Source: a virus
Reading direction: 5' to 3' (one strand)
Virus record (IMG/VR): IMGVR_UViG_3300025880_000012
Span: 1-64,000 of that record
Length of the DNA stretch: 64,000 bases
Positions within the stretch are counted from its first letter, which is position 1; each line of letters starts with the position of its first letter. The notes under the pieces were generated by a model. It was given only the letters and a program-made list of their open reading frames with translations. It did no database searches and was not told the DNA's origin. Positions 1-64,000 of the stretch are shown here, piece by piece. The translations under genes were made by a program, and so were the position numbers.

Positions 1-157
1 CAAGAATGAAATCATCTTCTGCTCTAACTACTACGTCAGAGCAAATTCCGCCTTCGTAGTAACCCTTGCCTGTATCGAATGAGCAAAAAACATTTACAAC
101 GTTAGAGTCGACGTAATCGACTTGATCAATTTTTAAGTTATCTATTGTTAAGTTCAT
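1..157 (-). CDS. hypothetical protein, runs off window start (MNLTIDNLKIDQVDYVDSNVVNVFCSFDTGKGYYEGG...)
   Basis: Open frame from ATG at 157 to the window edge, directly downstream of a sigma70-like promoter. Confidence 0.7.
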   Translation of the reverse strand, partial: MNLTIDNLKIDQVDYVDSNVVNVFCSFDTGKGYYEGGICSDVVVRAEDDFIL

Positions 158-192
158 ATATACAAGGTAAGGCAAAAAAGAGCTGACGTCAA
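158..192 (-). promoter_or_regulatory. sigma70-like promoter, probably leaderless
   Basis: Minus strand reads TTGACG-17 nt-TACCTT-6 nt-ATG(157). Confidence 0.6.
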
Positions 193-474
193 ACTTATTG
201 GCGTTTATTTTAAAGAAAGTTATTCACAAAACACCCACCCTATTAGTTAGAAAAATACGAATAAACTTGACACAGATAGCCCGGGGGGTGGTATATATCA
301 ATATCCCCTATAAATTCAAATCAATTCAAATTATATGTATAAAAAAAACAACCCACCCCATTAATGAGAAATAAATTAAATTCAATTAATTAAGGGAATT
401 AGAAAAAGCAAAAAAAATCCGAACCCATGTTATTTCTGGGGGTTGGCGGCGAAATCAGTGTATTTATTAGTACA

Positions 475-717
475 ATGAACTCAATTATATCAGTGTGTGA
501 AGAATACAGCGACAATGTATGGTATTCTGAATTTGATGAGTATTCTATGCCTACAAAAATAGCAATAGAAATTGAAAAAAAGTACAAATTTAACTTTTTA
601 AAAACCGTACTCCGACATGGGTACATATTAGGTGGCATGCGAAGAAAAGATGAGAATTATTCTATTCTTCAATTAGAAAAGTCAGAAAAGCCAATAATAT
701 TGTCTGATTTGATATAA
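475..717 (+). CDS. hypothetical protein (start reassigned from 427 to ATG 475)
   Basis: ORF; GTGTA motif at 458 lies 17 nt before ATG 475. Confidence 0.6.
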   Translation: MNSIISVCEEYSDNVWYSEFDEYSMPTKIAIEIEKKYKFNFLKTVLRHGYILGGMRRKDENYSILQLEKSEKPIILSDLI

Positions 718-729
718 ATTAAATTTAAA

Positions 730-936
730 ATGAGCGAGAGAGAATGCGCTGAAGGTTCGGCGCACAATACACAATTATGTTGGGTACATACTAAATGGGG
801 CAGGCATCAAGCTAGGGTATTAATGGAAACAATACAAACAGAAGGTCATTATGTTATTGTACAAATGATAAACAATGCTTTTGAATTAGAAGAGTCACTA
901 AAGGTATTTACAATAGATCAAATAGAATATATTTAA
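730..936 (+). CDS. hypothetical protein
   Basis: 68 aa ORF closely spaced between neighbours. Confidence 0.55.
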   Translation: MSERECAEGSAHNTQLCWVHTKWGRHQARVLMETIQTEGHYVIVQMINNAFELEESLKVFTIDQIEYI

Positions 937-968
937 AATAAATTTCGGGGCATTATAATAATATACAT

Positions 969-1511
969 ATGTCTACATACAAAAAGAATAGATACTACAA
1001 ACTAAGAAGAGAATGGAAAGAAAGTAAAGAAGAATACAATAATATTAATGAATTATACAAAGGAATTGAAAAACAATTTATAATTAATATAATTAAATTT
1101 TGCGAAGATCACAAATTGGCGAATCCATTTACCGAATCGTCTCCTGAAGCTCAAAATGTTGGCGGCGATGTAATTTCTTCTTCTTTTAAATCACTATATC
1201 GAAAGATAGCAGTACGTACCCATCCAGACAAAAACAAAAACAAACCAAATGCGCGCGACATATATGAATCAGCAACTATAGCCAAGAAAGAAGGAAATTT
1301 ACAGGAGCTTCTCGACGCTGGTAAAAAGGTAGACATTAAATTAAAAGCAAATGAATTAAACTTAGACGAATTAGATCTACTTGAATCTAATGTAAATGAA
1401 TTAAAAATTAAAATAAACAAAATTAAAAATAGTTATCCTTGGGTTTGGTTTCATTCTAATCCAAGTAAAAGAAATATGATTTTTTATAATTTTATTGAAT
1501 CTTCATCTTAA
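969..1511 (+). CDS. J-domain (DnaJ-like, HPD) protein
   Basis: KSLYRKIAVRTHPDK motif; paralogue at 36651-37307. Confidence 0.75.
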   Translation: MSTYKKNRYYKLRREWKESKEEYNNINELYKGIEKQFIINIIKFCEDHKLANPFTESSPEAQNVGGDVISSSFKSLYRKIAVRTHPDKNKNKPNARDIYESATIAKKEGNLQELLDAGKKVDIKLKANELNLDELDLLESNVNELKIKINKIKNSYPWVWFHSNPSKRNMIFYNFIESSS

Positions 1512-1594
1512 TATAATGAAATGTAATAAAAATACGAATTCTGAAATTTTGAGGAATTTCGTGTTGAAAACTTCTACTACTTTACTATAATATA

Positions 1595-1610
1595 GTGTAT
1601 AACTTACTAC
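1595..1610 (+). promoter_or_regulatory. GTGTA putative late promoter (phoH)
   Basis: GTGTA starts 16 nt before ATG. Confidence 0.6.
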
Positions 1611-2312
1611 ATGCCAAAGAAAAAAACTGACTTACAAATCGGGCAGTTTAAATCAAAGATTGTTGTTAAAAATATTGGTTTAACTGAAAAGCAAAAGTCG
1701 CTTGTGCGATTAGGGCTAGATGACAATAACAAAGTAATATTTATTACTGGACCAGCAGGTTCAACTAAAACATTTATGGCTGTTTATTGTGCTCTTAAAA
1801 AATTAAAACAAAATGATGAGTTGGATCTAATGTATGTTAGGACCGTCATCGAGAGTGCTGATAAAGGGCTTGGAGCTCTACCAGGAGATATAGATGAAAA
1901 GTTTAACCCTTATATGGCTCCACTGGATGATAAATTAAGGGAATTACTACCTTCTGGGACAGGAATTAGGCAGGAGTTAATTCAAAGCAAAAGAGCTCAG
2001 GCTATGCCTGTTAATTTCTTAAGAGGAGCTAGTTGGAACAATAAGATTGTTATTGCTGATGAAGCTCAAAACTTCACACGCCAAGAACTAACAACTTTAA
2101 TGACTAGGTTAGGAGAAACTAGCCAATTATTTATTTGTGGAGATTACATGCAGAGCGATATCAATGGAAAAAGCGGATTCAAGGGTATGTTTGACTTGTT
2201 TGACGATCAAGAAAGTGTAGAAAGAGGAATTCACTGTTTTTCATTTGGTATTGAAGATATCAAGAGAAGTCAAATCTTAAAATACATTATTAAGAAAATC
2301 AATAAAAAATAG
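1611..2312 (+). CDS. phoH: PhoH-family ATPase
   Basis: GPAGSTKT Walker A variant, LGALPGD, FLRGASW, IADEAQN, LMTRLG, GDYMQSD. Confidence 0.93.
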   Translation: MPKKKTDLQIGQFKSKIVVKNIGLTEKQKSLVRLGLDDNNKVIFITGPAGSTKTFMAVYCALKKLKQNDELDLMYVRTVIESADKGLGALPGDIDEKFNPYMAPLDDKLRELLPSGTGIRQELIQSKRAQAMPVNFLRGASWNNKIVIADEAQNFTRQELTTLMTRLGETSQLFICGDYMQSDINGKSGFKGMFDLFDDQESVERGIHCFSFGIEDIKRSQILKYIIKKINKK

Positions 2313-2327
2313 TGTAACCACTATATC
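2312..2327 (+). promoter_or_regulatory. GTGTA putative late promoter
   Basis: 16 nt before ATG 2328. Confidence 0.6.
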
Positions 2328-3674
2328 ATGGCAAAAATATTTTTTAACGACAAACAATCAGGAGATAGTCTTACGGCGACCAATGTTAACGACATTAAGG
2401 ACGTAATCAATACAAACGCTGATCAATTAGAGTCGGACATATCTAGCTTACACTTGCAAGATAGTGCAAGCAGTTCATCCACTACAGCAGAATCTATAAG
2501 TAATGGAACTGTTAGTGGTTATTACGACAATAACGATCAATTTAGGTACAATCACCATATCATTCCAGAATCTAATGCTAATTTTGACATTGGTAATGCA
2601 GAATATAAAGTTAGACATTTATTTTTGTCAGATAATTCTTTATGGGTTGGAGATAATAACAAAATTACCATTGGTGCAGATGGAAGTATTAATAATGCAC
2701 GTATAGATAGAAACATAGTACCACCATACATTCAAACACTGCTTGACGACAATGCAGAAGAGATCTATGAATCAATCAAGGCTCCTAACGGCATTCAGGA
2801 ATTCGCACTGGTTTCAGCTATTTCTCCTGAAATGTACTTAAAGTATGCTCAACAATACAATAATGATGTAACTATTGACGACATTTATCCACCAGAAGGA
2901 ACAGCTAATTACGACAAAACTCAATGGAGTGTTAATGCGAGCATGATTCCATTTAAGAAAACAAATGCACTTAAAATCTCAAGTTACACACCATCATCAC
3001 CAGCTAGTAATACTATATATTTCGAATTAGACTTGGATAAAAGCTCTAGTTTTTATCTGGAGTTAAACGACAACACAAAACACCAAATACATTTTAAAAT
3101 TAAGGCATTAAATATAACAGAAAATTATGATTTTAATATTCATTTAAAACCTACAAACAATTTTACCAATTTCACACAAACTCCAACAGTTCGTTTTAGT
3201 TTAGGTGATAGCAGTTCATACAATATAAAACATTATGAGAAATTAACTTCAGATAGTTTAGATGTAAATGGAGATCCAGATTACCTTGCCGCAACAGATT
3301 TAATGATTGATGCAAAAATCTTTTTCGTTTCTACATCAAGCGGAACGATAGTAATGAACGAACCTGAAGTCAGTAATGGATTCACAGATGCATATGACTC
3401 TAATGGAAATAAATATCGAGCTGGAGGAATGGAAAATTATAACTTATGGGGCGCAAACCCACCCACCGCACCAATATACGCATACGATAATAACGGAATA
3501 ATTAGCTTTGTTGATGCAATGACCTTTAGTCCTATCGATTTATCTAATATTACAATTAATAATGTTGACCCTGAAGGTTATGTAACTTCTTTTGATTACT
3601 CAGTGACAGAAAAAAGAGTTAATTCTATACTAAACTTTAATAGTTTTGGTAGCGAAGTTAATAAATATTGGTAG
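2328..3674 (+). CDS. putative virion structural/fibre protein
   Basis: MAKIF start and ESDISSLHLQDS segment shared with the 37.4-39.5 kb fibres; IIPESNANFDIGNAEYKVRHLFLSDNSLWVG motif typical of viral fibre proteins. Confidence 0.6.
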   Translation: MAKIFFNDKQSGDSLTATNVNDIKDVINTNADQLESDISSLHLQDSASSSSTTAESISNGTVSGYYDNNDQFRYNHHIIPESNANFDIGNAEYKVRHLFLSDNSLWVGDNNKITIGADGSINNARIDRNIVPPYIQTLLDDNAEEIYESIKAPNGIQEFALVSAISPEMYLKYAQQYNNDVTIDDIYPPEGTANYDKTQWSVNASMIPFKKTNALKISSYTPSSPASNTIYFELDLDKSSSFYLELNDNTKHQIHFKIKALNITENYDFNIHLKPTNNFTNFTQTPTVRFSLGDSSSYNIKHYEKLTSDSLDVNGDPDYLAATDLMIDAKIFFVSTSSGTIVMNEPEVSNGFTDAYDSNGNKYRAGGMENYNLWGANPPTAPIYAYDNNGIISFVDAMTFSPIDLSNITINNVDPEGYVTSFDYSVTEKRVNSILNFNSFGSEVNKYW

Positions 3675-4219
3675 TGGTTTTATCGAAAAAATATAATTTT
3701 TTAATATTAAACCCAGCAAAAACTGCCACAAAGGCCGTATTTACATATTATCAGTCAATTAATCAATCCGAGCAATATAAGCTAGGTTGGCATAGCGATG
3801 TAAATCACACAATACGGCAGTCTCAAAAATACAAGATAAACCTCAAAAACATTAAAAAATATTGTTTCATTAGGGGTCCGATAGATAGAGCAATATCTAT
3901 GTTTCATATGACTTATCAATATTACAGCCTAAGTGACCGAAAAAGTAAATTTAAGAACAGCCTGATGAGCGATAATATGTTGCCAATGGAAAAGTATTAC
4001 AAACACAATAACGAAATTTGGGCTGATGAGATTTTTAAATTCGAAGATCTAAAAAATAGCATAAAATTAATCAATCAAGCTCACAATATAGATTTGCCAG
4101 AATTCCAAGTAAGATCATCAGATTATGATGTGAATTATAAAGAATGGCTGGATGTTGAAACCATAAATTATATATGTGATAGAGAAAAAGAAACTTTCAA
4201 ACTAATCAATTCAATTTAA
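3668..4219 (+). CDS. sulfotransferase family 2-like protein (start may be GTG 3674)
   Basis: PAKTATKAV (5'-PSB-like) and FIRGPIDRAISMF (3'-PB-like) motifs. Confidence 0.65.
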   Translation: MVVVLSKKYNFLILNPAKTATKAVFTYYQSINQSEQYKLGWHSDVNHTIRQSQKYKINLKNIKKYCFIRGPIDRAISMFHMTYQYYSLSDRKSKFKNSLMSDNMLPMEKYYKHNNEIWADEIFKFEDLKNSIKLINQAHNIDLPEFQVRSSDYDVNYKEWLDVETINYICDREKETFKLINSI

Positions 4220-4233
4220 GTGTATAACATTAT
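4220..4233 (+). promoter_or_regulatory. GTGTA putative late promoter
   Basis: 14 nt before ATG 4234. Confidence 0.6.
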
Positions 4234-4668
4234 ATGTTTGGGAGTATAATGAATACAGTTATTGGCGCGGGTATTAAAGTCGGAGCTAATTTAATTAACT
4301 TTTGGTTAGAGCAAAAAAAACAAGACCAAATGCTACTTGCGGCCCGAGATAATGAAATGTTAAAAGCTCTCATTGAAAACCAAAACAAAAGGGCTGATGA
4401 TCCGTTTGTGAAAGTAACAAGGCGTATATTATTTATGAGCATTACATTTACTATGTGTTTTTTAATGATATATTACGCAATGAATCCACATATTACATAT
4501 GATGTTTTAATGCCAAAAGGTGATAACTCAAAATATGGATTATTTGCTTGGGTATTTGGAGGTGAAAGTTGGACTCAAGTGGAACTTACAGGAGGATTAA
4601 TGTTGGCTTCATTTATGGATTTATGCTTTATGGTTATAGGTTTTTATGCAATTCCATCTAAAAAATGA
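4234..4668 (+). CDS. putative holin-like membrane protein
   Basis: Amphipathic N-terminus, two hydrophobic segments, C-terminal VIGFY motif resembling 3TM holins. Confidence 0.45.
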   Translation: MFGSIMNTVIGAGIKVGANLINFWLEQKKQDQMLLAARDNEMLKALIENQNKRADDPFVKVTRRILFMSITFTMCFLMIYYAMNPHITYDVLMPKGDNSKYGLFAWVFGGESWTQVELTGGLMLASFMDLCFMVIGFYAIPSKK

Positions 4669-4964
4669 ATAAATTTATAATATATTTATTTTCGTTATTA
4701 TTAACTCTAGGATGTGTTAATAAGTTAAGTGTAAAAAATAAGAACAAACCCGTTTCAACAGAAATTGTATCTTTTGATGTAGTAGATATTGATGAAGATG
4801 GAGCAATTTCAGAAAAAGAATTTAATCGAGCAAAAACAAATAGCTCAATCAATTATAAGGATCCAATGTGGTCAATGTATAGCATCATAGGAATGGTTGG
4901 AGGGTTATTGGTTTTATCGAGCATATTACAATTTAAAAGGAAAAATAAAGATGTCAGAAATTAA
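4665..4964 (+). CDS. lipoprotein with EF-hand motif and C-terminal TM helix (u-spanin-like topology)
   Basis: Signal with LTLGC lipobox; DIDEDGAISEKE loop; hydrophobic YSIIGMVGGLLVLSSIL followed by a basic tail. Confidence 0.5.
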   Translation: MNKFIIYLFSLLLTLGCVNKLSVKNKNKPVSTEIVSFDVVDIDEDGAISEKEFNRAKTNSSINYKDPMWSMYSIIGMVGGLLVLSSILQFKRKNKDVRN

Positions 4965-5340
4965 TTTAAAAATAGGAGATACATCAGTATTAGATGTAAC
5001 AGTTTATAGGAATGATGAACCTTTAGACTTAAAAGATTATTTGGTTTTATTTACAGTCAAGAAACCATTTTTTGGATCGATTGGAATGAATAATCCAGAT
5101 GACACAAAAGCTATATTAACCAAAAATAGTGATATTGATAGTTCTGGAGGAATAGAGAAATATGGATTGGGGAATGTGAGAATAATTTTAGGAAGTTTAG
5201 ACACCAAGAATATAATCGATGGAGCTTACGAATATGATCTACAAATTTCAAAACCAGCAGAACAAGACACTGTAATTACAGTGGATTCTGGTAATATAAA
5301 TTTTTCAAAAGAGATCACGACACGTAATGCTCCGCTATGA
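4951..5340 (+). CDS. BppU N-terminal-like baseplate/fibre attachment protein (start ATG 4951)
   Basis: GDT...PLDL...FTVK...G.YEYDLQI...G pattern. Confidence 0.55.
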   Translation: MSEINLKIGDTSVLDVTVYRNDEPLDLKDYLVLFTVKKPFFGSIGMNNPDDTKAILTKNSDIDSSGGIEKYGLGNVRIILGSLDTKNIIDGAYEYDLQISKPAEQDTVITVDSGNINFSKEITTRNAPL

Positions 5341-5639
5341 CCACTTGCAAATATTCAGTCAAATTAAATAGTGTAAAAACTATATTTTGCGACAGTAACT
5401 TTATATCCAATGAATTGGGTGAAAAAATTGTATTTGATAATATGGAATTCAATTTCAAACAACATGATTATATTGTGGATCAAGAATTATTAGGTTGCGA
5501 AGTTTCTGATAAATCTGAATATCATGCGACAATTAATCAAATAATAACCAATAAAAATAAAGACATAAATAATGCTAGCGAAGTTTATTCTGCAACATTT
5601 AATAAAAATGTGTATAGTGCTACTATTAAATGCGGTTAA
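5337..5639 (+). CDS. hypothetical protein
   Basis: ORF with ATGA overlap to the upstream gene. Confidence 0.6.
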   Translation: MTTCKYSVKLNSVKTIFCDSNFISNELGEKIVFDNMEFNFKQHDYIVDQELLGCEVSDKSEYHATINQIITNKNKDINNASEVYSATFNKNVYSATIKCG

Positions 5640-5643
5640 TTAA

Positions 5644-5658
5644 GTGTAATATAATATA
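5644..5658 (+). promoter_or_regulatory. GTGTA putative late promoter
   Basis: 15 nt before ATG 5659. Confidence 0.6.
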
Positions 5659-6411
5659 ATGCCTACAAAACGTCCAGATCAATTACCAGAAGGAGAAGAT
5701 TTCGACTTTGATGATATCTTGATGGTTGAGAAAGATCCTGATTCACCGGATCGTAAATTATATAAAACTACATTACGTGAATTAATGGAAGCAGCTCTAA
5801 AAATTGACTCAGAAAGAATGGGCAGTAATGCAATTGTAGGCACTCAATCGCAATTTGATTGGTTGATAGAGCAAATGAACAAAATTCAAGAAAGCAATAT
5901 CACTAATGTTGACAGTTACGAAAACTACGATTCACCCACCAAGGAACTTGAAGAATCTTATGTAACTCCAACTCCGACCCCTACACCCAGCATAACCCCA
6001 ACAGTCTCAGCGACACCAGCAGACCCCAATCAACCCAAACCAAGTCCCTCGGTAACTCCAACTCCTACAGCTACACCTCGACCTGCTACCATATCTCGAC
6101 AAATTACTATAGAAGGTCGACAAAATGTGATTATACCTTTACCTGAGGAGCATAAACCAGAAAAATATGGTTACAACACTTGGTCTATAAAAGCTGGGCA
6201 GGATACAGACAATATTTATTTTAATTATTTTGGAGTATTTCCTGATTTATTTAGACCTAGCGCAATTGGCGAAAAATTAATGTCTTTCATTCAAATTGAT
6301 CAAGGTTTTTTTAGAGCTGAAGTTGGATTAATAGATTCTATTGGTAATTTAAATAGTACTCAAGGCTTAACTAGTGGCAGCGACATTACATTTACAATAA
6401 TTTATTCATAA
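5659..6411 (+). CDS. putative structural protein with Pro/Thr-rich linker
   Basis: TPTPTPTPSITPT tract; preceded by GTGTA motif. Confidence 0.6.
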   Translation: MPTKRPDQLPEGEDFDFDDILMVEKDPDSPDRKLYKTTLRELMEAALKIDSERMGSNAIVGTQSQFDWLIEQMNKIQESNITNVDSYENYDSPTKELEESYVTPTPTPTPSITPTVSATPADPNQPKPSPSVTPTPTATPRPATISRQITIEGRQNVIIPLPEEHKPEKYGYNTWSIKAGQDTDNIYFNYFGVFPDLFRPSAIGEKLMSFIQIDQGFFRAEVGLIDSIGNLNSTQGLTSGSDITFTIIYS

Positions 6412-6412
6412 A

Positions 6413-9400
6413 ATGCCAAATGTAGAAGATAGTGATCAAAGTAAGGAAAATGCATTTTTCTTGGTCAAAGATGTTAGCAAAACACTTATTGGTGGAAAAG
6501 ATGCTGATGGAAATCCTCAAGCTTATTTCGATACATCGGATGTAGGAGTTATACAATCTACAGCCTTATTGCAAAAACTAAATAACTCTGAATTCGTATT
6601 GGGTAGCGAAGGGGAAGTTAATCAAACATGGTTTACATTTTTGCAGCAGGGATCAAAAGTTTACAGTATGGGAGGCAATTCTACCCCAAGTACAGTAACG
6701 ATAACATGGAATAATAGCTCAAACTTAGAATCGGATATTGAAAAATGTAGAGATTTAGAGGTTAATTGGGCCCAATCTGTTTTAGATCAATGGGATACTG
6801 TTGTAACTAGCCCCGGTCCCCCACCATTCTTTAAGCCAATCAATACTAATTTTGGGCAAAAAGTTTTTAATAGTGGGGAGGTGAAAAATGACTTATTATC
6901 AGCTGACCCCTCAATTTCTAGCATAACAAGTAAGGATACTTTGAAATCTTATCTTGAAGATATTATTTCTGGCGCCAACAATCATTCAGTTAAACCAGGC
7001 TCAAGAGGCAGATCCACCATTCCAATTGTTGAGTATTTTAAATTTTACAATTCATCTACTGGCGAAAAATTTGAAAACCCAGGTACTGTTGATGATTTAA
7101 TGACATTAATCAACTCAATTTATGGTAATACAGAATCAGAACAAATTCAAGCCCAAAGAGATAATTTAAGTAATTTTAGTAGTCTTGGAGAAGCTGTTTT
7201 AGCATTTCAGAATTCGACTGAATATTCAGTTGGGCCGTTTGTTCAGGGTGAAGAAAGAATTACTGGGTACCAAAATATTAACACAGAGGAAGCTGTCTCT
7301 GAGATACCAGAAGGTGAAGATATAGCTAATTTTACACCATTAACAGAGATTATTTCAATACTTGACAACTTTAAAAAACAATTTAGTAAATATACTGATT
7401 TAGGAGCTCCAGAACATTTGTTCTCTGGGGTAATGATTAATAATTATTTAATTGAAAACCAAACAATATCCGGTTTAGCTGATACCCCTTCAGGCAATAT
7501 CAGTGGCATGTTATTGGTGAGTGATGGTAGTGGTTTCGATTATGTTAGTCATACATTAACCGGCTTAAGCGATACTCCTACTGGGTATTTGTCAGGCTAT
7601 TATTTGCGTTCTCATGCTAGTGGGTTTGAATATATATCACCAGAAGATTTTGGTGAAAGTATTGACTACTTTACTGGATTAAGTGACACACCGAGCGGGT
7701 ATGTTAGTCATTCTGGTCATTATCTGATAGTAAATGACGGTGAAAGTGGTATACATTTTACAGGTATTGAAAAAATCGCACAAGATTTAACGAATCATGG
7801 TTTTGTTGGGGGCGAAGGGTCAAATCACTTTACAGGACTACAAGATACACCTAGCGATTATAATAGCGGTCACTATTTGCGATCCACTGACAATGGTATA
7901 GAGTATGCTGAACCATCTGAACTGGGGCAAGATATACTCACTAATACTACTGGGTTGGCTAGTGGATATTTACGTATTGATGATGACGGCACAGGTATCG
8001 TTATTGTTGACCGTGAAACTTTTAAAGACGAAATTGATCTACAAGCCGACTTTACAGGACTACAAGATACACCTAGCGATTATAGCGAAGGAGACTACCT
8101 TCGTTCAACCTCAAACGGACTAGAGTACGTTACTACTAGTGGTTTAGCTCAAGATATTGGTGATGAAATCGTTAACAATATAGTGACTGGAGATTTATTG
8201 GGATTCACGGGTCTAAATGATACACCTACAGGTTACGAAACAGGTAAATTTGTACGAGTAAATTCCGCTGGAGATGCGGTAGAGTATTCAGACATTTCGT
8301 TTTTAAACGATGTTATTGATGCACCCGAAAGTCAATTAGTTAGCGGATTTCTGCAGCTCGATAAAGACGGAAAATTAGTTTGGTCTCCAGCAACTACTGA
8401 TGGAGATGTTAGTTTTACCATTACTGGGGCGACACATTTTACTGGCCTACTGGATACACCAAATGCTTATGATAACGGTAAGTTTTTAGCATTTGATGCA
8501 TTTAAAAATCAAATCACAGGCGTGGAGTTAAAACTAGCATCAAGTTTTTACGGGCCTGCAGATGTGATTAACGACCCTAATGATTTAGCTAAGGTAGGAG
8601 ATAAAAAAATATTAGAATACCATAAAACTCAAGAACATGGGTATGAAATCAAATGGGTTGATCAAATTACTGAAATTACAACCTTTACTGGCCTTAACGA
8701 TACTCCAACAAATTACCAAGAAGGTAAATACTTACGTTCTACCGCAGACGGTTTAGAGTATGTTGATATCACAGGTTTAGCTGAAGAAGTATCCGCAGAG
8801 ATCGATTTTCCTGAAGGAGCGACTGGATTCACTGGGTTACATGATACACCAGCAGATTACCAAGAAGGTAAATACTTACGTTCTACCGCAGACGGTTTAG
8901 AGTATGTTGATATCACAGGTTTAGCTGAAGAAGTATCCGCAGAGATCGATTTTCCTGAAGGAGCGACTGGATTTACTGGGTTACATGATACACCAGCAGA
9001 TTACCAAGAAGGTAAATACTTACGTTCTACCGCAGACGGTTTAGAGTATGTTGATATTACAGGTTTAGCTGAAGAAGTATCCTCAGAGATCGATTTTCCT
9101 GAAGGAGCGACTGCATTCACTGGGTTACATGATACACCAGCAGATTACAAAAACTACGAAGATAGATATTTTGTCGTTTCTAGCGGTGATTCCTTAAGCT
9201 ATGAACAAGTTAAATTTTTAGAAAATGTTAAAGATGCTCCAAATGTCAATAACGTTCCTAGTGATGGTACAGGATACTTGCAATTAGTTCAAGAATCAAA
9301 CGAGTGGATTTTAAAATGGGCTCCAGGAACTATCGAGGGTGATATCACTCAAAACTTTCAGGGCACAGAATATTTTACAGGTTTAGAAGATACTCCAACA

Positions 9401-11302
9401 GATTATCAGGAGGGTAAATATTTACGTTCTACCGCAAACGGTTTAGAGTACATTGATATCACAGGTTTAGCTGAAGAGGTATCCTCAGAGATCGATTTTC
9501 CTGAAGGAGTAACTAGATTTACTGGGTTACATGATACACCCATCAACTATAATAATGGTGCTTATTTAAGGTCGACAACTAATGGTTTAGAGTATGCTGG
9601 AATTGAGCCCACTAAATATAACTCAATTAATGATTTGCCAGCTCAAGCCGCAAATCATGACGGAGAAGTGGTTAGAGTAGGTTGTGATTTATATTTATCT
9701 TGCGATGGTGTTTGGAAAAAGTTCAAACAAGAAACGAGTGAAGTTATTGACGACCCTAATGATATCTTTCCTGAATGTGTAGAAACGACAGCAGAAGCTT
9801 TACAGTATCAGCAATATTTTGATGAAGTTATGGCTGCAGGAAATAGTTCTAGTTTTATAGATGGTTTAAACGGAACTTCTGAAAATAGCGATTTAAAATC
9901 TGTTTGCTTATTTAAAAAAGATCTTTATAACTCTGTATCCTGGGGTCAGTCATCCTGGCAAACTAGAGGTTTCTCTAGTATGGGTAACTTTGGAATAGGA
10001 AAAGAGCACGATAGTAATTGTAGTCCTAAATTTAAAAAAGGTAGCGATCAATTGTTTTTTATAATTGATACTCGCATCAGCAGCAGCACTGTAGATACAA
10101 TGGATTTAATTGTGGGAAAAATTAATGATTCATTTCAATACGAGAAAGTGTGGAGTAAAAGAGTAAATAATGAGGGATATAATGGAGTTGCAGATATTAC
10201 TGATGATTTTAAGCATATTGTATATTCCCAAAATAGAGTCAGTTCAACTACTGTATACGATATACATGTATTGGATAACAACGAAACTACTGGCGGTTAC
10301 GAACAAAATAGACCGCCAATCACAATAGAGCTAGCTCAGTCTTTATACAATATAACCCCTTTAAATTCTAATTCAAATTTAGGTATCCTACCATTCAGAA
10401 TATCACAAGATGGAAAAAGAGTATTTGTTATGTTAGGTCATGGAACTGCTACCAACACTAGTTTAAGGTTATTTATTTTTGAATGGAATGGTACAGATTG
10501 GGTTTTGCCTTATGTAATGGATATGCCTACACCCAAAGATGGAGCTGTAACAATGATAACATCATGGATACACTCATTTCTTTTGAATGAAGATGAAAGT
10601 GTAATTTACTTAATTGGAGGCAGGATACAGACAAGTTCAAAATCTGGAGGAGTATTTAGAATAAATTATGAAAATGTATCTATCGGTCCACAAATAGGTC
10701 AAAACTTCTGGAACCATTCATCTAATGGCGTTATGTCAATGAATAATTTAGGTAATATTATTACATCTAGAGACGAGAATAGTTCAGATCCCAACTATAT
10801 ATGGAAGTATAATGAAAATTCTGGAATTTGGGATAGAATTGCAAGCATTAAATCGACATACCTAAGTATGTCTAGGAACGGAAAATTTTTCTTCGATAAA
10901 ACTGGTTTTACTGGAAAAGTTTATTACTATAATGAAAGCACAAACTCATTGATTCAAATAGCTCAAAATTTATCGACAAGTAATACTGGAAACAATGCTG
11001 CAATTTCTGATTCTGGGCAATCAATTGCTTATCCCAATAACACTGCAACTATTGCATTATCTCAAATTCCAGAAGTAGAAGGAGATATTTACAATAATTC
11101 TGTCGTTATTGAAGAGTCTAACTATAAGTGGGGACTTTTTGAAGGGAATACCAATATTAACCTTAGTGGCTCAATAGATACAAATTGTACATTTACTGAA
11201 TGGCAAACCTCTGACGTTAATCTAACTGACTCAAGTAACATTAATACCACCGCAAACATTAATAAAAGTGCATCCATTACAGGTGTATTTAATTGTGGAT
11301 AA
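6413..11302 (+). CDS. fibre/adhesin 1 (FTGLxDTP repeats, beta-propeller-like insert, C-terminal YKWG...ITGVFNC module)
   Basis: 1629 aa; many TGLxDTP repeats; modules shared with the six downstream genes. Confidence 0.75.
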   Translation: MPNVEDSDQSKENAFFLVKDVSKTLIGGKDADGNPQAYFDTSDVGVIQSTALLQKLNNSEFVLGSEGEVNQTWFTFLQQGSKVYSMGGNSTPSTVTITWNNSSNLESDIEKCRDLEVNWAQSVLDQWDTVVTSPGPPPFFKPINTNFGQKVFNSGEVKNDLLSADPSISSITSKDTLKSYLEDIISGANNHSVKPGSRGRSTIPIVEYFKFYNSSTGEKFENPGTVDDLMTLINSIYGNTESEQIQAQRDNLSNFSSLGEAVLAFQNSTEYSVGPFVQGEERITGYQNINTEEAVSEIPEGEDIANFTPLTEIISILDNFKKQFSKYTDLGAPEHLFSGVMINNYLIENQTISGLADTPSGNISGMLLVSDGSGFDYVSHTLTGLSDTPTGYLSGYYLRSHASGFEYISPEDFGESIDYFTGLSDTPSGYVSHSGHYLIVNDGESGIHFTGIEKIAQDLTNHGFVGGEGSNHFTGLQDTPSDYNSGHYLRSTDNGIEYAEPSELGQDILTNTTGLASGYLRIDDDGTGIVIVDRETFKDEIDLQADFTGLQDTPSDYSEGDYLRSTSNGLEYVTTSGLAQDIGDEIVNNIVTGDLLGFTGLNDTPTGYETGKFVRVNSAGDAVEYSDISFLNDVIDAPESQLVSGFLQLDKDGKLVWSPATTDGDVSFTITGATHFTGLLDTPNAYDNGKFLAFDAFKNQITGVELKLASSFYGPADVINDPNDLAKVGDKKILEYHKTQEHGYEIKWVDQITEITTFTGLNDTPTNYQEGKYLRSTADGLEYVDITGLAEEVSAEIDFPEGATGFTGLHDTPADYQEGKYLRSTADGLEYVDITGLAEEVSAEIDFPEGATGFTGLHDTPADYQEGKYLRSTADGLEYVDITGLAEEVSSEIDFPEGATAFTGLHDTPADYKNYEDRYFVVSSGDSLSYEQVKFLENVKDAPNVNNVPSDGTGYLQLVQESNEWILKWAPGTIEGDITQNFQGTEYFTGLEDTPTDYQEGKYLRSTANGLEYIDITGLAEEVSSEIDFPEGVTRFTGLHDTPINYNNGAYLRSTTNGLEYAGIEPTKYNSINDLPAQAANHDGEVVRVGCDLYLSCDGVWKKFKQETSEVIDDPNDIFPECVETTAEALQYQQYFDEVMAAGNSSSFIDGLNGTSENSDLKSVCLFKKDLYNSVSWGQSSWQTRGFSSMGNFGIGKEHDSNCSPKFKKGSDQLFFIIDTRISSSTVDTMDLIVGKINDSFQYEKVWSKRVNNEGYNGVADITDDFKHIVYSQNRVSSTTVYDIHVLDNNETTGGYEQNRPPITIELAQSLYNITPLNSNSNLGILPFRISQDGKRVFVMLGHGTATNTSLRLFIFEWNGTDWVLPYVMDMPTPKDGAVTMITSWIHSFLLNEDESVIYLIGGRIQTSSKSGGVFRINYENVSIGPQIGQNFWNHSSNGVMSMNNLGNIITSRDENSSDPNYIWKYNENSGIWDRIASIKSTYLSMSRNGKFFFDKTGFTGKVYYYNESTNSLIQIAQNLSTSNTGNNAAISDSGQSIAYPNNTATIALSQIPEVEGDIYNNSVVIEESNYKWGLFEGNTNINLSGSIDTNCTFTEWQTSDVNLTDSSNINTTANINKSASITGVFNCG
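8684..9545 (+). repeat. 144-bp (48 aa) tandem repeat x3 plus a dispersed 4th copy
   Basis: ttaccaagaaggtaaatacttacg at about 8713, 8857 and 9001; similar copy at about 9400. Confidence 0.9.
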
Positions 11303-11304
11303 TT

Positions 11305-13437
11305 ATGAGTAATAACTTACAGCATGTATTGAATCAAGCTTTCTCTGGAATGGGAGATGCTGTTAGAGCAAAACTATATATAACAGGTTTAAATGACACC
11401 CCAACAGGCTACCTTGGACACAGTGGCGATTACCTTGTAGTCAATGACGGTGAAACTGGCATACATTTCACAGGCATAGAAAAAATCGCGGCTGACCTTA
11501 CAGATTATGGATTTATAGGCGGAGATGGAATTACTGGATTTACTGGACTAAAAGATACTCCTACAGGTTACCAAGACCATAGTGGTGATTATCTTGTAGT
11601 AAACGACAACGAAAGCGGCATACATTTCACAGGTATCGAAAAGATCGCGGCTGATTTAGTAGATTATGGATTTGCTGGAGGTGGGGGGTCGACTAATTTT
11701 ACTGGGCTTCAAGACACTCCGAACAATTATAGTGATGGTAGTTATTTAAAATCCACAGCTAACGGTCTAGAGTATGCTGGAATTGTTCCCACTTCTTACT
11801 CAGATGTTTTGAGTTTGCCCAGCAATCCCAATCAGCACGAAGGAGAAGTTGTAAAAGTTGGGTGCGATATTTATCTATCCTGCAACGGAGAATGGCAAAA
11901 GTTAGATACATCAAGCCAAGACGACGTTCCATCATCTTATCCAGCCTGTGTTACCACGACTGAAGAAATGGTAGAGTATGATAAGTATGAGCAAGAAGTT
12001 TCAGATGAATTATCAGAACAAGAATTAATAAATAGCATTAATGGAATCGAAGCGAATACGGACATTAATAATGTTTGTTTATTCACAAAAGATATTTATG
12101 ACGATATTATTCTAGATGAAAATGCAACCTGGCAAAATAGGGGTGATATTGGCAATATTATTGAGCGGCGGTATTCATGGACTAGAGTAAGTGAGGATGG
12201 AACTAAATTTGCTCATGATAGCTCTATAGTTATTGGATCATCCTCATCGAAAAGAAAAACTTATCTATATTTCACCGTGTCAACCTTAAATAAACAAACT
12301 CAAACAATCACCAATAGTCAAACATTTAAAAATGCGAATAGCTTCATTTATATTACTCACAATTTTCAGTGGATTGTCGCAGTAAATTACATTAATGGTG
12401 AAGGAACAGCTTACGATGATACTGGAGGCTTAGACCCACATAGAATTGAAATTCATAAACTAAATACTGCATCCAATATTTATGAATTGCATGAAATTTT
12501 TGATACACCCGAATCACTAAATATAGATTGGATCGGAAGTGACGAGGCCATAATTTCAGAAGACGGTAATCAACTCTTAATTGCTTCGACCGCTTTAGGT
12601 TTAAACAAATTGTACAACTTCGTAAGAAATGGAAATTCATGGGAGCATCTCAATACATTTAGTATACCCGCTATCCCTTCGATAAGACAAATCAATAAAG
12701 ATTTAACTAAAATAGCTATTTATTCGAACAACACAAAGTTATTTGGATTATATAATATTAATTATGAAACTAGTGTTTTAGAAAATATTATAAGTTTGAC
12801 CACTCCTACTGACGGGAGAAAAGACTTAGTTAATGAAAATTTCGACACAGTTCTTCAAACCAAGCACCACGCCGGAAGTGTTTATTGGTATTCTGTATAT
12901 AAATATGATGAAACAAGTAATAGTTTTAAGATAACTAACACTGGAAACCCAAGCGTAGTAGATAAAGACGGGATTAATGCTATTCATCCTACTTATCTTG
13001 ACCTAAATCAAAATAGTATGTCTGAAGATGGAAACATAATAACTCTACCTGGAGTAGGTGTTTACTATTATAATAGCTCAAACGATACTTGGAATTTAAT
13101 GGGGAATAATATTAATACCAATATAAATTTAATGAGCTCAGATGGATCAATTATAGGAACCGAGGATGGTATTGTTAGAGAGATTTACTTTACTCAAGTT
13201 CCTCGCACAAACACTAGCCTTTATAACAATTCAGTACACATTGAAGAATCAACGTACAAGTGGGGGATTTTTAATGGTGACCAGTCGATTAATATCACAG
13301 CATCAGAAAGTGCTGGTTGCACGTTCAGCGAGTGGACAACTGCTGATATTTCTATACTTGGAAACATTAACAGCAATCAAACAACGGCATTAATAAGTCA
13401 AGATACATCAATAACAGGTGTATTTAACTGCGGATAA
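11305..13437 (+). CDS. fibre/adhesin 2 (beta-propeller-like insert; start ATG 11305)
   Basis: Two copies of the DTPTGY..HSGDYLVVND cassette; repeated SEDG/SSDG propeller-like motifs. Confidence 0.75.
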   Translation: MSNNLQHVLNQAFSGMGDAVRAKLYITGLNDTPTGYLGHSGDYLVVNDGETGIHFTGIEKIAADLTDYGFIGGDGITGFTGLKDTPTGYQDHSGDYLVVNDNESGIHFTGIEKIAADLVDYGFAGGGGSTNFTGLQDTPNNYSDGSYLKSTANGLEYAGIVPTSYSDVLSLPSNPNQHEGEVVKVGCDIYLSCNGEWQKLDTSSQDDVPSSYPACVTTTEEMVEYDKYEQEVSDELSEQELINSINGIEANTDINNVCLFTKDIYDDIILDENATWQNRGDIGNIIERRYSWTRVSEDGTKFAHDSSIVIGSSSSKRKTYLYFTVSTLNKQTQTITNSQTFKNANSFIYITHNFQWIVAVNYINGEGTAYDDTGGLDPHRIEIHKLNTASNIYELHEIFDTPESLNIDWIGSDEAIISEDGNQLLIASTALGLNKLYNFVRNGNSWEHLNTFSIPAIPSIRQINKDLTKIAIYSNNTKLFGLYNINYETSVLENIISLTTPTDGRKDLVNENFDTVLQTKHHAGSVYWYSVYKYDETSNSFKITNTGNPSVVDKDGINAIHPTYLDLNQNSMSEDGNIITLPGVGVYYYNSSNDTWNLMGNNINTNINLMSSDGSIIGTEDGIVREIYFTQVPRTNTSLYNNSVHIEESTYKWGIFNGDQSINITASESAGCTFSEWTTADISILGNINSNQTTALISQDTSITGVFNCG

Positions 13438-13439
13438 TT

Positions 13440-15584
13440 ATGAGTATACAAGATAGGTTAAACTCAGCTAAGTTGATTGGGCAAACAATTGACCAAAGAT
13501 TATATATTACTGGCTTACACGACACCCCAACAGGCTATCTCGGCCACAGCGGAGATTATCTCGTAGTAAACGATGGTGAAAGCGGCGTACATTTCACAGG
13601 TATCGAAAAGATCGCGGCTGATTTAGTAGATTATGGATTTACTGGAGAAAGCTCAACGATACCGAGTTACACAGATCTTCCAGATGTCACAGAAAACGAT
13701 GGTAAAATAGTAGCCTCTGGATGCGATCTTTATCATTCATGCAATGGAACATGGAATAAAATCGGTGGTGAATCGATACCTCCACCAGCCGAAGCTCCAG
13801 GATGTGTAACGAATCTCGAAGAATATAACCAATACCAAGAGTACAAAGATGATTTTTTAGCGGATAATCTAGGTAACACATTTGATCAAATGTTAAACTC
13901 GAATAATGATATTAGCAATCTAATCTTTGATGTCTGTTTGTTTCCTGAATCAAACCTAGAGAACGAAAGAAATACGGTAGTTATTGATGAAACTACTTAC
14001 AAGTGGGGAATGTTTGCGGGCCCGCAAACAATAAACCTTTCTGCAGAGGGATATTCTGACGGTCAAGGAAACGATTGTGTATTTAGCGAGTGGACGAGTA
14101 GCAATGCAAATTTTGGAGATTCTAGTAGTGCGAATACTACTGTTTTTGTGGATACTGATTTGTCGATCACTGGAAGTTTTGAGTGTTTGATTGCTCCTAG
14201 TCAACCAAGTTGTGATCGAGTAGTTTTACACCTTCAACCAACTGCTGGAGAAACTATCACCGACAAGAGTAGCGACGAACATGCGATCACTGTGGTTGGC
14301 GATACAACAGTAGACAACACCAAAACATTGTTTGGTGAAGACACAATGCATTTTGATGGTAATGGAGATGGAGTGAGTGTTGGTGACACAAGCACATTCA
14401 AATTTTTACATGACGCTAGCACCGATTACACAGTTGAGTGTTGGGTAAATTTCTCAACACTCTCAGCCCTGGTTAATCCAATAATCGGAACTGCAGGGAA
14501 TAGCCATACAACTGGATTTAGCATTTATTATGCTGGTAGCAACAACGACAACAATGAATGGAGAGCGTTAATATGGAGAGGAAGTCAAGATGTACCAGTT
14601 GCTCGTGTAGATATTTCGGATGTACCAGAAACAAACAGATGGTATCATGTGGCTGCAGTACACACGAACAACACATTGTATTTTTATATTGATGGTGTTT
14701 TGGGTGGCTCAAGTTCTGGAGTAAATTATTCTAGCAACGATTGTTGGAGAGAATTGAGGGTGGGTAGCGCTGAAGCTGAAGCAGGTGATAATCGATATTC
14801 AGACTGCCAAATCCAAGACGTGCGCATCAGCAAAAAAGCAGTTTACACTGGCAACTTCACCCCGCCAACAAATTTGCTCGCTAACCTTTGCCCCGAACAA
14901 CCAAGTTGTGAAGATGTAGCTTTACATCTTCAACCTGACACAGGAGAAACTATCACTGATAAGAGTGGTAACGAGCATGTGATCACAACTGTTGGTGATA
15001 CAGTTGTAGACGACACTACCACACTATTTGGTGGCGACACAATCAATTTTGATGGTAACGGAGATTATTTGACGGTCAATCAAACCAGCACATTGAACCT
15101 GGGTGGTAATTTCACCATGGAAGGTTGGTTTTATATAAAAGATCAATGGGGTGTAAACGGTGTGAATTGCTTGGTATCACAATGGACTGACAATAGTGAA
15201 TGCGGTACAAATTGGTCATTAAATATCAGGCAGTCCACAAAGAACTTGGAGTTTGCTAGAAAAACAACTAGTTGTACATCAGGTGTAGTGTTGACCGGTG
15301 GATTTGAATACAACACGTGGACTCATGTGGCTGTGGTTGGCGAAACAACCGAGAACACCATCAAGATGTATGTGAACGGCGGGCAAGCACAACAGTCAAT
15401 AACAGACAAAGACACCCGGAGCGAAAATTTAACATATCCAATATACATAGGAACCAGAAAATTTGCGAACAATGGTGACCCAATGGACTTCGCTGGCCAT
15501 ATTCAAGACTTTCGTATCAGCAAACATGTGGTATACACAAGCAACTTCACCCCGCCAACAAATTTGTTAAACAACCCCTGTTAA
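13440..15584 (+). CDS. fibre/adhesin 3 with two C-terminal LamG/ConA-like domains
   Basis: FDGNGD, YTVECWV/FTMEGWF, WYHVAAV, IQDVRISK..VYTGNFTPP duplicated. Confidence 0.8.
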   Translation: MSIQDRLNSAKLIGQTIDQRLYITGLHDTPTGYLGHSGDYLVVNDGESGVHFTGIEKIAADLVDYGFTGESSTIPSYTDLPDVTENDGKIVASGCDLYHSCNGTWNKIGGESIPPPAEAPGCVTNLEEYNQYQEYKDDFLADNLGNTFDQMLNSNNDISNLIFDVCLFPESNLENERNTVVIDETTYKWGMFAGPQTINLSAEGYSDGQGNDCVFSEWTSSNANFGDSSSANTTVFVDTDLSITGSFECLIAPSQPSCDRVVLHLQPTAGETITDKSSDEHAITVVGDTTVDNTKTLFGEDTMHFDGNGDGVSVGDTSTFKFLHDASTDYTVECWVNFSTLSALVNPIIGTAGNSHTTGFSIYYAGSNNDNNEWRALIWRGSQDVPVARVDISDVPETNRWYHVAAVHTNNTLYFYIDGVLGGSSSGVNYSSNDCWRELRVGSAEAEAGDNRYSDCQIQDVRISKKAVYTGNFTPPTNLLANLCPEQPSCEDVALHLQPDTGETITDKSGNEHVITTVGDTVVDDTTTLFGGDTINFDGNGDYLTVNQTSTLNLGGNFTMEGWFYIKDQWGVNGVNCLVSQWTDNSECGTNWSLNIRQSTKNLEFARKTTSCTSGVVLTGGFEYNTWTHVAVVGETTENTIKMYVNGGQAQQSITDKDTRSENLTYPIYIGTRKFANNGDPMDFAGHIQDFRISKHVVYTSNFTPPTNLLNNPC

Positions 15585-15585
15585 A

Positions 15586-15599
15586 GTGTAATAAATATC
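15586..15599 (+). promoter_or_regulatory. GTGTA putative late promoter
   Basis: 14 nt before ATG 15600. Confidence 0.6.
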
Positions 15600-17582
15600 A
15601 TGTCAGAATCAACACAAAAAATGCTATCAGGAATAGCTGAGATGGCTAGATCGATACAAACTTATGTACCAACAGGGCTTTTTCAATTAAAAGACACCCC
15701 AACAGGCTACCAAGGACACAGTGGCGATTACCTTGTAGTCAATGACGGTGAAACTGGCATACATTTCACAGGTATCGAAAAGATAGCGGCTGACCTTACA
15801 GATTATGGATTTGGTGGTACCACTTTAAATATACCAAAATATACCACCTTGCCAGACCCAATAACTAACGATGGTAAAATTGTAGCTAGTAGTTGTGATT
15901 TATATTATTCTTGTGATGGTGAGTGGGAAAAAATAATTCAGTTTAGTGAAGATGTCATACCAGAAACATATCCAGTGTGCGTAAAAACACAATTAGAAAT
16001 GATAGAGTACGATGCCTACAAGGACGAAATAGCAAACCAGCAAATGGAGTCGGCATTTGTCGACTCTCTTAATGGAGAAAGTAACAGTTTGGAGGTAAGA
16101 AATGTATGTTTACTCAAAAAAGAACCCACTAGCTCTATAAGTATCAACCCAGACGAAGCTTGGAATGAGATTGCGTCATTTGAGATATCGAGGGCTCCAG
16201 TTGTGATGAATTATCAAAAAAATACATATATAATAAATGATGCTAAAGATAAATTCTTAATTCCATGGCTAAGAGTTCCAACTACTGATCAATATTCTGT
16301 AAGAATTGTCAATGAACAGGGAGAAACACTTTTTAATTTTTCTGGCTTTGGGCGTTATACTTTTGTTTCTATAACTTCTGACTTTAAATATATAGCTCAT
16401 ATGACAGAGATATCTAGCCAGAATAACGACAAAGAAATTAATTTATATAAATTCAATGAATCAAATAATTCATATGAATCCTATGGAAAAATAGAGCACA
16501 GTGTATTTACTGGCAATAGAGATGGATTTAGAATTAGTGAAAATGGTCAAAAAATAGCTTGCAGTGGATCCGGAAAAATTGGAATTTTTGAGGAAAATGG
16601 TGGTAACTGGGAACTTGTAAATGAAATGACATTTTCCCCCCATCTTCGTACAACTTCAAACATACCTCATATTTCATATAGTCCAGATTTAAGTAAATTT
16701 GTAATCGAAGCAAATATATTAGATACAGGTTCTGAGTATATGGAATTTGGGGGACTTAAATTCTATGAGATTGACTATGTTAATAATATAGTTAGTAAAT
16801 ATATGCAGATAGAATGGGATTCTAATGATTCAGTTACATCTTGGGTACTTAATGATAATTTCGACACTTTAGTTGTTATGAGAACTATTCCAGGCCAAGG
16901 GTCAACTCATCAGTTGGCGGACTATATATCTGTATACAAATATATTCAATCATCTAATTCTTGGGTGATAACCAATCAATCAAACTCTAACAGTTTATTT
17001 CAAGGTGTAGCAGGCAAACATACGATAAATTCTGAACCCCTTGCAATTACTGAGTATGCTTTATCCCCTAATGGAGATTTTATTGTTTTAAGTCTTGGAG
17101 AGTATGAAGACACTAGCTCGAGCTATAATGTACCTCAGGACGGCGAAACTATAACTTATTACTACGATAAAGATATTGACCAATGGATACAGTATGGTAT
17201 TGATCCAATTATTGGGTCTGCATCTCCATTAGCTATATCTAATGATGGATCTACCATAGTTAGTTCAAATCAAAAATATAATATCTCGAAGCAAGCACTA
17301 TATAGGTATTTTTTTATTAATAAAATGTTTTTTGATGAAAGCTCTTTGACATCGTTTAGTAGTAAGAGTTATAATAATAGTATTTTCATTGAAGAATCTA
17401 CATACAAATGGGGAATTTTTCTACCTGAAACGACAATTAATTTAAATGGCTCCATTGACCCAGATTGCTCATTTATTCAATGGCAATCTAGTGATGCTGT
17501 AATTAATCAACCCAATACGTTTAACACATCAGTTATTATCAATAACGATTCCTCAATTACAGGTGTATTTAATTGTACATAA
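15600..17582 (+). CDS. fibre/adhesin 4 (beta-propeller-like insert)
   Basis: Shared cassette; ISENG/LSPNG/ISNDG motifs. Confidence 0.75.
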   Translation: MSESTQKMLSGIAEMARSIQTYVPTGLFQLKDTPTGYQGHSGDYLVVNDGETGIHFTGIEKIAADLTDYGFGGTTLNIPKYTTLPDPITNDGKIVASSCDLYYSCDGEWEKIIQFSEDVIPETYPVCVKTQLEMIEYDAYKDEIANQQMESAFVDSLNGESNSLEVRNVCLLKKEPTSSISINPDEAWNEIASFEISRAPVVMNYQKNTYIINDAKDKFLIPWLRVPTTDQYSVRIVNEQGETLFNFSGFGRYTFVSITSDFKYIAHMTEISSQNNDKEINLYKFNESNNSYESYGKIEHSVFTGNRDGFRISENGQKIACSGSGKIGIFEENGGNWELVNEMTFSPHLRTTSNIPHISYSPDLSKFVIEANILDTGSEYMEFGGLKFYEIDYVNNIVSKYMQIEWDSNDSVTSWVLNDNFDTLVVMRTIPGQGSTHQLADYISVYKYIQSSNSWVITNQSNSNSLFQGVAGKHTINSEPLAITEYALSPNGDFIVLSLGEYEDTSSSYNVPQDGETITYYYDKDIDQWIQYGIDPIIGSASPLAISNDGSTIVSSNQKYNISKQALYRYFFINKMFFDESSLTSFSSKSYNNSIFIEESTYKWGIFLPETTINLNGSIDPDCSFIQWQSSDAVINQPNTFNTSVIINNDSSITGVFNCT

Positions 17583-17584
17583 TA

Positions 17585-19015
17585 ATGAGTTACGACAAAG
17601 TTCAATTTATCTATAATGCATTCCAAAAAATGGGTGCAGCCATATCGACAAAACTTAACATAACTGGTTTAAACGATACCCCAACAGGCTACCAAGGACA
17701 CAGTGGAGATTACCTCATAGTTAACGATAACGAAAGCGGCATACATTTCACAGGTATCGAAAAAATCGCGGCTGATCTAACAGATTATGGATTTGGTGGA
17801 GGAAGTTCAACCATACCGAGTTACACAGATCTTCCAGATGTCACAGAAAACGATGGTAAAATTGTAGCTAGGGGTTGTGATTTATATTATAGTTGCGATG
17901 GCGAATGGAAAAAGATTGGTGCAGATTCTATACCTCCCCCAGAAGACGTACCAGGTTGCATAAGTAACCTTGAAGAATACAATGAATATCAAGAATATAA
18001 AGAGCGATTTTTGGCAGATAATATGGGGAGTGCTGCGGAATCTATTTTAAACAATGGAACAAAACTTTCTGATCTAGTCTTAGATGTATGCTTATTCCCA
18101 GAATCAAACCTAGAAAATGAAAAAAACACCGTAGTCATTGATGAAACCGAATACAAGTGGGGAATATTTGAGAGTCCGCAAACGATAAACCTTTCTGCAG
18201 TAGGATATTCTGATCAAATAGTTAGTTGTGTATTTAGAGAGTGGACGAGTAGCAATGTTACTTTTGAAGATTCTACCAGCGCAAATACTTCTGTTTTTGT
18301 GGATACAGATTCGTCAATCACTGGAAGTTTTGACTGTTTCTTTCCTCCTGGTCAACCGAGTTGTTCTGAAATTTTATTTCACCTTCAATCAAACAACGAT
18401 CAACCAATAGATAAATCAACACATCAAAGACCTATAGAAAATGCAAATAATGTCGTGTCATCTAACGATCAACAATTATTCGGAGGGTCAACTTTTGATT
18501 TTACTTCAGCGCAAGGAGCAATCGTAACTGAATTAGTTGACATATCATCTCCTGAAATAAATGGGTTTGAAGCTATAACCACTGAGGTTTGGATAAACTT
18601 AAATGATTTAGGTTTAAATCAGGGCTCGAGTCAAACCGTTTTTGAATTTGCTGGAATAGATCGATTAAGAATAAATGGCTCCACAAACAATCCGCGTCCG
18701 ATAGGGTCTTTATTTTGGGAAAGAGGAAACAAATCTCATTTCTTTCCTGCCGATATTTCACCTTTAAATATCAACCAATGGTATCATATTGCGGTTGTAT
18801 ATACTAAAAGCAATCAAACCCTTAAAGTCTATTTAGATGGAATACAAATTGCACTAATTGAACCTATAAGCTTTTTACTTCTTGATGGACATTGGAGAGT
18901 TGGTGGGCCTAGTGGATTCATAAAAGGATACTTGCAAGATTTTAGAGTTTCAAAGAAAGAAGTCTATACAAGCAACTTTACCCCACCAAATAGTTTATTA
19001 AGTAACCCCTGTTAA
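17585..19015 (+). CDS. fibre/adhesin 5 with one LamG-like domain (start ATG 17585)
   Basis: Shared cassette; WYHIAVVY, LQDFRVSK..YTSNFTPP. Confidence 0.78.
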   Translation: MSYDKVQFIYNAFQKMGAAISTKLNITGLNDTPTGYQGHSGDYLIVNDNESGIHFTGIEKIAADLTDYGFGGGSSTIPSYTDLPDVTENDGKIVARGCDLYYSCDGEWKKIGADSIPPPEDVPGCISNLEEYNEYQEYKERFLADNMGSAAESILNNGTKLSDLVLDVCLFPESNLENEKNTVVIDETEYKWGIFESPQTINLSAVGYSDQIVSCVFREWTSSNVTFEDSTSANTSVFVDTDSSITGSFDCFFPPGQPSCSEILFHLQSNNDQPIDKSTHQRPIENANNVVSSNDQQLFGGSTFDFTSAQGAIVTELVDISSPEINGFEAITTEVWINLNDLGLNQGSSQTVFEFAGIDRLRINGSTNNPRPIGSLFWERGNKSHFFPADISPLNINQWYHIAVVYTKSNQTLKVYLDGIQIALIEPISFLLLDGHWRVGGPSGFIKGYLQDFRVSKKEVYTSNFTPPNSLLSNPC

Positions 19016-19016
19016 A

Positions 19017-19030
19017 GTGTAATAAATATT
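19017..19030 (+). promoter_or_regulatory. GTGTA putative late promoter
   Basis: 14 nt before ATG 19031. Confidence 0.6.
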
Positions 19031-20488
19031 ATGTCATCAGCCAAACAAAGCTTATCAGGAATCGAAGATCTACTTTTCGCAGTAAAAGATTATGTGCCAA
19101 CAGGACTTTTTGAATTAAAAGATACCCCAACAGGCTACCTTGGACACAGTGGCGATTACCTTGTAGTCAATGACGGTGAAACTGGCATACATTTTACGGG
19201 TGTCGCAAAAATTGCTCAAGATCTTACAGATTATGGATTTGGTGGAGATGGAGGAAGTTCAACCATACCAAGCTACACAGACCTTCCAGATGTCACGGAA
19301 AACGATGGTAAAATAGTAGCATCTGGTTGTAATTTATATTATGCTTGCGAAGGAGAATGGAAGAAGGTGGGTGCAGATACTACAGCCCCTCCAGAGAACA
19401 TTGAAATACCTGATTGCATTTCAAATTTAGAAGAGTATAATCAATATCAAGATTATGTAGATAATGTAATAAATAGTAATATTGATATAGCTTTTGATAT
19501 TGGGTTTAGGAATTTAACTGTAGATAATTTTTTTAATAATGTTTGTCTTTTTGGAAACAATTTAAATGTGCCTGAAAATTTAAATTTAATTACTCAAGCA
19601 CCAAGCAGTACTCAAGCACCAAGCAGTACTCAAGCACCAAGCAGTACTCAAGCACCAAGCAGTAATGCTAACCACATAAATAATAAATACCCAGAAGCTG
19701 GTTCTTACGATGTTCTTTGGACAGGTGGAAGCATTAACAATAGTGCCGCTATATCTTATAACAGTTCATTGCCAACTATTACACATGGCACAGATAATCA
19801 AGGTAACAGCAACAATACGGTTGTTTTTTGGCAAAAAGCTGGGGGGCATATGGGGTGGGTTTTACCTGAACAATATACTTATGTAAAGACTGGGCAAAAG
19901 TTTCAAATATCAATGTGGGGCGGTGCAGATCGTGCAAGTGGCTCAAGGTGGTCAAAAGTTGGTCACTCATCGCATCCTTCATCATGGACAACTGATTACA
20001 TTTCAAGTGTGTCTTCCAATCAATCGGGGGAAATCACCATTGAGTATTCTTTTAATAAACTTGTAAATAGTTCAGCTCCGACATGGCATTACAATAATCT
20101 ATTGCTAGTAGCTGTATTTAATTATGGAACCGAGTACGCTTCGTGGTATAAACTAAGTTTTGGTACGTACCTTAATCAAAACCTATTGATTAACATGAGC
20201 GAGACAGCAGTTTTAGATCAACCTGTTTTTAATTCGCCTGCGAACACCCCAATACTCGCACCCGGCGAAACTTTGGGGTCAGTGCGAGTAACTGAATCAA
20301 ATTACAAGTGGGCATTAGTACCAAAAGATAACCCTACAGTAAACATACAGGCGGATCCAGGTAGGTGTCAGTTTGTTGGTTGGCAGACAAGCGATAATTC
20401 TATACTAGGTAATCCAAATGATGCATCCACAACCGCTTTAATTAACCAAGACACATCAATAACGGGTGTGTTTGATTGTACACCATAA
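19031..20488 (+). CDS. fibre/adhesin 6 (distinct insert)
   Basis: Shared cassette and C-terminal YKW...ITGVFDC module. Confidence 0.75.
   Translation: MSSAKQSLSGIEDLLFAVKDYVPTGLFELKDTPTGYLGHSGDYLVVNDGETGIHFTGVAKIAQDLTDYGFGGDGGSSTIPSYTDLPDVTENDGKIVASGCNLYYACEGEWKKVGADTTAPPENIEIPDCISNLEEYNQYQDYVDNVINSNIDIAFDIGFRNLTVDNFFNNVCLFGNNLNVPENLNLITQAPSSTQAPSSTQAPSSTQAPSSNANHINNKYPEAGSYDVLWTGGSINNSAAISYNSSLPTITHGTDNQGNSNNTVVFWQKAGGHMGWVLPEQYTYVKTGQKFQISMWGGADRASGSRWSKVGHSSHPSSWTTDYISSVSSNQSGEITIEYSFNKLVNSSAPTWHYNNLLLVAVFNYGTEYASWYKLSFGTYLNQNLLINMSETAVLDQPVFNSPANTPILAPGETLGSVRVTESNYKWALVPKDNPTVNIQADPGRCQFVGWQTSDNSILGNPNDASTTALINQDTSITGVFDCTP
19592..19663 (+). repeat. 18-bp tandem repeat x4 (TQAPSS)
   Basis: actcaagcaccaagcagt repeated perfectly. 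Confidence 0.95.
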
Positions 20489-23400
20489 TGAATAAGGCAA
20501 ACGATTTTCTGAACGGGATCAAGGGTATAGGTAAATATATCTCTGATAGATACTACTTAACTTTACTGAAGGACACCCCAACAGGCTACCAAGGTCACAG
20601 TGGAGATTACCTTGTAGTCAATGACGGTGAAACTGGCATACATTTTACTGGTATCGAAAAGATCGCAAGTGATCTTACAGATTATGGATTTCTTGATGGA
20701 GTTGGTGGTGGCGGCGGCGGAGGCGGATCTAATTCTTTTGGGATAATTGCGTCCAAAATGGACGGAATAAATTTTACAGGTGAACTGCCAGACATCATTT
20801 TTCAAAAAGATGAGAATGGCCTAGAGGCTGCTTTAATATTACATAATGTAAACAAAACTTTAAATAAAATACAATATGCAGCCAATACCGCAGGTACCAA
20901 TCGTATACTTCGTTTTGATAACTCAGCAACTGCGGGAAACATGACGAACAACGGAACTTGGACTCTAGGCAGCAATTCTCCTGGACCAGTTTCGGTTCAA
21001 CATTTTATTGATACGGATAAAGCGGCCTATCTGGGCGGCGGCGGTTCTTCAAGCTCTGGAGGTGGTTTTCAATCCAATCAAATCACCAAAGATAATTTCG
21101 CTGGAGACTTTGCATTACCAGATGCTCTATATGTGCCATTAATCAGAGCTGGTGAGCTACATTTACGACCATTTTATTTTAATGGTTTCTATGGTACTAC
21201 TGAAAATGCTTTTGCTTACATTCAGTATGAATGGATTATTGGACTGAATGAGAGATTTACGATTAATTTCTCGAACAATACCCATGGTGGTTTTGCCAAT
21301 ACCACAAATTTTGAATCAACCACCACAACATTCAATTTATCAACCATTCCATCCACAACAACTAACCAGCCAAGCATAAAAGAATTCATAGCCGATGATA
21401 GAGCTTTGTATTTTGGTGGCGGAGGCGGTTCAAGCAGCTCGACAACTTTTAACTCTCTGACAGATACCCCAACAGGATATCAAAGTGGATATTATTTACA
21501 AAGCGCCGAATCTGGCGTTGATTATGTATCAATTAGTGGGTTAGCTCAAGATCTTACAGATTATGGATTTCTTGATGGAGTTGGTGGCGGTGGTTCAAGT
21601 TCAACCATAAGTACCATCAATCAAATCCAAGATAACATAGATAACATACCACTTATTGGTAGCGGAGTGCAGATACCAGATGCAATTTTAGTAAAAGACG
21701 TAAATGCAACAACTATCAACGGGTATGACAATTTAATTCAGCTGGATTATCATGGTTGGTCACAAGGCTACGACGCTAATGGAAATAAAACTAGTGATAA
21801 TCAACATTTTTGGTATGAAACAAACAATAGTGTTGGCACAAGATGGTATATACGATTTGATCTTGTGGATGGATCTTACGAGCAACATAGCGAGGACCAA
21901 CGCGTCAAAAAAGAATACGGTTCAATACAAGAATACATATCCGGCGGCAGAGCTTTGTATTTTGGCGGAGGCGGAAGTAGCTCTACTGCTGGTGGAGGTT
22001 TTATTCATGCAGTATTCAATGGAAATGCTAATATTGTATCAAAATCAAGCGACTGGGATACTCATGTGAATAGTATTACATTTCCACAAGGTGGAACTTT
22101 CAATGGCTATGCTCGCATAAATTATAAAAATGCATTCACATCTTTGCCTAATGTGCAAGTAACTGCAGATCATATAGACTCAGCTACCATTCCTCATGTT
22201 TTTGGACAAGTCCAGGCTCAGCAATTAGATAGATGCGATATCGTTATTGGAGATTCCGATAATACACAAGCACAAGCGGGATTTTCCGTGACTATTTTCA
22301 GCGACGAAATAGCTGGCGGTGCAGGCGGAAGCACCACACCTCAATTTTCTAGAGCTAAAGTTTCATCAAGTTCAAGCATTAGTCATTTCGATGCATATGT
22401 CGATTTAGACGCTAACCAATTAGCAACTGATTCTCAAAATTGGATAAGCACACATGCAACTCTAAACACAGTCGGAATATTAGTACCAGAGGATGGTTTG
22501 TATGATATATCATTTAATATACGTCCAGTAGAATATAATAATACTAACTGGATGAATAATGTAAGCTTGCTTGGTACAAAATTACGAATCGTTAAGGCTG
22601 ACGGTACCAATGTATTGGTGCAAGAAACTACAGACTCGAAAAATACAGGCAATGGAACAACATTAAATAATCATTTATATCTTGACAATTTATCTCTGGA
22701 TCAAGGTGATTTTCTTTGTTTGAGTTGTAGAGTATACTCTAGCAATACAAGTCTGTCATGGGCAGTGGATGATAGGTTTAGCTTTTTATCTGTGTCAAAG
22801 TCTGTAGAGGGAGGCGGCGGTGGAGGCACAACAAACACTCAAGAATTAACCGAACAAATCTCTCAAACTATAGTCAATGACAATTTAATTGTATTAGACA
22901 CAGATTATTCATTTCAAACTAAATATTTAAATGGATCTATTTCTTCTGATAGTAATATTACAGATTTGGAATTTACAAATTTAACAATTGGAGATACTTA
23001 TCGATTGAGTTCTACGGTGTCTATTAATAGTGATGGTACTGCGGGCGATAAAATTAAAGTAAATTATTATCATGATGGAAATAAAATCGCCGCAGTTTAT
23101 AGCGATAATATTAGCCAATCAGTAAGTACGTCTGTGTTGTTTAATGCTACAAGTAATAGCTTATTAGTTTCTGGACAAAATTTAGATGCCAATAATTATA
23201 TAGAAGGAAATCCAAACGAAATAACTTTCACTCAGATAGAAAAAATTAGTAATAACATGGTCGCGCCAGAGATTATTGCTATCACCGATGGATCAACTCA
23301 AACATTTGATGGTGCCACAATGGCTGATAACAATTACATCAAAATAGAAGGCGAAAATGTTTCAGCTACTATAGAAATTGACGGAGATTCATTTGTTGTT

Positions 23401-24144
23401 GCTCAAAGTGGAGATCAAATGGTTTGGGATCAAGGAGGAACTGGAGAGACCGCTTTAAGCTTGGGAGACTCTATTAATGTAACACTTTCCAATGGTAGAG
23501 TTATAGAAATTAAATTCTATAGATCGGGCTCTTTATACTTTGCAATTAATAAAAAATCTGAGCCAGCAATCTCACAATGTATATCATCACCCGTTACAAT
23601 AACAGTCGAATCTGAATATGATAGTGAAACAAGTACTAGCACTTTTAATTATATAACTAGTGATTCAAGCGGTAATGGTGGTTTATTTGGATGCATTGAT
23701 GTTAATCGCGGAGAAACATTAACGATATTTGTTACCGGTGATGAACCAAACCTCTTATCTCATCCGCTTAAGATAACTAATTATAACGACTTAGGTCAAG
23801 CTATGGCTCCACTCTCTGGAGTAGTAAAAACAGATTTAACTGAGGGTACATATGAAGATCATACATACTCCTTAACATGGCAAGTGCCTTGCGATGAAGC
23901 AATTGACAAGTATCAATATCAGTGCGAAAATCATGCAGGTATGCGCGGTACTATCAATGTGTTAGGAGTATGCCCATCTCCCACTCCAACTCCAACAGCA
24001 ACAGTTACCCCGACACCAAGCATAACACCAACTATAACACCAACTATAACACCAACCCCTAGTGTTAGTGCAGGTTCTACGGGGGATTACTTTGACACAT
24101 TTAATTCAAATGAAGAAATGTTTTTACCGATTACTTTAGAATAA
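20488..24144 (+). CDS. fibre/adhesin 7, multi-domain (poly-Gly-linked modules, C1q-like and cupredoxin-like domains, PT linker; start ATG 20488)
   Basis: Shared N-terminal cassette; VPEDGLYDISF; SHP...YQCENHAGMRG. Confidence 0.72.
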   Translation: MNKANDFLNGIKGIGKYISDRYYLTLLKDTPTGYQGHSGDYLVVNDGETGIHFTGIEKIASDLTDYGFLDGVGGGGGGGGSNSFGIIASKMDGINFTGELPDIIFQKDENGLEAALILHNVNKTLNKIQYAANTAGTNRILRFDNSATAGNMTNNGTWTLGSNSPGPVSVQHFIDTDKAAYLGGGGSSSSGGGFQSNQITKDNFAGDFALPDALYVPLIRAGELHLRPFYFNGFYGTTENAFAYIQYEWIIGLNERFTINFSNNTHGGFANTTNFESTTTTFNLSTIPSTTTNQPSIKEFIADDRALYFGGGGGSSSSTTFNSLTDTPTGYQSGYYLQSAESGVDYVSISGLAQDLTDYGFLDGVGGGGSSSTISTINQIQDNIDNIPLIGSGVQIPDAILVKDVNATTINGYDNLIQLDYHGWSQGYDANGNKTSDNQHFWYETNNSVGTRWYIRFDLVDGSYEQHSEDQRVKKEYGSIQEYISGGRALYFGGGGSSSTAGGGFIHAVFNGNANIVSKSSDWDTHVNSITFPQGGTFNGYARINYKNAFTSLPNVQVTADHIDSATIPHVFGQVQAQQLDRCDIVIGDSDNTQAQAGFSVTIFSDEIAGGAGGSTTPQFSRAKVSSSSSISHFDAYVDLDANQLATDSQNWISTHATLNTVGILVPEDGLYDISFNIRPVEYNNTNWMNNVSLLGTKLRIVKADGTNVLVQETTDSKNTGNGTTLNNHLYLDNLSLDQGDFLCLSCRVYSSNTSLSWAVDDRFSFLSVSKSVEGGGGGGTTNTQELTEQISQTIVNDNLIVLDTDYSFQTKYLNGSISSDSNITDLEFTNLTIGDTYRLSSTVSINSDGTAGDKIKVNYYHDGNKIAAVYSDNISQSVSTSVLFNATSNSLLVSGQNLDANNYIEGNPNEITFTQIEKISNNMVAPEIIAITDGSTQTFDGATMADNNYIKIEGENVSATIEIDGDSFVVAQSGDQMVWDQGGTGETALSLGDSINVTLSNGRVIEIKFYRSGSLYFAINKKSEPAISQCISSPVTITVESEYDSETSTSTFNYITSDSSGNGGLFGCIDVNRGETLTIFVTGDEPNLLSHPLKITNYNDLGQAMAPLSGVVKTDLTEGTYEDHTYSLTWQVPCDEAIDKYQYQCENHAGMRGTINVLGVCPSPTPTPTATVTPTPSITPTITPTITPTPSVSAGSTGDYFDTFNSNEEMFLPITLE

Positions 24145-24147
24145 TTG

Positions 24148-24161
24148 GTGTATATTACTTC
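24148..24161 (+). promoter_or_regulatory. GTGTA putative late promoter
   Basis: 14 nt before ATG 24162. Confidence 0.6.
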
Positions 24162-24755
24162 ATGGATTGGTCTATTATATTATCATCTTGTATAGTTGCT
24201 GGAACTACAATAATCAGCATCTTTATTAAAGAGCTTGTTCAAGCTAAAAAAAATAAACAAAATGCCTGTGTTGTAAAATACACAAAGCAAAACGAAAACG
24301 TTCAAAAAGCACTAGATTTCACCAGAAACGAGACTGCTGCTGATCGAGCATACATATTTGAGTTTCATAACGGTGATCATTTTTACAGTGGAAACCACCA
24401 ACAGAAATTTAGCTGTACATATGAATCCTTGAATTCAGGAGTTAGCTCTGAGTCGATGAGGTTGCAAGATTTAAGAGTTAGCACATTTAATTCATTTATT
24501 AAAGATGTATTGGGTATTCATGGAGATAAATCTTTCACACTTGAGGATATTGAGGGTATTGATAGCCCATTATTACGCAATTGGCTAGAAGAACGTGGAG
24601 TACGATCTTCTTATGCATTCCCCATAGAAACATTAAATCATGGCGTAGTAGGAATTATATGTATAGACTTTACAAAAAAGAAAACAGAGATATACAAAAA
24701 AGATATTGATTTAATAGAGAATCAAGCAAAAATAATTAGCGGTTATTTAATTTAA
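24162..24755 (+). CDS. single-TM GAF-domain protein (possible T4 T-like holin)
   Basis: N-terminal TM; ADRAYIFEFHNG...GVRSSYAFPI...VVGIICIDF GAF pattern. Confidence 0.55.
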   Translation: MDWSIILSSCIVAGTTIISIFIKELVQAKKNKQNACVVKYTKQNENVQKALDFTRNETAADRAYIFEFHNGDHFYSGNHQQKFSCTYESLNSGVSSESMRLQDLRVSTFNSFIKDVLGIHGDKSFTLEDIEGIDSPLLRNWLEERGVRSSYAFPIETLNHGVVGIICIDFTKKKTEIYKKDIDLIENQAKIISGYLI

Positions 24756-24761
24756 TTTTAA

Positions 24762-24791
24762 TTGGAATTAATGTAAATATGTTTTTACTAT
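24762..24791 (+). promoter_or_regulatory. possible sigma70-like leaderless promoter for the sigma/terminase operon
   Basis: TTGGAA-18 nt-TACTAT-6 nt-ATG(24798). Confidence 0.35.
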
Positions 24792-24797
24792 GATAGT

Positions 24798-25136
24798 ATG
24801 TTATCAACATATTGTCAACACTGTGGTGGAAAAAACGAATACACTATAACTAAACCTAAATTTTGTTCTAGCTGTGGAACTCCATTAGATCAAGGTTTAA
24901 GTCAGGCTAGAGGAGCTACACCATTAAAGCAAAAATCTTTGCGAGCGCAACCAATCCAAAAAGAAGTGCACGATGAAGACGGTACTGACATTTATGAAGT
25001 TCCTGATATATCAAATTTAGAGTATGAGATAGAAGTTTCTAACACCAACTTTACACTGGGCTCAATTATGCCTAGAGAGCTAGAGAAGAACGAACCAACC
25101 AGACGTAAAAGGGGTAGGCCTAGAAAAAATGGGTAG
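24798..25136 (+). CDS. zinc-ribbon protein
   Basis: CQHCG...KFCSSCG; basic C-terminus with AT-hook-like KRGRPRK. Confidence 0.7.
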   Translation: MLSTYCQHCGGKNEYTITKPKFCSSCGTPLDQGLSQARGATPLKQKSLRAQPIQKEVHDEDGTDIYEVPDISNLEYEIEVSNTNFTLGSIMPRELEKNEPTRRKRGRPRKNG

Positions 25137-25827
25137 ACCTAAAAAACTTATATTCGAAGATCAAATTGAAGTAATCAATCAAGAAATTCGTAAAAGAAAA
25201 AATAAGTGGTTTTTGGATTCTATGCCATGGATTTCTTTTGAAGATGTTGAGCAAATAATAAGAGTACATATTTATCAAAAATGGGATAAATGGGATCAAG
25301 AAAGAGAATTAAAGCCTTGGATAAATAAAATTATAAGTAATCAATTCAAAAATATTTTAAGGAATTATTATTTAAACTTTGCAAAACCATGTAGTAATTG
25401 CCCTTTTGATACATCTATTGGTGGAGAAAATTTATGTTCATTCACGAAGAGTGGATCGCAAGACAGTAGTTGCCCGCTGTATAAAAAATGGGAAAAAAGC
25501 AAAAAAAGCGCTCACGATGTTAAGATACCATTAAGGTTAGACGCTCAAGAGTATGAATCTAGTATTTTTTCGGTCAACTCGTTTAACGTGGATACAGCTA
25601 TAGTTAAAGTGCAAGAACACTTAAAGAACGAACTCTCCGAACGTCATTATAATATATATGTTATGTTATTCGTGGAAAATAGAAGTGAATCAGAAGTTGC
25701 CGAAAAACTAGGATACAAAACTAATGAGCAAGGCAGAAAGGCTGGTTACAAGCAAATCAAAAATATGCGAAAATTATTCAAAGAAAAAGTAATGAAAATT
25801 ATCAAAAACCAAGATATTGTGATATGA
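25129..25827 (+). CDS. RNA polymerase sigma-like factor with Cys-rich insertion
   Basis: Region-2-like EDVEQ...PWINKIISNQFKNILR; CSNC...C...C insert; region-4-like HTH SESEVAEKLGY. Confidence 0.65.
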   Translation: MGRPKKLIFEDQIEVINQEIRKRKNKWFLDSMPWISFEDVEQIIRVHIYQKWDKWDQERELKPWINKIISNQFKNILRNYYLNFAKPCSNCPFDTSIGGENLCSFTKSGSQDSSCPLYKKWEKSKKSAHDVKIPLRLDAQEYESSIFSVNSFNVDTAIVKVQEHLKNELSERHYNIYVMLFVENRSESEVAEKLGYKTNEQGRKAGYKQIKNMRKLFKEKVMKIIKNQDIVI

Positions 25828-26870
25828 AATTAACTGAAGAACATAAAAAGTTTATAGACGAAAATTTCCAAAGAATGCCAGATTTAATTGAATTGACTCG
25901 AGCAACATTTAAAGATGGAACAATTGATGGTAGGTCGAAGCAGGGAAGAGCGGTAAGAGCTTACCTTGCATCAAAGGAAATTAAATATAAAACATCTGAA
26001 CATGAAATAGTTAAACCAATTGTATTATCAGAAGAGCAGAAAAATTTCATTGAACAATATTCTCAAGATGGAATGAGTAGCTACCAAATTGCACAGCTAT
26101 TATTTCCTGATGATGAGGTCAAAAAATTGGGTAGAGAACAAAGGGCTGTAGGCAATTACCTAGAGGCAGTAAAAAAAAGAAAAAGAGAAGAAAATCGAGC
26201 CGCACGCAACAAATACGATGAACCTAAAAATATAGCTGAATGCTTAGAAAAGGTCAACCTATATACTGATGCAGGACTAAGAGAAGGAGAAATGAAAGCA
26301 ATGGAAAAAAAATCAATTGAATCTTTATTTCGTTTTTTAAAATCTCCAAGATTTACTCAGATTATAAGTAATTACCATAAAGAAGAAGATCAAGATTTAT
26401 TTGAAGCGGAATTTATTCGAGCTACTTGGGATAAGCCTGATTTAACTACTGATGAAGTTAATTTGTATGTAAATGTATGTGTTGATTATATAAACTTAAA
26501 AAATATATCTTCACACATGGAGAAGTTAAATAGAATGTTTGATGAAGCAGACGAACAGCAAGAGCTGACGGTAAGGTTATCGGAACTACTAAAAACCAAA
26601 AGTGAAGAGTATAACCAATGCGAAAAACGACAGGAGTCTTTAATACAAAGACTTGCTGGAGACAGATCAAAAAGGATATCCCAACGTCAAGATCAAAACG
26701 CATCAATACTTTCATTAGTCGAAAGCTTTCAAAACGAAGAAGAGCGAAAACTAATGGTAAAGATGGCAAACATGCAAAAGAAGGCCATCAAGGAAGAAGC
26801 TGATAATTTGGAATCTATGAATTCTTGGAAGTCAAGAATATTAGGCATATCTAAAAGCGATGTCATCTAG
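25824..26870 (+). CDS. HTH/coiled-coil protein, possible terminase small subunit
   Basis: MSSYQIAQLLF HTH-like segment; helical C-terminus; position upstream of terL. Confidence 0.4.
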   Translation: MKLTEEHKKFIDENFQRMPDLIELTRATFKDGTIDGRSKQGRAVRAYLASKEIKYKTSEHEIVKPIVLSEEQKNFIEQYSQDGMSSYQIAQLLFPDDEVKKLGREQRAVGNYLEAVKKRKREENRAARNKYDEPKNIAECLEKVNLYTDAGLREGEMKAMEKKSIESLFRFLKSPRFTQIISNYHKEEDQDLFEAEFIRATWDKPDLTTDEVNLYVNVCVDYINLKNISSHMEKLNRMFDEADEQQELTVRLSELLKTKSEEYNQCEKRQESLIQRLAGDRSKRISQRQDQNASILSLVESFQNEEERKLMVKMANMQKKAIKEEADNLESMNSWKSRILGISKSDVI

Positions 26871-27792
26871 TTTTAAATGTCAAGTGTGTCACGAAGAGTT
26901 TGACACAGAAAAGGGGCTTCATATACACCTCAAGAAGCACAAGATGGATTTAGCTACTTACTATACTACATTTTATCCACGTAATAATTTATTAACAGGA
27001 AAACCATTACCTTTCAAAAAGAAAGATGATTACTTTAATAATGACTTTTCTACTCGCAGTCAATTAATAAAATGGTGCATGTCTCAAGATAAAGAGACGG
27101 CTGCAGAATACGCATTAAAGAAATTAAAACAAAGAATAGAATTAAAGGGTCTTAAGTACGCTCCAAACCATTTAGAGTTAAAGATCAACAAGTTGCCAGA
27201 CATAGATGTCTACAAATATGCTTTTGGTTCGTATGGAGCAGCATGTAAAGCGGCTGGAGTAAGACCGCTACATGGTAGTGCGATTGATGAAAACTTTTTT
27301 AAGGAAGATGAGCATTTTGAGAATTTGAAGATTTTTGTTGACACAAGAGAGCAAAAACCATTAACCTTTAATGTGTCTGAAGATCTAAAGTTAGACTTCG
27401 GAGATTATACGGTTGGGGGCGATGATTATAACTATACTTATGTAGATAGAAAATCTGATTCTGATTTTAAGGGCACCCTTTCGGGAGGTTTAGCTAGGTT
27501 CAAAAGAGAGCTTCAGAGAGTGCAAGATTTTGACTCATACTTATTTATAGTTGTGGAAAGCGATCTTAATAGGTTATATAAAAATAATGCTTTCGGCCCA
27601 CACAAATCAAATTTAGAATTCATATACCACAACATGAGATTAATATCTCACGAGTTTGCTGGAAGTTGTCAATTTGTTTTTACAGGTACTCGAACAAACT
27701 CTCAATCAGTCATCCCTAAGATTTTAACTTTAGGTAAGAAATTATGGGATGTTGATTTACAATATTATATAGATAAAAATGGCTTGGGATGA
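26860..27792 (+). CDS. C2H2 zinc finger plus ERCC4/XPF-type nuclease
   Basis: CQVC...HLKKH; VDTREQ, GDY, VDRKS..D, RFKREL. Confidence 0.75.
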   Translation: MSSSFKCQVCHEEFDTEKGLHIHLKKHKMDLATYYTTFYPRNNLLTGKPLPFKKKDDYFNNDFSTRSQLIKWCMSQDKETAAEYALKKLKQRIELKGLKYAPNHLELKINKLPDIDVYKYAFGSYGAACKAAGVRPLHGSAIDENFFKEDEHFENLKIFVDTREQKPLTFNVSEDLKLDFGDYTVGGDDYNYTYVDRKSDSDFKGTLSGGLARFKRELQRVQDFDSYLFIVVESDLNRLYKNNAFGPHKSNLEFIYHNMRLISHEFAGSCQFVFTGTRTNSQSVIPKILTLGKKLWDVDLQYYIDKNGLG

Positions 27793-29647
27793 AGGAAATC
27801 AAACTCGTCGACCTAAGGAAGACGTCAATCAAGAAATTCTTAATTTAGAAGGTTTCCTCGATGAAAATGAGGCAAAGCAAAATCTTTATAAATTCTTAAA
27901 AGATAATATTACCTTTACTACTAGTTTAGTAGGTGGAGTAGATTTATTTCCTTTTCAACACATGGCTATCAAAGCTATGTTTGAGACTGATTATTTCATG
28001 GGGGTATGGAGTCGTGGTATGAGTAAATCTTTTACTACTGGTGTATACGCTTTCCTTGATGCTATAATGCATCAGGGTGTTGAAATTGGAATATTGGCTG
28101 CATCATTTAGACAGTCAAAACAAATATTTAAAAAAATTGAAGACATCGCCGCAAAGCCTGAAGCTAGAATGCTAGCGAATTGTATAACTAAAAAATCAAA
28201 AAGCAATGATGAATGGTTAATGGAAATTGGGAGAAGTAGGATTAGAGCCTTGCCATTAGGAGATGGATCCAAGCTTCGGGGATTTAGGTTTCATAGAATT
28301 ATTATTGATGAGTTCCTATTGATGCCGGAAAGAATCTACAATGAAGTTATTGTCCCCTTTCTTTCTGTAGTAGAAAATCCAACTCAAAGAGAAGACTTGT
28401 ATAATTTAGAGACTAAGTTGATTGATCAAGGCAAAATGAAAGAGGAAGATAGATATGTATGGCCGAACAATAAATTAATTATGTTGTCTTCCGCTAGTTA
28501 CAAATTTGAATACATGTATAAGCTTTACAGTCAATTTGAAAACTTAATTCAAGGTAAAGATGTTGATCAAGATAAAGCTACTAGGTGTATCATGCAGTTT
28601 TCTTATGATTGTGCACCTAAGCAGCTTTACGACCAAAACCTCATAACTCAAGCTAAGGCTACAATGAGTCAGTCCCAGTTTGAGCGTGAGTTTGGAGCGT
28701 TATTTACAGATGACAGTTCTGGATACTTCAAAACGTCTAGAATGGCATCATGTACTATACAAGACGGAGAAGATCCTCATGTTGAAATTAAGGGTCAGCC
28801 TGAGGATGAATACATATTAGCTTTCGACCCATCTTGGTCAGAAAGTGAAAGTAGTGATGATTTTGCTATGCATGTATTAAAGTATCATAAAAGCACAGGC
28901 ACTTCAACATTAGTACATTCTTATGCAATGTCTGGAACTCCACTTCGAGAACATATTTTTTATTTTCATTATCTTATCAAAAACTTTAATATCATTGCTA
29001 TAGTTGGAGATTATAATGGAGGAGTTCAATTTATCAATGCAGTTAATGAGAGTGAGTTATTTAAAACTAGCAATATAAAAATAAAAGGTGTTGACGGCGA
29101 TTTCGATAAAATGGAAAATTATAAAGATGAATTAAGAACTGCGAAAATGCAGTACAATAAAAAAGATTATAAGTATTTATTCCTAAGAAAGCCTACATCT
29201 GATTGGATCAGAAAAGCTAATGAGTTATTGCAAGCAAATTTTGATCATAAACGTATTTGGTTTGGTTCTAGAGCGATTGATGAAGCTTACAATAAACAAA
29301 GAGCTAAAAAAATACCAATCAATAAATTAAAATTTCTTAGATTGTCTGAAGAAGAGTTAAAGCAAAGTGGTCAAGCAAAAATGATAGACTTTATAGAACA
29401 TCAATACGACATGATTAACATGACAAAAAATCAATGTGCATTAATTCAGATCACAACTTCACCTCAAGGAACGCAGACTTTTGGGTTACCTCCAGAGCTT
29501 AGAAGGCAGACTGGACCTGATAAAGCAAGGAAGGATTCGTACTCAGCCTTAGTTCTTGGGAGTTGGATGGTTAAGGTATTTCATGACATGAATAACTCCA
29601 AGGCTCAGCAAGCCCATTCTACATTTGCTCCAATGTTTATAAGTTAA
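27779..29647 (+). CDS. terL: terminase large subunit
   Basis: SRGMSKS Walker A, LRGFRF, IIIDE Walker B, C-terminal LAFDPS and KDSYSA nuclease motifs. Confidence 0.9.
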   Translation: MAWDEGNQTRRPKEDVNQEILNLEGFLDENEAKQNLYKFLKDNITFTTSLVGGVDLFPFQHMAIKAMFETDYFMGVWSRGMSKSFTTGVYAFLDAIMHQGVEIGILAASFRQSKQIFKKIEDIAAKPEARMLANCITKKSKSNDEWLMEIGRSRIRALPLGDGSKLRGFRFHRIIIDEFLLMPERIYNEVIVPFLSVVENPTQREDLYNLETKLIDQGKMKEEDRYVWPNNKLIMLSSASYKFEYMYKLYSQFENLIQGKDVDQDKATRCIMQFSYDCAPKQLYDQNLITQAKATMSQSQFEREFGALFTDDSSGYFKTSRMASCTIQDGEDPHVEIKGQPEDEYILAFDPSWSESESSDDFAMHVLKYHKSTGTSTLVHSYAMSGTPLREHIFYFHYLIKNFNIIAIVGDYNGGVQFINAVNESELFKTSNIKIKGVDGDFDKMENYKDELRTAKMQYNKKDYKYLFLRKPTSDWIRKANELLQANFDHKRIWFGSRAIDEAYNKQRAKKIPINKLKFLRLSEEELKQSGQAKMIDFIEHQYDMINMTKNQCALIQITTSPQGTQTFGLPPELRRQTGPDKARKDSYSALVLGSWMVKVFHDMNNSKAQQAHSTFAPMFIS

Positions 29648-29680
29648 CTTTTAACTTTTATAGACTTTTAGTTAGACTTT

Positions 29681-29694
29681 GTGTATTATGTATT
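29681..29694 (+). promoter_or_regulatory. GTGTA putative late promoter (portal)
   Basis: 14 nt before GTG 29695. Confidence 0.6.
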
Positions 29695-31767
29695 GTGAAA
29701 GAAAAAAGAAAGTATACAAAAAGATCTGATTATTGGAGCCAATTTTCAAAGCAGGATAAACCTATAGATGATATATTAAAATTGAATGAAGCTATAGGAA
29801 CATTACCAGAAACAGCTGGAGACAGTTTTTATGTTCAGTCTGCTGCGGCAAGCACTTCAAACAGAAGAGTTCAATATGGAGATCATACAACTTCTAGAAA
29901 AAATGCCATACACCACAACAATAAAGAAGATAAATATGTCAATATTAGGAATGGTATGCTTCCTTATGATTACTCTGGCGATGGAGTTAATGTTAGAGAT
30001 GCTATAGAGCTATGCCAAAAAGCTTATGCTAACATTTCAATTTTTAGAAATGCTATAGATATAATGGCTGAATTTTCTAATTCCCCTATATACCTTGAGG
30101 GTGAGAATGACCGATCCAAAAAGTTCATTGAGGGATGGATGAAAAAAATAGGCATATGGAAATTAAAAGATCAATATTTCAGAGAGTATTATAGATCAGG
30201 GAATATATTTTTTTATAGAGTAGATGGTAAGTTTTCCAACGAAGACTTAATGAAGATGAATTATGTATACGCATCTCAGACATTAAAACCTGGAGAGATA
30301 CCAGTTCGATACATGTTACTTAATCCTTATGACATTGTTGCAGATAAAGCTACCGCATTTCAAGATGGAATATATAAAAAAGTATTATCCGACTATGAGC
30401 TTGAAAAATTAAGAGAACCAAAAACAGAAGAAGATAAAAAAGTATTTGATTCATTAGACCCTGAAACAAAAAAGAAAATTAAAGATGGATCATTTACTCG
30501 TGATGGTTTAAAAATTAAATTAGATTCAGAAAAATTAATTTATTCATTTTATAAAAAACAAGATTATGAACCTTTTGCTGTTCCTTTTGGCTTTCCTGTA
30601 TTAGATGATATTAATTGGAAGTTAGAGTTAAAGAAGATTGATCAAGCTATATGTAGAACCGTAGAGAATGTAATACTTTTAATTACAATGGGAGCAGAGC
30701 CAGATAAAGGAGGAGTAAACCCAAACAATTTAAAAGCCATGCAAGAGCTATTTAAAAATGAGAGTGTTGGCAGAGCATTAATTGCAGATTACACAACTAA
30801 AGCTCAATTTGTTATTCCTGACCTTAATAAAGTTCTTGGTTCTGAAAAATACAAAATAGTAAATGAAGACATTAAAGAAGGTCTACAAAATATTATTGTG
30901 GGTAGTGAAAAGTTCTCAAACACACAAGTTAAAGCTGAAATATTCTTAGAGAGATTAAAAGAATCTCGTAATGCATTTTTAAATGATTTTTTACAGCCGC
31001 AAATTAAAGAGGTTTGTCAGAACATGGGATTAAAGTCTTATCCCACAGCTAAATTTGAAGAGATTGACATTAAAGATGAAGTTCAGTTTCATAGAGTTAT
31101 TACTAGATTGTTGGAAATTGGTATACTTACTCCAGAGCAAGGCATCAAATCCATGCAAACTGGACTGTATCCAAATCCACGCGAATTATCTCAAGTTCAA
31201 GAAAAGTATGTTGAGCAACGTGAAAAAGGTTATTACAATCCTTTGGTTGGTGGTATACCAATGATTGAAAGTGTTCAGTCTGAAAAAGATCGAGAAATTG
31301 CAGAAGAACAACTAGAAATCCAAAAAGAAGGCGCGCAGAACCAAAAACAAGCTGTTCAGCAAAAAAGTAAAGAAACACAAAATAAAACTAAAAAATCTCC
31401 TGGACGACCAAATGGAACAAATCAAATTCCATTACAAGCCGCAGATTATTATGGAAAAGATAATGTTCAACAAACAATATATGATATAGAAGATTTACAA
31501 TCTTATGCTATTGCTAATTTCCAAAAATATAAAAATTTAAAAGAATTGAATGACAACCATAAAGATTTAATTGTTAAGTTGTGCGAATCAGTTGTTTGCG
31601 CTAAAGAACAAAAGCAGTGGAAGCGTACATTATTGTCTTGCGTTAAGAACATCGATAATATTCAAAAGTTAGATGTTATGCCTGACATATTGGAGGTGTC
31701 CGCAAAGCATGAACTGTCCGATTACCCTTCAGCTATATTATATCATAGCAAAAATCACAAAAAATAG
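29695..31767 (+). CDS. portal protein
   Basis: Follows terL; AIDIMAEFS, REYYRSGNIF, LLNP, FAVPFGFPVL. Confidence 0.8.
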   Translation: MKEKRKYTKRSDYWSQFSKQDKPIDDILKLNEAIGTLPETAGDSFYVQSAAASTSNRRVQYGDHTTSRKNAIHHNNKEDKYVNIRNGMLPYDYSGDGVNVRDAIELCQKAYANISIFRNAIDIMAEFSNSPIYLEGENDRSKKFIEGWMKKIGIWKLKDQYFREYYRSGNIFFYRVDGKFSNEDLMKMNYVYASQTLKPGEIPVRYMLLNPYDIVADKATAFQDGIYKKVLSDYELEKLREPKTEEDKKVFDSLDPETKKKIKDGSFTRDGLKIKLDSEKLIYSFYKKQDYEPFAVPFGFPVLDDINWKLELKKIDQAICRTVENVILLITMGAEPDKGGVNPNNLKAMQELFKNESVGRALIADYTTKAQFVIPDLNKVLGSEKYKIVNEDIKEGLQNIIVGSEKFSNTQVKAEIFLERLKESRNAFLNDFLQPQIKEVCQNMGLKSYPTAKFEEIDIKDEVQFHRVITRLLEIGILTPEQGIKSMQTGLYPNPRELSQVQEKYVEQREKGYYNPLVGGIPMIESVQSEKDREIAEEQLEIQKEGAQNQKQAVQQKSKETQNKTKKSPGRPNGTNQIPLQAADYYGKDNVQQTIYDIEDLQSYAIANFQKYKNLKELNDNHKDLIVKLCESVVCAKEQKQWKRTLLSCVKNIDNIQKLDVMPDILEVSAKHELSDYPSAILYHSKNHKK

Positions 31768-31781
31768 TGTACTTAAAATAG
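31767..31781 (+). promoter_or_regulatory. GTGTA putative late promoter (protease/capsid operon)
   Basis: 15 nt before ATG 31782. Confidence 0.6.
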
Positions 31782-33311
31782 ATGAGCAAAAAATTTAAAT
31801 ACACTACAAATTTTTCAAATATAATTTTAGCGTCTGGAGATGTTGATTCGCCAGACCTTAATATCAGTAAAGCTTCACTTGAGTCATTAAAGGAAATCAT
31901 ACCGACAGATGTCGATCTTGAAAAAAATATGGATTTACTCGCTGTGGCATTTAATGGAGCAGTAGTTAATGCATTTAATAAGAACGGTGATGGAATTGAC
32001 TCTAAATCAGCGATAAACATTCTTGACCAATTTAAACATAAGCCAACTAATATTGAACATCAAAAGGAAAAGATAGTTGGACATATAGTTTCTGCAAGCT
32101 TTTCTAGCTTTATGGATAATGAGATTCTATCTTCGGAAGAAGTAGAGAATACAAACGAACCATTTAATATTGCTCTAGCTTCTCTTATATATAGAATGAT
32201 CAATCCTCAATTTGCAAATTTAGTCGAACAATCTGTAGATCCAGAAAGTGAGCTTTACCATAAAGTCTCAGCTAGTTGGGAAATTGGTTTTAATGATTTT
32301 GTATTGGCTGTTGGCAGTAATGACTTGAAAAACGCCGAAATTATCGATGATGAGAATATGATTGATGAGTTAAAAGGTAATTTAAAAGCTCTTGGTGGCG
32401 AAGGAAAGATGAAAGATGGCTCACCAATTCACCGATTAATTGTTGGAGAAATTTTTCCTCTCGGAATTGGCTTCACCTCGAATCCCGCCGCTAATGTAAA
32501 GGGATTAGTAGTTAGTTCAAAAACAGAACAAACACCAACTACAGAAAAAAAGGAAAAAAATATTTCACAAAACATCAATTCTGATGTAAATAACAAAAAA
32601 AGTATTATTATGGACAATAACGAAATTTTAAATAATCTAGTGTCAGCTCTTGAAGAAAAAGTTTCTGAAAAGAAATTCTCTGAAGAAGCAGTGGCTACTG
32701 TATCTAAAATTATTAATGACGCAATTCTTGAACGCAACGATTCGTTCGTACAAGAAAAAGAGCAACTTGAGACTGAAAAAGCTGAGTTAACTCAAGCCGC
32801 AGAAAAAACTGCAGCTGAAGTTAAGAAGCTTAGTGAAGAGCTTACAGTTGCTACTGACCGTGTTACAGAATTAGAGCAGCAGCATAAACAACAGGAGGCA
32901 GTTGCTCGTTTTGATGCGAGAATGTCCGTAATCGAAGATGCTTATGAGCTCGACGAAGATAGCCGTAGGGTTGTCGCTCACGAACTTAAAGATCTTGAAG
33001 AGTCTGAAGAAGCATTTGCAACTTTCCAAGAGAAATTGCAAGTTGTACTTAAACATCAGAACAAAGAATTTATCGCTAAGCAAGAAGAAGAATTTAATGC
33101 TAAGCTCGCTGAAGCAGTTGAAAAACGTTTGGCAGAACTTAAAAGCACTGATTCTTCAGAGGAAGAAGTTGTTGAAGAAGCAATGGACAAGGTGGAAGCC
33201 GAAGAAGAAGTTGTCGCTAACAACAATGCAGAATCCTCAGAGCAAGAAGTTTCCCTGAAGCAAAAATTTGAAAAAGCTTTCTCGGAAGACAATTTAACCA
33301 TAAACTACTAA
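31782..33311 (+). CDS. prohead protease with C-terminal coiled-coil scaffold
   Basis: NKNGD, KPTNIEH, VGHI, SWEIGF, GIGFTSNPA; acidic coiled-coil C-terminal half. Confidence 0.8.
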   Translation: MSKKFKYTTNFSNIILASGDVDSPDLNISKASLESLKEIIPTDVDLEKNMDLLAVAFNGAVVNAFNKNGDGIDSKSAINILDQFKHKPTNIEHQKEKIVGHIVSASFSSFMDNEILSSEEVENTNEPFNIALASLIYRMINPQFANLVEQSVDPESELYHKVSASWEIGFNDFVLAVGSNDLKNAEIIDDENMIDELKGNLKALGGEGKMKDGSPIHRLIVGEIFPLGIGFTSNPAANVKGLVVSSKTEQTPTTEKKEKNISQNINSDVNNKKSIIMDNNEILNNLVSALEEKVSEKKFSEEAVATVSKIINDAILERNDSFVQEKEQLETEKAELTQAAEKTAAEVKKLSEELTVATDRVTELEQQHKQQEAVARFDARMSVIEDAYELDEDSRRVVAHELKDLEESEEAFATFQEKLQVVLKHQNKEFIAKQEEEFNAKLAEAVEKRLAELKSTDSSEEEVVEEAMDKVEAEEEVVANNNAESSEQEVSLKQKFEKAFSEDNLTINY

Positions 33312-33332
33312 AATATAAAGGAATAAAATAAA

Positions 33333-34040
33333 ATGGCTATTAGACTATTACCGTTTCGTGATTACGATGAACATGATGTCGTAAATCTCTTCAAAAGTGC
33401 TGGAACTCTCGAACAATTCATCGATCTTTCCCACGCTGACCGCCGCTCAACCGCTCAAGGTGATGCTGGTGTATTCGTGAAAGTTTCGAATGGCTCTCTT
33501 AATGCAGAGGGTACAAGTTGGGATCCAATTGATATCGACGCTCAAGCTGGAGCAACTTCTCTGCTTGGAAAAACAGATTATCCAAATGTTGCAAAGAATT
33601 TTTATCCAGAAGCGACACTGAGCTTTGCTCCTATCGCAACTGCCGAAGATGAATGTATTGGAATTACACTTCGTCAAACTGTTGCTCGTGATGAGCTTGG
33701 AGAAAACCTTCTTTACAATCAAATCAAGAAAGACGAACTTTTTGGAGTTCTTCCTGGTGAAGTTGTACCTGTTCTTTCGAAAGGTATGATTTCTATTACT
33801 TCTGATGCTTTTGAAGGTGGTACTGTTGGTACAGCTGGACAAGTTCTTATTGGAGCAGCTGACGGACAAGTTACAGCTGTAGCACGTACCGATGTTACAG
33901 TTGGTCAAAAAATCCTTGGAACCATTCTTGCAGCTGGTTATCGTGATGACGAAGCTGGAACTCTTGGTGGAACCAATGTATTTGGTAAAGCAGGATTAAT
34001 GAAAGGTGGCTACGCTATCGTAAAAATCGATTGCGCATAA
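33333..34040 (+). CDS. head decoration/minor capsid protein
   Basis: Between scaffold and MCP; Gly/Ala/Val-rich; highly biased codons. Confidence 0.65.
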   Translation: MAIRLLPFRDYDEHDVVNLFKSAGTLEQFIDLSHADRRSTAQGDAGVFVKVSNGSLNAEGTSWDPIDIDAQAGATSLLGKTDYPNVAKNFYPEATLSFAPIATAEDECIGITLRQTVARDELGENLLYNQIKKDELFGVLPGEVVPVLSKGMISITSDAFEGGTVGTAGQVLIGAADGQVTAVARTDVTVGQKILGTILAAGYRDDEAGTLGGTNVFGKAGLMKGGYAIVKIDCA

Positions 34041-34068
34041 CATTTAATAAAGAAAGGTAAAATTTAAA

Positions 34069-35202
34069 ATGAAAATTACATTAAAAAGAACACCCGAACA
34101 AATTGAGCTCGTTAAAGCAATGGCTTCTAAAAACCGCGATGTCGCGTATGAAGCTCAAGTTGCATTAGCAGAATTTATTGGACCTGTATTGGCTAAGGTT
34201 ATCAACCAAGCTCCTACACTCAGTAACTTATTCTCAAATTTCGCATTTAGCGCTGATGAAAGCCCAAGTATCCCAATGGATCTTTACTATGACGTAACTG
34301 ATGAAGATTATGTCACTGTTTGGAGTCAAGCCGTACCTGGTGGCCTTCCTACTAACACAGTAACACCTATCGGTGGTGAAATGAAATTCACAACCTATCG
34401 TCTTGATAGTGCTATTGATTTCGATAAGCGTTATGCTCAACGCTCCCGTATGGATGTTATTAGTAAGTCTTTCTCTCGTATTGCTCAAGAAGTTCTTCTC
34501 AAGCAAGAACGTAATTCTGCCACTCTTCTTCTTGGAGCTTTGGCTGAGGCTAAAACAAAAGGACGCAACCATGTGATCAAAGCTGCCAACAGCGGACGTT
34601 TGATTCTTGACGATTTCAATCGTCTTCTTACACTTGGCAAACGCATCAATACTGCTTGGACTGGTGGTACACCTGAAGGTGGTATCGGAGGCCGTGGAGT
34701 AACTGATCTTATCGTTTCTCCAGAAGTTGTACAAGGTCTTCGCGAAATGGCTTACAACCCAATTAATACCAAGGGTAACAACACTGATATCGCTGCTACT
34801 GATAGTATGCGTGAAGCTGTATACTCTAACGGTGGAATTCCTGAATTCTATGGTATCAATATCATGGAGCTTCAAGAAATGGGTAAAGGTCAACGTTTCA
34901 ATACTTTGTTTTCTACCCTTGTCAACGATAAAGATAATGACATTGGCTTTAAAGGCGATGATCAAGATCCAGAAGGGTTCACATTTGGTGACACTAACGA
35001 TTCTGAAATCGTTATTGGTCTTGATAAGCGTGTTGAGTCTATGCTTCGTGCAGTTGCTACCGATTCTGAAACTGGTTCCGAGTTCTCCTTGGTTGCTGAT
35101 GATCAATACAGTGTTCGTCAATCCAAGATTGGATACTATGGTTCTATCGAAGAAGGTCGCATGATCCTCGACAACCGAGCCCTCTTTGGACTTGTAGTGT
35201 AA
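34069..35202 (+). CDS. major capsid protein
   Basis: Position, 377 aa size, strong codon bias, downstream terminator, LIVSPE/FYGINI pattern. Confidence 0.85.
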   Translation: MKITLKRTPEQIELVKAMASKNRDVAYEAQVALAEFIGPVLAKVINQAPTLSNLFSNFAFSADESPSIPMDLYYDVTDEDYVTVWSQAVPGGLPTNTVTPIGGEMKFTTYRLDSAIDFDKRYAQRSRMDVISKSFSRIAQEVLLKQERNSATLLLGALAEAKTKGRNHVIKAANSGRLILDDFNRLLTLGKRINTAWTGGTPEGGIGGRGVTDLIVSPEVVQGLREMAYNPINTKGNNTDIAATDSMREAVYSNGGIPEFYGINIMELQEMGKGQRFNTLFSTLVNDKDNDIGFKGDDQDPEGFTFGDTNDSEIVIGLDKRVESMLRAVATDSETGSEFSLVADDQYSVRQSKIGYYGSIEEGRMILDNRALFGLVV

Positions 35203-35227
35203 GATATTGTTCTACAATATTCTTTAT

Positions 35228-35258
35228 CAAAAAATCCACCTTTATGGTGGATTTTTTG
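35228..35258 (+). terminator. rho-independent terminator (possibly bidirectional)
   Basis: CAAAAAATCCACC-tttat-GGTGGATTTTTTG. Confidence 0.85.
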
Positions 35259-35308
35259 TTTATTAGAGTTATTATATGTGTATAAAACTTTAAATTATAG
35301 AAATTATT

Positions 35309-35710
35309 ATGGCCACAAACAAAAGAAAAACAACTAAAAAAACAACAACAAAGCCTTCAGCCAAAAAGAAACCAATGCAGTATGCAGATGGTAAAGTAGC
35401 TGATAATAGACAAGATCTAGCAAAAACTGTAGAAGAGTTAATGGGTGTCAAAAGCAGGGATCCATTCAAGTTGGCTAGTGGAGAACGTTTCGACGAAGCT
35501 GTAGCTAGTATGAGTTTATCACAACTTCAAGAAATTGCGGTTGAAGCTGGAGTGTTTCCATCTGGAACCAAAACTACATTAAAAAACAAATTAATGAAGG
35601 AGTATGAAAACCGTACTCATGGTAGGTATGGAGCGAGTACAAATAGTAAGCCAATTGTTGATCCAAAATCTCAAAGAGCTAAAGATATTCTTAGAATTAT
35701 AAACGAATAA
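35309..35710 (+). CDS. hypothetical basic protein
   Basis: ORF; TAATG coupling to the next gene. Confidence 0.7.
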   Translation: MATNKRKTTKKTTTKPSAKKKPMQYADGKVADNRQDLAKTVEELMGVKSRDPFKLASGERFDEAVASMSLSQLQEIAVEAGVFPSGTKTTLKNKLMKEYENRTHGRYGASTNSKPIVDPKSQRAKDILRIINE

Positions 35711-36654
35711 TGAATCAGTTGGGCGAGCTTGGATATCATATTTGGGATATTGAATTTGGAGATCATTCTACAGCTTTAGAAAGAGAGCGTAATGCTTTAT
35801 TAATTTCTGGGTATTTAGAAGCTAATATAGGTCAGTTAAATACATTAATTAACACTGACTTTTATGTTAATGAAGAGCAAGATTCAGTGGTCCCAGAACT
35901 AAAGTATGAAGAGAAAGCTATATTCACTCAATTATACTTGAAAGATTATATGAACAAGCAAGCTCGCAATATTTTAAGAAATGCAGCGAGTAGCTCTTCT
36001 TCTACAAATACTAGTAGCACGACCACTACTGATGGTGTAACAGACTGGATAGAGTTGAGAGAAGGTGATACCTCTATCCGAAGATCCGTCGCTACATCAA
36101 CCAGCAAGAATACATCAGCACAAATACTTCAAAAATCCGCAGCAGAAGCTAATCAACTATTAAAAGAGTTAGTTCATTCCTACAACATGTATGGATCAGT
36201 ACCATTACAAGTTGCTGGAATTGATGGTGGAGAAGTCGAGAGTACATATGTAAGATCTAGCGAACCAAACTTAACCAAAGAGCTTGATAAATTAAAAACT
36301 CAATTTAAGTTACTAAGTGAAGCATTCGTAAAAACTAACGAATCTACTCAAGAAGAGCTAAATAGTGTGAGGAATCAAATTACATCTCAAGCTATAGAAG
36401 GTTTTGCTAAAACTATACCTATACCCAAAGATAGCGAAGAATTATTTATTGATTGGTCTACAGAATTTTTTCCTCCATTTACTCCTACCGTACTAGCTAC
36501 TCTAAGAAGTTTAGATGCTGAAGATCCAATTGTTGCGTACAGAATTGAAGGTGGAGTATCTTTGGGAGGTGTGAGATTTGCATTTTCATCAAAAATACCT
36601 AGTCATTCATACGCTTTAGAAGTTGCGGCATTTATTATAGATAATACTAATTAA
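35710..36654 (+). CDS. putative head-tail adaptor fused to a C-terminal fibre-type beta domain
   Basis: Position after MCP; ELREGDTSIR; C-terminus homologous to the 37377 and 38418 proteins. Confidence 0.55.
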   Translation: MNQLGELGYHIWDIEFGDHSTALERERNALLISGYLEANIGQLNTLINTDFYVNEEQDSVVPELKYEEKAIFTQLYLKDYMNKQARNILRNAASSSSSTNTSSTTTTDGVTDWIELREGDTSIRRSVATSTSKNTSAQILQKSAAEANQLLKELVHSYNMYGSVPLQVAGIDGGEVESTYVRSSEPNLTKELDKLKTQFKLLSEAFVKTNESTQEELNSVRNQITSQAIEGFAKTIPIPKDSEELFIDWSTEFFPPFTPTVLATLRSLDAEDPIVAYRIEGGVSLGGVRFAFSSKIPSHSYALEVAAFIIDNTN

Positions 36655-37307
36655 CCAGCAATTTGTTCAAAAATATTAAGCTGGCTATCAGGATCAGCGT
36701 AGTACCATTTATACATTATATCTTTTTGTATGGTTGATATTTTGTCTTCCATTTTTTTAATTTCGCGCTCAATAGTTTCTAGTAGATCAGGATTAATTTC
36801 CTGAATGTCTATATCTAGATCAAGTGCTACTTTTAGTATTTTATTGAAATCGCCCGATAGTTTTCCAGAAGTTGCTTGCTGGTAGAGTTCGGCGCGCGAC
36901 TCTATTTCTTCTTCTGATAGCCCAGTCGTTTTATCGGGATGTGTTTGTTTCACTATTTCTCGATACAGTTCTTTTACTTGTTTTTTGTCTTTTAGTTTTT
37001 GCTTTTGTTGTTCTGGTTCTTTTTTAAATGGGGGCTCGATTCCTTTGCGCGAACAATAGTCAAACATTGTAGATATGAATGTTTGTTTGGCATGTTGGAA
37101 AATATCAGAAATTTCTTCGTATTCTATATTGAGATAAGATATTTTGTGTTTTAGTTTTTCAAATTTTTTTGCAAGAAGCTTGCGATATTCTTCTTCGTTA
37201 GCTTCGGTAGATAGATCGTCTTTATGTATGAACTTTTTGTTTTCTGGAATATACGCTCCAAGTTCATCTTTCTTGTGTTTTTTAAATAGATCTGTCCAGT
37301 CTTCCAT
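36651..37307 (-). CDS. J-domain (HPD) protein
   Basis: KELYREIVKQTHPDK; paralogue of 969-1511. Confidence 0.75.
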   Translation of the reverse strand: MEDWTDLFKKHKKDELGAYIPENKKFIHKDDLSTEANEEEYRKLLAKKFEKLKHKISYLNIEYEEISDIFQHAKQTFISTMFDYCSRKGIEPPFKKEPEQQKQKLKDKKQVKELYREIVKQTHPDKTTGLSEEEIESRAELYQQATSGKLSGDFNKILKVALDLDIDIQEINPDLLETIEREIKKMEDKISTIQKDIMYKWYYADPDSQLNIFEQIAG

Positions 37308-37321
37308 GATGGTATTTACAC
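37308..37321 (-). promoter_or_regulatory. GTGTA putative late promoter
   Basis: 14 nt before ATG 37307, immediately after a terminator. Confidence 0.6.
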
Positions 37322-37323
37322 AT

Positions 37324-37351
37324 AAAAAAGACGACCCCCGAAGGGGTCGTC
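37324..37351 (-). terminator. rho-independent terminator with UUCG loop
   Basis: Minus strand GACGACCCC-TTCG-GGGGTCGTC-TTTTTT. Confidence 0.9.
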
Positions 37352-37376
37352 CAGGTTAAGGGTTAAGATTAATCGA

Positions 37377-38378
37377 TTATACAGATGCTAAAACATCAAT
37401 TTTATATCCTGTGGATGGAATTTCATCCGAGAACATAAATACTGCACTGCTTGTTGACGGATCTCCACTAAGTTGTACGCCAATGATAGGATCATCAGCA
37501 ACATAACTAGTAAGACTTCCTACAACTGCAGGAGCAGAAGCGAATCCAACACTACTATAATCAATAGTGACAGATATAGAGTTTTCACTTACATCTTCTT
37601 GAACAGCATATACATCGTTAGTGCTAACTAACAGCGCTAAGCTATCGATGTCATCTGCTACTGCGGTTTTGTTATCGCTGTCTTGAGTGTTCAAGCTTAA
37701 TACATCAGAATCTAGAACGGTAACATTACCAGCGTGTAGAGTTGACAAGCTATCGATGTTATCTGCTACTGCGGTTTTGTTATCGCTGTCTTGAGTATTC
37801 AAGCTTAATACATCAGAATCCAGAACGGTAACATTACCAGCGTGTAGAGTTGACAAGCTATCGATGTTATCTGCTACTGCGGTTTTGTTATCGCTGTCTT
37901 GAGTGTTCAAGCTAGATACATCAGAATCCAGAACGGTAACATTACCAGCATGTAGAGTTGACAAGCTATCGATGTCATCTGCTACTGCGGTTTTGTTATC
38001 GCTGTCTTGAGTGTTCAAGCTTAATACATCAGAATCCAGAACGGTAACATTACCAGCATGTAGAGTTGACAAGCTATCGATGTCATCTGCTACTGCGGTT
38101 TTGTTGGTGTTGTCTTGATTGTGTAAGCTTAGTACATCAGCATCAAGATTAGCATCATCGCCAGCGTGAAGAGTTGACAAACTAGTGATGTCAGTTTCTA
38201 CAGCGGTTTTGTTGGTGCTATCTTGAAGGTTTAAGCTAGACACATCAGATTCAATGCCTGCACGACTAATTAATACGTTGGAGCCATCTGTAATTTCAAA
38301 TGCTCCAGCTTCACTAGACTCAATGCGAACCTGATCGCCGTTGAGTGCCAATTTTTCGGTTGAGAATATTTTTGCCAT
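37377..38378 (-). CDS. Ser/Thr/Asp-rich coiled-coil fibre protein B
   Basis: 36-aa repeat NTQDSDNKTAVADDIDSLSTLHAGNVTVLDSDVLSL; C-terminal beta domain. Confidence 0.75.
   Translation of the reverse strand: MAKIFSTEKLALNGDQVRIESSEAGAFEITDGSNVLISRAGIESDVSSLNLQDSTNKTAVETDITSLSTLHAGDDANLDADVLSLHNQDNTNKTAVADDIDSLSTLHAGNVTVLDSDVLSLNTQDSDNKTAVADDIDSLSTLHAGNVTVLDSDVSSLNTQDSDNKTAVADNIDSLSTLHAGNVTVLDSDVLSLNTQDSDNKTAVADNIDSLSTLHAGNVTVLDSDVLSLNTQDSDNKTAVADDIDSLALLVSTNDVYAVQEDVSENSISVTIDYSSVGFASAPAVVGSLTSYVADDPIIGVQLSGDPSTSSAVFMFSDEIPSTGYKIDVLASV
37635..38250 (-). repeat. 108-bp tandem repeat (about 5.5 copies)
   Basis: gctactgcggttttgttatcgctgtcttgag recurring every 108 bp. Confidence 0.9.
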
Positions 38379-38417
38379 ACCAATATTTATTTTAGGTTAG
38401 GAACCACATTCAACCAA

Positions 38418-39542
38418 TTAGATAGACGCCAATACGTCGAATGTATAATTATCCGAAGGAATTGAGTCAGAGAATACAAACGTTGCACTAGTTGTGCTAG
38501 GAGCCCCACTAAGTTGAGCACCAATGATAGGATCATTAGCTCCTGTGCTTCTGAGAGTTCCAACAACTGCAGGTGCACTAGTGAATCCAGCACTAGTGTA
38601 ATCTACAGTGATAGATGCGATACCAGCTTGCATTCCATCGGTAGATGTAAGATTGTCAGCATATACATCATTTGTACTAATGATTGCTGACAAGCTAGCG
38701 ATACTACTGTCAAGAGTACTTTTGTTAGTGGAATCTTGAGTGTCGAGACTTCCGACTTGACTATCAAGACTGCTAACATTTGTGCTTTCAACGGTAGCTA
38801 AACTAGCGATACTGCTGTCGAGAGAACTCAGGTTAGCGGAATCTTGAGTGTCGAGACTTCCGACTTGACTATCAAGGCTGCTAACGTTTGTGCTTTCAAC
38901 GGTAGCTAAACTAGCGATACTGCTGTCGAGAGAACTCAGGTTAGCGGAATCTTGAGTGTCGAGACTTCCGACTTGACTATCAAGACTGCTAACATTTGTG
39001 CTTTCAACGGTAGCTAAACTAGCGATGCTGCTATCAAGAGAGCTCAGGTTAGCGGAATCTTGAGTGTCGAGACTTCCGACTTGACTATCAAGGCTGCTAA
39101 CATTTGTGCTTTCAACGGTAGCTAAACTAGCGATGCTGCTATCAAGAGAACTCAGGTTAGCGGAATCTTGAGTGTCGAGACTTCCGACTTGACTATCAAG
39201 GCTGCTAACATTTGTGCTTTCAACAGAAGCTAAACTAGCGATACTGCTGTCGAGAGAACTCAGGTTAGCGGAATCTTGAGTGTCGAGACTTCCGACTTGA
39301 CTATCAAGGCTGCTAACATTTGTGCTTTCAACGGTAGCTAAACTAGCGATACTGCTGTCGAGAGAACTCAGGTTAGCGGAATCTTGAGTGTTCAAGCTTC
39401 CGATGTCAGATTCAATCGTAGCACGACTAATTAGTACATTGTCATTAGCGTCTGTAATTTCAAACGCTCCAGCTGTACTCGACTTAATGCGGATACTATC
39501 CTCATTAATTGATAATTTCTCGGTTGAGAATATCTTTGCCAT
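38418..39542 (-). CDS. Ser-rich coiled-coil fibre protein A
   Basis: 36-aa repeat DTQDSANLSSLDSSIASLATVESTNVSSLDSQVGSL; paralogue of 37377. Confidence 0.75.
   Translation of the reverse strand: MAKIFSTEKLSINEDSIRIKSSTAGAFEITDANDNVLISRATIESDIGSLNTQDSANLSSLDSSIASLATVESTNVSSLDSQVGSLDTQDSANLSSLDSSIASLASVESTNVSSLDSQVGSLDTQDSANLSSLDSSIASLATVESTNVSSLDSQVGSLDTQDSANLSSLDSSIASLATVESTNVSSLDSQVGSLDTQDSANLSSLDSSIASLATVESTNVSSLDSQVGSLDTQDSANLSSLDSSIASLATVESTNVSSLDSQVGSLDTQDSTNKSTLDSSIASLSAIISTNDVYADNLTSTDGMQAGIASITVDYTSAGFTSAPAVVGTLRSTGANDPIIGAQLSGAPSTTSATFVFSDSIPSDNYTFDVLASI
38690..39405 (-). repeat. 108-bp tandem repeat (about 6.5 copies)
   Basis: ggaatcttgagtgtcgagacttccgacttgactatcaag recurring every 108 bp. 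Confidence 0.92.
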
Positions 39543-39588
39543 ACCTTTATGTACAGCTAATTATCTATTTTGTGAAATTTTTTTTTGA

Positions 39589-41985
39589 CTATTTTGAGCC
39601 CCAATACCGCATAAACACTGACTTTAAGCTATTTCCGTAAGCCATAAAGTGCATAATAAAAGTTTCATTATCAACAAACCTTGGATCGGTATTAAATTTA
39701 CTCATTGGGAATATTTTTCTATTATTTCCATGAGGGTCAGATCGTTTAAGGATATCACAAAACACTTCTTGATCTCCTCCGCTAGAATACAGTTCACTTT
39801 TATTTCCATGGAAATCTTTCCATTTTTTTATTAGGTTTTTTGTATACTTGTGATTTTTAAAAATTACAACTCCACTATTTAACATAGAATTATATCCAAT
39901 ATCCTCACAAGCAATTATTTTTTTAATTGGAACACACTCACTTAAAATATTTTCAAACTTTTGATTTGGGTTAAAAATGATAGTATCAGAATCCATCCAT
40001 ACAATTGTTTCGTGGTTATCGAAATGATTGAGGATAGCATGTGATTTAGACCAGTTTGGGTGAGATTCTTTATCTAGCCTGTCTCTATAAACGTGAAATG
40101 TATATCCTTGCTTGAAAGCATAATCGCGGATACTAATTTCGGATTCAATTGCGTATTCTGATATTTCAGGAGTATATAATGAAACGATACCTATTTTTTG
40201 TCCAGGGTTATAGCAAGTGTATTTCTCTTGAGGCACTTCTCTCTTTGGTAAATTTTTAGCTACAAAATCAAGAAAATTATATTTTTGAAATTTTTGCCAT
40301 TCATTTTTTAATTTAATGAATTCTTTTTGCTTAGATGTAACATCATCAAATGATCTGATAATGGGGTAAAAAATACTAAACTTCCTCCAAAATTCAGAAC
40401 CCAAACAATCACTATTCCAGGGTTTATCTTTTCCGATAAAATGTAATACTCCTTGAGTATGTTCCACTACACCATCCCTTTTTAATAAATGAACCCCATT
40501 TTCTTGGAGTGTAATGCAGTGCTCTAATTTAAAAAGGTTATTGGAGGCACCCTTCAGTTGATCAGGAACGAGTATATTTAATTCGTCGGGCAGTACATCA
40601 AAATTACATTTGCAGAATAGATTTATTACATCTTGATCTCCTCCAGTCGTTGGAATTTGATAATTATTTTGTCTTTTTTCGTTCAAGCAAAAATCTGTAA
40701 ATTTTTCTTTTCGAAGTCTTTCTAAATTTAAAACAATAACTCCACAATTCCCGAGCACTCGATCTCCAAAACTAAGTGGATTTTTATTCTCAGTCACGGT
40801 TCCTTTAGAACCGTTAAATGTTCGCCAGCCATTCTTAATCTCTGGCCTCAGCGCAATTCCAGAAATATCTGTTTTTATATTATCAAATGCACTTAAATTA
40901 ACATAAGGAATTGTATCTATATCAAAGTATATAACCCTATTAACGTCTTGAAGTATCTCCGGCATTTGTAATTTTAAATTTGCCGAGCTTGATATATGAC
41001 TTATAGATTTCCATGATTGATCGCACTCAATTATTAACTCTTTCTGCATGTATTTCTTGAAAGTGATATTGTGCTTGTTTACTAAAAATTGCTCTATAAA
41101 AGTTAAGTCAGATTCTTCTCCAGAATAAATAAAATGAATATTAATGTTATTATTTGTATTTTGTTGACACAATGCATTAATTGGATTTATTGCGTACTCT
41201 ATTAAATTAGAATCGCAACAAAAGCACACATCATAAGTAGAATTAGTTTCTTCAGTAAATTTATCTTCATCAAACCTAATATCGGAATTTTTATCTAATT
41301 CTATATTATCATTCTCTTCGTGTAACTGTCTAGCCATTAATGGATTAAGGTGAAATAATTTATTTGGCGCGGAGAATAATTTATTTTTATTTACAAAATT
41401 AATCATAAAGAAATCCAGGGCGCCATCAAATCCTCTTTGTTCAACCCATTGACACATTAAAGAGGCACATTGTTTCGATATAACGTAAGAGGAAGCATTC
41501 ATGTGCCAATAGTGATCATCCTTAATGAAGAAGTCTTGCTTTTTAATATTATTAAAATAATTATTGTATGGTTGTAACACTTTGTGATAACTAGGCTTAT
41601 TATATGGTTGACAGCCGCCGAGATATATCAAGGAGTAATCGCTAGGCATAGAGTGCGACCATACACTATTCCAGAATTTAGTAAAACCTTCCTCAAACAC
41701 TACATCATCTTCTAATATTAAATAATTATCTGCATTTTGATCTTCTACTAACTGCTTCCATAATCTATAATGACTAATTGCACATGCTATTTCTGATTTT
41801 TTCTTTTTTAAATATAAATCATCAGGAAATAGTTTTTTAATTTCCTCCGTGAGCTCTAGGGATTTAGAGTCAATAGCAGGAAACCTTTCTGTAAAAAATG
41901 GAGTATTTTTATATATATGATCTAACCGATCAGTTCGTCTATCGAGATTGATAAAAAAAGATTTAGATATTTTATTTAATTTCAC
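39589..41985 (-). CDS. tri-domain glycosyltransferase (GT25 + GT8 + GT34-like)
   Basis: INLDRRTDR/ACAISH/ILEDD; VIYFDID/NCGV/GDQDVIN/HFIGKDKPW; WSK/VWMDSD/LNSGV/GDQEV/MHF. Confidence 0.8.
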   Translation of the reverse strand: MKLNKISKSFFINLDRRTDRLDHIYKNTPFFTERFPAIDSKSLELTEEIKKLFPDDLYLKKKKSEIACAISHYRLWKQLVEDQNADNYLILEDDVVFEEGFTKFWNSVWSHSMPSDYSLIYLGGCQPYNKPSYHKVLQPYNNYFNNIKKQDFFIKDDHYWHMNASSYVISKQCASLMCQWVEQRGFDGALDFFMINFVNKNKLFSAPNKLFHLNPLMARQLHEENDNIELDKNSDIRFDEDKFTEETNSTYDVCFCCDSNLIEYAINPINALCQQNTNNNINIHFIYSGEESDLTFIEQFLVNKHNITFKKYMQKELIIECDQSWKSISHISSSANLKLQMPEILQDVNRVIYFDIDTIPYVNLSAFDNIKTDISGIALRPEIKNGWRTFNGSKGTVTENKNPLSFGDRVLGNCGVIVLNLERLRKEKFTDFCLNEKRQNNYQIPTTGGDQDVINLFCKCNFDVLPDELNILVPDQLKGASNNLFKLEHCITLQENGVHLLKRDGVVEHTQGVLHFIGKDKPWNSDCLGSEFWRKFSIFYPIIRSFDDVTSKQKEFIKLKNEWQKFQKYNFLDFVAKNLPKREVPQEKYTCYNPGQKIGIVSLYTPEISEYAIESEISIRDYAFKQGYTFHVYRDRLDKESHPNWSKSHAILNHFDNHETIVWMDSDTIIFNPNQKFENILSECVPIKKIIACEDIGYNSMLNSGVVIFKNHKYTKNLIKKWKDFHGNKSELYSSGGDQEVFCDILKRSDPHGNNRKIFPMSKFNTDPRFVDNETFIMHFMAYGNSLKSVFMRYWGSK

Positions 41986-43085
41986 TTATTCTCTAACAAC
42001 AATTGATATTGATTCAATATAGAAGTTTGATACGGACTGTATTTAGCGACAAACTCCCTACCTCTTTGTGTATATTCATCATGGACTTTTTCATGATTTA
42101 GTATTGCATTCTTTAACTGTTTAGCTCCCATATCCACATTAAAGTCAGGATAATAGTAACCTTCATTCATTAATGTTTTTGAGTTATGTACGAGAGGTAG
42201 CCCCATATAAAGAGCCTCAAAATGCGCATAATTTAAATCGTTATCATACTGATGAGAGACAATTGTTCCGCCGAATTTAGAAAAAGCATCTAGACTGCAC
42301 CAGCGATTATTAAAGAAAGTGAATTGTCCCCTGCTGACAATTTCATATCTTGACATATGAACCTTGAAAAAAGTATTCTCTCTAACTTTTTCTGTGCAAT
42401 AAATATTGACTTTTGACAATTCGTTAGGAAAGAGTGTTTCAAATTTTTGGGCAATACAAAAAGGAATCAGGAAATGCTTATTAACTAATGTATTCGATTC
42501 AAAGATTTGAACAGAATTTACTGTTTCAGGTTTAAAAAATGGGTCGCCCCCTCGCTTTTTTATCTCGTCAATTTTATCTTGAATAAAGTATGTGTCCCAC
42601 ACATATGGAGCAACTTTAACATTTTCATTATCATAATGAACCTTAACATACTCTGAACCAAAATCATGGTGAGGAGATACCCAAATCGCATCTAAAACTT
42701 TACCAATATCAGTCGAATTAGCTTCCACATTATCGTCTTCTGGAGGATGTAAGATTCCTCTCAAGTCAAACATTACCTTATTGCCTAATTGTAATAAAAA
42801 TATTTTTGAATTTTTTCTCCTTCTCTTTAATTCAATTAAGGTTTTAGTGTGAACTTCAAATCCAGCCAAAATAATAACATCAAAACTTTCAGATTGGTCG
42901 TTTACGACATCCGAAAGCATCATATATTTATGATTAAAATTTAATTTTCTGTTTGGTTTTTCTCTCGTTAAATAATAGACTTCGTGCCCCAATCTAAAAA
43001 ATATATCATAAATAAACTTAACATTCTGATTAAGTCCATTAGACCAAAAACTATTAGCTAGATTAAGAGTGATTCCAATTTTCAT
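41982..43085 (-). CDS. DUF2827-like putative glycosyltransferase
   Basis: FWSNGLNQN; VSHQYDNDLNYAHFEALYMGLPLVHNS; GYYYPDFN. Confidence 0.7.
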   Translation of the reverse strand: MKIGITLNLANSFWSNGLNQNVKFIYDIFFRLGHEVYYLTREKPNRKLNFNHKYMMLSDVVNDQSESFDVIILAGFEVHTKTLIELKRRRKNSKIFLLQLGNKVMFDLRGILHPPEDDNVEANSTDIGKVLDAIWVSPHHDFGSEYVKVHYDNENVKVAPYVWDTYFIQDKIDEIKKRGGDPFFKPETVNSVQIFESNTLVNKHFLIPFCIAQKFETLFPNELSKVNIYCTEKVRENTFFKVHMSRYEIVSRGQFTFFNNRWCSLDAFSKFGGTIVSHQYDNDLNYAHFEALYMGLPLVHNSKTLMNEGYYYPDFNVDMGAKQLKNAILNHEKVHDEYTQRGREFVAKYSPYQTSILNQYQLLLENK

Positions 43086-44119
43086 GAAAGCAACTTTCTA
43101 TATTGCTCTCGAACACGGTCATTGTCAGGAGAAAATTTATGTAATACGTTTTTAGCTGCCGACCTATATGTATCTATATTGTCGTCGTGAAATTTTAAAG
43201 CTCTAATTAATTGTTCTGCGCCAGTATTAATATCATAACCAGGGTAAAAATAACCAACCTCTTTAATGTCAAAAGAATTATGTATGAGAGGTATATCTAA
43301 ATATAAAGCCTCAAGGTATACATAATTTAAAGAATTTAAAATTTGATGGGAAACGATAACATTAGATGTATCAAATATATCTTTCATTGAAATTCTATCG
43401 CCAAAAAATGATTTATTGTGCTTGACTATATCTAGTTTTGACATCAAACTTCTAAAGTATAACTTTTCTCTAAATTTAGCAGAACAATAAACTTGTAGAT
43501 TATGTATTAAGTGGGGTTCTTGTTTGTAGGTCGCCTCGACTAGATAGATAGGAATTAAACAATTTTTAGTCATGTTAAGATTGGGCTCCATGATGCCAAT
43601 GTTTTTGTCTTGACCGGGTTGATATCTTTGCGACGAATCCATGTATTTAGGGCTCCATATATAAGGAATATTGAAGACTTTTTGTGTATTGTAAAAAGTT
43701 TGTAAATACGGTATAGAAAAAGAATAATGAGGAGACACCCAAACTTCGTCAATATTATCTGTATTTAATGCAACTTTATCCGTCGAGTCACAAAACTCGA
43801 TATCAGTCATCAATCTATTACCATAATGCACATGAACATGCCTACATCTTGGATTTTTACTTTTTGCGATATCAATCGTTTCTTTTTTTAATAACGATCC
43901 AGTTTGTAATACATAATCAAATTCATAGTCACCAATTTCATGTTCCTCCATGATTAAAATATCCAAAGGAGGGTCGACACATTCTTCTACATCATGATTC
44001 ACGCAAATAGAAACATTATAACCCATATCCTTGAGCATCTCCGCCAAGAATACTATATTTTGATTTAATCCATTTACGAACAAACTTCTATTAAAAGTCG
44101 CAGTTAATAATATATTCAT
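43082..44119 (-). CDS. DUF2827-like putative glycosyltransferase (start ATG 44119)
   Basis: LFVNGLNQN; EPNLNMTK; VSHQILNSLNYVYLEALYLDIPLIHNS; GYFYP. Confidence 0.7.
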   Translation of the reverse strand: MNILLTATFNRSLFVNGLNQNIVFLAEMLKDMGYNVSICVNHDVEECVDPPLDILIMEEHEIGDYEFDYVLQTGSLLKKETIDIAKSKNPRCRHVHVHYGNRLMTDIEFCDSTDKVALNTDNIDEVWVSPHYSFSIPYLQTFYNTQKVFNIPYIWSPKYMDSSQRYQPGQDKNIGIMEPNLNMTKNCLIPIYLVEATYKQEPHLIHNLQVYCSAKFREKLYFRSLMSKLDIVKHNKSFFGDRISMKDIFDTSNVIVSHQILNSLNYVYLEALYLDIPLIHNSFDIKEVGYFYPGYDINTGAEQLIRALKFHDDNIDTYRSAAKNVLHKFSPDNDRVREQYRKLLS

Positions 44120-44134
44120 TAGTATAATATACAC
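44120..44134 (-). promoter_or_regulatory. GTGTA putative late promoter (glycosyltransferase operon)
   Basis: 15 nt before ATG 44119. Confidence 0.6.
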
Positions 44135-44158
44135 CAATGAATGATGGGGGGAAATATT

Positions 44159-44560
44159 TTAGAAATTATTTATATCTTCTTGCTTTTGCCATTCGTTGAA
44201 TTTATGTTTTAATTCGAAATATTTATTTTGAACATATTGAAAGTAACCTAATTCGCTAAAATCACATTGATCTACCATTTTTTGCAATGTATGTTCGACT
44301 ACATTTAATATTGAAATTTTAGTTTGATGTCTAGATTCAAATGATTGAATGTTTGAATATATACCCTGAATGTGTTTTTTAATTAAATTAATATCATTGT
44401 TTAATTCTGGATGCTCCTTTTGAATAAATTTAGCAAATATCTGCAGAGACCCCTCTTCTAGTTCTGAAATATTACCAAGAAGTTCCTTTAAGAATTTTTG
44501 TTCTTGTAGATAAGTGAAGTATATATTTTTATGGGAAGTTTGATTTAACTCTTTAAACAT
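44159..44560 (-). CDS. hypothetical helical protein
   Basis: ORF within the operon. Confidence 0.55.
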   Translation of the reverse strand: MFKELNQTSHKNIYFTYLQEQKFLKELLGNISELEEGSLQIFAKFIQKEHPELNNDINLIKKHIQGIYSNIQSFESRHQTKISILNVVEHTLQKMVDQCDFSELGYFQYVQNKYFELKHKFNEWQKQEDINNF

Positions 44561-44567
44561 AATCAAT

Positions 44568-47345
44568 TTAATTAGGAGTAACTGTAGGTGTTAAACTAGA
44601 GGTTGGCGTGATGCTGGTTGTTATTGATGGTGTAACTGTAGGTGTTAAACTAGAGGTTGGCGTGATACTGGTTGTTATTGATGGTGTAACTGTAGGTGTT
44701 AAACTAGAGGTTGGCGTGATGCTGGTTGTTATTGATGGTGTAACTGTAGGTGTTAAACTAGAGGTTGGCGTGATGCTGGTTGTTATTGATGGTGTAACTG
44801 TAGGTGTTAAACTAGAGGTTGGCGTGATGCTGGTTGTTATTGATGGTGTAACTGTAGGTGTTAAACTAGAGGTTGGCGTGATACTGGTTGTTATTGATGG
44901 TGTAACTGTAGGTGTAGGAGTAGGACTAGGACTAGGACTAGGACTTGGTTGAATCGATAAAACTTTTTTGTCTGTATCTGTAATCATTAAATCTAGAAAG
45001 TATCCAGATTGCGGGATAACATTTGAAAATTTAACATGGACCTGATTACTGGTTGGTACGGAATATATGCTGGCGGTAATAAAATTACTATCTATATTGG
45101 GAAGAATAATAGATGGATCAACGAAAGGAGAGCCAGTAAAATTTAAACTAGCATAATCAATAGATACATTATCCATTCCAGAGCTAAGAGGTAATCGAGA
45201 CGTATAAATCTTTTGAGAGTTTAACTGATCTAAAATATTATTGTAAGTATAATCTACGTAACTAACAGTTGACGCATGATCTTGAGAACCCGAATGGTCG
45301 TATAAAATAACCTTATGACCACTAGTTACATAAATATCGCTATCAAATGTTTTTTGGCCAAAAATAGTTTGAGTGGTATTAGTATTAACTAATTCATTTT
45401 CTAATAAATAATTTATGTCATTTACATTTCCTTCGATCACATCTTGGCGATGTACGTCTACATTTACAATAGAATCATTATTAAAATGAAATAACTCAAA
45501 AACTCCGGAGCCGGTCTGAAAAGCATTATAAGGTTCAAAATGATACATATAATACTGACCACTAATATAAGATCCTGAATAATCGTTTCCTTCAACATTG
45601 TAACGTTGATTTCTCTGAATGGTGTCGTCTGTATATAAAAGATGATTACCCAGGGTAGTCTCTCGATGAGGGTAGCTTTTGTATTCACTAAAAGAGAAGT
45701 TTGAGTTTATTGAAGAGCTAAAATTACCAGAAATAGGAACTGCTACACCTTTATGTCTCTCCCTAATTCCAACTATATTATGTACAAGATTTGAATTTTT
45801 AAGAGTATAAGAAATTGTGTCTTGAGGGGAAACTTCTACATTAAAATTAATGTTTAACTCAGGAGGTAAAACTTCACCTTCAATATTTCCAGATTCGTAA
45901 ATAATAGATTCATCTAATGCATTGACAAATTTAAAATCGTAATTAGCATAACCTGAGTAAGCTATTATACTATCTCCATGATAGTCAAGAAAGCTAGTAT
46001 CATTTTGGCCTGAGTAAATTAATTTGACTAACCCGGTATTTTCAATACTGGGTGAAGTTTCGAAAGAAAGTTCTGAGTAACCATGGAAGTAATCAAAAGT
46101 TAAATTTTTCTCAGATATGCTTGGTAGAGGTATTGTGATCTGGCGAGTTAAATAATCTTCAAGAGAATTCGATCCACTTTCATGCAATGCAATAGTAGAA
46201 TAAAATATATCATGTTCTCCAGTTCTATTATGGAAAAATTCAAATTCGAGGCTACTTAATGAATCAAGTGTTCCAGTAAAATAAGAGTGTTCTGAAAAAG
46301 CTAAAGATTTATCTGAGTCAATTGATATTAATCCATATGAACCTATATCATTCAAATTAGAAAAAGTAAAGTTATTATAAATATATTGATCGTCGCTAGA
46401 TAATGTAAAATTAGTTATATGATTTGACTGGCCAGCAGAGTCAATGCTAACTTGGTTTACATAGTATAAAGATTTATTATATGCATAATTTAGCCCACTG
46501 CCATTCCAATTATAGGGAGTTACTTCAAGAAAGCCAGATTGACCTGTGGGGTAATCTATATTGAATTTTTTTGTAGTTGATATGCCAGTAATGAAAGGGT
46601 TAGTATGATCAACATTATCGCTAACACTGTAGAGATAACCGGAAACATTGTTTAATGAAGTTGATAAAGAAATAGATAGATCCACATAGCCATCACTATA
46701 ACCCTCAAAACTGTGAGCACAACTTTCAATAAATGGAGGATAATTATTAAATTGAATAAATCCAGTAGTCGAATGATTGTGAACATCCTTCAGAATAAAT
46801 TCACCAGATATAAAGTGCTCAGAATAAATGTTCTCAAAATCAATTTCATTACCAAAAGATACTCCAGAAAACAAAGTTTGATCATTAGCAATAAAACGAT
46901 AATCAATCGACGTAAATAAAGGTTCTTCATTCAAGTTTTCAATAATTTCGCCATCTCTGACATTTTTAATGGATAGAGATATATTATTCAGTCTATTTAA
47001 GTAATCTATCTCACTGTAATAATATAATCCATTTTTATAAAAACTTACAGGAGAGTCATTAAAGTCAAAACCAACAAAGACATCGAAATTATTAAGTTCG
47101 CCGAAATTTGATACAGGCACAGACTTAATCTCACTAGAATAGTGTGCAGGGGTAATCAGAAAATCATCAATATAACCATAAACATTAACATACATACTAT
47201 CACCCTCAGACAAACCTGATCCAGTATAATAGTTATTATATGATGTTATATTTTGATATATAGAATCATTAAGGTAGCTTTGAATATTATACCTAGAGTA
47301 AGGTTCAGGGGGCCATGTGAAGCTAATATATCCAGTGGGTTCCAT
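44568..47345 (-). CDS. tail tip-associated protein (FN3-like region, shared fibre beta domain, PT repeats)
   Basis: Follows the J-like gene; [24 protein letters not shown]3-like ends; C-terminal repeats. Confidence 0.6.
44578..44915 (-). repeat. 54-bp tandem repeat x6 ([18 protein letters not shown])
   Basis: ggtgtaactgtaggtgttaaactagaggttggcgtgat(g/a)ctggttgttattgat. Confidence 0.95.
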
Positions 47346-47360
47346 GATGATATTATAAAA

Positions 47361-50300
47361 CTATACTTCAATTAAATCAAATTTATCAGGATTGTATTCA
47401 ATTGCAATCACTTCAAACTTTAGGCCATTAATTTCTTTCAAATTTTTGATTTGATATTGCATTGGAGCAATTTCAGAATTGTTAACTTCTTTGATCATCC
47501 AGGTGAATCCAGGTCGAATACTGCTGTCAATTGCATTCTTCAAATTAATACTAAAAACAGAACTAGTAGATTGTACTTCATGATTTTCGAACTGTGGTGA
47601 TCTATCATCAGCCATTTCTCCTTCGTCTGTTAAACATTGAATAGATAAAGATTTCAACCCACTCGGCAGAGTAGAAACAGGGATGTCAATTTCGATTGTT
47701 TTTCTATTCGAGCTAATTTTTAATATTTTACCAGAAGATTGCTTAGGGAGTTTGTTATTATCAATTACATTAATAACATCGCCAATTCTTAAATAAGATG
47801 CAGGTAAACCAGTTTCAAACTGAATTATTTCTTTTTGCATGTGAGTCGTTAATACTTTGCTTCTAGCCAAACGCAGAGCTTCTCCTTTTCGAGTGATAGA
47901 AATACCAGCAAGTTTAACGTGCACATAACCTACTTCAGAGATACTTTCATTGTCTTCAAAGTACTCACTTTTCAACCTATACTCATCACGTTCATCTAGA
48001 TAATCTACCGTACAAGCCGAAAGTCTTTCTGTTTTAGGTGTACTCGAGTAACTAAAGCCAGATTCAGTGACATTTGAATTGTTGAATATCATAATGGGAT
48101 CTCTTTTTAAATCATCAGATATATAAATTTTCCCACCACTAAAGTTTAGTGTAGCATTATATAGATTTAGTAAACTTTTAATATACTCATAAGCTGGTTT
48201 TTGTTGGTCAATATATAGGTTGCACATAAACCTTCTTTCTTTATAAGTCCTACTTTCCAAAGTAGTTGTAACTGGTTCATCAGCTAATTTTGAAAAACGT
48301 AAAAAAGAAAACTCGTCAATATCTTCTTTCTTGATTCCATATTTACCTAATCCATAAATTGGATTAATTAATAAATCATATATAACCCATGCTGGGTTAC
48401 TAGTCCATTCTAGTGAATCTTTGAAGAAGTCAGTGTCATCAACATGAATTCCATATGTGCCAGTGCTTGCATCATAAAACGAAGGAATATTGACAAGTTT
48501 ACCTTTTACAACAAATTCTCTTTTAGGTATGTCTGGTAAGTCTTTAGAGTTAGTTCTCATTGCAAATAATGCTGTATTGGGATATGAGAAATACCCTCCT
48601 ATATATTCAGTTGCAGCAAATAATTCAGTATCCATCTTAAATCGAGCTTCCATTATTCCATATTGAACAGGGTCCATCTCCCTGGTAAGCCTATAAACTT
48701 TGATAACTCTTTTTTTAATATTTTTGGGATCACTTTTGTGATCTAATTCTGGGAAGTTTTTAATATATACATCTTTTATAAAGGGGGATGTTGAACATCC
48801 AGATGCAGTAAATGTATAGCTTTTCCAATTCTCGGGAGGATCTCCTTCTATACCGTATTCTATTTTGAACATTATTTTAGCAGGCCAAATTTCACCGCTG
48901 TTTTTAATTATGTTACCAACCTTAAAGCATAAAAAGCTAGGACAAGGAACTTTACTAGCTATAGCAAAGCCAAGTACTCCCCCAATTAACTGCAAGCCAA
49001 ATGCCATAAGTTCACCAGCAAATTCAGAAGTTTTAGATATCTTGCTAGCATGAGATAAACTTGGTGCATTAACTCCAAAACCAGGTCCACCAGTTACAGC
49101 TGTACCACAAGCGGGACCAGTGTTACCCGCATTCGTTTGAGCTTGAGGGTCAGGAGCTAAACCTCCAAGCATTTCGATTAACTTGCCAGTACCAATATAA
49201 CCCAAAATAGCTCCAATTATTGGCATTAAATTTAAGGTTACTATTTCTTCATCTCCTTCATAAATATAATGCAATTCATTAATTTTAAATGACAAAGCCA
49301 CCATAGATATATCAGGGTTAGAGACTGTATGAGTATAGTAGTAGTCGCGCTCCCCATGATTTCTAGGGCCATACAAAGGGTAGTTTATTACTTTAGTTTG
49401 TGCGGGCAGCCTAAATTCTTCATTTTCTAATAATGGTTTTTTAAGCTGTTCGGGTAATGCAGCTAACACTGTGCTGTTCAAATTATTAATGTCAGACATT
49501 TTACTTTGATTGCCATTTTGAAAGAAACCGCACGAAATATTAAAATCTAGTTTTGAAAAATTAAATCTTCCAGTATGATCTCTAATAGGTGTGTCATTGA
49601 GAAACACACTGTACGCCCAAGAAAAAGAATCAAGTTCAGTAGAAGTGTCAGCCGTAATAGAATTGGAAGTAATTCGAGTAGTAAATGAGAGGTCTATATC
49701 TTTATCTTCTATACCGTATCCGGAAGCAGTATGATTTGGGTCAATAGTTAACTTGGTTATTGCTCCATCTGAATTTGTAGATATAAAAAACCTAATTTCA
49801 CTAGACTCATCTTCAAATGGCAAATCATCAAAAAGATTACCAATCTCAAAATCCCTCGAAAAACCCATCCCTGGGCGTAGCATCTGAATTCTAGAGAGCT
49901 TGCCGAAATTATCACCTTTAAGAGAATCGGCGGAGATATTAAGAATGAGATCTTGCTTCATCATATTGCATCCTGGCCAAAGAAGGCGTGAGTCATTATT
50001 AGGAGCTGAATTGGAAAATGATAGATCGGATTCGTTAAAAAAACCTAATTGAGCATTTGCTCGGTATTTAGTCCTAGATGAAAACCCAGAAGAATAATTC
50101 AACTGCGCAGAAGTTACAGCTCCTATATTTGTGTCCTGAAATAGAACTCCATTTAATAAAGATAATTCTGACTGAGCCATAATTAAATGAACACATAATT
50201 CATCTTGATCATGAGTAATATCATTAAATGAAGCTAACTGGTAACCTGGGTCAACAACTTTAATTGAATCAATAGCACCCAGTTCATCAGTAAGAACCAG

Positions 50301-53300
50301 TGCTTTAAAGCAGCTTAATTCTAATTGTGAGAAGAAGCCAGATCTTCTAGTAGAAGCGTTTCTGTCAAATGCATTATTAAAATTACTATTAGTCCTCCAC
50401 CATGATTCCTGGGCGGATGTGCTGGTAAAATTTGGAGGAACTTTTTGTAGTTGCTCTGGAGACTTACCAGTCTTTGCAATAAATCCATATATATAAAATG
50501 CACTTTTAGGTTGATAGCCTCGATTAGATCCAGACCCAAGGGAAGATAAAGTGATGCTTTGTACTCCCATTAATTTATTGAAAACTTTAATTCTTGAACG
50601 ATTAAAAACTTGTTCTCCTTTTTTAGTGAAATAACCCGCACCTGCTGCACCACGTGTTGCACCTGTTATTCTTCCTGTAAAAAAACCAGAGTTACTTACA
50701 GCTATAGAGTTAATAGAAGTAGTATAGCGGCCTGAAGAATTTAGAGATATAAATTCAGGTGTAAAATCTATTCTAGCTTTACTAGAAGGTTCTGCGAGTT
50801 GATCGTTGTTTGATAGATCTTTTCTGTCTACAGATAAAGAAAATTTGCTTCGACCATTAACTATATTATTAGGCATAATGCCTTGAGCAACTTTTTGAGT
50901 AGCTCCTCTGGATAAATTCGGTCGCGATTGATTTCTAACATATGTTGCATAGTTACTATGAATATCGTCTGGAAAGACTTGTTTGAGATCTCCACTAGAA
51001 CTAAACTCAATGAGCACATCTTGATACTGATTACTGGAATCAATTTTCAATAAAATGCCGAAATCTTGATAAGAAGGACTATTGACTTTTACACTGTTTT
51101 GTTCGGATGAATTAGATAAATTAAAGGGAGCTGGGCGTTCATGAGTAAATGGGTGAATAGGTGTCCACATACCTTCGCCTTCATTTCCATTAGGATCCCA
51201 CACTGGGTTATCTGGTACATTGGTAATAAAAATTTTATCAATTCTTCCTAAATCTGATATAGCACAAAAACAATCTATTCGAGATAGGCAATATTGAGGT
51301 AGGGTTGTATCAGCAAAGCCTATATTATATAACCTAAAGACCATAACTTCAGCTCGGTAGAGTAAGTTATTATTATAAAAGCCACGGCTATATCTATCCA
51401 CATTAGCTCCAATACTAGAGAAAAAATCAGATGCATCAATATCAATAAACTCAATTACATCGTCATCTAGTAAAGTATGCTCTAAGGTATTGATGCCGTC
51501 ATCTATGATTGTTAAGTTGTCAAGTTTCCACGCATCGCGTTTATTATACATATATGCGGGAGAACCGTTAATTGCATTACTTAATGTGGAACCAACTCCT
51601 GGTATTATTTTGATCTGTCGAGGTGAATGGTTGGCTCCTTCGGCATCTTTAGTTGTAGTGATGGTTGCTCGCTCAAATGAAAAGTTTGGTTTATTTAATT
51701 GACTGCGAATAAGTTCTTGAGCTTTGTTTATAAAATCATTAGCAAACGATGCATTGCGTAAAAATAATGAAACGGGGGCAGTTTTATTTCCGAAGCCAAT
51801 ATTTGTAGTTGTTGATGTATTGCCAGGGTCATCAGTTAAGTTAAATGTATTATTTCCAGCGAACACACTAAAAGCATTAATTTTAGCAAATAAACCACCA
51901 ATTTGTTCGCCCGAGCTATCGAAGCCTCGTTGAGGATAATCAATCATGTAACTATATCGATTAGATAAAAAGCTAGTAGGTCTTGCATTATCTGGAGTAA
52001 AAATATCGCCAAAGCTATCAGTGAAATTAACAGCCGTATTATTTACATTCGAAAATCTATTAAAGCAATTACTATGAATATTTTCTCTCGTACCAAATAC
52101 AGTAGTAGTACTAATGGTGATTGTTTTTTGATAAAGTAATGCAGACAATGGAACTTCCAAAAAAACTACGGTACGCATTTTTTGTCGAGATAGAAATTGT
52201 CTAGTACAACGACGAGAGAAAAAAGAGCTAAAGTCTTGATGCCAGGTAGGTTCACTACTTAAATCACTGAAACTACCATTGAGGTTTTGTACCCTCCATT
52301 TAAGATCTCCAGTCCACAACACCATAGTAATAGTTATACTATTAATATCTGATGCAGTTAAAGAGTCCCCTCGAATATCAGCATAAGGTCGAAGCATACC
52401 CTTCAATTTACTAGAGGTAAATCTATTATCATTATTTAAAGAATCAATAATAAAATCAATATCATCATCCATGTAAGTTTGGAGGGCGGGGTCTGTGTGA
52501 GCAGAAACAGAGGTTGCAAATCCAAAATCCAAGCAGTAAGGTGCAGAAGACCTTTGTCTTTCTGCATTCGATATAGCTTCTTGTTCACGAAATTTAAAAT
52601 CTAAGTGAGGCGGAGAATTATCGGGAGTAATATTAATTCGAATATCCTCATCTATAGAGGAACTCAAAGAATTACCAAGGTTGATTAAGTTTTTAAACTC
52701 TTCACTATTAGACATAGATTCTATGTCTAGCTCTAATGGGTTTTCAGTTTCCACGCGTAACAATTGAGACCATTTGTGAAACCTTTCGACAGTTAAGCCA
52801 AAATCTCGACTGAATTGAGCTATTTCATTTGGTTCAGTGGGCATAGAATAAAAATTTTCTAAGTCAAAAACTGGAATGTGTTGATATACTGAATTTCCAT
52901 TTGTGTCTATAAAGTTAGAAGGTAGCCCAACATTAGAGCCTCCAGCCCAATTAGGGAATGATGAGCCATTACTTCTAAATTGATTTAAGGATAGAACTCC
53001 AAGATGAGGAATGCCTGCGACTAAAGGAGTCCTAATCGTAAAACCAGATTCTATTGCGCCTGAAGTCATTAAGAGAGAGCTTATACTGCTCGCAGGTATA
53101 CCCGGATTTGCTGTTAAAAATAGTTGCTTCGTTGTCTCCCAAGCATTAGATAACTGATGTACATAAAAACTGAAGTTAACTCTATTGTGAGCATAATATT
53201 TATCAATCATATTAAAGGTATCTGTTGAGTTGTTATGTTTATGCTCTAGTAATACATAAGTTTTTTCTTTTGATGTAATCGATGCAACTCCTAACGAAGC

Positions 53301-54821
53301 ACTATCAAGAACCAGATCAGGGTCTGCAGAAGGGTCTATAGAGCTTTCTGAGAAAGATGCATTTTCAACAGATAAAGGTTCATCAAATAAAATTTCTAAA
53401 TCCTGAGAATTATTGCTAGCAGGTTCATTACCTATAATTACATGATTATTGAGATTAGCAGGATAGGTAGATCCAGTCTCATTGATCCCAATGTCGAAAG
53501 AAGGATTATCTTTATTAATTTCAGATGTAGGTAGCAATTTGTTATGTTTTTTTGAAAAACTTATAGTTTTGAAATTTGCAGAATTATCAACAGATGATAA
53601 TAATTGAGCATTAGTGCTATAACCTAAGCATATTTCTCCATGATCATTAGAGAATGCGAGTGTAGTAGAATCAAAGCTAGAGTCTTTAGTTACTGGGAGA
53701 GCTAAACCAGCAATAGGTCCTTCAGATATAATATCTAAATTTCTATAAATACCTATTGATTCTAATTTAGTGTAATTTCCTCGAGAGCCAATTCTAGAGC
53801 GTGTAATTCTTGGGTCTTCGCTTGGGTTACCATCATCAACTAAAGCAAAACAAGACTCACTAGAAGATTGAGGCCTCAAAAAAGAATCTAGATCACCATC
53901 ATTAGGAAAGATGTAAGGTTTTGATCCATCATTACTACCATTATCGAGATAACTTTGAGTTGAACCATAAGTAGAAGCTTTTGATGAAGATGGTCCTAGA
54001 GATAATTTTCCTCCACCTTTAGATGGTTCAGAAGAATAATGGGAATTATAACTATCATTACCTTGATCAGATTTAAACATTTTTGCGGCAGCTCCAGCGA
54101 TGGAGTGTGACAATAGAGATCTCTTACTGGGATCATCAGGATTATTACTGGGTTTGATTATTTGATCATTAGATACTTCATCTGTATCTAGAATTGAAAA
54201 ATTATTAACGGTTGATAATTGATGAATGTTTTTATCAAAGTTAAAAGTTTTACTAGGATTATCGGTGAAAATATTAGCATTAATTTTTGGAGGTTTCAAA
54301 ATAGTAGCCGAGTCATAATCAAACTCAAAATTAGAAATGTTAGAATTAATTACTAAGCTACCAACTTTTAATTGACCGTAAATAATAGGAATGGGAATAC
54401 CTTGCTCAGTGCGATTTTCATTAGAAGAATATAGCCACGAATTGGTTGTAATAATTTCATACTCTTTACCACTTGATTTGACTGGGTTTAATTTATTGGC
54501 TAACTTTTGCATACCATAGCCCATCAATGCATTCATGGCGAAGCCCAGGATTGGGCCGCCAGCTTGACCTTCTAATTTAGGGTATACATGATAAGAGTTT
54601 TGATTTAAAATCAAATCAGAACAATAAGCATCTAAATGATTTTTTTTATCATCAATAAAAATGAAATTACCACCTTTATATATCTTATTAATAAAGTATT
54701 TTCTAAATTCAGGAAATTTACCAAAGCAGTACTCGAAAAAACTTCTTACACTATAACAATCTACATCAACTGTATGACCAATGTAACGAGCTAATTCCCC
54801 ATGAATAATAAATTTTTTCAT
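47361..54821 (-). CDS. tail tip protein, lambda gpI-gpJ-like fusion with large insertion
   Basis: gpI-like start and QGIPIPIIYGQLKVGS; ISEGPIAGL; YPNTAL; WTSNPAWVIYDLL..PIYGLG; FNNSNV..GFSY; IAIEYNPDKF. Confidence 0.85.
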   Translation of the reverse strand: MKKFIIHGELARYIGHTVDVDCYSVRSFFEYCFGKFPEFRKYFINKIYKGGNFIFIDDKKNHLDAYCSDLILNQNSYHVYPKLEGQAGGPILGFAMNALMGYGMQKLANKLNPVKSSGKEYEIITTNSWLYSSNENRTEQGIPIPIIYGQLKVGSLVINSNISNFEFDYDSATILKPPKINANIFTDNPSKTFNFDKNIHQLSTVNNFSILDTDEVSNDQIIKPSNNPDDPSKRSLLSHSIAGAAAKMFKSDQGNDSYNSHYSSEPSKGGGKLSLGPSSSKASTYGSTQSYLDNGSNDGSKPYIFPNDGDLDSFLRPQSSSESCFALVDDGNPSEDPRITRSRIGSRGNYTKLESIGIYRNLDIISEGPIAGLALPVTKDSSFDSTTLAFSNDHGEICLGYSTNAQLLSSVDNSANFKTISFSKKHNKLLPTSEINKDNPSFDIGINETGSTYPANLNNHVIIGNEPASNNSQDLEILFDEPLSVENASFSESSIDPSADPDLVLDSASLGVASITSKEKTYVLLEHKHNNSTDTFNMIDKYYAHNRVNFSFYVHQLSNAWETTKQLFLTANPGIPASSISSLLMTSGAIESGFTIRTPLVAGIPHLGVLSLNQFRSNGSSFPNWAGGSNVGLPSNFIDTNGNSVYQHIPVFDLENFYSMPTEPNEIAQFSRDFGLTVERFHKWSQLLRVETENPLELDIESMSNSEEFKNLINLGNSLSSSIDEDIRINITPDNSPPHLDFKFREQEAISNAERQRSSAPYCLDFGFATSVSAHTDPALQTYMDDDIDFIIDSLNNDNRFTSSKLKGMLRPYADIRGDSLTASDINSITITMVLWTGDLKWRVQNLNGSFSDLSSEPTWHQDFSSFFSRRCTRQFLSRQKMRTVVFLEVPLSALLYQKTITISTTTVFGTRENIHSNCFNRFSNVNNTAVNFTDSFGDIFTPDNARPTSFLSNRYSYMIDYPQRGFDSSGEQIGGLFAKINAFSVFAGNNTFNLTDDPGNTSTTTNIGFGNKTAPVSLFLRNASFANDFINKAQELIRSQLNKPNFSFERATITTTKDAEGANHSPRQIKIIPGVGSTLSNAINGSPAYMYNKRDAWKLDNLTIIDDGINTLEHTLLDDDVIEFIDIDASDFFSSIGANVDRYSRGFYNNNLLYRAEVMVFRLYNIGFADTTLPQYCLSRIDCFCAISDLGRIDKIFITNVPDNPVWDPNGNEGEGMWTPIHPFTHERPAPFNLSNSSEQNSVKVNSPSYQDFGILLKIDSSNQYQDVLIEFSSSGDLKQVFPDDIHSNYATYVRNQSRPNLSRGATQKVAQGIMPNNIVNGRSKFSLSVDRKDLSNNDQLAEPSSKARIDFTPEFISLNSSGRYTTSINSIAVSNSGFFTGRITGATRGAAGAGYFTKKGEQVFNRSRIKVFNKLMGVQSITLSSLGSGSNRGYQPKSAFYIYGFIAKTGKSPEQLQKVPPNFTSTSAQESWWRTNSNFNNAFDRNASTRRSGFFSQLELSCFKALVLTDELGAIDSIKVVDPGYQLASFNDITHDQDELCVHLIMAQSELSLLNGVLFQDTNIGAVTSAQLNYSSGFSSRTKYRANAQLGFFNESDLSFSNSAPNNDSRLLWPGCNMMKQDLILNISADSLKGDNFGKLSRIQMLRPGMGFSRDFEIGNLFDDLPFEDESSEIRFFISTNSDGAITKLTIDPNHTASGYGIEDKDIDLSFTTRITSNSITADTSTELDSFSWAYSVFLNDTPIRDHTGRFNFSKLDFNISCGFFQNGNQSKMSDINNLNSTVLAALPEQLKKPLLENEEFRLPAQTKVINYPLYGPRNHGERDYYYTHTVSNPDISMVALSFKINELHYIYEGDEEIVTLNLMPIIGAILGYIGTGKLIEMLGGLAPDPQAQTNAGNTGPACGTAVTGGPGFGVNAPSLSHASKISKTSEFAGELMAFGLQLIGGVLGFAIASKVPCPSFLCFKVGNIIKNSGEIWPAKIMFKIEYGIEGDPPENWKSYTFTASGCSTSPFIKDVYIKNFPELDHKSDPKNIKKRVIKVYRLTREMDPVQYGIMEARFKMDTELFAATEYIGGYFSYPNTALFAMRTNSKDLPDIPKREFVVKGKLVNIPSFYDASTGTYGIHVDDTDFFKDSLEWTSNPAWVIYDLLINPIYGLGKYGIKKEDIDEFSFLRFSKLADEPVTTTLESRTYKERRFMCNLYIDQQKPAYEYIKSLLNLYNATLNFSGGKIYISDDLKRDPIMIFNNSNVTESGFSYSSTPKTERLSACTVDYLDERDEYRLKSEYFEDNESISEVGYVHVKLAGISITRKGEALRLARSKVLTTHMQKEIIQFETGLPASYLRIGDVINVIDNNKLPKQSSGKILKISSNRKTIEIDIPVSTLPSGLKSLSIQCLTDEGEMADDRSPQFENHEVQSTSSVFSINLKNAIDSSIRPGFTWMIKEVNNSEIAPMQYQIKNLKEINGLKFEVIAIEYNPDKFDLIEV

Positions 54822-55552
54822 AAATCCTTGTACCTATATACTTTATACACTTTATTTAAAAGTTCAGGGCTAATAAATTCAGAAATTGGGTATCCATAGA
54901 CTGGGTGATGAAAGACTAAACTATCGTCAACAATACCTATATGAGGATAAATAGAAACATTGGGCTGAAAAACTAATAAATCGCCATTCTGGACATTTTT
55001 AATAGAAGATTCGACGAAGTATTCATCGAGATGAAAAATAAGTTGATTTAATGAATTTGATTCATTTCTAGACCAATTAATATTATAACCCTGTAAATTG
55101 ATATTAAATTTATTCAAAAGATAATCTTTTACATATATAATACAATCTTGAAAGTAAGGAATAAACTGTCTACTTTTTAAATCTGTTGGCTCATAGTTAT
55201 TAGGGTAATATAAAAATCTATGGCGGTTACTGACATTAAAAATAAAAGAAGGTAAATTAAAAGAATTAGCTGACTCTATATCTAGCTCACTGGGATAATT
55301 ATCTTTTATATGACTATGAAAAAGAGAGACAACTAGATTTTCTGAATACATAGTGTAAAAAGATGGATCAGAACTCGTGAATGAATGTGGGTCAATTAAG
55401 TTTTCATTAGCTACTTTAGAAAAGCATAGGTTTGAATCTTGTGAATTTAAATAAAAAAAACCACATACTTCAGTATCGGGAGAAGATAAAGCATAACGAA
55501 AGCACTGTTGAAATGCTTGTTTATGCTGGCCAAGATCCAGGAAATCCTCCAA
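54818..55552 (-). CDS. tail assembly protein K-like (JAB/MPN + NlpC/P60)
   Basis: EVCG, HSH..PSELD, QDC, PHIGI...HH. Confidence 0.85.
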   Translation of the reverse strand: MEDFLDLGQHKQAFQQCFRYALSSPDTEVCGFFYLNSQDSNLCFSKVANENLIDPHSFTSSDPSFYTMYSENLVVSLFHSHIKDNYPSELDIESANSFNLPSFIFNVSNRHRFLYYPNNYEPTDLKSRQFIPYFQDCIIYVKDYLLNKFNINLQGYNINWSRNESNSLNQLIFHLDEYFVESSIKNVQNGDLLVFQPNVSIYPHIGIVDDSLVFHHPVYGYPISEFISPELLNKVYKVYRYKDL

Positions 55553-56414
55553 AAGGTAACCCTCTATTCAATTCTGTATTACTAAACCTAAGCCGACAAC
55601 CTTTTAAGTTTTTTGAACATGCATCTTTTACCCATTTTTTAGGGTGAGTAATCGGACTTTCTCCAGCTGTCGTGTTTGAGGTGCAAACGAAGATTTTTTT
55701 TTCAGCAGCACCATTATCTATAAAAACATAATCCCTAACGGCATATGTTCTGGTGTCTAAATAAGCTCCTTGATTATTGAGGTTTGTAAATTGATTAGTA
55801 TTATTTGATTCATCTGCAACAGGAGCACCACCGTAACCACATCCATGCTCACTCCTATATTTCCACTGACATACATTGTAAACTATTTTGCGAGCTGGAA
55901 TAAGTCCACCCTCCTTCTCAAAAGCGGAGACAAGCTCAAATTCAATGGTTTGAGTATTCTCTACATTTTTTTTGTTTATAATGTATGTCTCTTGAGGGTA
56001 AGAAGATTCATTACCAGAGCCAAAAGGGTTCACTCCATTAGGGAAATTAGATCCATCGAGAAAGCGCACAAAAGTTTTGATACGTACTATCTTAAAGCCA
56101 GTAAAATTATCAAAGTGATTCGAGCGTAAACTAAAATAGCTGTCAGAATTATCAAATCTTAATGTTGGTCGAGGTAAAGTTTCATCAACATAATCAAAAC
56201 CTGATGCAGACAAAGGTACATAAAGGTATTCATCTTTATTGCTTGAGGTGCCACCATAACGTATATTGTGTTTGTATCCGTTCTCTCCACCGTGAAATTT
56301 ATAAAAACCTATAGAACTACCATTTTTATCTTTTAACTCTAAATTATATAAGCTAATCGGAGTAGATGGATCTACATCCATAATCGCTTGCTTTATATCT
56401 TCATTGAAAGCCAT
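55521..56414 (-). CDS. minor tail protein L-like
   Basis: LPRPTL, RFLDGSNF, IEFELVS, CQWKYR..CGY, CSKNLKGCRLRF, LPFGGFPG. Confidence 0.9.
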   Translation of the reverse strand: MAFNEDIKQAIMDVDPSTPISLYNLELKDKNGSSIGFYKFHGGENGYKHNIRYGGTSSNKDEYLYVPLSASGFDYVDETLPRPTLRFDNSDSYFSLRSNHFDNFTGFKIVRIKTFVRFLDGSNFPNGVNPFGSGNESSYPQETYIINKKNVENTQTIEFELVSAFEKEGGLIPARKIVYNVCQWKYRSEHGCGYGGAPVADESNNTNQFTNLNNQGAYLDTRTYAVRDYVFIDNGAAEKKIFVCTSNTTAGESPITHPKKWVKDACSKNLKGCRLRFSNTELNRGLPFGGFPGSWPA

Positions 56415-56431
56415 GATATATTATATGCGAA

Positions 56432-57682
56432 TTAAGATAAACATTCTATAAATGTTACATTAATATTGTGATTATTATAATAATTGAAGGTATGTGTCCA
56501 TTCCGGGCAATAAAAATATAGTATTTTATTTTTATGATCTGAGTTATAATTAGGATTATTGTTAGATATGTAATCGCTATTTACATGGAAGGCAAATTTT
56601 TTGTAGCCTAAATGATGTTCTAGAAATAACAAGATACGCTTGGCTTCTATATTTGACCTATTGTTAAATTGAAGATTTAAATTGCATAAATTGGGATTAA
56701 AGCCATATTTTGTGTATCGTTGAGAAGTTTCATCAAGATTTGCATTTTTATATTTTGGAGAAAAATCTATTGTAGTGGAGTAACTAGGATTAAAATCGAA
56801 GATTTTATTATCTAAATACTCACTCGCAACCCTAGGGGCATAAGGATAGAAAGAGCATTCATTAGGGTTATCAATAAAAATTGAATGTCGGTGTTGATTG
56901 TTTTCAATTAAACCATCACTATAACTATAGCTTGAAGGGTGCTCGCTTGTGGATTGTATGCTGGCTATTGATGTCGAATTATTATTGATAGTTAATGAAG
57001 AATCATTTACTTTAAAAGATCTATATGTGTCTTTTTCATATAAATAGTTGCCCTTTTGTAAAGATATAGCAAGTCGCACATCATCCGTAGATGTATTTTT
57101 AACAGTAAAAATATGTTTTCCATCTTCAGTAGAATCTGAATGATGTCCATGCAAACTTGAAATGTCGCCAGGAATAGTCTCAATACAATTTAATTTATAT
57201 TCAGACATAAGTTGTCTAGATCGAGTAGTAAAAACATTCGGGTCAATAGAATCTAAGATTGTATTATTTACAGAAATAAATTCAGCTGAAACATCATTGA
57301 CATTAAAGTTATTAGTACTCGAAGAGTACCGCAAGCAATTAAAGTGATTTGTTTTATATGGATAAAATGGAGAGTATAAAAATGCATCTAAGCGTTTATT
57401 ATCAAATGTAGGTCTACCTTGACTATCATTAGTAGTTGATTGAGCTTCATATTGAAATTGATTTTCAATAAAAGAAATTAATTCTCTTGATTCAATATTA
57501 GTTAACTGAGGGAAATTTAAATTCAACTTCATAGTTAATGAATTAATACCTTTAGGTAAAACTTGTTTGAAGTTATTGGCAAAAGTTATAGACTCATTAA
57601 CAGAACTAAAAGATGCAGTACAACCAAAAGAAGGAAGGAGGTTTGGAAAACTAGAATTATTGCTTGGATTTTTTACATTCAT
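56432..57682 (-). CDS. minor tail protein M-like (two tandem domains)
   Basis: PSFG...KGIN...LNLNF and PSYS...YGFN...LNLQFNNR...FLEHHLG..F...CPEW. Confidence 0.7.
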   Translation of the reverse strand: MNVKNPSNNSSFPNLLPSFGCTASFSSVNESITFANNFKQVLPKGINSLTMKLNLNFPQLTNIESRELISFIENQFQYEAQSTTNDSQGRPTFDNKRLDAFLYSPFYPYKTNHFNCLRYSSSTNNFNVNDVSAEFISVNNTILDSIDPNVFTTRSRQLMSEYKLNCIETIPGDISSLHGHHSDSTEDGKHIFTVKNTSTDDVRLAISLQKGNYLYEKDTYRSFKVNDSSLTINNNSTSIASIQSTSEHPSSYSYSDGLIENNQHRHSIFIDNPNECSFYPYAPRVASEYLDNKIFDFNPSYSTTIDFSPKYKNANLDETSQRYTKYGFNPNLCNLNLQFNNRSNIEAKRILLFLEHHLGYKKFAFHVNSDYISNNNPNYNSDHKNKILYFYCPEWTHTFNYYNNHNINVTFIECLS

Positions 57683-58875
57683 TATCGTAATGTTTGGGAT
57701 GCACTCATTGACCCAACCAAATAACCTTGAGAATCAACACTCAATGATTTGGAGGTAATTGGGCCAAAGCAGCTAAATGTTTGAATAAGGCCGTCAGAAT
57801 TGTCGGAAAAGTTATCATACTCTAAATCTTTTAGTAAGATTTTTAAATTTGCATGTTGGGATCCATTTTCTTCAGAAATAATCGATGGATCAAGGTGCTC
57901 ACCCTCAATACTAACATTGATAACTGTATTGGTATTAGAAACCCTTTTAGGAATATTCATGAGATTTCTTTCAGAATCTATATTGCTAGAATCAGGAACT
58001 TGAAATGTAGCTGATCGATTGGAGGATATAGAATAAGAGCATGAAATCGGGTGTTCCATATCAAATTCCGTAGTACCTACAATCTTACTATTCTGGCCAT
58101 GAGCAATGGATTTGTGGTTCCTGTAATGAAACTGAGCATCACTAAAATATGATTCAGTTAAACTAGTATCATGGTCGATCTGACCATATATATCAAAATT
58201 AGCAGTAGCTTGAGATAAAGAATTAGGAGCAAGAGAAAAAGATAGGTTGTTTAAGTAAGCTCTACTAAAAGAAAAATCGCCTAAATTACCATGAACATTA
58301 CGCTCGTTGATTGGAGGGTGATCATTAACATTAAACATTCCAGTTAAATTAAAAAAACTATTTAAATTAGATGAATTGAAATAAAAATTAACATCTAAAG
58401 ATCCAAATGCAGGGCCTGTCGGTATGCTTTTAAAAATTGGATCAATATATCCATTTTGTATACTCGTTTCAGGAAGGGAAGTATTATCTTTACAGTATAA
58501 TTCAACTACATAATTATGTCCATCTGGAAAAACATCATGCTTAAAAAATAACTTTTTATTATTAGGAAAAATAATAGGAGTATCTTTAGGTATTTTATGT
58601 ATTGATGAAGCTAAAGGTTTAGGAGGTCCATTAGTTGGGCCCAAAACAGCAGAATAAGTTCTATCGGGGAATAATGTAAATGAAGTATAGGATAGCTCTG
58701 TAGACGTAGAGTTCGATTCTTGTAGCCTACAAATTTGAATTAAGTTATCATTTAACTGTCGCGCAGTCTCTGTTGGCTGATTAACTGATAAATTTGCGCT
58801 TTCAGCTAACAAATACTCTGTTTGAGATCCATTTGATAAGCGAATTGGGACATCTTCGTATGGTATAAATTTCAT
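57682..58875 (-). CDS. putative tail tube-like/distal tail protein
   Basis: Position between TMP and M; similar to 58880 (ATANFDIYG vs ANASIVVYG). Confidence 0.45.
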   Translation of the reverse strand: MKFIPYEDVPIRLSNGSQTEYLLAESANLSVNQPTETARQLNDNLIQICRLQESNSTSTELSYTSFTLFPDRTYSAVLGPTNGPPKPLASSIHKIPKDTPIIFPNNKKLFFKHDVFPDGHNYVVELYCKDNTSLPETSIQNGYIDPIFKSIPTGPAFGSLDVNFYFNSSNLNSFFNLTGMFNVNDHPPINERNVHGNLGDFSFSRAYLNNLSFSLAPNSLSQATANFDIYGQIDHDTSLTESYFSDAQFHYRNHKSIAHGQNSKIVGTTEFDMEHPISCSYSISSNRSATFQVPDSSNIDSERNLMNIPKRVSNTNTVINVSIEGEHLDPSIISEENGSQHANLKILLKDLEYDNFSDNSDGLIQTFSCFGPITSKSLSVDSQGYLVGSMSASQTLR

Positions 58876-58879
58876 TATT

Positions 58880-59692
58880 TTATATTCTATCCGATCTATT
58901 AATGTAACCTTTATAAGATAACTGCAATTTTAAGGATTCATTACTGCTACTTTGAATAGATTGACTTAACAGTCTGGCATTCTTGATTGTTATAGATTCA
59001 ATTAATTGGTCATTAATAGGGTTACTTAAGGAAATTTCAACATCCTTCATTATAGGGGATTCTAAGTAGCTTGAAATTTTAGGCACTTCGTAGTTGTCGA
59101 TATCAATACTAACATTTAATTCTTGATATATCGGGAAGTCCGTATGTACTTGAACGGGAAAAGGTTCACTAACTTTATAAATAGGTTCTCTATTGATACG
59201 TATAGAATAATCAAAGCTAGATACTCTATTAGTATTGAAGCCATGAACATCAAGAAGTATTGAGCCTTGGTTTGGTATTTGTATGGGTGGGTGAGCTAAA
59301 TTACCTTGATCTTTGAGGCCTTCACCAATATCTCCATAGACCACAATAGATGCATTAGCTGTGGGAATTTGACCAATACCTGCAGATAGAGAATATTCAG
59401 TTAAAAATCCACTCAAGAAACCAAAACTAGAATCTCCGTAATTAATGCTACCACTAATCGGTTGATCTCCAGTGTAATCAAGTAACTTTTCCTCACCAAT
59501 GTAATATTTAGAAATGTTAAAATTGCCAACTAAAGAACCTTGCCTTACAGGAAAAGTGTGACCTTTACCGATGATGTTAATGGGAGATTCATCAATACTA
59601 TAACCACCATCTATACTAACTACCCCCGACAATTGACACCCATCAAGAAAGAATTCCTGATCATAGTTAAAATGGGCATTTTTAAATGCCAC
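58880..59692 (-). CDS. putative tail tube-like/distal tail protein
   Basis: GTG start with AGGAGG SD overlapping the TMP end; beta-rich. Confidence 0.45.
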   Translation of the reverse strand: MAFKNAHFNYDQEFFLDGCQLSGVVSIDGGYSIDESPINIIGKGHTFPVRQGSLVGNFNISKYYIGEEKLLDYTGDQPISGSINYGDSSFGFLSGFLTEYSLSAGIGQIPTANASIVVYGDIGEGLKDQGNLAHPPIQIPNQGSILLDVHGFNTNRVSSFDYSIRINREPIYKVSEPFPVQVHTDFPIYQELNVSIDIDNYEVPKISSYLESPIMKDVEISLSNPINDQLIESITIKNARLLSQSIQSSSNESLKLQLSYKGYINRSDRI

Positions 59693-62600
59693 TCAGTACG
59701 CCTCCTATTTTTTGTTCTTGAGAAATAACATTAACGACTGCATCTTTGATTCGCGATGCAAATTCTTGCTCATTTGGGCCACCTCCTTCAGTAGATACAG
59801 ATCCGTTAGGTGAAACATTAATGTTAACAGTCACATTACTAGAATTAGTTTGGTTTTCACTTTGAGTATTTACAGTTTCAGTTTTTTTACTTTCAGGACT
59901 ATCTACTATACCACCCTGATTCATTTTAATAGTGTTTAATTTGTTGAAAAATCCTGGATACTTCTTTTCAACTTTCTGTACACTTGAAGCCTTAACAACA
60001 TATTCACCTTTATCAAGCATCACTGGCCCAACTTTGTCAATCCCACCAGGACCGTGAACCTTGCCACCTTTACTCATGTACATTGTTTTATTTTGGTGAG
60101 ACTGATCTCTAAAGTAGTTACTTTTATTGTCAAAAGAAGAATTTTGGTTTTGATAGCTAACATTATTTATGGGGCGAGATAAATTCATATTAGAATGACT
60201 ATTGATAGTATTGCGATTTATGGAAGATACATTATTAGAGCGATCACCATCTCTAGGCGCGGAGAAAGGGTTATTAGATTTAGGTAAGTTAGTAAAAGCT
60301 GATTGATTATTATAAGAACTCATAGAGTTGATCACACTTTGATTTCTGGAGTTACCAGCATAAGAATTGAATGATTGATTTGCATTGCTATTTTTGCTAT
60401 TGTGATAACGAGATTGTTTTGAATTATCTTCATGAGAATTAAAAACTGACCCTCCATTATTGAATTGAGAATATTTATTAATAGAATGACTGGAAACACT
60501 ACCGCCTTGATTAAAATTAGAGTAAGGGGATCTGCTGGAGTCAGTATTAAATACCGAGCCTCCCTGATTAAAATATGAGTGTGGATTATTAGAAGAATAA
60601 TTATTACTCACAGACCCTCCTTGGTTGAAGAAAGATTGACGGGAAGAATTTGAACGTGAATTAGACGTAGAGCCTCCCTGATTAAAATATGAGTGTGGAT
60701 TATTAGATGAGTAACTACTACTTACAGATCCCCCTTGATTAAAGAGAGATTGACGGGAATCGTTTGATTGCGAATCAATGACTGATCCACCTTGATTAAA
60801 GTATGAATACGGATTACTAGAGGAAGTGGTGTTTACTGAGCCTCCTCTATTGTAATATGAATAAGCTGATGAGCTAGGAGATGAATGACTAATTAGCCCT
60901 CCACTGTAATTGCCATCAACAACACTACATACACCTCCACTGCATTGTTGTAAACTAGACAGTTCGGATTGTAAGCCTTCCTTGGAAAAATTGTAATTTT
61001 TATATGTATCTTTATCTAATAAATACTGGATACTTTTAGTTTTCTTTGCATTGTCTACTGGTGTCAAGTCTTCATTTGACATTTTACTCAATGCATTAAG
61101 GTTGTCTGCAGCTTTGTCAGATTTATAAGCAGTAGTTACTTTATTAAAACCTTTTGAAAGCATGTTAGCTCCAAATGACATAGCTAGCCCAGTTGTTAAG
61201 TTTCCAAGCATTTGAGCTTTCTCTTGAACTTTTTGATTTTTTTTGTCAACATCATATTGATATTTTGCGAGAAGGTATTCACCGTATTGCTTTGAATAGT
61301 CATCTTTCTTGCGAAATCTAGCACTCATCATATTACCAGTAGGATCAATATCTAAAGCAGATTTAGTGTTTAGGCGTTGGTATGCCTTGGGTGCTTCGGG
61401 GCCACTATACTCTTCTGGTTCGCGATCTTCTTTATTGGCAAAAGATTGACCTACTAAAGTGCCGCCACCTTTAGCTATTTTCGTTAAGGCACTATCACTA
61501 CCTTTACTGGATAGAGCATTTTTAGTTTTGTCCCATGCTCTCGATACCCAACTACCCTGATTAAGCTTTAATACAGTGGAATCTAATTTATCAATTGATC
61601 CAGAAAGCCTATTAATTGGACTAGAATAATCAGCATTATCTGTTTCAAAAATAGAATTAGGTATAGCAGAATTTTCATCAGAATTTGATTGAGAGCTATT
61701 AGATTGCAATAAACTTTTAGCCATAAGTCCACCGTCGGACATTGGAGTCAAGATAGGCATTGGACCCGCACCCTCTGTAGATACATCAAACGACTCTTGG
61801 TTGGGCTGATTAAACAAGTCATCTAGGGAGCCACTTTCATTTATATTATCTAAGGCCGAAACTCCGAGTCGATCAACAATTTTCTTTTTAACGACATACT
61901 CACCAGAAGTCAACATGGAGGGAACTTTATTCGAGTTACCAACAGTACCACCCGATGCATAACCTTGTATTAAGCCACCTTGATATTTACCTCCAAAACC
62001 ATCCATTAAATCAAATATTCCGCTCGTGATTTGTTTGGCAGCTCGTTCTGTCAATGCATTACTTATTGAACTTGCGATACCGCCAGCAAACTGAAGAAAT
62101 GAATCGCTCATACTTTTTGTGCCATCACCCATATTTTTCACTAAATCTTTAAAGCCATTCTCAACAGCATCAAAGGTAGTATTAGCCATAGTTTCTCCAA
62201 ACTTTTCAAGAGCTAAATTGTTTTCTTTTATACGTTCTGTTATAGTATCTCTAAACAAAGTTTCTTTGCCAAGCTCGATGTTCATTTCTTTTTGCTTCTT
62301 GGCAATTTCTACATCGATCTCTGCCGTCTTAAGGGTGTTACCTTGGCTAGCATAAACTCCTTGCTTACCTTTTAATTCCTCCATATCAGCCGTCAAATTA
62401 GTTCTAACCGCTTCGTTTTCAGCTTCCCAACCAGTTAAACCCGTATTAGCTCCAGATTCAATGACGCGAGATTTGCCCTGTATGGTTTGCAATCTCTGGT
62501 CTGCCTCAGATGTTGAGAGGTCGGATTGCATTAATCCAATGTTTGCAAAATGACCTTCCGCTAATTTAACTCTGATGTCAGCAATAGTTTTTTCAAGATC

Positions 62601-64000
62601 TTGGCTTTCCTTAGTGATACTATTGAGACTTTCTTGCAAATGTACACCTGCTTCTCTGTCAGCTTTAAATTGTTCGGTTAGATTGCCTGATTCATTTATG
62701 AGTTGATCAAATTTTACTTTCGATTCGGCTTGAAATCCAGTCATACCCTGAAATGGAGACTCAGAATCAGTGATCACTTCACGTTTTTTGGATATCGCTT
62801 GAGATTCACCTTGCGTAGAAATGTTGTCTAATTCAATTTTCTCTAAGGCTTTTTTACCAAAATCATTGCTATCCAACCTTGCTCGAGCTTCAATTAAACT
62901 TTTAGAAAAATTTATAGACTCTTCCGTCATACTTCTTGAAGCTTCCGCTTCATATTTTTTAAATTGAATATTAGCTTTATGTTGATCGGTTAAATTATTG
63001 GTTTCAGTAATCAAATCTTCAGTAGCTCCTTTTGCCTGCACTTGAAATCCAGTTAATCCAACAAGTTCGTTTTGTATATCTGGTGAGCTTGTGCCGGAAA
63101 AGTCATCTCTTGTGATTTTTTTAAGCATGCCTTCTCTAGCTTGAGATTTACCTACAACATTACCATATTCCGTGATTGTGGATTGCTTGGCTTTTGTTGC
63201 AAAATCATTATCATCCAGTCTTTGCTGGAAATCGTTTACAGACTTAACCCAAGATCTACCTTCTTCGTCCATTGTATTTAAAGTTTCCTGCAAATGAACT
63301 CCAGCTGTTTTATCAGCTGCAAATTGTGCGGCAAGCTCTTTGCCGGCATTGGTAACCTCTGTAAGATTTAAATCTGCTTTACCTTCAAAAAATGTTTTTC
63401 CGGTATCTGGGTCGACTTCAAATTTTGTATTAGTCTCTGTGTTTGAATCTCGCATTTTTTTACCAAAGCCAGATCGCTCGTTGCGTATCCTTTCTTGTAT
63501 TGTTTGTGCGGCAAGCTCTTGTAATTTTGTATTTTTTTCTTCCGCTGCAATTCGAGCTCTTTGCTTTGCGAGAGCTTCAAGTTCGTTTGTGTATTCTTCG
63601 TCGAGAGTTACGGCTAAAGATTCTGTAAGTTTAGAGATGTAATCTGAGTTTTGTAAGTAACTTCTTTTAAACCCATTAACTTCTTTTGAAATTTGTCCAT
63701 TAATTATAACAGCATCAACTTCTTCTAACATAGCTTTATTTACTTCTTGCTGCATGCCTCCTTGAATAGCAAGAAATTTTTTCAATTCATTATATCTATC
63801 TACTCGCTGCCTAGCTGCACCTACCCCATTTTTATTAAGCTGAAATTCTTTACGTAATTGACCAAGATTGTTTTCTGCCATGGATTTTTCTTTATTCGCT
63901 ACCCTTAATTGTTCATCTTTAGATTGGTTAATGGATTCAAGTTTGCTATTTAAGCCTTCACTAGAAACAACATTCATTTCTTGAAGTTTAGATAACTGCT
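59682..64000 (-). CDS. tail tape measure protein (5' part outside window)
   Basis: Long helical region; YASGGTV...VPSMLTSGEYVV; GGIDKVGPVMLDKGEYVV; C-terminal VTVNINV...EQKIGGVL; frame open to the window edge. Confidence 0.85.
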   Translation of the reverse strand, partial: QLSKLQEMNVVSSEGLNSKLESINQSKDEQLRVANKEKSMAENNLGQLRKEFQLNKNGVGAARQRVDRYNELKKFLAIQGGMQQEVNKAMLEEVDAVIINGQISKEVNGFKRSYLQNSDYISKLTESLAVTLDEEYTNELEALAKQRARIAAEEKNTKLQELAAQTIQERIRNERSGFGKKMRDSNTETNTKFEVDPDTGKTFFEGKADLNLTEVTNAGKELAAQFAADKTAGVHLQETLNTMDEEGRSWVKSVNDFQQRLDDNDFATKAKQSTITEYGNVVGKSQAREGMLKKITRDDFSGTSSPDIQNELVGLTGFQVQAKGATEDLITETNNLTDQHKANIQFKKYEAEASRSMTEESINFSKSLIEARARLDSNDFGKKALEKIELDNISTQGESQAISKKREVITDSESPFQGMTGFQAESKVKFDQLINESGNLTEQFKADREAGVHLQESLNSITKESQDLEKTIADIRVKLAEGHFANIGLMQSDLSTSEADQRLQTIQGKSRVIESGANTGLTGWEAENEAVRTNLTADMEELKGKQGVYASQGNTLKTAEIDVEIAKKQKEMNIELGKETLFRDTITERIKENNLALEKFGETMANTTFDAVENGFKDLVKNMGDGTKSMSDSFLQFAGGIASSISNALTERAAKQITSGIFDLMDGFGGKYQGGLIQGYASGGTVGNSNKVPSMLTSGEYVVKKKIVDRLGVSALDNINESGSLDDLFNQPNQESFDVSTEGAGPMPILTPMSDGGLMAKSLLQSNSSQSNSDENSAIPNSIFETDNADYSSPINRLSGSIDKLDSTVLKLNQGSWVSRAWDKTKNALSSKGSDSALTKIAKGGGTLVGQSFANKEDREPEEYSGPEAPKAYQRLNTKSALDIDPTGNMMSARFRKKDDYSKQYGEYLLAKYQYDVDKKNQKVQEKAQMLGNLTTGLAMSFGANMLSKGFNKVTTAYKSDKAADNLNALSKMSNEDLTPVDNAKKTKSIQYLLDKDTYKNYNFSKEGLQSELSSLQQCSGGVCSVVDGNYSGGLISHSSPSSSAYSYYNRGGSVNTTSSSNPYSYFNQGGSVIDSQSNDSRQSLFNQGGSVSSSYSSNNPHSYFNQGGSTSNSRSNSSRQSFFNQGGSVSNNYSSNNPHSYFNQGGSVFNTDSSRSPYSNFNQGGSVSSHSINKYSQFNNGGSVFNSHEDNSKQSRYHNSKNSNANQSFNSYAGNSRNQSVINSMSSYNNQSAFTNLPKSNNPFSAPRDGDRSNNVSSINRNTINSHSNMNLSRPINNVSYQNQNSSFDNKSNYFRDQSHQNKTMYMSKGGKVHGPGGIDKVGPVMLDKGEYVVKASSVQKVEKKYPGFFNKLNTIKMNQGGIVDSPESKKTETVNTQSENQTNSSNVTVNINVSPNGSVSTEGGGPNEQEFASRIKDAVVNVISQEQKIGGVLSGI
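60440..60910 (-). repeat. degenerate (F/Y)NQGGSV repeats within the tape measure
   Basis: About 8 copies separated by Ser/Asn-rich spacers. Confidence 0.8.

Follow-up and report, generated by a model that had tools for sequence, protein, structure and literature searches.

Positions 6413-24144 of the analysed DNA (the window, 64,000 nucleotides from the start of IMG/VR record IMGVR_UViG_3300025880_000012) probably represent a host-recognition island of a marine or estuarine siphovirus, a reading to which we assign a probability of about 0.75, in which paralogous modular fibre genes exchange their payloads at a shared 48-amino-acid (144-nt) repeat, termed here the cassette. This host-binding-type array consisted of seven tandem, co-oriented and tightly packed ORFs on the plus strand (g1 to g7), the products of which are, as judged from sequence, probably tail fibres or receptor-binding proteins (RBPs). 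The seven-gene cassette array described in an earlier note on this DNA was confirmed: eight copies were located, one in each of six genes and two in g2 (g2a and g2b), and no further strong copy was present in the whole 77-kb record. Among related genomes, payload units have been swapped, lost or newly joined at the cassette DNA and at the Gly-rich linker behind it, and the unit extending from one cassette to the next behaves as an exchangeable module.

Layout of the array and its shared modules

The source record is a 76.9-kb IMG/VR siphovirus fragment (~54% complete) that also encodes TerL, a lambda J-like tail tip protein and gpK/L/M-like minor tail proteins. The array was placed between lysis-like genes and the terminase/head module, apart from the minus-strand tail module, in which further fibre-like genes are situated downstream of the J-like gene. 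Similarity searches found no cultured relative of the phage lineage. The coordinates of all features are given in Table 1, including a gene directly upstream of g1 that may belong to the same system as a possible partner or adaptor of the array.

Table 1. Genes, cassettes and other features of the array, numbered by position in the window
Feature	Position	Strand	Description
Upstream gene	5659..6411	+	250 aa, directly upstream of g1; co-varies with g1 N-terminal domain in relatives
g1	6413..11302	+	1629 aa; putative long "trunk" fibre; unique N-terminal domain (~aa 1-340), then ~14 repeats (one strict cassette), block 2, Cys-linker, propeller-like payload, B-repeat-like C-terminus
Cassette g1	7673..7816	+	Internal, aa 421-468; synonymous sites saturated against every other copy
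Gene junction block	11239..11311	+	Conserved; ITGVFNC gene end, stop, next start
Gene junction block, other copies	13374-13446, 17519-17591, 20422-20494		Same ITGVFNC/stop/start block
g2	11305..13437	+	710 aa, start codon (ATG) at 11305; leader helix, cassettes g2a and g2b, a generic repeat, then block 2, Cys-linker, propeller-like payload, B-repeat-like C-terminus
Cassette g2a	11383..11526	+	L023 crossover at 5' edge; similarity stops at 11514
Cassette g2b	11542..11685	+	Exact tracts of 53 nt with g3 copy and 35 nt with g5 copy
g3	13440..15584	+	714 aa; leader, cassette, block 2, Cys-linker, B-repeat-like domain, two LamG appended
Cassette g3	13509..13652	+	
Block 2 core (IPSYTDLPDVTENDGKIVA, 19 aa)	13659..13715 (g3), 17813-17869 (g5), 19265-19321 (g6)	+	
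g4	15600..17582	+	660 aa; leader, cassette, block 2, Cys-linker, likely FG-GAP-like propeller payload (aa 173-597), B-repeat-like C-terminus
Cassette g4	15681..15824	+	Against g2a: 36/41 synonymous codons identical, 59-nt exact tract
g5	17585..19015	+	476 aa; leader helix, cassette, block 2, linker helix, B-repeat-like domain, one LamG
Cassette g5	17663..17806	+	In L012, L022 and L014 fused at 17813 to g7 position 22829
g6	19031..20488	+	485 aa; g4-like leader, g2a/g4-like cassette, g5-like block 2, payload with four TQAPSS units, B-repeat-like C-terminus
Cassette g6	19109..19252	+	71-nt exact tract with g2a; L023 similarity (95%) restarts at 19116
g7	20488..24144	+	1218 aa; leader, cassette, small modules parted by Gly runs, cupredoxin-like motif, Pro/Thr tail at C-terminal end
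Cassette g7	20560..20703	+	
Degenerate cassette inside g7	21457-21570		
Gly-run linker in g7 (aa ~775-781)	22810..22829	+	Recurrent recombination junction in relatives

In the architecture that we propose, g1 would be a long fibre that combines a separate N-terminal domain with ~14 tandem 48-aa repeats, while in each of g2 to g7 a ~25-aa helix would come first and one or two cassettes next. The Cys-containing scaffold of g1 to g6 would take payloads either inserted into it (g1, g2, g4 and g6) or appended to it as LamG domains (g3 and g5), and g7 would be a chain of small modules linked by Gly runs. Besides the cassette, g1 to g6 have three modules in common that the earlier note overlooked, namely block 2, a Cys-linker helix and a C-terminal domain resembling the InlB B-repeat; g7 is without all three. 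The second near-identical block that had been noted in the array was recovered as the core of block 2, the g3, g5 and g6 copies of which were identical at 51-55 of 57 nt, with diverged versions in g1, g2 and g4. The all-beta B-repeat-like domain of g5 was modelled by AF2 at a pLDDT of ~90, and the C-terminus of g2 scored 18.2 bits against Flg_new_2 (PF18998; cut-off 23.6).

The payload types assigned earlier from the sequence fared unevenly. LamG domains (PF13385, cut-off 27.6 bits) were confirmed in g3 (125.1 bits, E = 3.5e-36) and g5 (39.3 bits, E = 9.2e-10), a reading also matched by jelly-roll folds in a structure search. The propeller reading drew support for g4 from its own ESM Atlas model (pLDDT 0.54), which matched FG-GAP_2 proteins at TM 0.56-0.69, but not from any Pfam match; an FG-GAP-like propeller is a likely candidate for g4 on the model. 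The C1q-like domain proposed for g6 had no Pfam match at E <= 1. For g7, the cupredoxin-like assignment is a weak lead, the C-terminus matching Copper-bind (PF00127) at E = 0.052 and 14.4 bits, below the cut-off of 21.2, in an alignment covering only the C-x2-H-x2-M loop. Furthermore, the payloads had been called unrelated, which does not apply to all of them, since g1, g2 and g4 align over their full length at ~30%.

Cassette similarity and exchange among relatives

The eight cassettes were invariant at 27 of 48 columns, and their pairwise nucleotide identity was 74-85% within g2 to g7 and 65-71% for the g1 copy versus the others, values that do not bear out the description "near-identical DNA anchors". 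Synonymous-codon matching, tested against the codon usage of the window itself, was above chance in most g2-g7 pairs (z = 3-5.9), and to that extent the synonymous similarity claimed earlier held; the g1 cassette matched all others at chance (z = -1.0 to 0.7) and is therefore saturated. Comparison of cassettes with their flanks, as the earlier note had proposed, showed saturation of the shared modules next to them, while the cassettes themselves retain synonymous similarity. Block 2, the Cys-linker and the B-repeat were 45-66% identical at the nucleotide level in most pairs, compared with 74-85% for the cassettes, and identical codons between g2a and g4 amounted to 36/41 in the cassette versus 4/14, 10/18 and 16/27 in the flanks. 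Paralogous cassettes shared mosaic exact tracts of 41-71 nt (run-length P <= 0.005); a PHI-like permutation test on the eight cassettes was not significant (p = 0.08-0.14).

The relatives compared were short-read metagenome contigs. One of them (L023) has TerL and portal proteins that are 100% and 99% identical (aa) to those of the window phage, yet its array contains five genes rather than seven. L023 was 98% identical to the window over 8972-11514, including 100% over the 300 nt ending at the first base of cassette g2a; identity was ~88% within that cassette with nothing beyond it, until similarity restarted at 19116, at the start of cassette g6. Past the junction, L023 carries ~3.8 kb without a counterpart in the window. 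In three further relatives (L012, L022 and L014), position 17813 was joined to 22829, so that the g5 cassette leads into a payload segment of g7, and exact or >=90% identical members of this chimera were present on many contigs from JGI and ENA assemblies; a search for chimeric junctions in metagenomes, suggested in the earlier note, thus yielded a recurrent chimera in independent assemblies. The g1, g3, g4 and g5 genes of the window were each found on 3-5 contigs (one of 100.7 kb), the gene order of the window was found again on contigs of 38-101 kb, and a g1 allele without two of the 144-nt repeats was seen.

Junctions between relatives were located at 7670, 11385-11514, 13495-13509, 15693, 17813, 19116 and 20691. 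Breakpoints fell on the borders of cassettes or within the Gly-rich linker immediately 3' of them. Seven of 19 distinct breakpoints were within 15 nt of a cassette, as opposed to an expected 7.9% (binomial P = 4e-4), although some HSP ends at cassette edges may simply reflect faster divergence of leader or payload. Mosaicism was also seen among the proteins: g7 aa 781-1218 was 86% identical to P0063 while the N-termini were only 43% identical, the LamG domain of g5 matched the end of a g1-like protein at 84% identity, and g6 aa 29-400 was 80% identical to a two-cassette protein. The proposal that cassettes act as homology arms is supported by arrays that differ on near-identical backbones and by breakpoints at cassette edges and linkers. 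Because arrays vary and the g2-g7 cassettes are not saturated, the fixed array with saturated cassettes that the earlier note had named as contrary evidence is not what was found. Orthologous cassettes were 95-100% identical between genomes, whereas the best paralogous identity within a genome was 71-88%; exchange is therefore episodic, not continuous. Concerted evolution by ongoing gene conversion, the other process put forward earlier, was rejected on the same comparison, which gave no sign of ongoing homogenisation within a genome.

We consider it very unlikely that the payload swaps are artefacts of assembler mis-joins at the cassette and that the g1 repeat-number difference is an assembly collapse. 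Every relative is indeed a metagenome contig, the exact tracts shared by paralogues are comparable in length to assembler k-mers, and the loss of two repeats from g1 is the type of difference that collapse yields. The g5/g7 chimera, however, recurs across JGI and ENA assemblies at loci from several samples with its junction in a linker and not in a long exact repeat, and the segment without counterpart following the L023 junction and the repeated occurrence of the window's gene order on long contigs also speak against mis-joining. Genuine exchange would proceed through ordinary homologous or microhomology-mediated recombination on exact tracts of tens of nucleotides, with paralogs or co-infecting relatives as partners, and dedicated diversification machinery would play no part. 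A diversity-generating retroelement, shufflon-like inversion or phage recombinase using the cassette as its site is extremely improbable in our judgement: profile searches of the 77-kb record (~54% complete) gave no match to RVT_1, RecT or ERF, to which extent the earlier statement that no recombinase or RT is present holds; variation takes the form of whole-domain replacement and not targeted point mutagenesis; and crossovers are scattered over cassette 5' edges, 3' edges and Gly linkers and not confined to a single site. An ERCC4/HNH-like nuclease gene at 26860-27792 could be cited for such a mechanism, and a diversifying enzyme could lie elsewhere, since the record is only partly complete. 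Site-specific inversion was excluded because all seven genes, and with them every cassette, run in the same direction as direct repeats on a single strand.

Possible role of the cassette and identity of the proteins

The cassette belongs to a family of ~48-aa fibre repeats, of which it is a conserved form, a membership overlooked by the earlier note. This repeat occurs ~14 times in tandem in g1 and was found in 627 representative proteins, in up to 25 tandem copies, and ~40 protein clusters of 80-1229 aa with differing payloads carry the full cassette at residues ~25-75. By profile match the repeat resembled PHROG 11660 ("tail protein") in g2 (E = 6.7e-7) and g5 (E = 3.5e-4), and repeat-rich homologues from a cassette-profile search matched PHROG 11660 and 18179 at E = 1e-41 to 1e-132, the latter carrying the annotation "virion structural protein" in the head and packaging category. 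In addition, tblastn detected distant similarity (27-30% identity) to phiCbK-like tail and tail-fibre proteins. The labels "tail fibre", "RBP" and "docking" used here rest on distant homology and architecture.

We infer that the cassette may be held constant as a common assembly contact, through which the proteins would oligomerise or dock onto the virion or g1, in which case any payload behind a cassette would be mountable. A docking ("anchor") role is plausible: it would fit the fixed N-terminal position of the cassette in the ~40 clusters with different payloads, and also its conservation in g1 despite saturated synonymous sites. Because the cassette belongs to a fibre-shaft repeat family, it could instead be a structural or oligomerisation unit (e.g., a trimer-initiating repeat) conserved for folding, with attachment through the ~25-aa helix or another protein. 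We regard this as unlikely on balance but a serious possibility, given that the repeat is tandem in so many proteins, that the strict cassette is internal and not N-terminal in g1 and its orthologues, and that the cassette was disordered in the AF2 monomer model of g5 (pLDDT 35-49), as an oligomer-dependent fibre segment would be. Generic repeats vary widely, however, while the cassette keeps its invariant columns in genes whose other modules have diverged to 45-66% nucleotide identity, and this strict conservation together with the fixed N-terminal distance suggests a specific shared partner. That this partner is the cassette itself, the g2-g7 cassettes docking on or co-folding with the cassette or repeats of g1 as a self-recognising connector, is a speculative idea to which we give a low probability.

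Alternatively, the proteins might form a different surface structure (head fibres or decoration proteins, for example) or be absent from the virion, which we consider improbable. The position of the array, away from the minus-strand tail genes and next to the terminase/head module, would agree with such an identity, as would the existence of other fibre-like genes behind the J-like gene and the head-and-packaging label of PHROG 18179. The repeat is nevertheless common to proteins annotated as tail or tail-fibre, and lectin-like and propeller domains with hypervariability on near-identical backbones are typical of host-recognition genes, which favours the tail-fibre or RBP assignment.

Relation to known systems and significance

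The T-even gp37/gp38 adhesins and the tail fibres of P2, Mu and lambda are mosaic through recombination at short conserved motifs, in which short conserved blocks flank the specificity segments and act as crossover points between phages. The breakpoints observed here likewise coincide with conserved blocks, but each block consists of a complete 144-nt repeat, of which every gene of the seven-gene tandem array has one or two; a cassette-to-cassette unit therefore takes in both a payload and the opening part of the gene behind it. The same type of ~48-aa repeat (F-T-G-L-x-D-T-P-x-x-Y) is found in PHROG 11660/18179 proteins annotated as tail, tail fibre or virion structural, e.g. those of phiCbK-like Caulobacter phages, at only 27-30% identity for the latter.

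Tandem RBP genes ("branched" multi-RBP systems) are established in Klebsiella phages (the KP32, Menlow and PhiK64-1 groups), E. coli phage G7C and the tailspike complexes of the Ackermannviridae, where a conserved N-terminal anchor or "conserved peptide" is retained and the specificity domain is exchanged horizontally with the architecture kept (PMC6872550; see also PMC11414711 and PMC13352976). As in those systems, which have at least two clustered RBP-type genes, the seven tandem fibre-like genes share an N-terminal module (aa ~25-75 in g2 to g7) and differ in distal parts that are exchanged. Unlike in those systems, the module is itself a unit of the fibre's shaft repeat and recurs within the long first protein, lectin-like or probable propeller domains take the place of depolymerases as payloads, and the lineage is an uncultured marine siphovirus-like one. 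No T4 gp10-like branching domain was detected on the g1 N-terminus, which had no Pfam or PHROG family match and whose AF2 model (aa 1-350) was of low confidence (mean pLDDT 58) and matched no PDB entry above Z 4. In metaviromic islands, host-recognition genes are hypervariable among otherwise near-identical co-occurring marine phages (PMC3909814). The differing arrays of the window phage and L023, with identical TerL proteins, resemble this pattern; such islands were defined by read under-recruitment (PMC3909814), whereas the present array was defined by contig comparison, which adds a defined repeated joint.

Conserved N-terminal modules, exchanged distal domains and recombination at conserved motifs are thus an established principle, and the array is a new example of a known phage route to host change. 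It provides a clean natural example of an uncultured, abundant marine/estuarine phage lineage reshuffling its host-recognition domains, with an exchangeable unit that can be delimited to the nucleotide, and it defines a widespread fibre repeat that is without a Pfam family or solved structure. Should the cassette be a universal docking plug, it would offer a compact connector for the study of many binding domains on one siphovirus and would extend the branched-RBP concept past enterobacterial phages. If it were in addition self-recognising, the result would be a branched fibre with up to seven specificities per virion on a universal 48-aa plug, and a single element would encode both structural compatibility and genetic exchangeability, the DNA of the plug being the crossover site.

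Cassette conservation and the repeat family

The array was filled by seven ORFs in the same orientation (g1-g7, genes of probable tail fibres or receptor-binding proteins) that almost abut, and the likely ATG starts of g2, g5 and g7 were consistent with database homologues. All eight copies of the conserved 48-aa cassette (144 nt; g2 holds two, g2a and g2b) were found where an earlier note had placed them, and no additional strong copy was present in the 76.9-kb record outside the array. The cassette consensus is D-T-P-T-G-Y-x-G-H-S-G-D-Y-L-V-V-N-D ... I-E-K-I-A-x-D-L-T-D-Y-G-F, and 27 of 48 columns were invariant in the eight-copy alignment. The cassettes had been described as near-identical in DNA, a description that did not hold: nucleotide identity was 74-85% within g2-g7 and 65-71% for the g1 copy, compared with 45-66% for the downstream scaffold modules (block 2, Cys-linker and B-repeat-like domain), where synonymous codons in g2-g7 agreed at about chance level. 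Exceptions to this flank divergence were the g3/g5 pair, which resembles the outcome of a recent duplication, and the block 2 copies of g3, g5 and g6. With codon usage in the window as the baseline, identical synonymous codons were more frequent than chance in most pairs of g2-g7 cassettes (z 3 to 5.9; 36/41 codons for g2a/g4), and the g1 cassette was at chance against every other copy. The g1 copy nevertheless kept 32-37 of 48 residues despite saturated synonymous sites; therefore, protein-level purifying selection, and not recombination only, maintains the cassette. The locus is a modular array of paralogs with strong cassette conservation.

Rather than a free-standing motif, the cassette is an especially conserved version within a family of ~48-aa repeats (F-T-G-L-x-D-T-P-x-x-Y-x-x-G-x-Y-L ... 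G-L-E-Y). About 14 tandem copies with a period of 144 nt occur in g1, and degenerate copies in g2 and g7. A profile of the eight cassettes searched against 1.84 billion proteins recovered 627 representatives at E <= 1e-3, many with 5-25 repeats; in ~40 representative clusters (80-1229 aa) the full-length cassette lay at residues ~25-75. The repeat belongs to PHROG 11660 ("tail protein"), 18179 ("virion structural protein") and 17462, and is distantly common to tail and tail-fibre proteins of phiCbK-like Caulobacter phages. No Pfam family matched it, and no relative turned up in the PDB when the cassette profile, g1, g5 or a repeat-rich homologue served as sequence query; Colicin_E5 and Rhomboid matches on repeat-rich proteins were spurious.

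Coordinates of array features and neighbouring genes in the window
Feature	Position	Strand	Remarks
Sulfotransferase-like gene	3668-4219	+	weak match; upstream of array
Genes upstream of the 250-aa gene	4234-5340		94-100% identical in relatives
250-aa gene	5659-6411		upstream of g1; no family; 46-90% identical in relatives
Array, g1-g7	6413-24144	+	seven tandem genes
Near-identical 48-aa repeats of g1	8684-9202	+	three copies; g1 aa ~755-900
g2 likely start	11305	+	ATG
Block 2 copies	13659, 17813, 19265	+	51-55/57 nt identical
g5 likely start	17585	+	ATG
TQAPSS units of g6	19595-19666	+	four in tandem; aa ~189-212, between scaffold and payload
g7 likely start	20488	+	ATG
g7 repeated module ends	21376-21425, 21925-21974	+	"...ALYFGGGG"
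g7 C-terminus	23578-24141	+	C-x2-H-x2-M loop, then Pro/Thr-rich tail
232-aa protein	25129-25827		between array and terminase; weak RNA polymerase sigma factor match (phrog_1740, E 2e-5)
Large terminase (TerL)	27779-29647
798-aa protein	39589-41985	-	glucosyltransferase match (phrog_2835); among fibre-like genes of tail module
2486-aa ORF	47361-54821	-	N-terminus gpI-like tail assembly (phrog_32), C-terminus lambda J-like (phrog_31), ~1900 aa unassigned between

A common scaffold with variable payloads

The second shared block reported earlier (block 2) was likewise present in three near-matching copies, but the earlier note described only part of the three-module scaffold common to g1-g6. After the cassette or repeats, these six genes encode block 2 (L-P ... 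D-G-x-I-V ... G-C-D-L-Y-x-S-C-x-G-x-W), then a linker flanked by Cys residues (P-x-C ... V-C-L-F) and a ~65-aa domain ending in I-T-G-V-F-N-C, with weak, below-cut-off InlB B-repeat likeness (Flg_new_2, 18.2 bits). In g1, g2, g4 and g6 a payload, the variable part, stands between the linker and the B-repeat-like domain; g3 and g5 have no insertion and carry appended LamG domains (PF13385), two in g3 and one in g5. Because g1, g2 and g4 are ~30% identical over their whole length, their payloads are homologous. As a lead only, the g4 model provided by the ESM Atlas aligned the payload of this gene with FG-GAP propellers (TM 0.56-0.69). No support was found for the "C1q-like" payload proposed for g6, a gene in which four tandem TQAPSS units were also observed. 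The scaffold is absent from g7, a chain of modules split by Gly runs whose weak cupredoxin-like motif at the C-terminus gave a plastocyanin/azurin match of low score (PF00127, E 0.052); a weak H-type lectin match (E 0.012) was seen at g7 aa 506-609.

The AF2 model of g5 (mean pLDDT 73) comprised an N-terminal helix (3-23), a small block 2 beta unit, a long linker helix and a confident beta domain (166-252) followed by the LamG jelly roll; in this monomer the cassette was of low confidence (pLDDT 35-49), with a helix at 56-67. Fold searches with the model recovered the LamG jelly roll only, with matches that include phage structural proteins. The N-terminal 350 aa of g1 were modeled at mean pLDDT 58 and had no structural match above Z 4, and an ESM Atlas feature search with the N-terminal part gave scores below 0.8.

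Exchange joints in related loci

In 34 related loci of marine and estuarine metagenomic origin, the neighbours of the array on either side were syntenic and conserved and the array itself was variable. The 70-kb contig L023 matched the window in TerL (100% protein identity), portal (99%) and a nuclease-like gene (99%), and in its array of five genes nothing corresponded to the g2 payload, g4 or g5. Its DNA was 98% identical over window positions 8972-11514; next came ~3.8 kb that resembled the window hardly or not at all, and from 19116, the start of the g6 cassette, identity was 95%. At the first boundary identity was 100% over 300 nt ending at the first base of the g2a cassette and ~88% within that cassette; after 11514 similarity was gone and a g3/g5-type block 2 stood in its place. 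This is the pattern that a cassette-to-cassette double crossover would leave. The g7 gene of L023 lacked 21428-22810 and had a ~545-nt insert at 21041; from these differences and the repeated module ends of g7, this gene therefore varies as modules are gained or lost at its Gly runs. Three further loci (L012, L022 and L014) carried one gene in which the g5 leader and cassette (93-96%) were fused at 17813 to g7 from 22829 (91-92%), the joint lying in a Gly/Ser linker with GGTGGAGG-type microhomology, and in L022 the stretch 15693-17813, which opens with the g4 cassette and closes with that of g5, was kept as a unit at 89% amid unrelated neighbours.

Across all relatives, HSPs of >= 88% identity defined 19 distinct breakpoints, 7 of which fell within 15 nt of a cassette against 7.9% expected (binomial P 4e-4); the remainder lay mostly in g7 Gly linkers, at the end of the g3 B-repeat-like domain and in the g1 tandem repeats. 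Exchanged modules were often 91-98% identical when the backbone of the same relative was 79-84% identical, therefore indicating recent transfer, and protein comparisons gave the same mosaicism on a wider scale. Joints of exchange and deletion thus occur at the cassette and adjoining linker, in support of the recombination that the earlier note had inferred. The 250-aa gene diverged in step with the g1 N-terminal domain; since it is variable and the genes upstream of it are conserved, the variable island begins at this gene, whose product may serve g1 as a partner or adaptor.

Chimeric assembly at repeats is a real concern for joints of this kind. A g1 allele from a protein collection (P0163, 1533 aa) was identical at both ends and lacked exactly 96 aa, two of the three near-identical 48-aa repeats, which may reflect a genuine difference in copy number or a collapse in assembly. 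The 372-aa chimera and relatives at least 90% identical to it were present on many contigs from JGI and ENA assemblies alike, the window's own g1, g3, g4 and g5 sequences recurred on 3-5 contigs (the longest 100.7 kb), and near-identical g2 variants (same 90% cluster) lay on contigs of 38-101 kb, a recurrence that argues against assembly chimeras. Paralogous cassettes shared a patchwork of exact tracts (71 nt g2a/g6, 59 nt g2a/g4, 53 nt g4/g6 and g2b/g3, others of 41-44 nt; run-length permutation P 2e-4 to 5e-3), and g6 was a mosaic with a leader like g4, a cassette like g2a and g4, and block 2 like g5; a PHI-like test for recombination across the aligned 144-nt cassettes did not reach significance (p 0.08-0.14). 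Ongoing homogenisation by concerted evolution was rejected because orthologous cassettes were 95-100% identical between genomes and paralogs within a genome never exceeded 88%. A diversity-generating retroelement (DGR), a shufflon and a dedicated recombinase were also rejected, since all repeats are direct and no RT, RecT or Erf was found in the record; the earlier statement that recombinase and RT are absent holds for RVT_1, RecT and ERF in these 76.9 kb (~54% complete).

Phage lineage and meaning of the array

The window covers the first 64 kb of the linear parent IMG/VR record (completeness by CheckV), GC content is ~34%, and the phage is a tailed one with siphovirus-like tail genes, gpK/L/M-like minor tail proteins standing together with the J-like ORF on the minus strand. 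A PhoH gene was present, no tRNAs were found in the window, and a promoter/terminator scan gave the same result as shuffled sequences. The glucosyltransferase-match and sulfotransferase-like genes hint at virion or host-surface glycan modification. TerL was at most 25% identical to those of cultured phages, and g4 had no tblastn match in 50,697 phage records; by these comparisons the lineage is one without a cultured member. A protein-pattern scan of IMG/VR with g4 only returned nothing, and finding relatives required the cassette profile. GTDB representative bacterial genomes held no close cassette, only two 50% partial matches, and therefore gave no host or prophage clue.

We infer that payloads would be exchanged through recombination of the ordinary homologous or microhomology-mediated kind, with paralogs or co-infecting relatives as partners, and that the cassette would have a common assembly role (docking or oligomerisation), so that any payload could be mounted. 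The principle is already known from other phages. In T-even phages, short conserved motifs serve as recombination sites for the adhesins. Multiple receptor-binding proteins occur in Klebsiella, G7C-like and Ackermannviridae phages, where anchors or peptides at the N-terminus are conserved and the distal domains are exchanged horizontally (PMC6872550), and the host-recognition islands of marine phages are hypervariable (PMC3909814). Three things are specific to this case: a single 48-aa connector that stems from the shaft repeat of the fibre itself, is common to seven tandem genes and also occurs inside the long first fibre; an unnamed repeat family; and a lineage without a cultured member.
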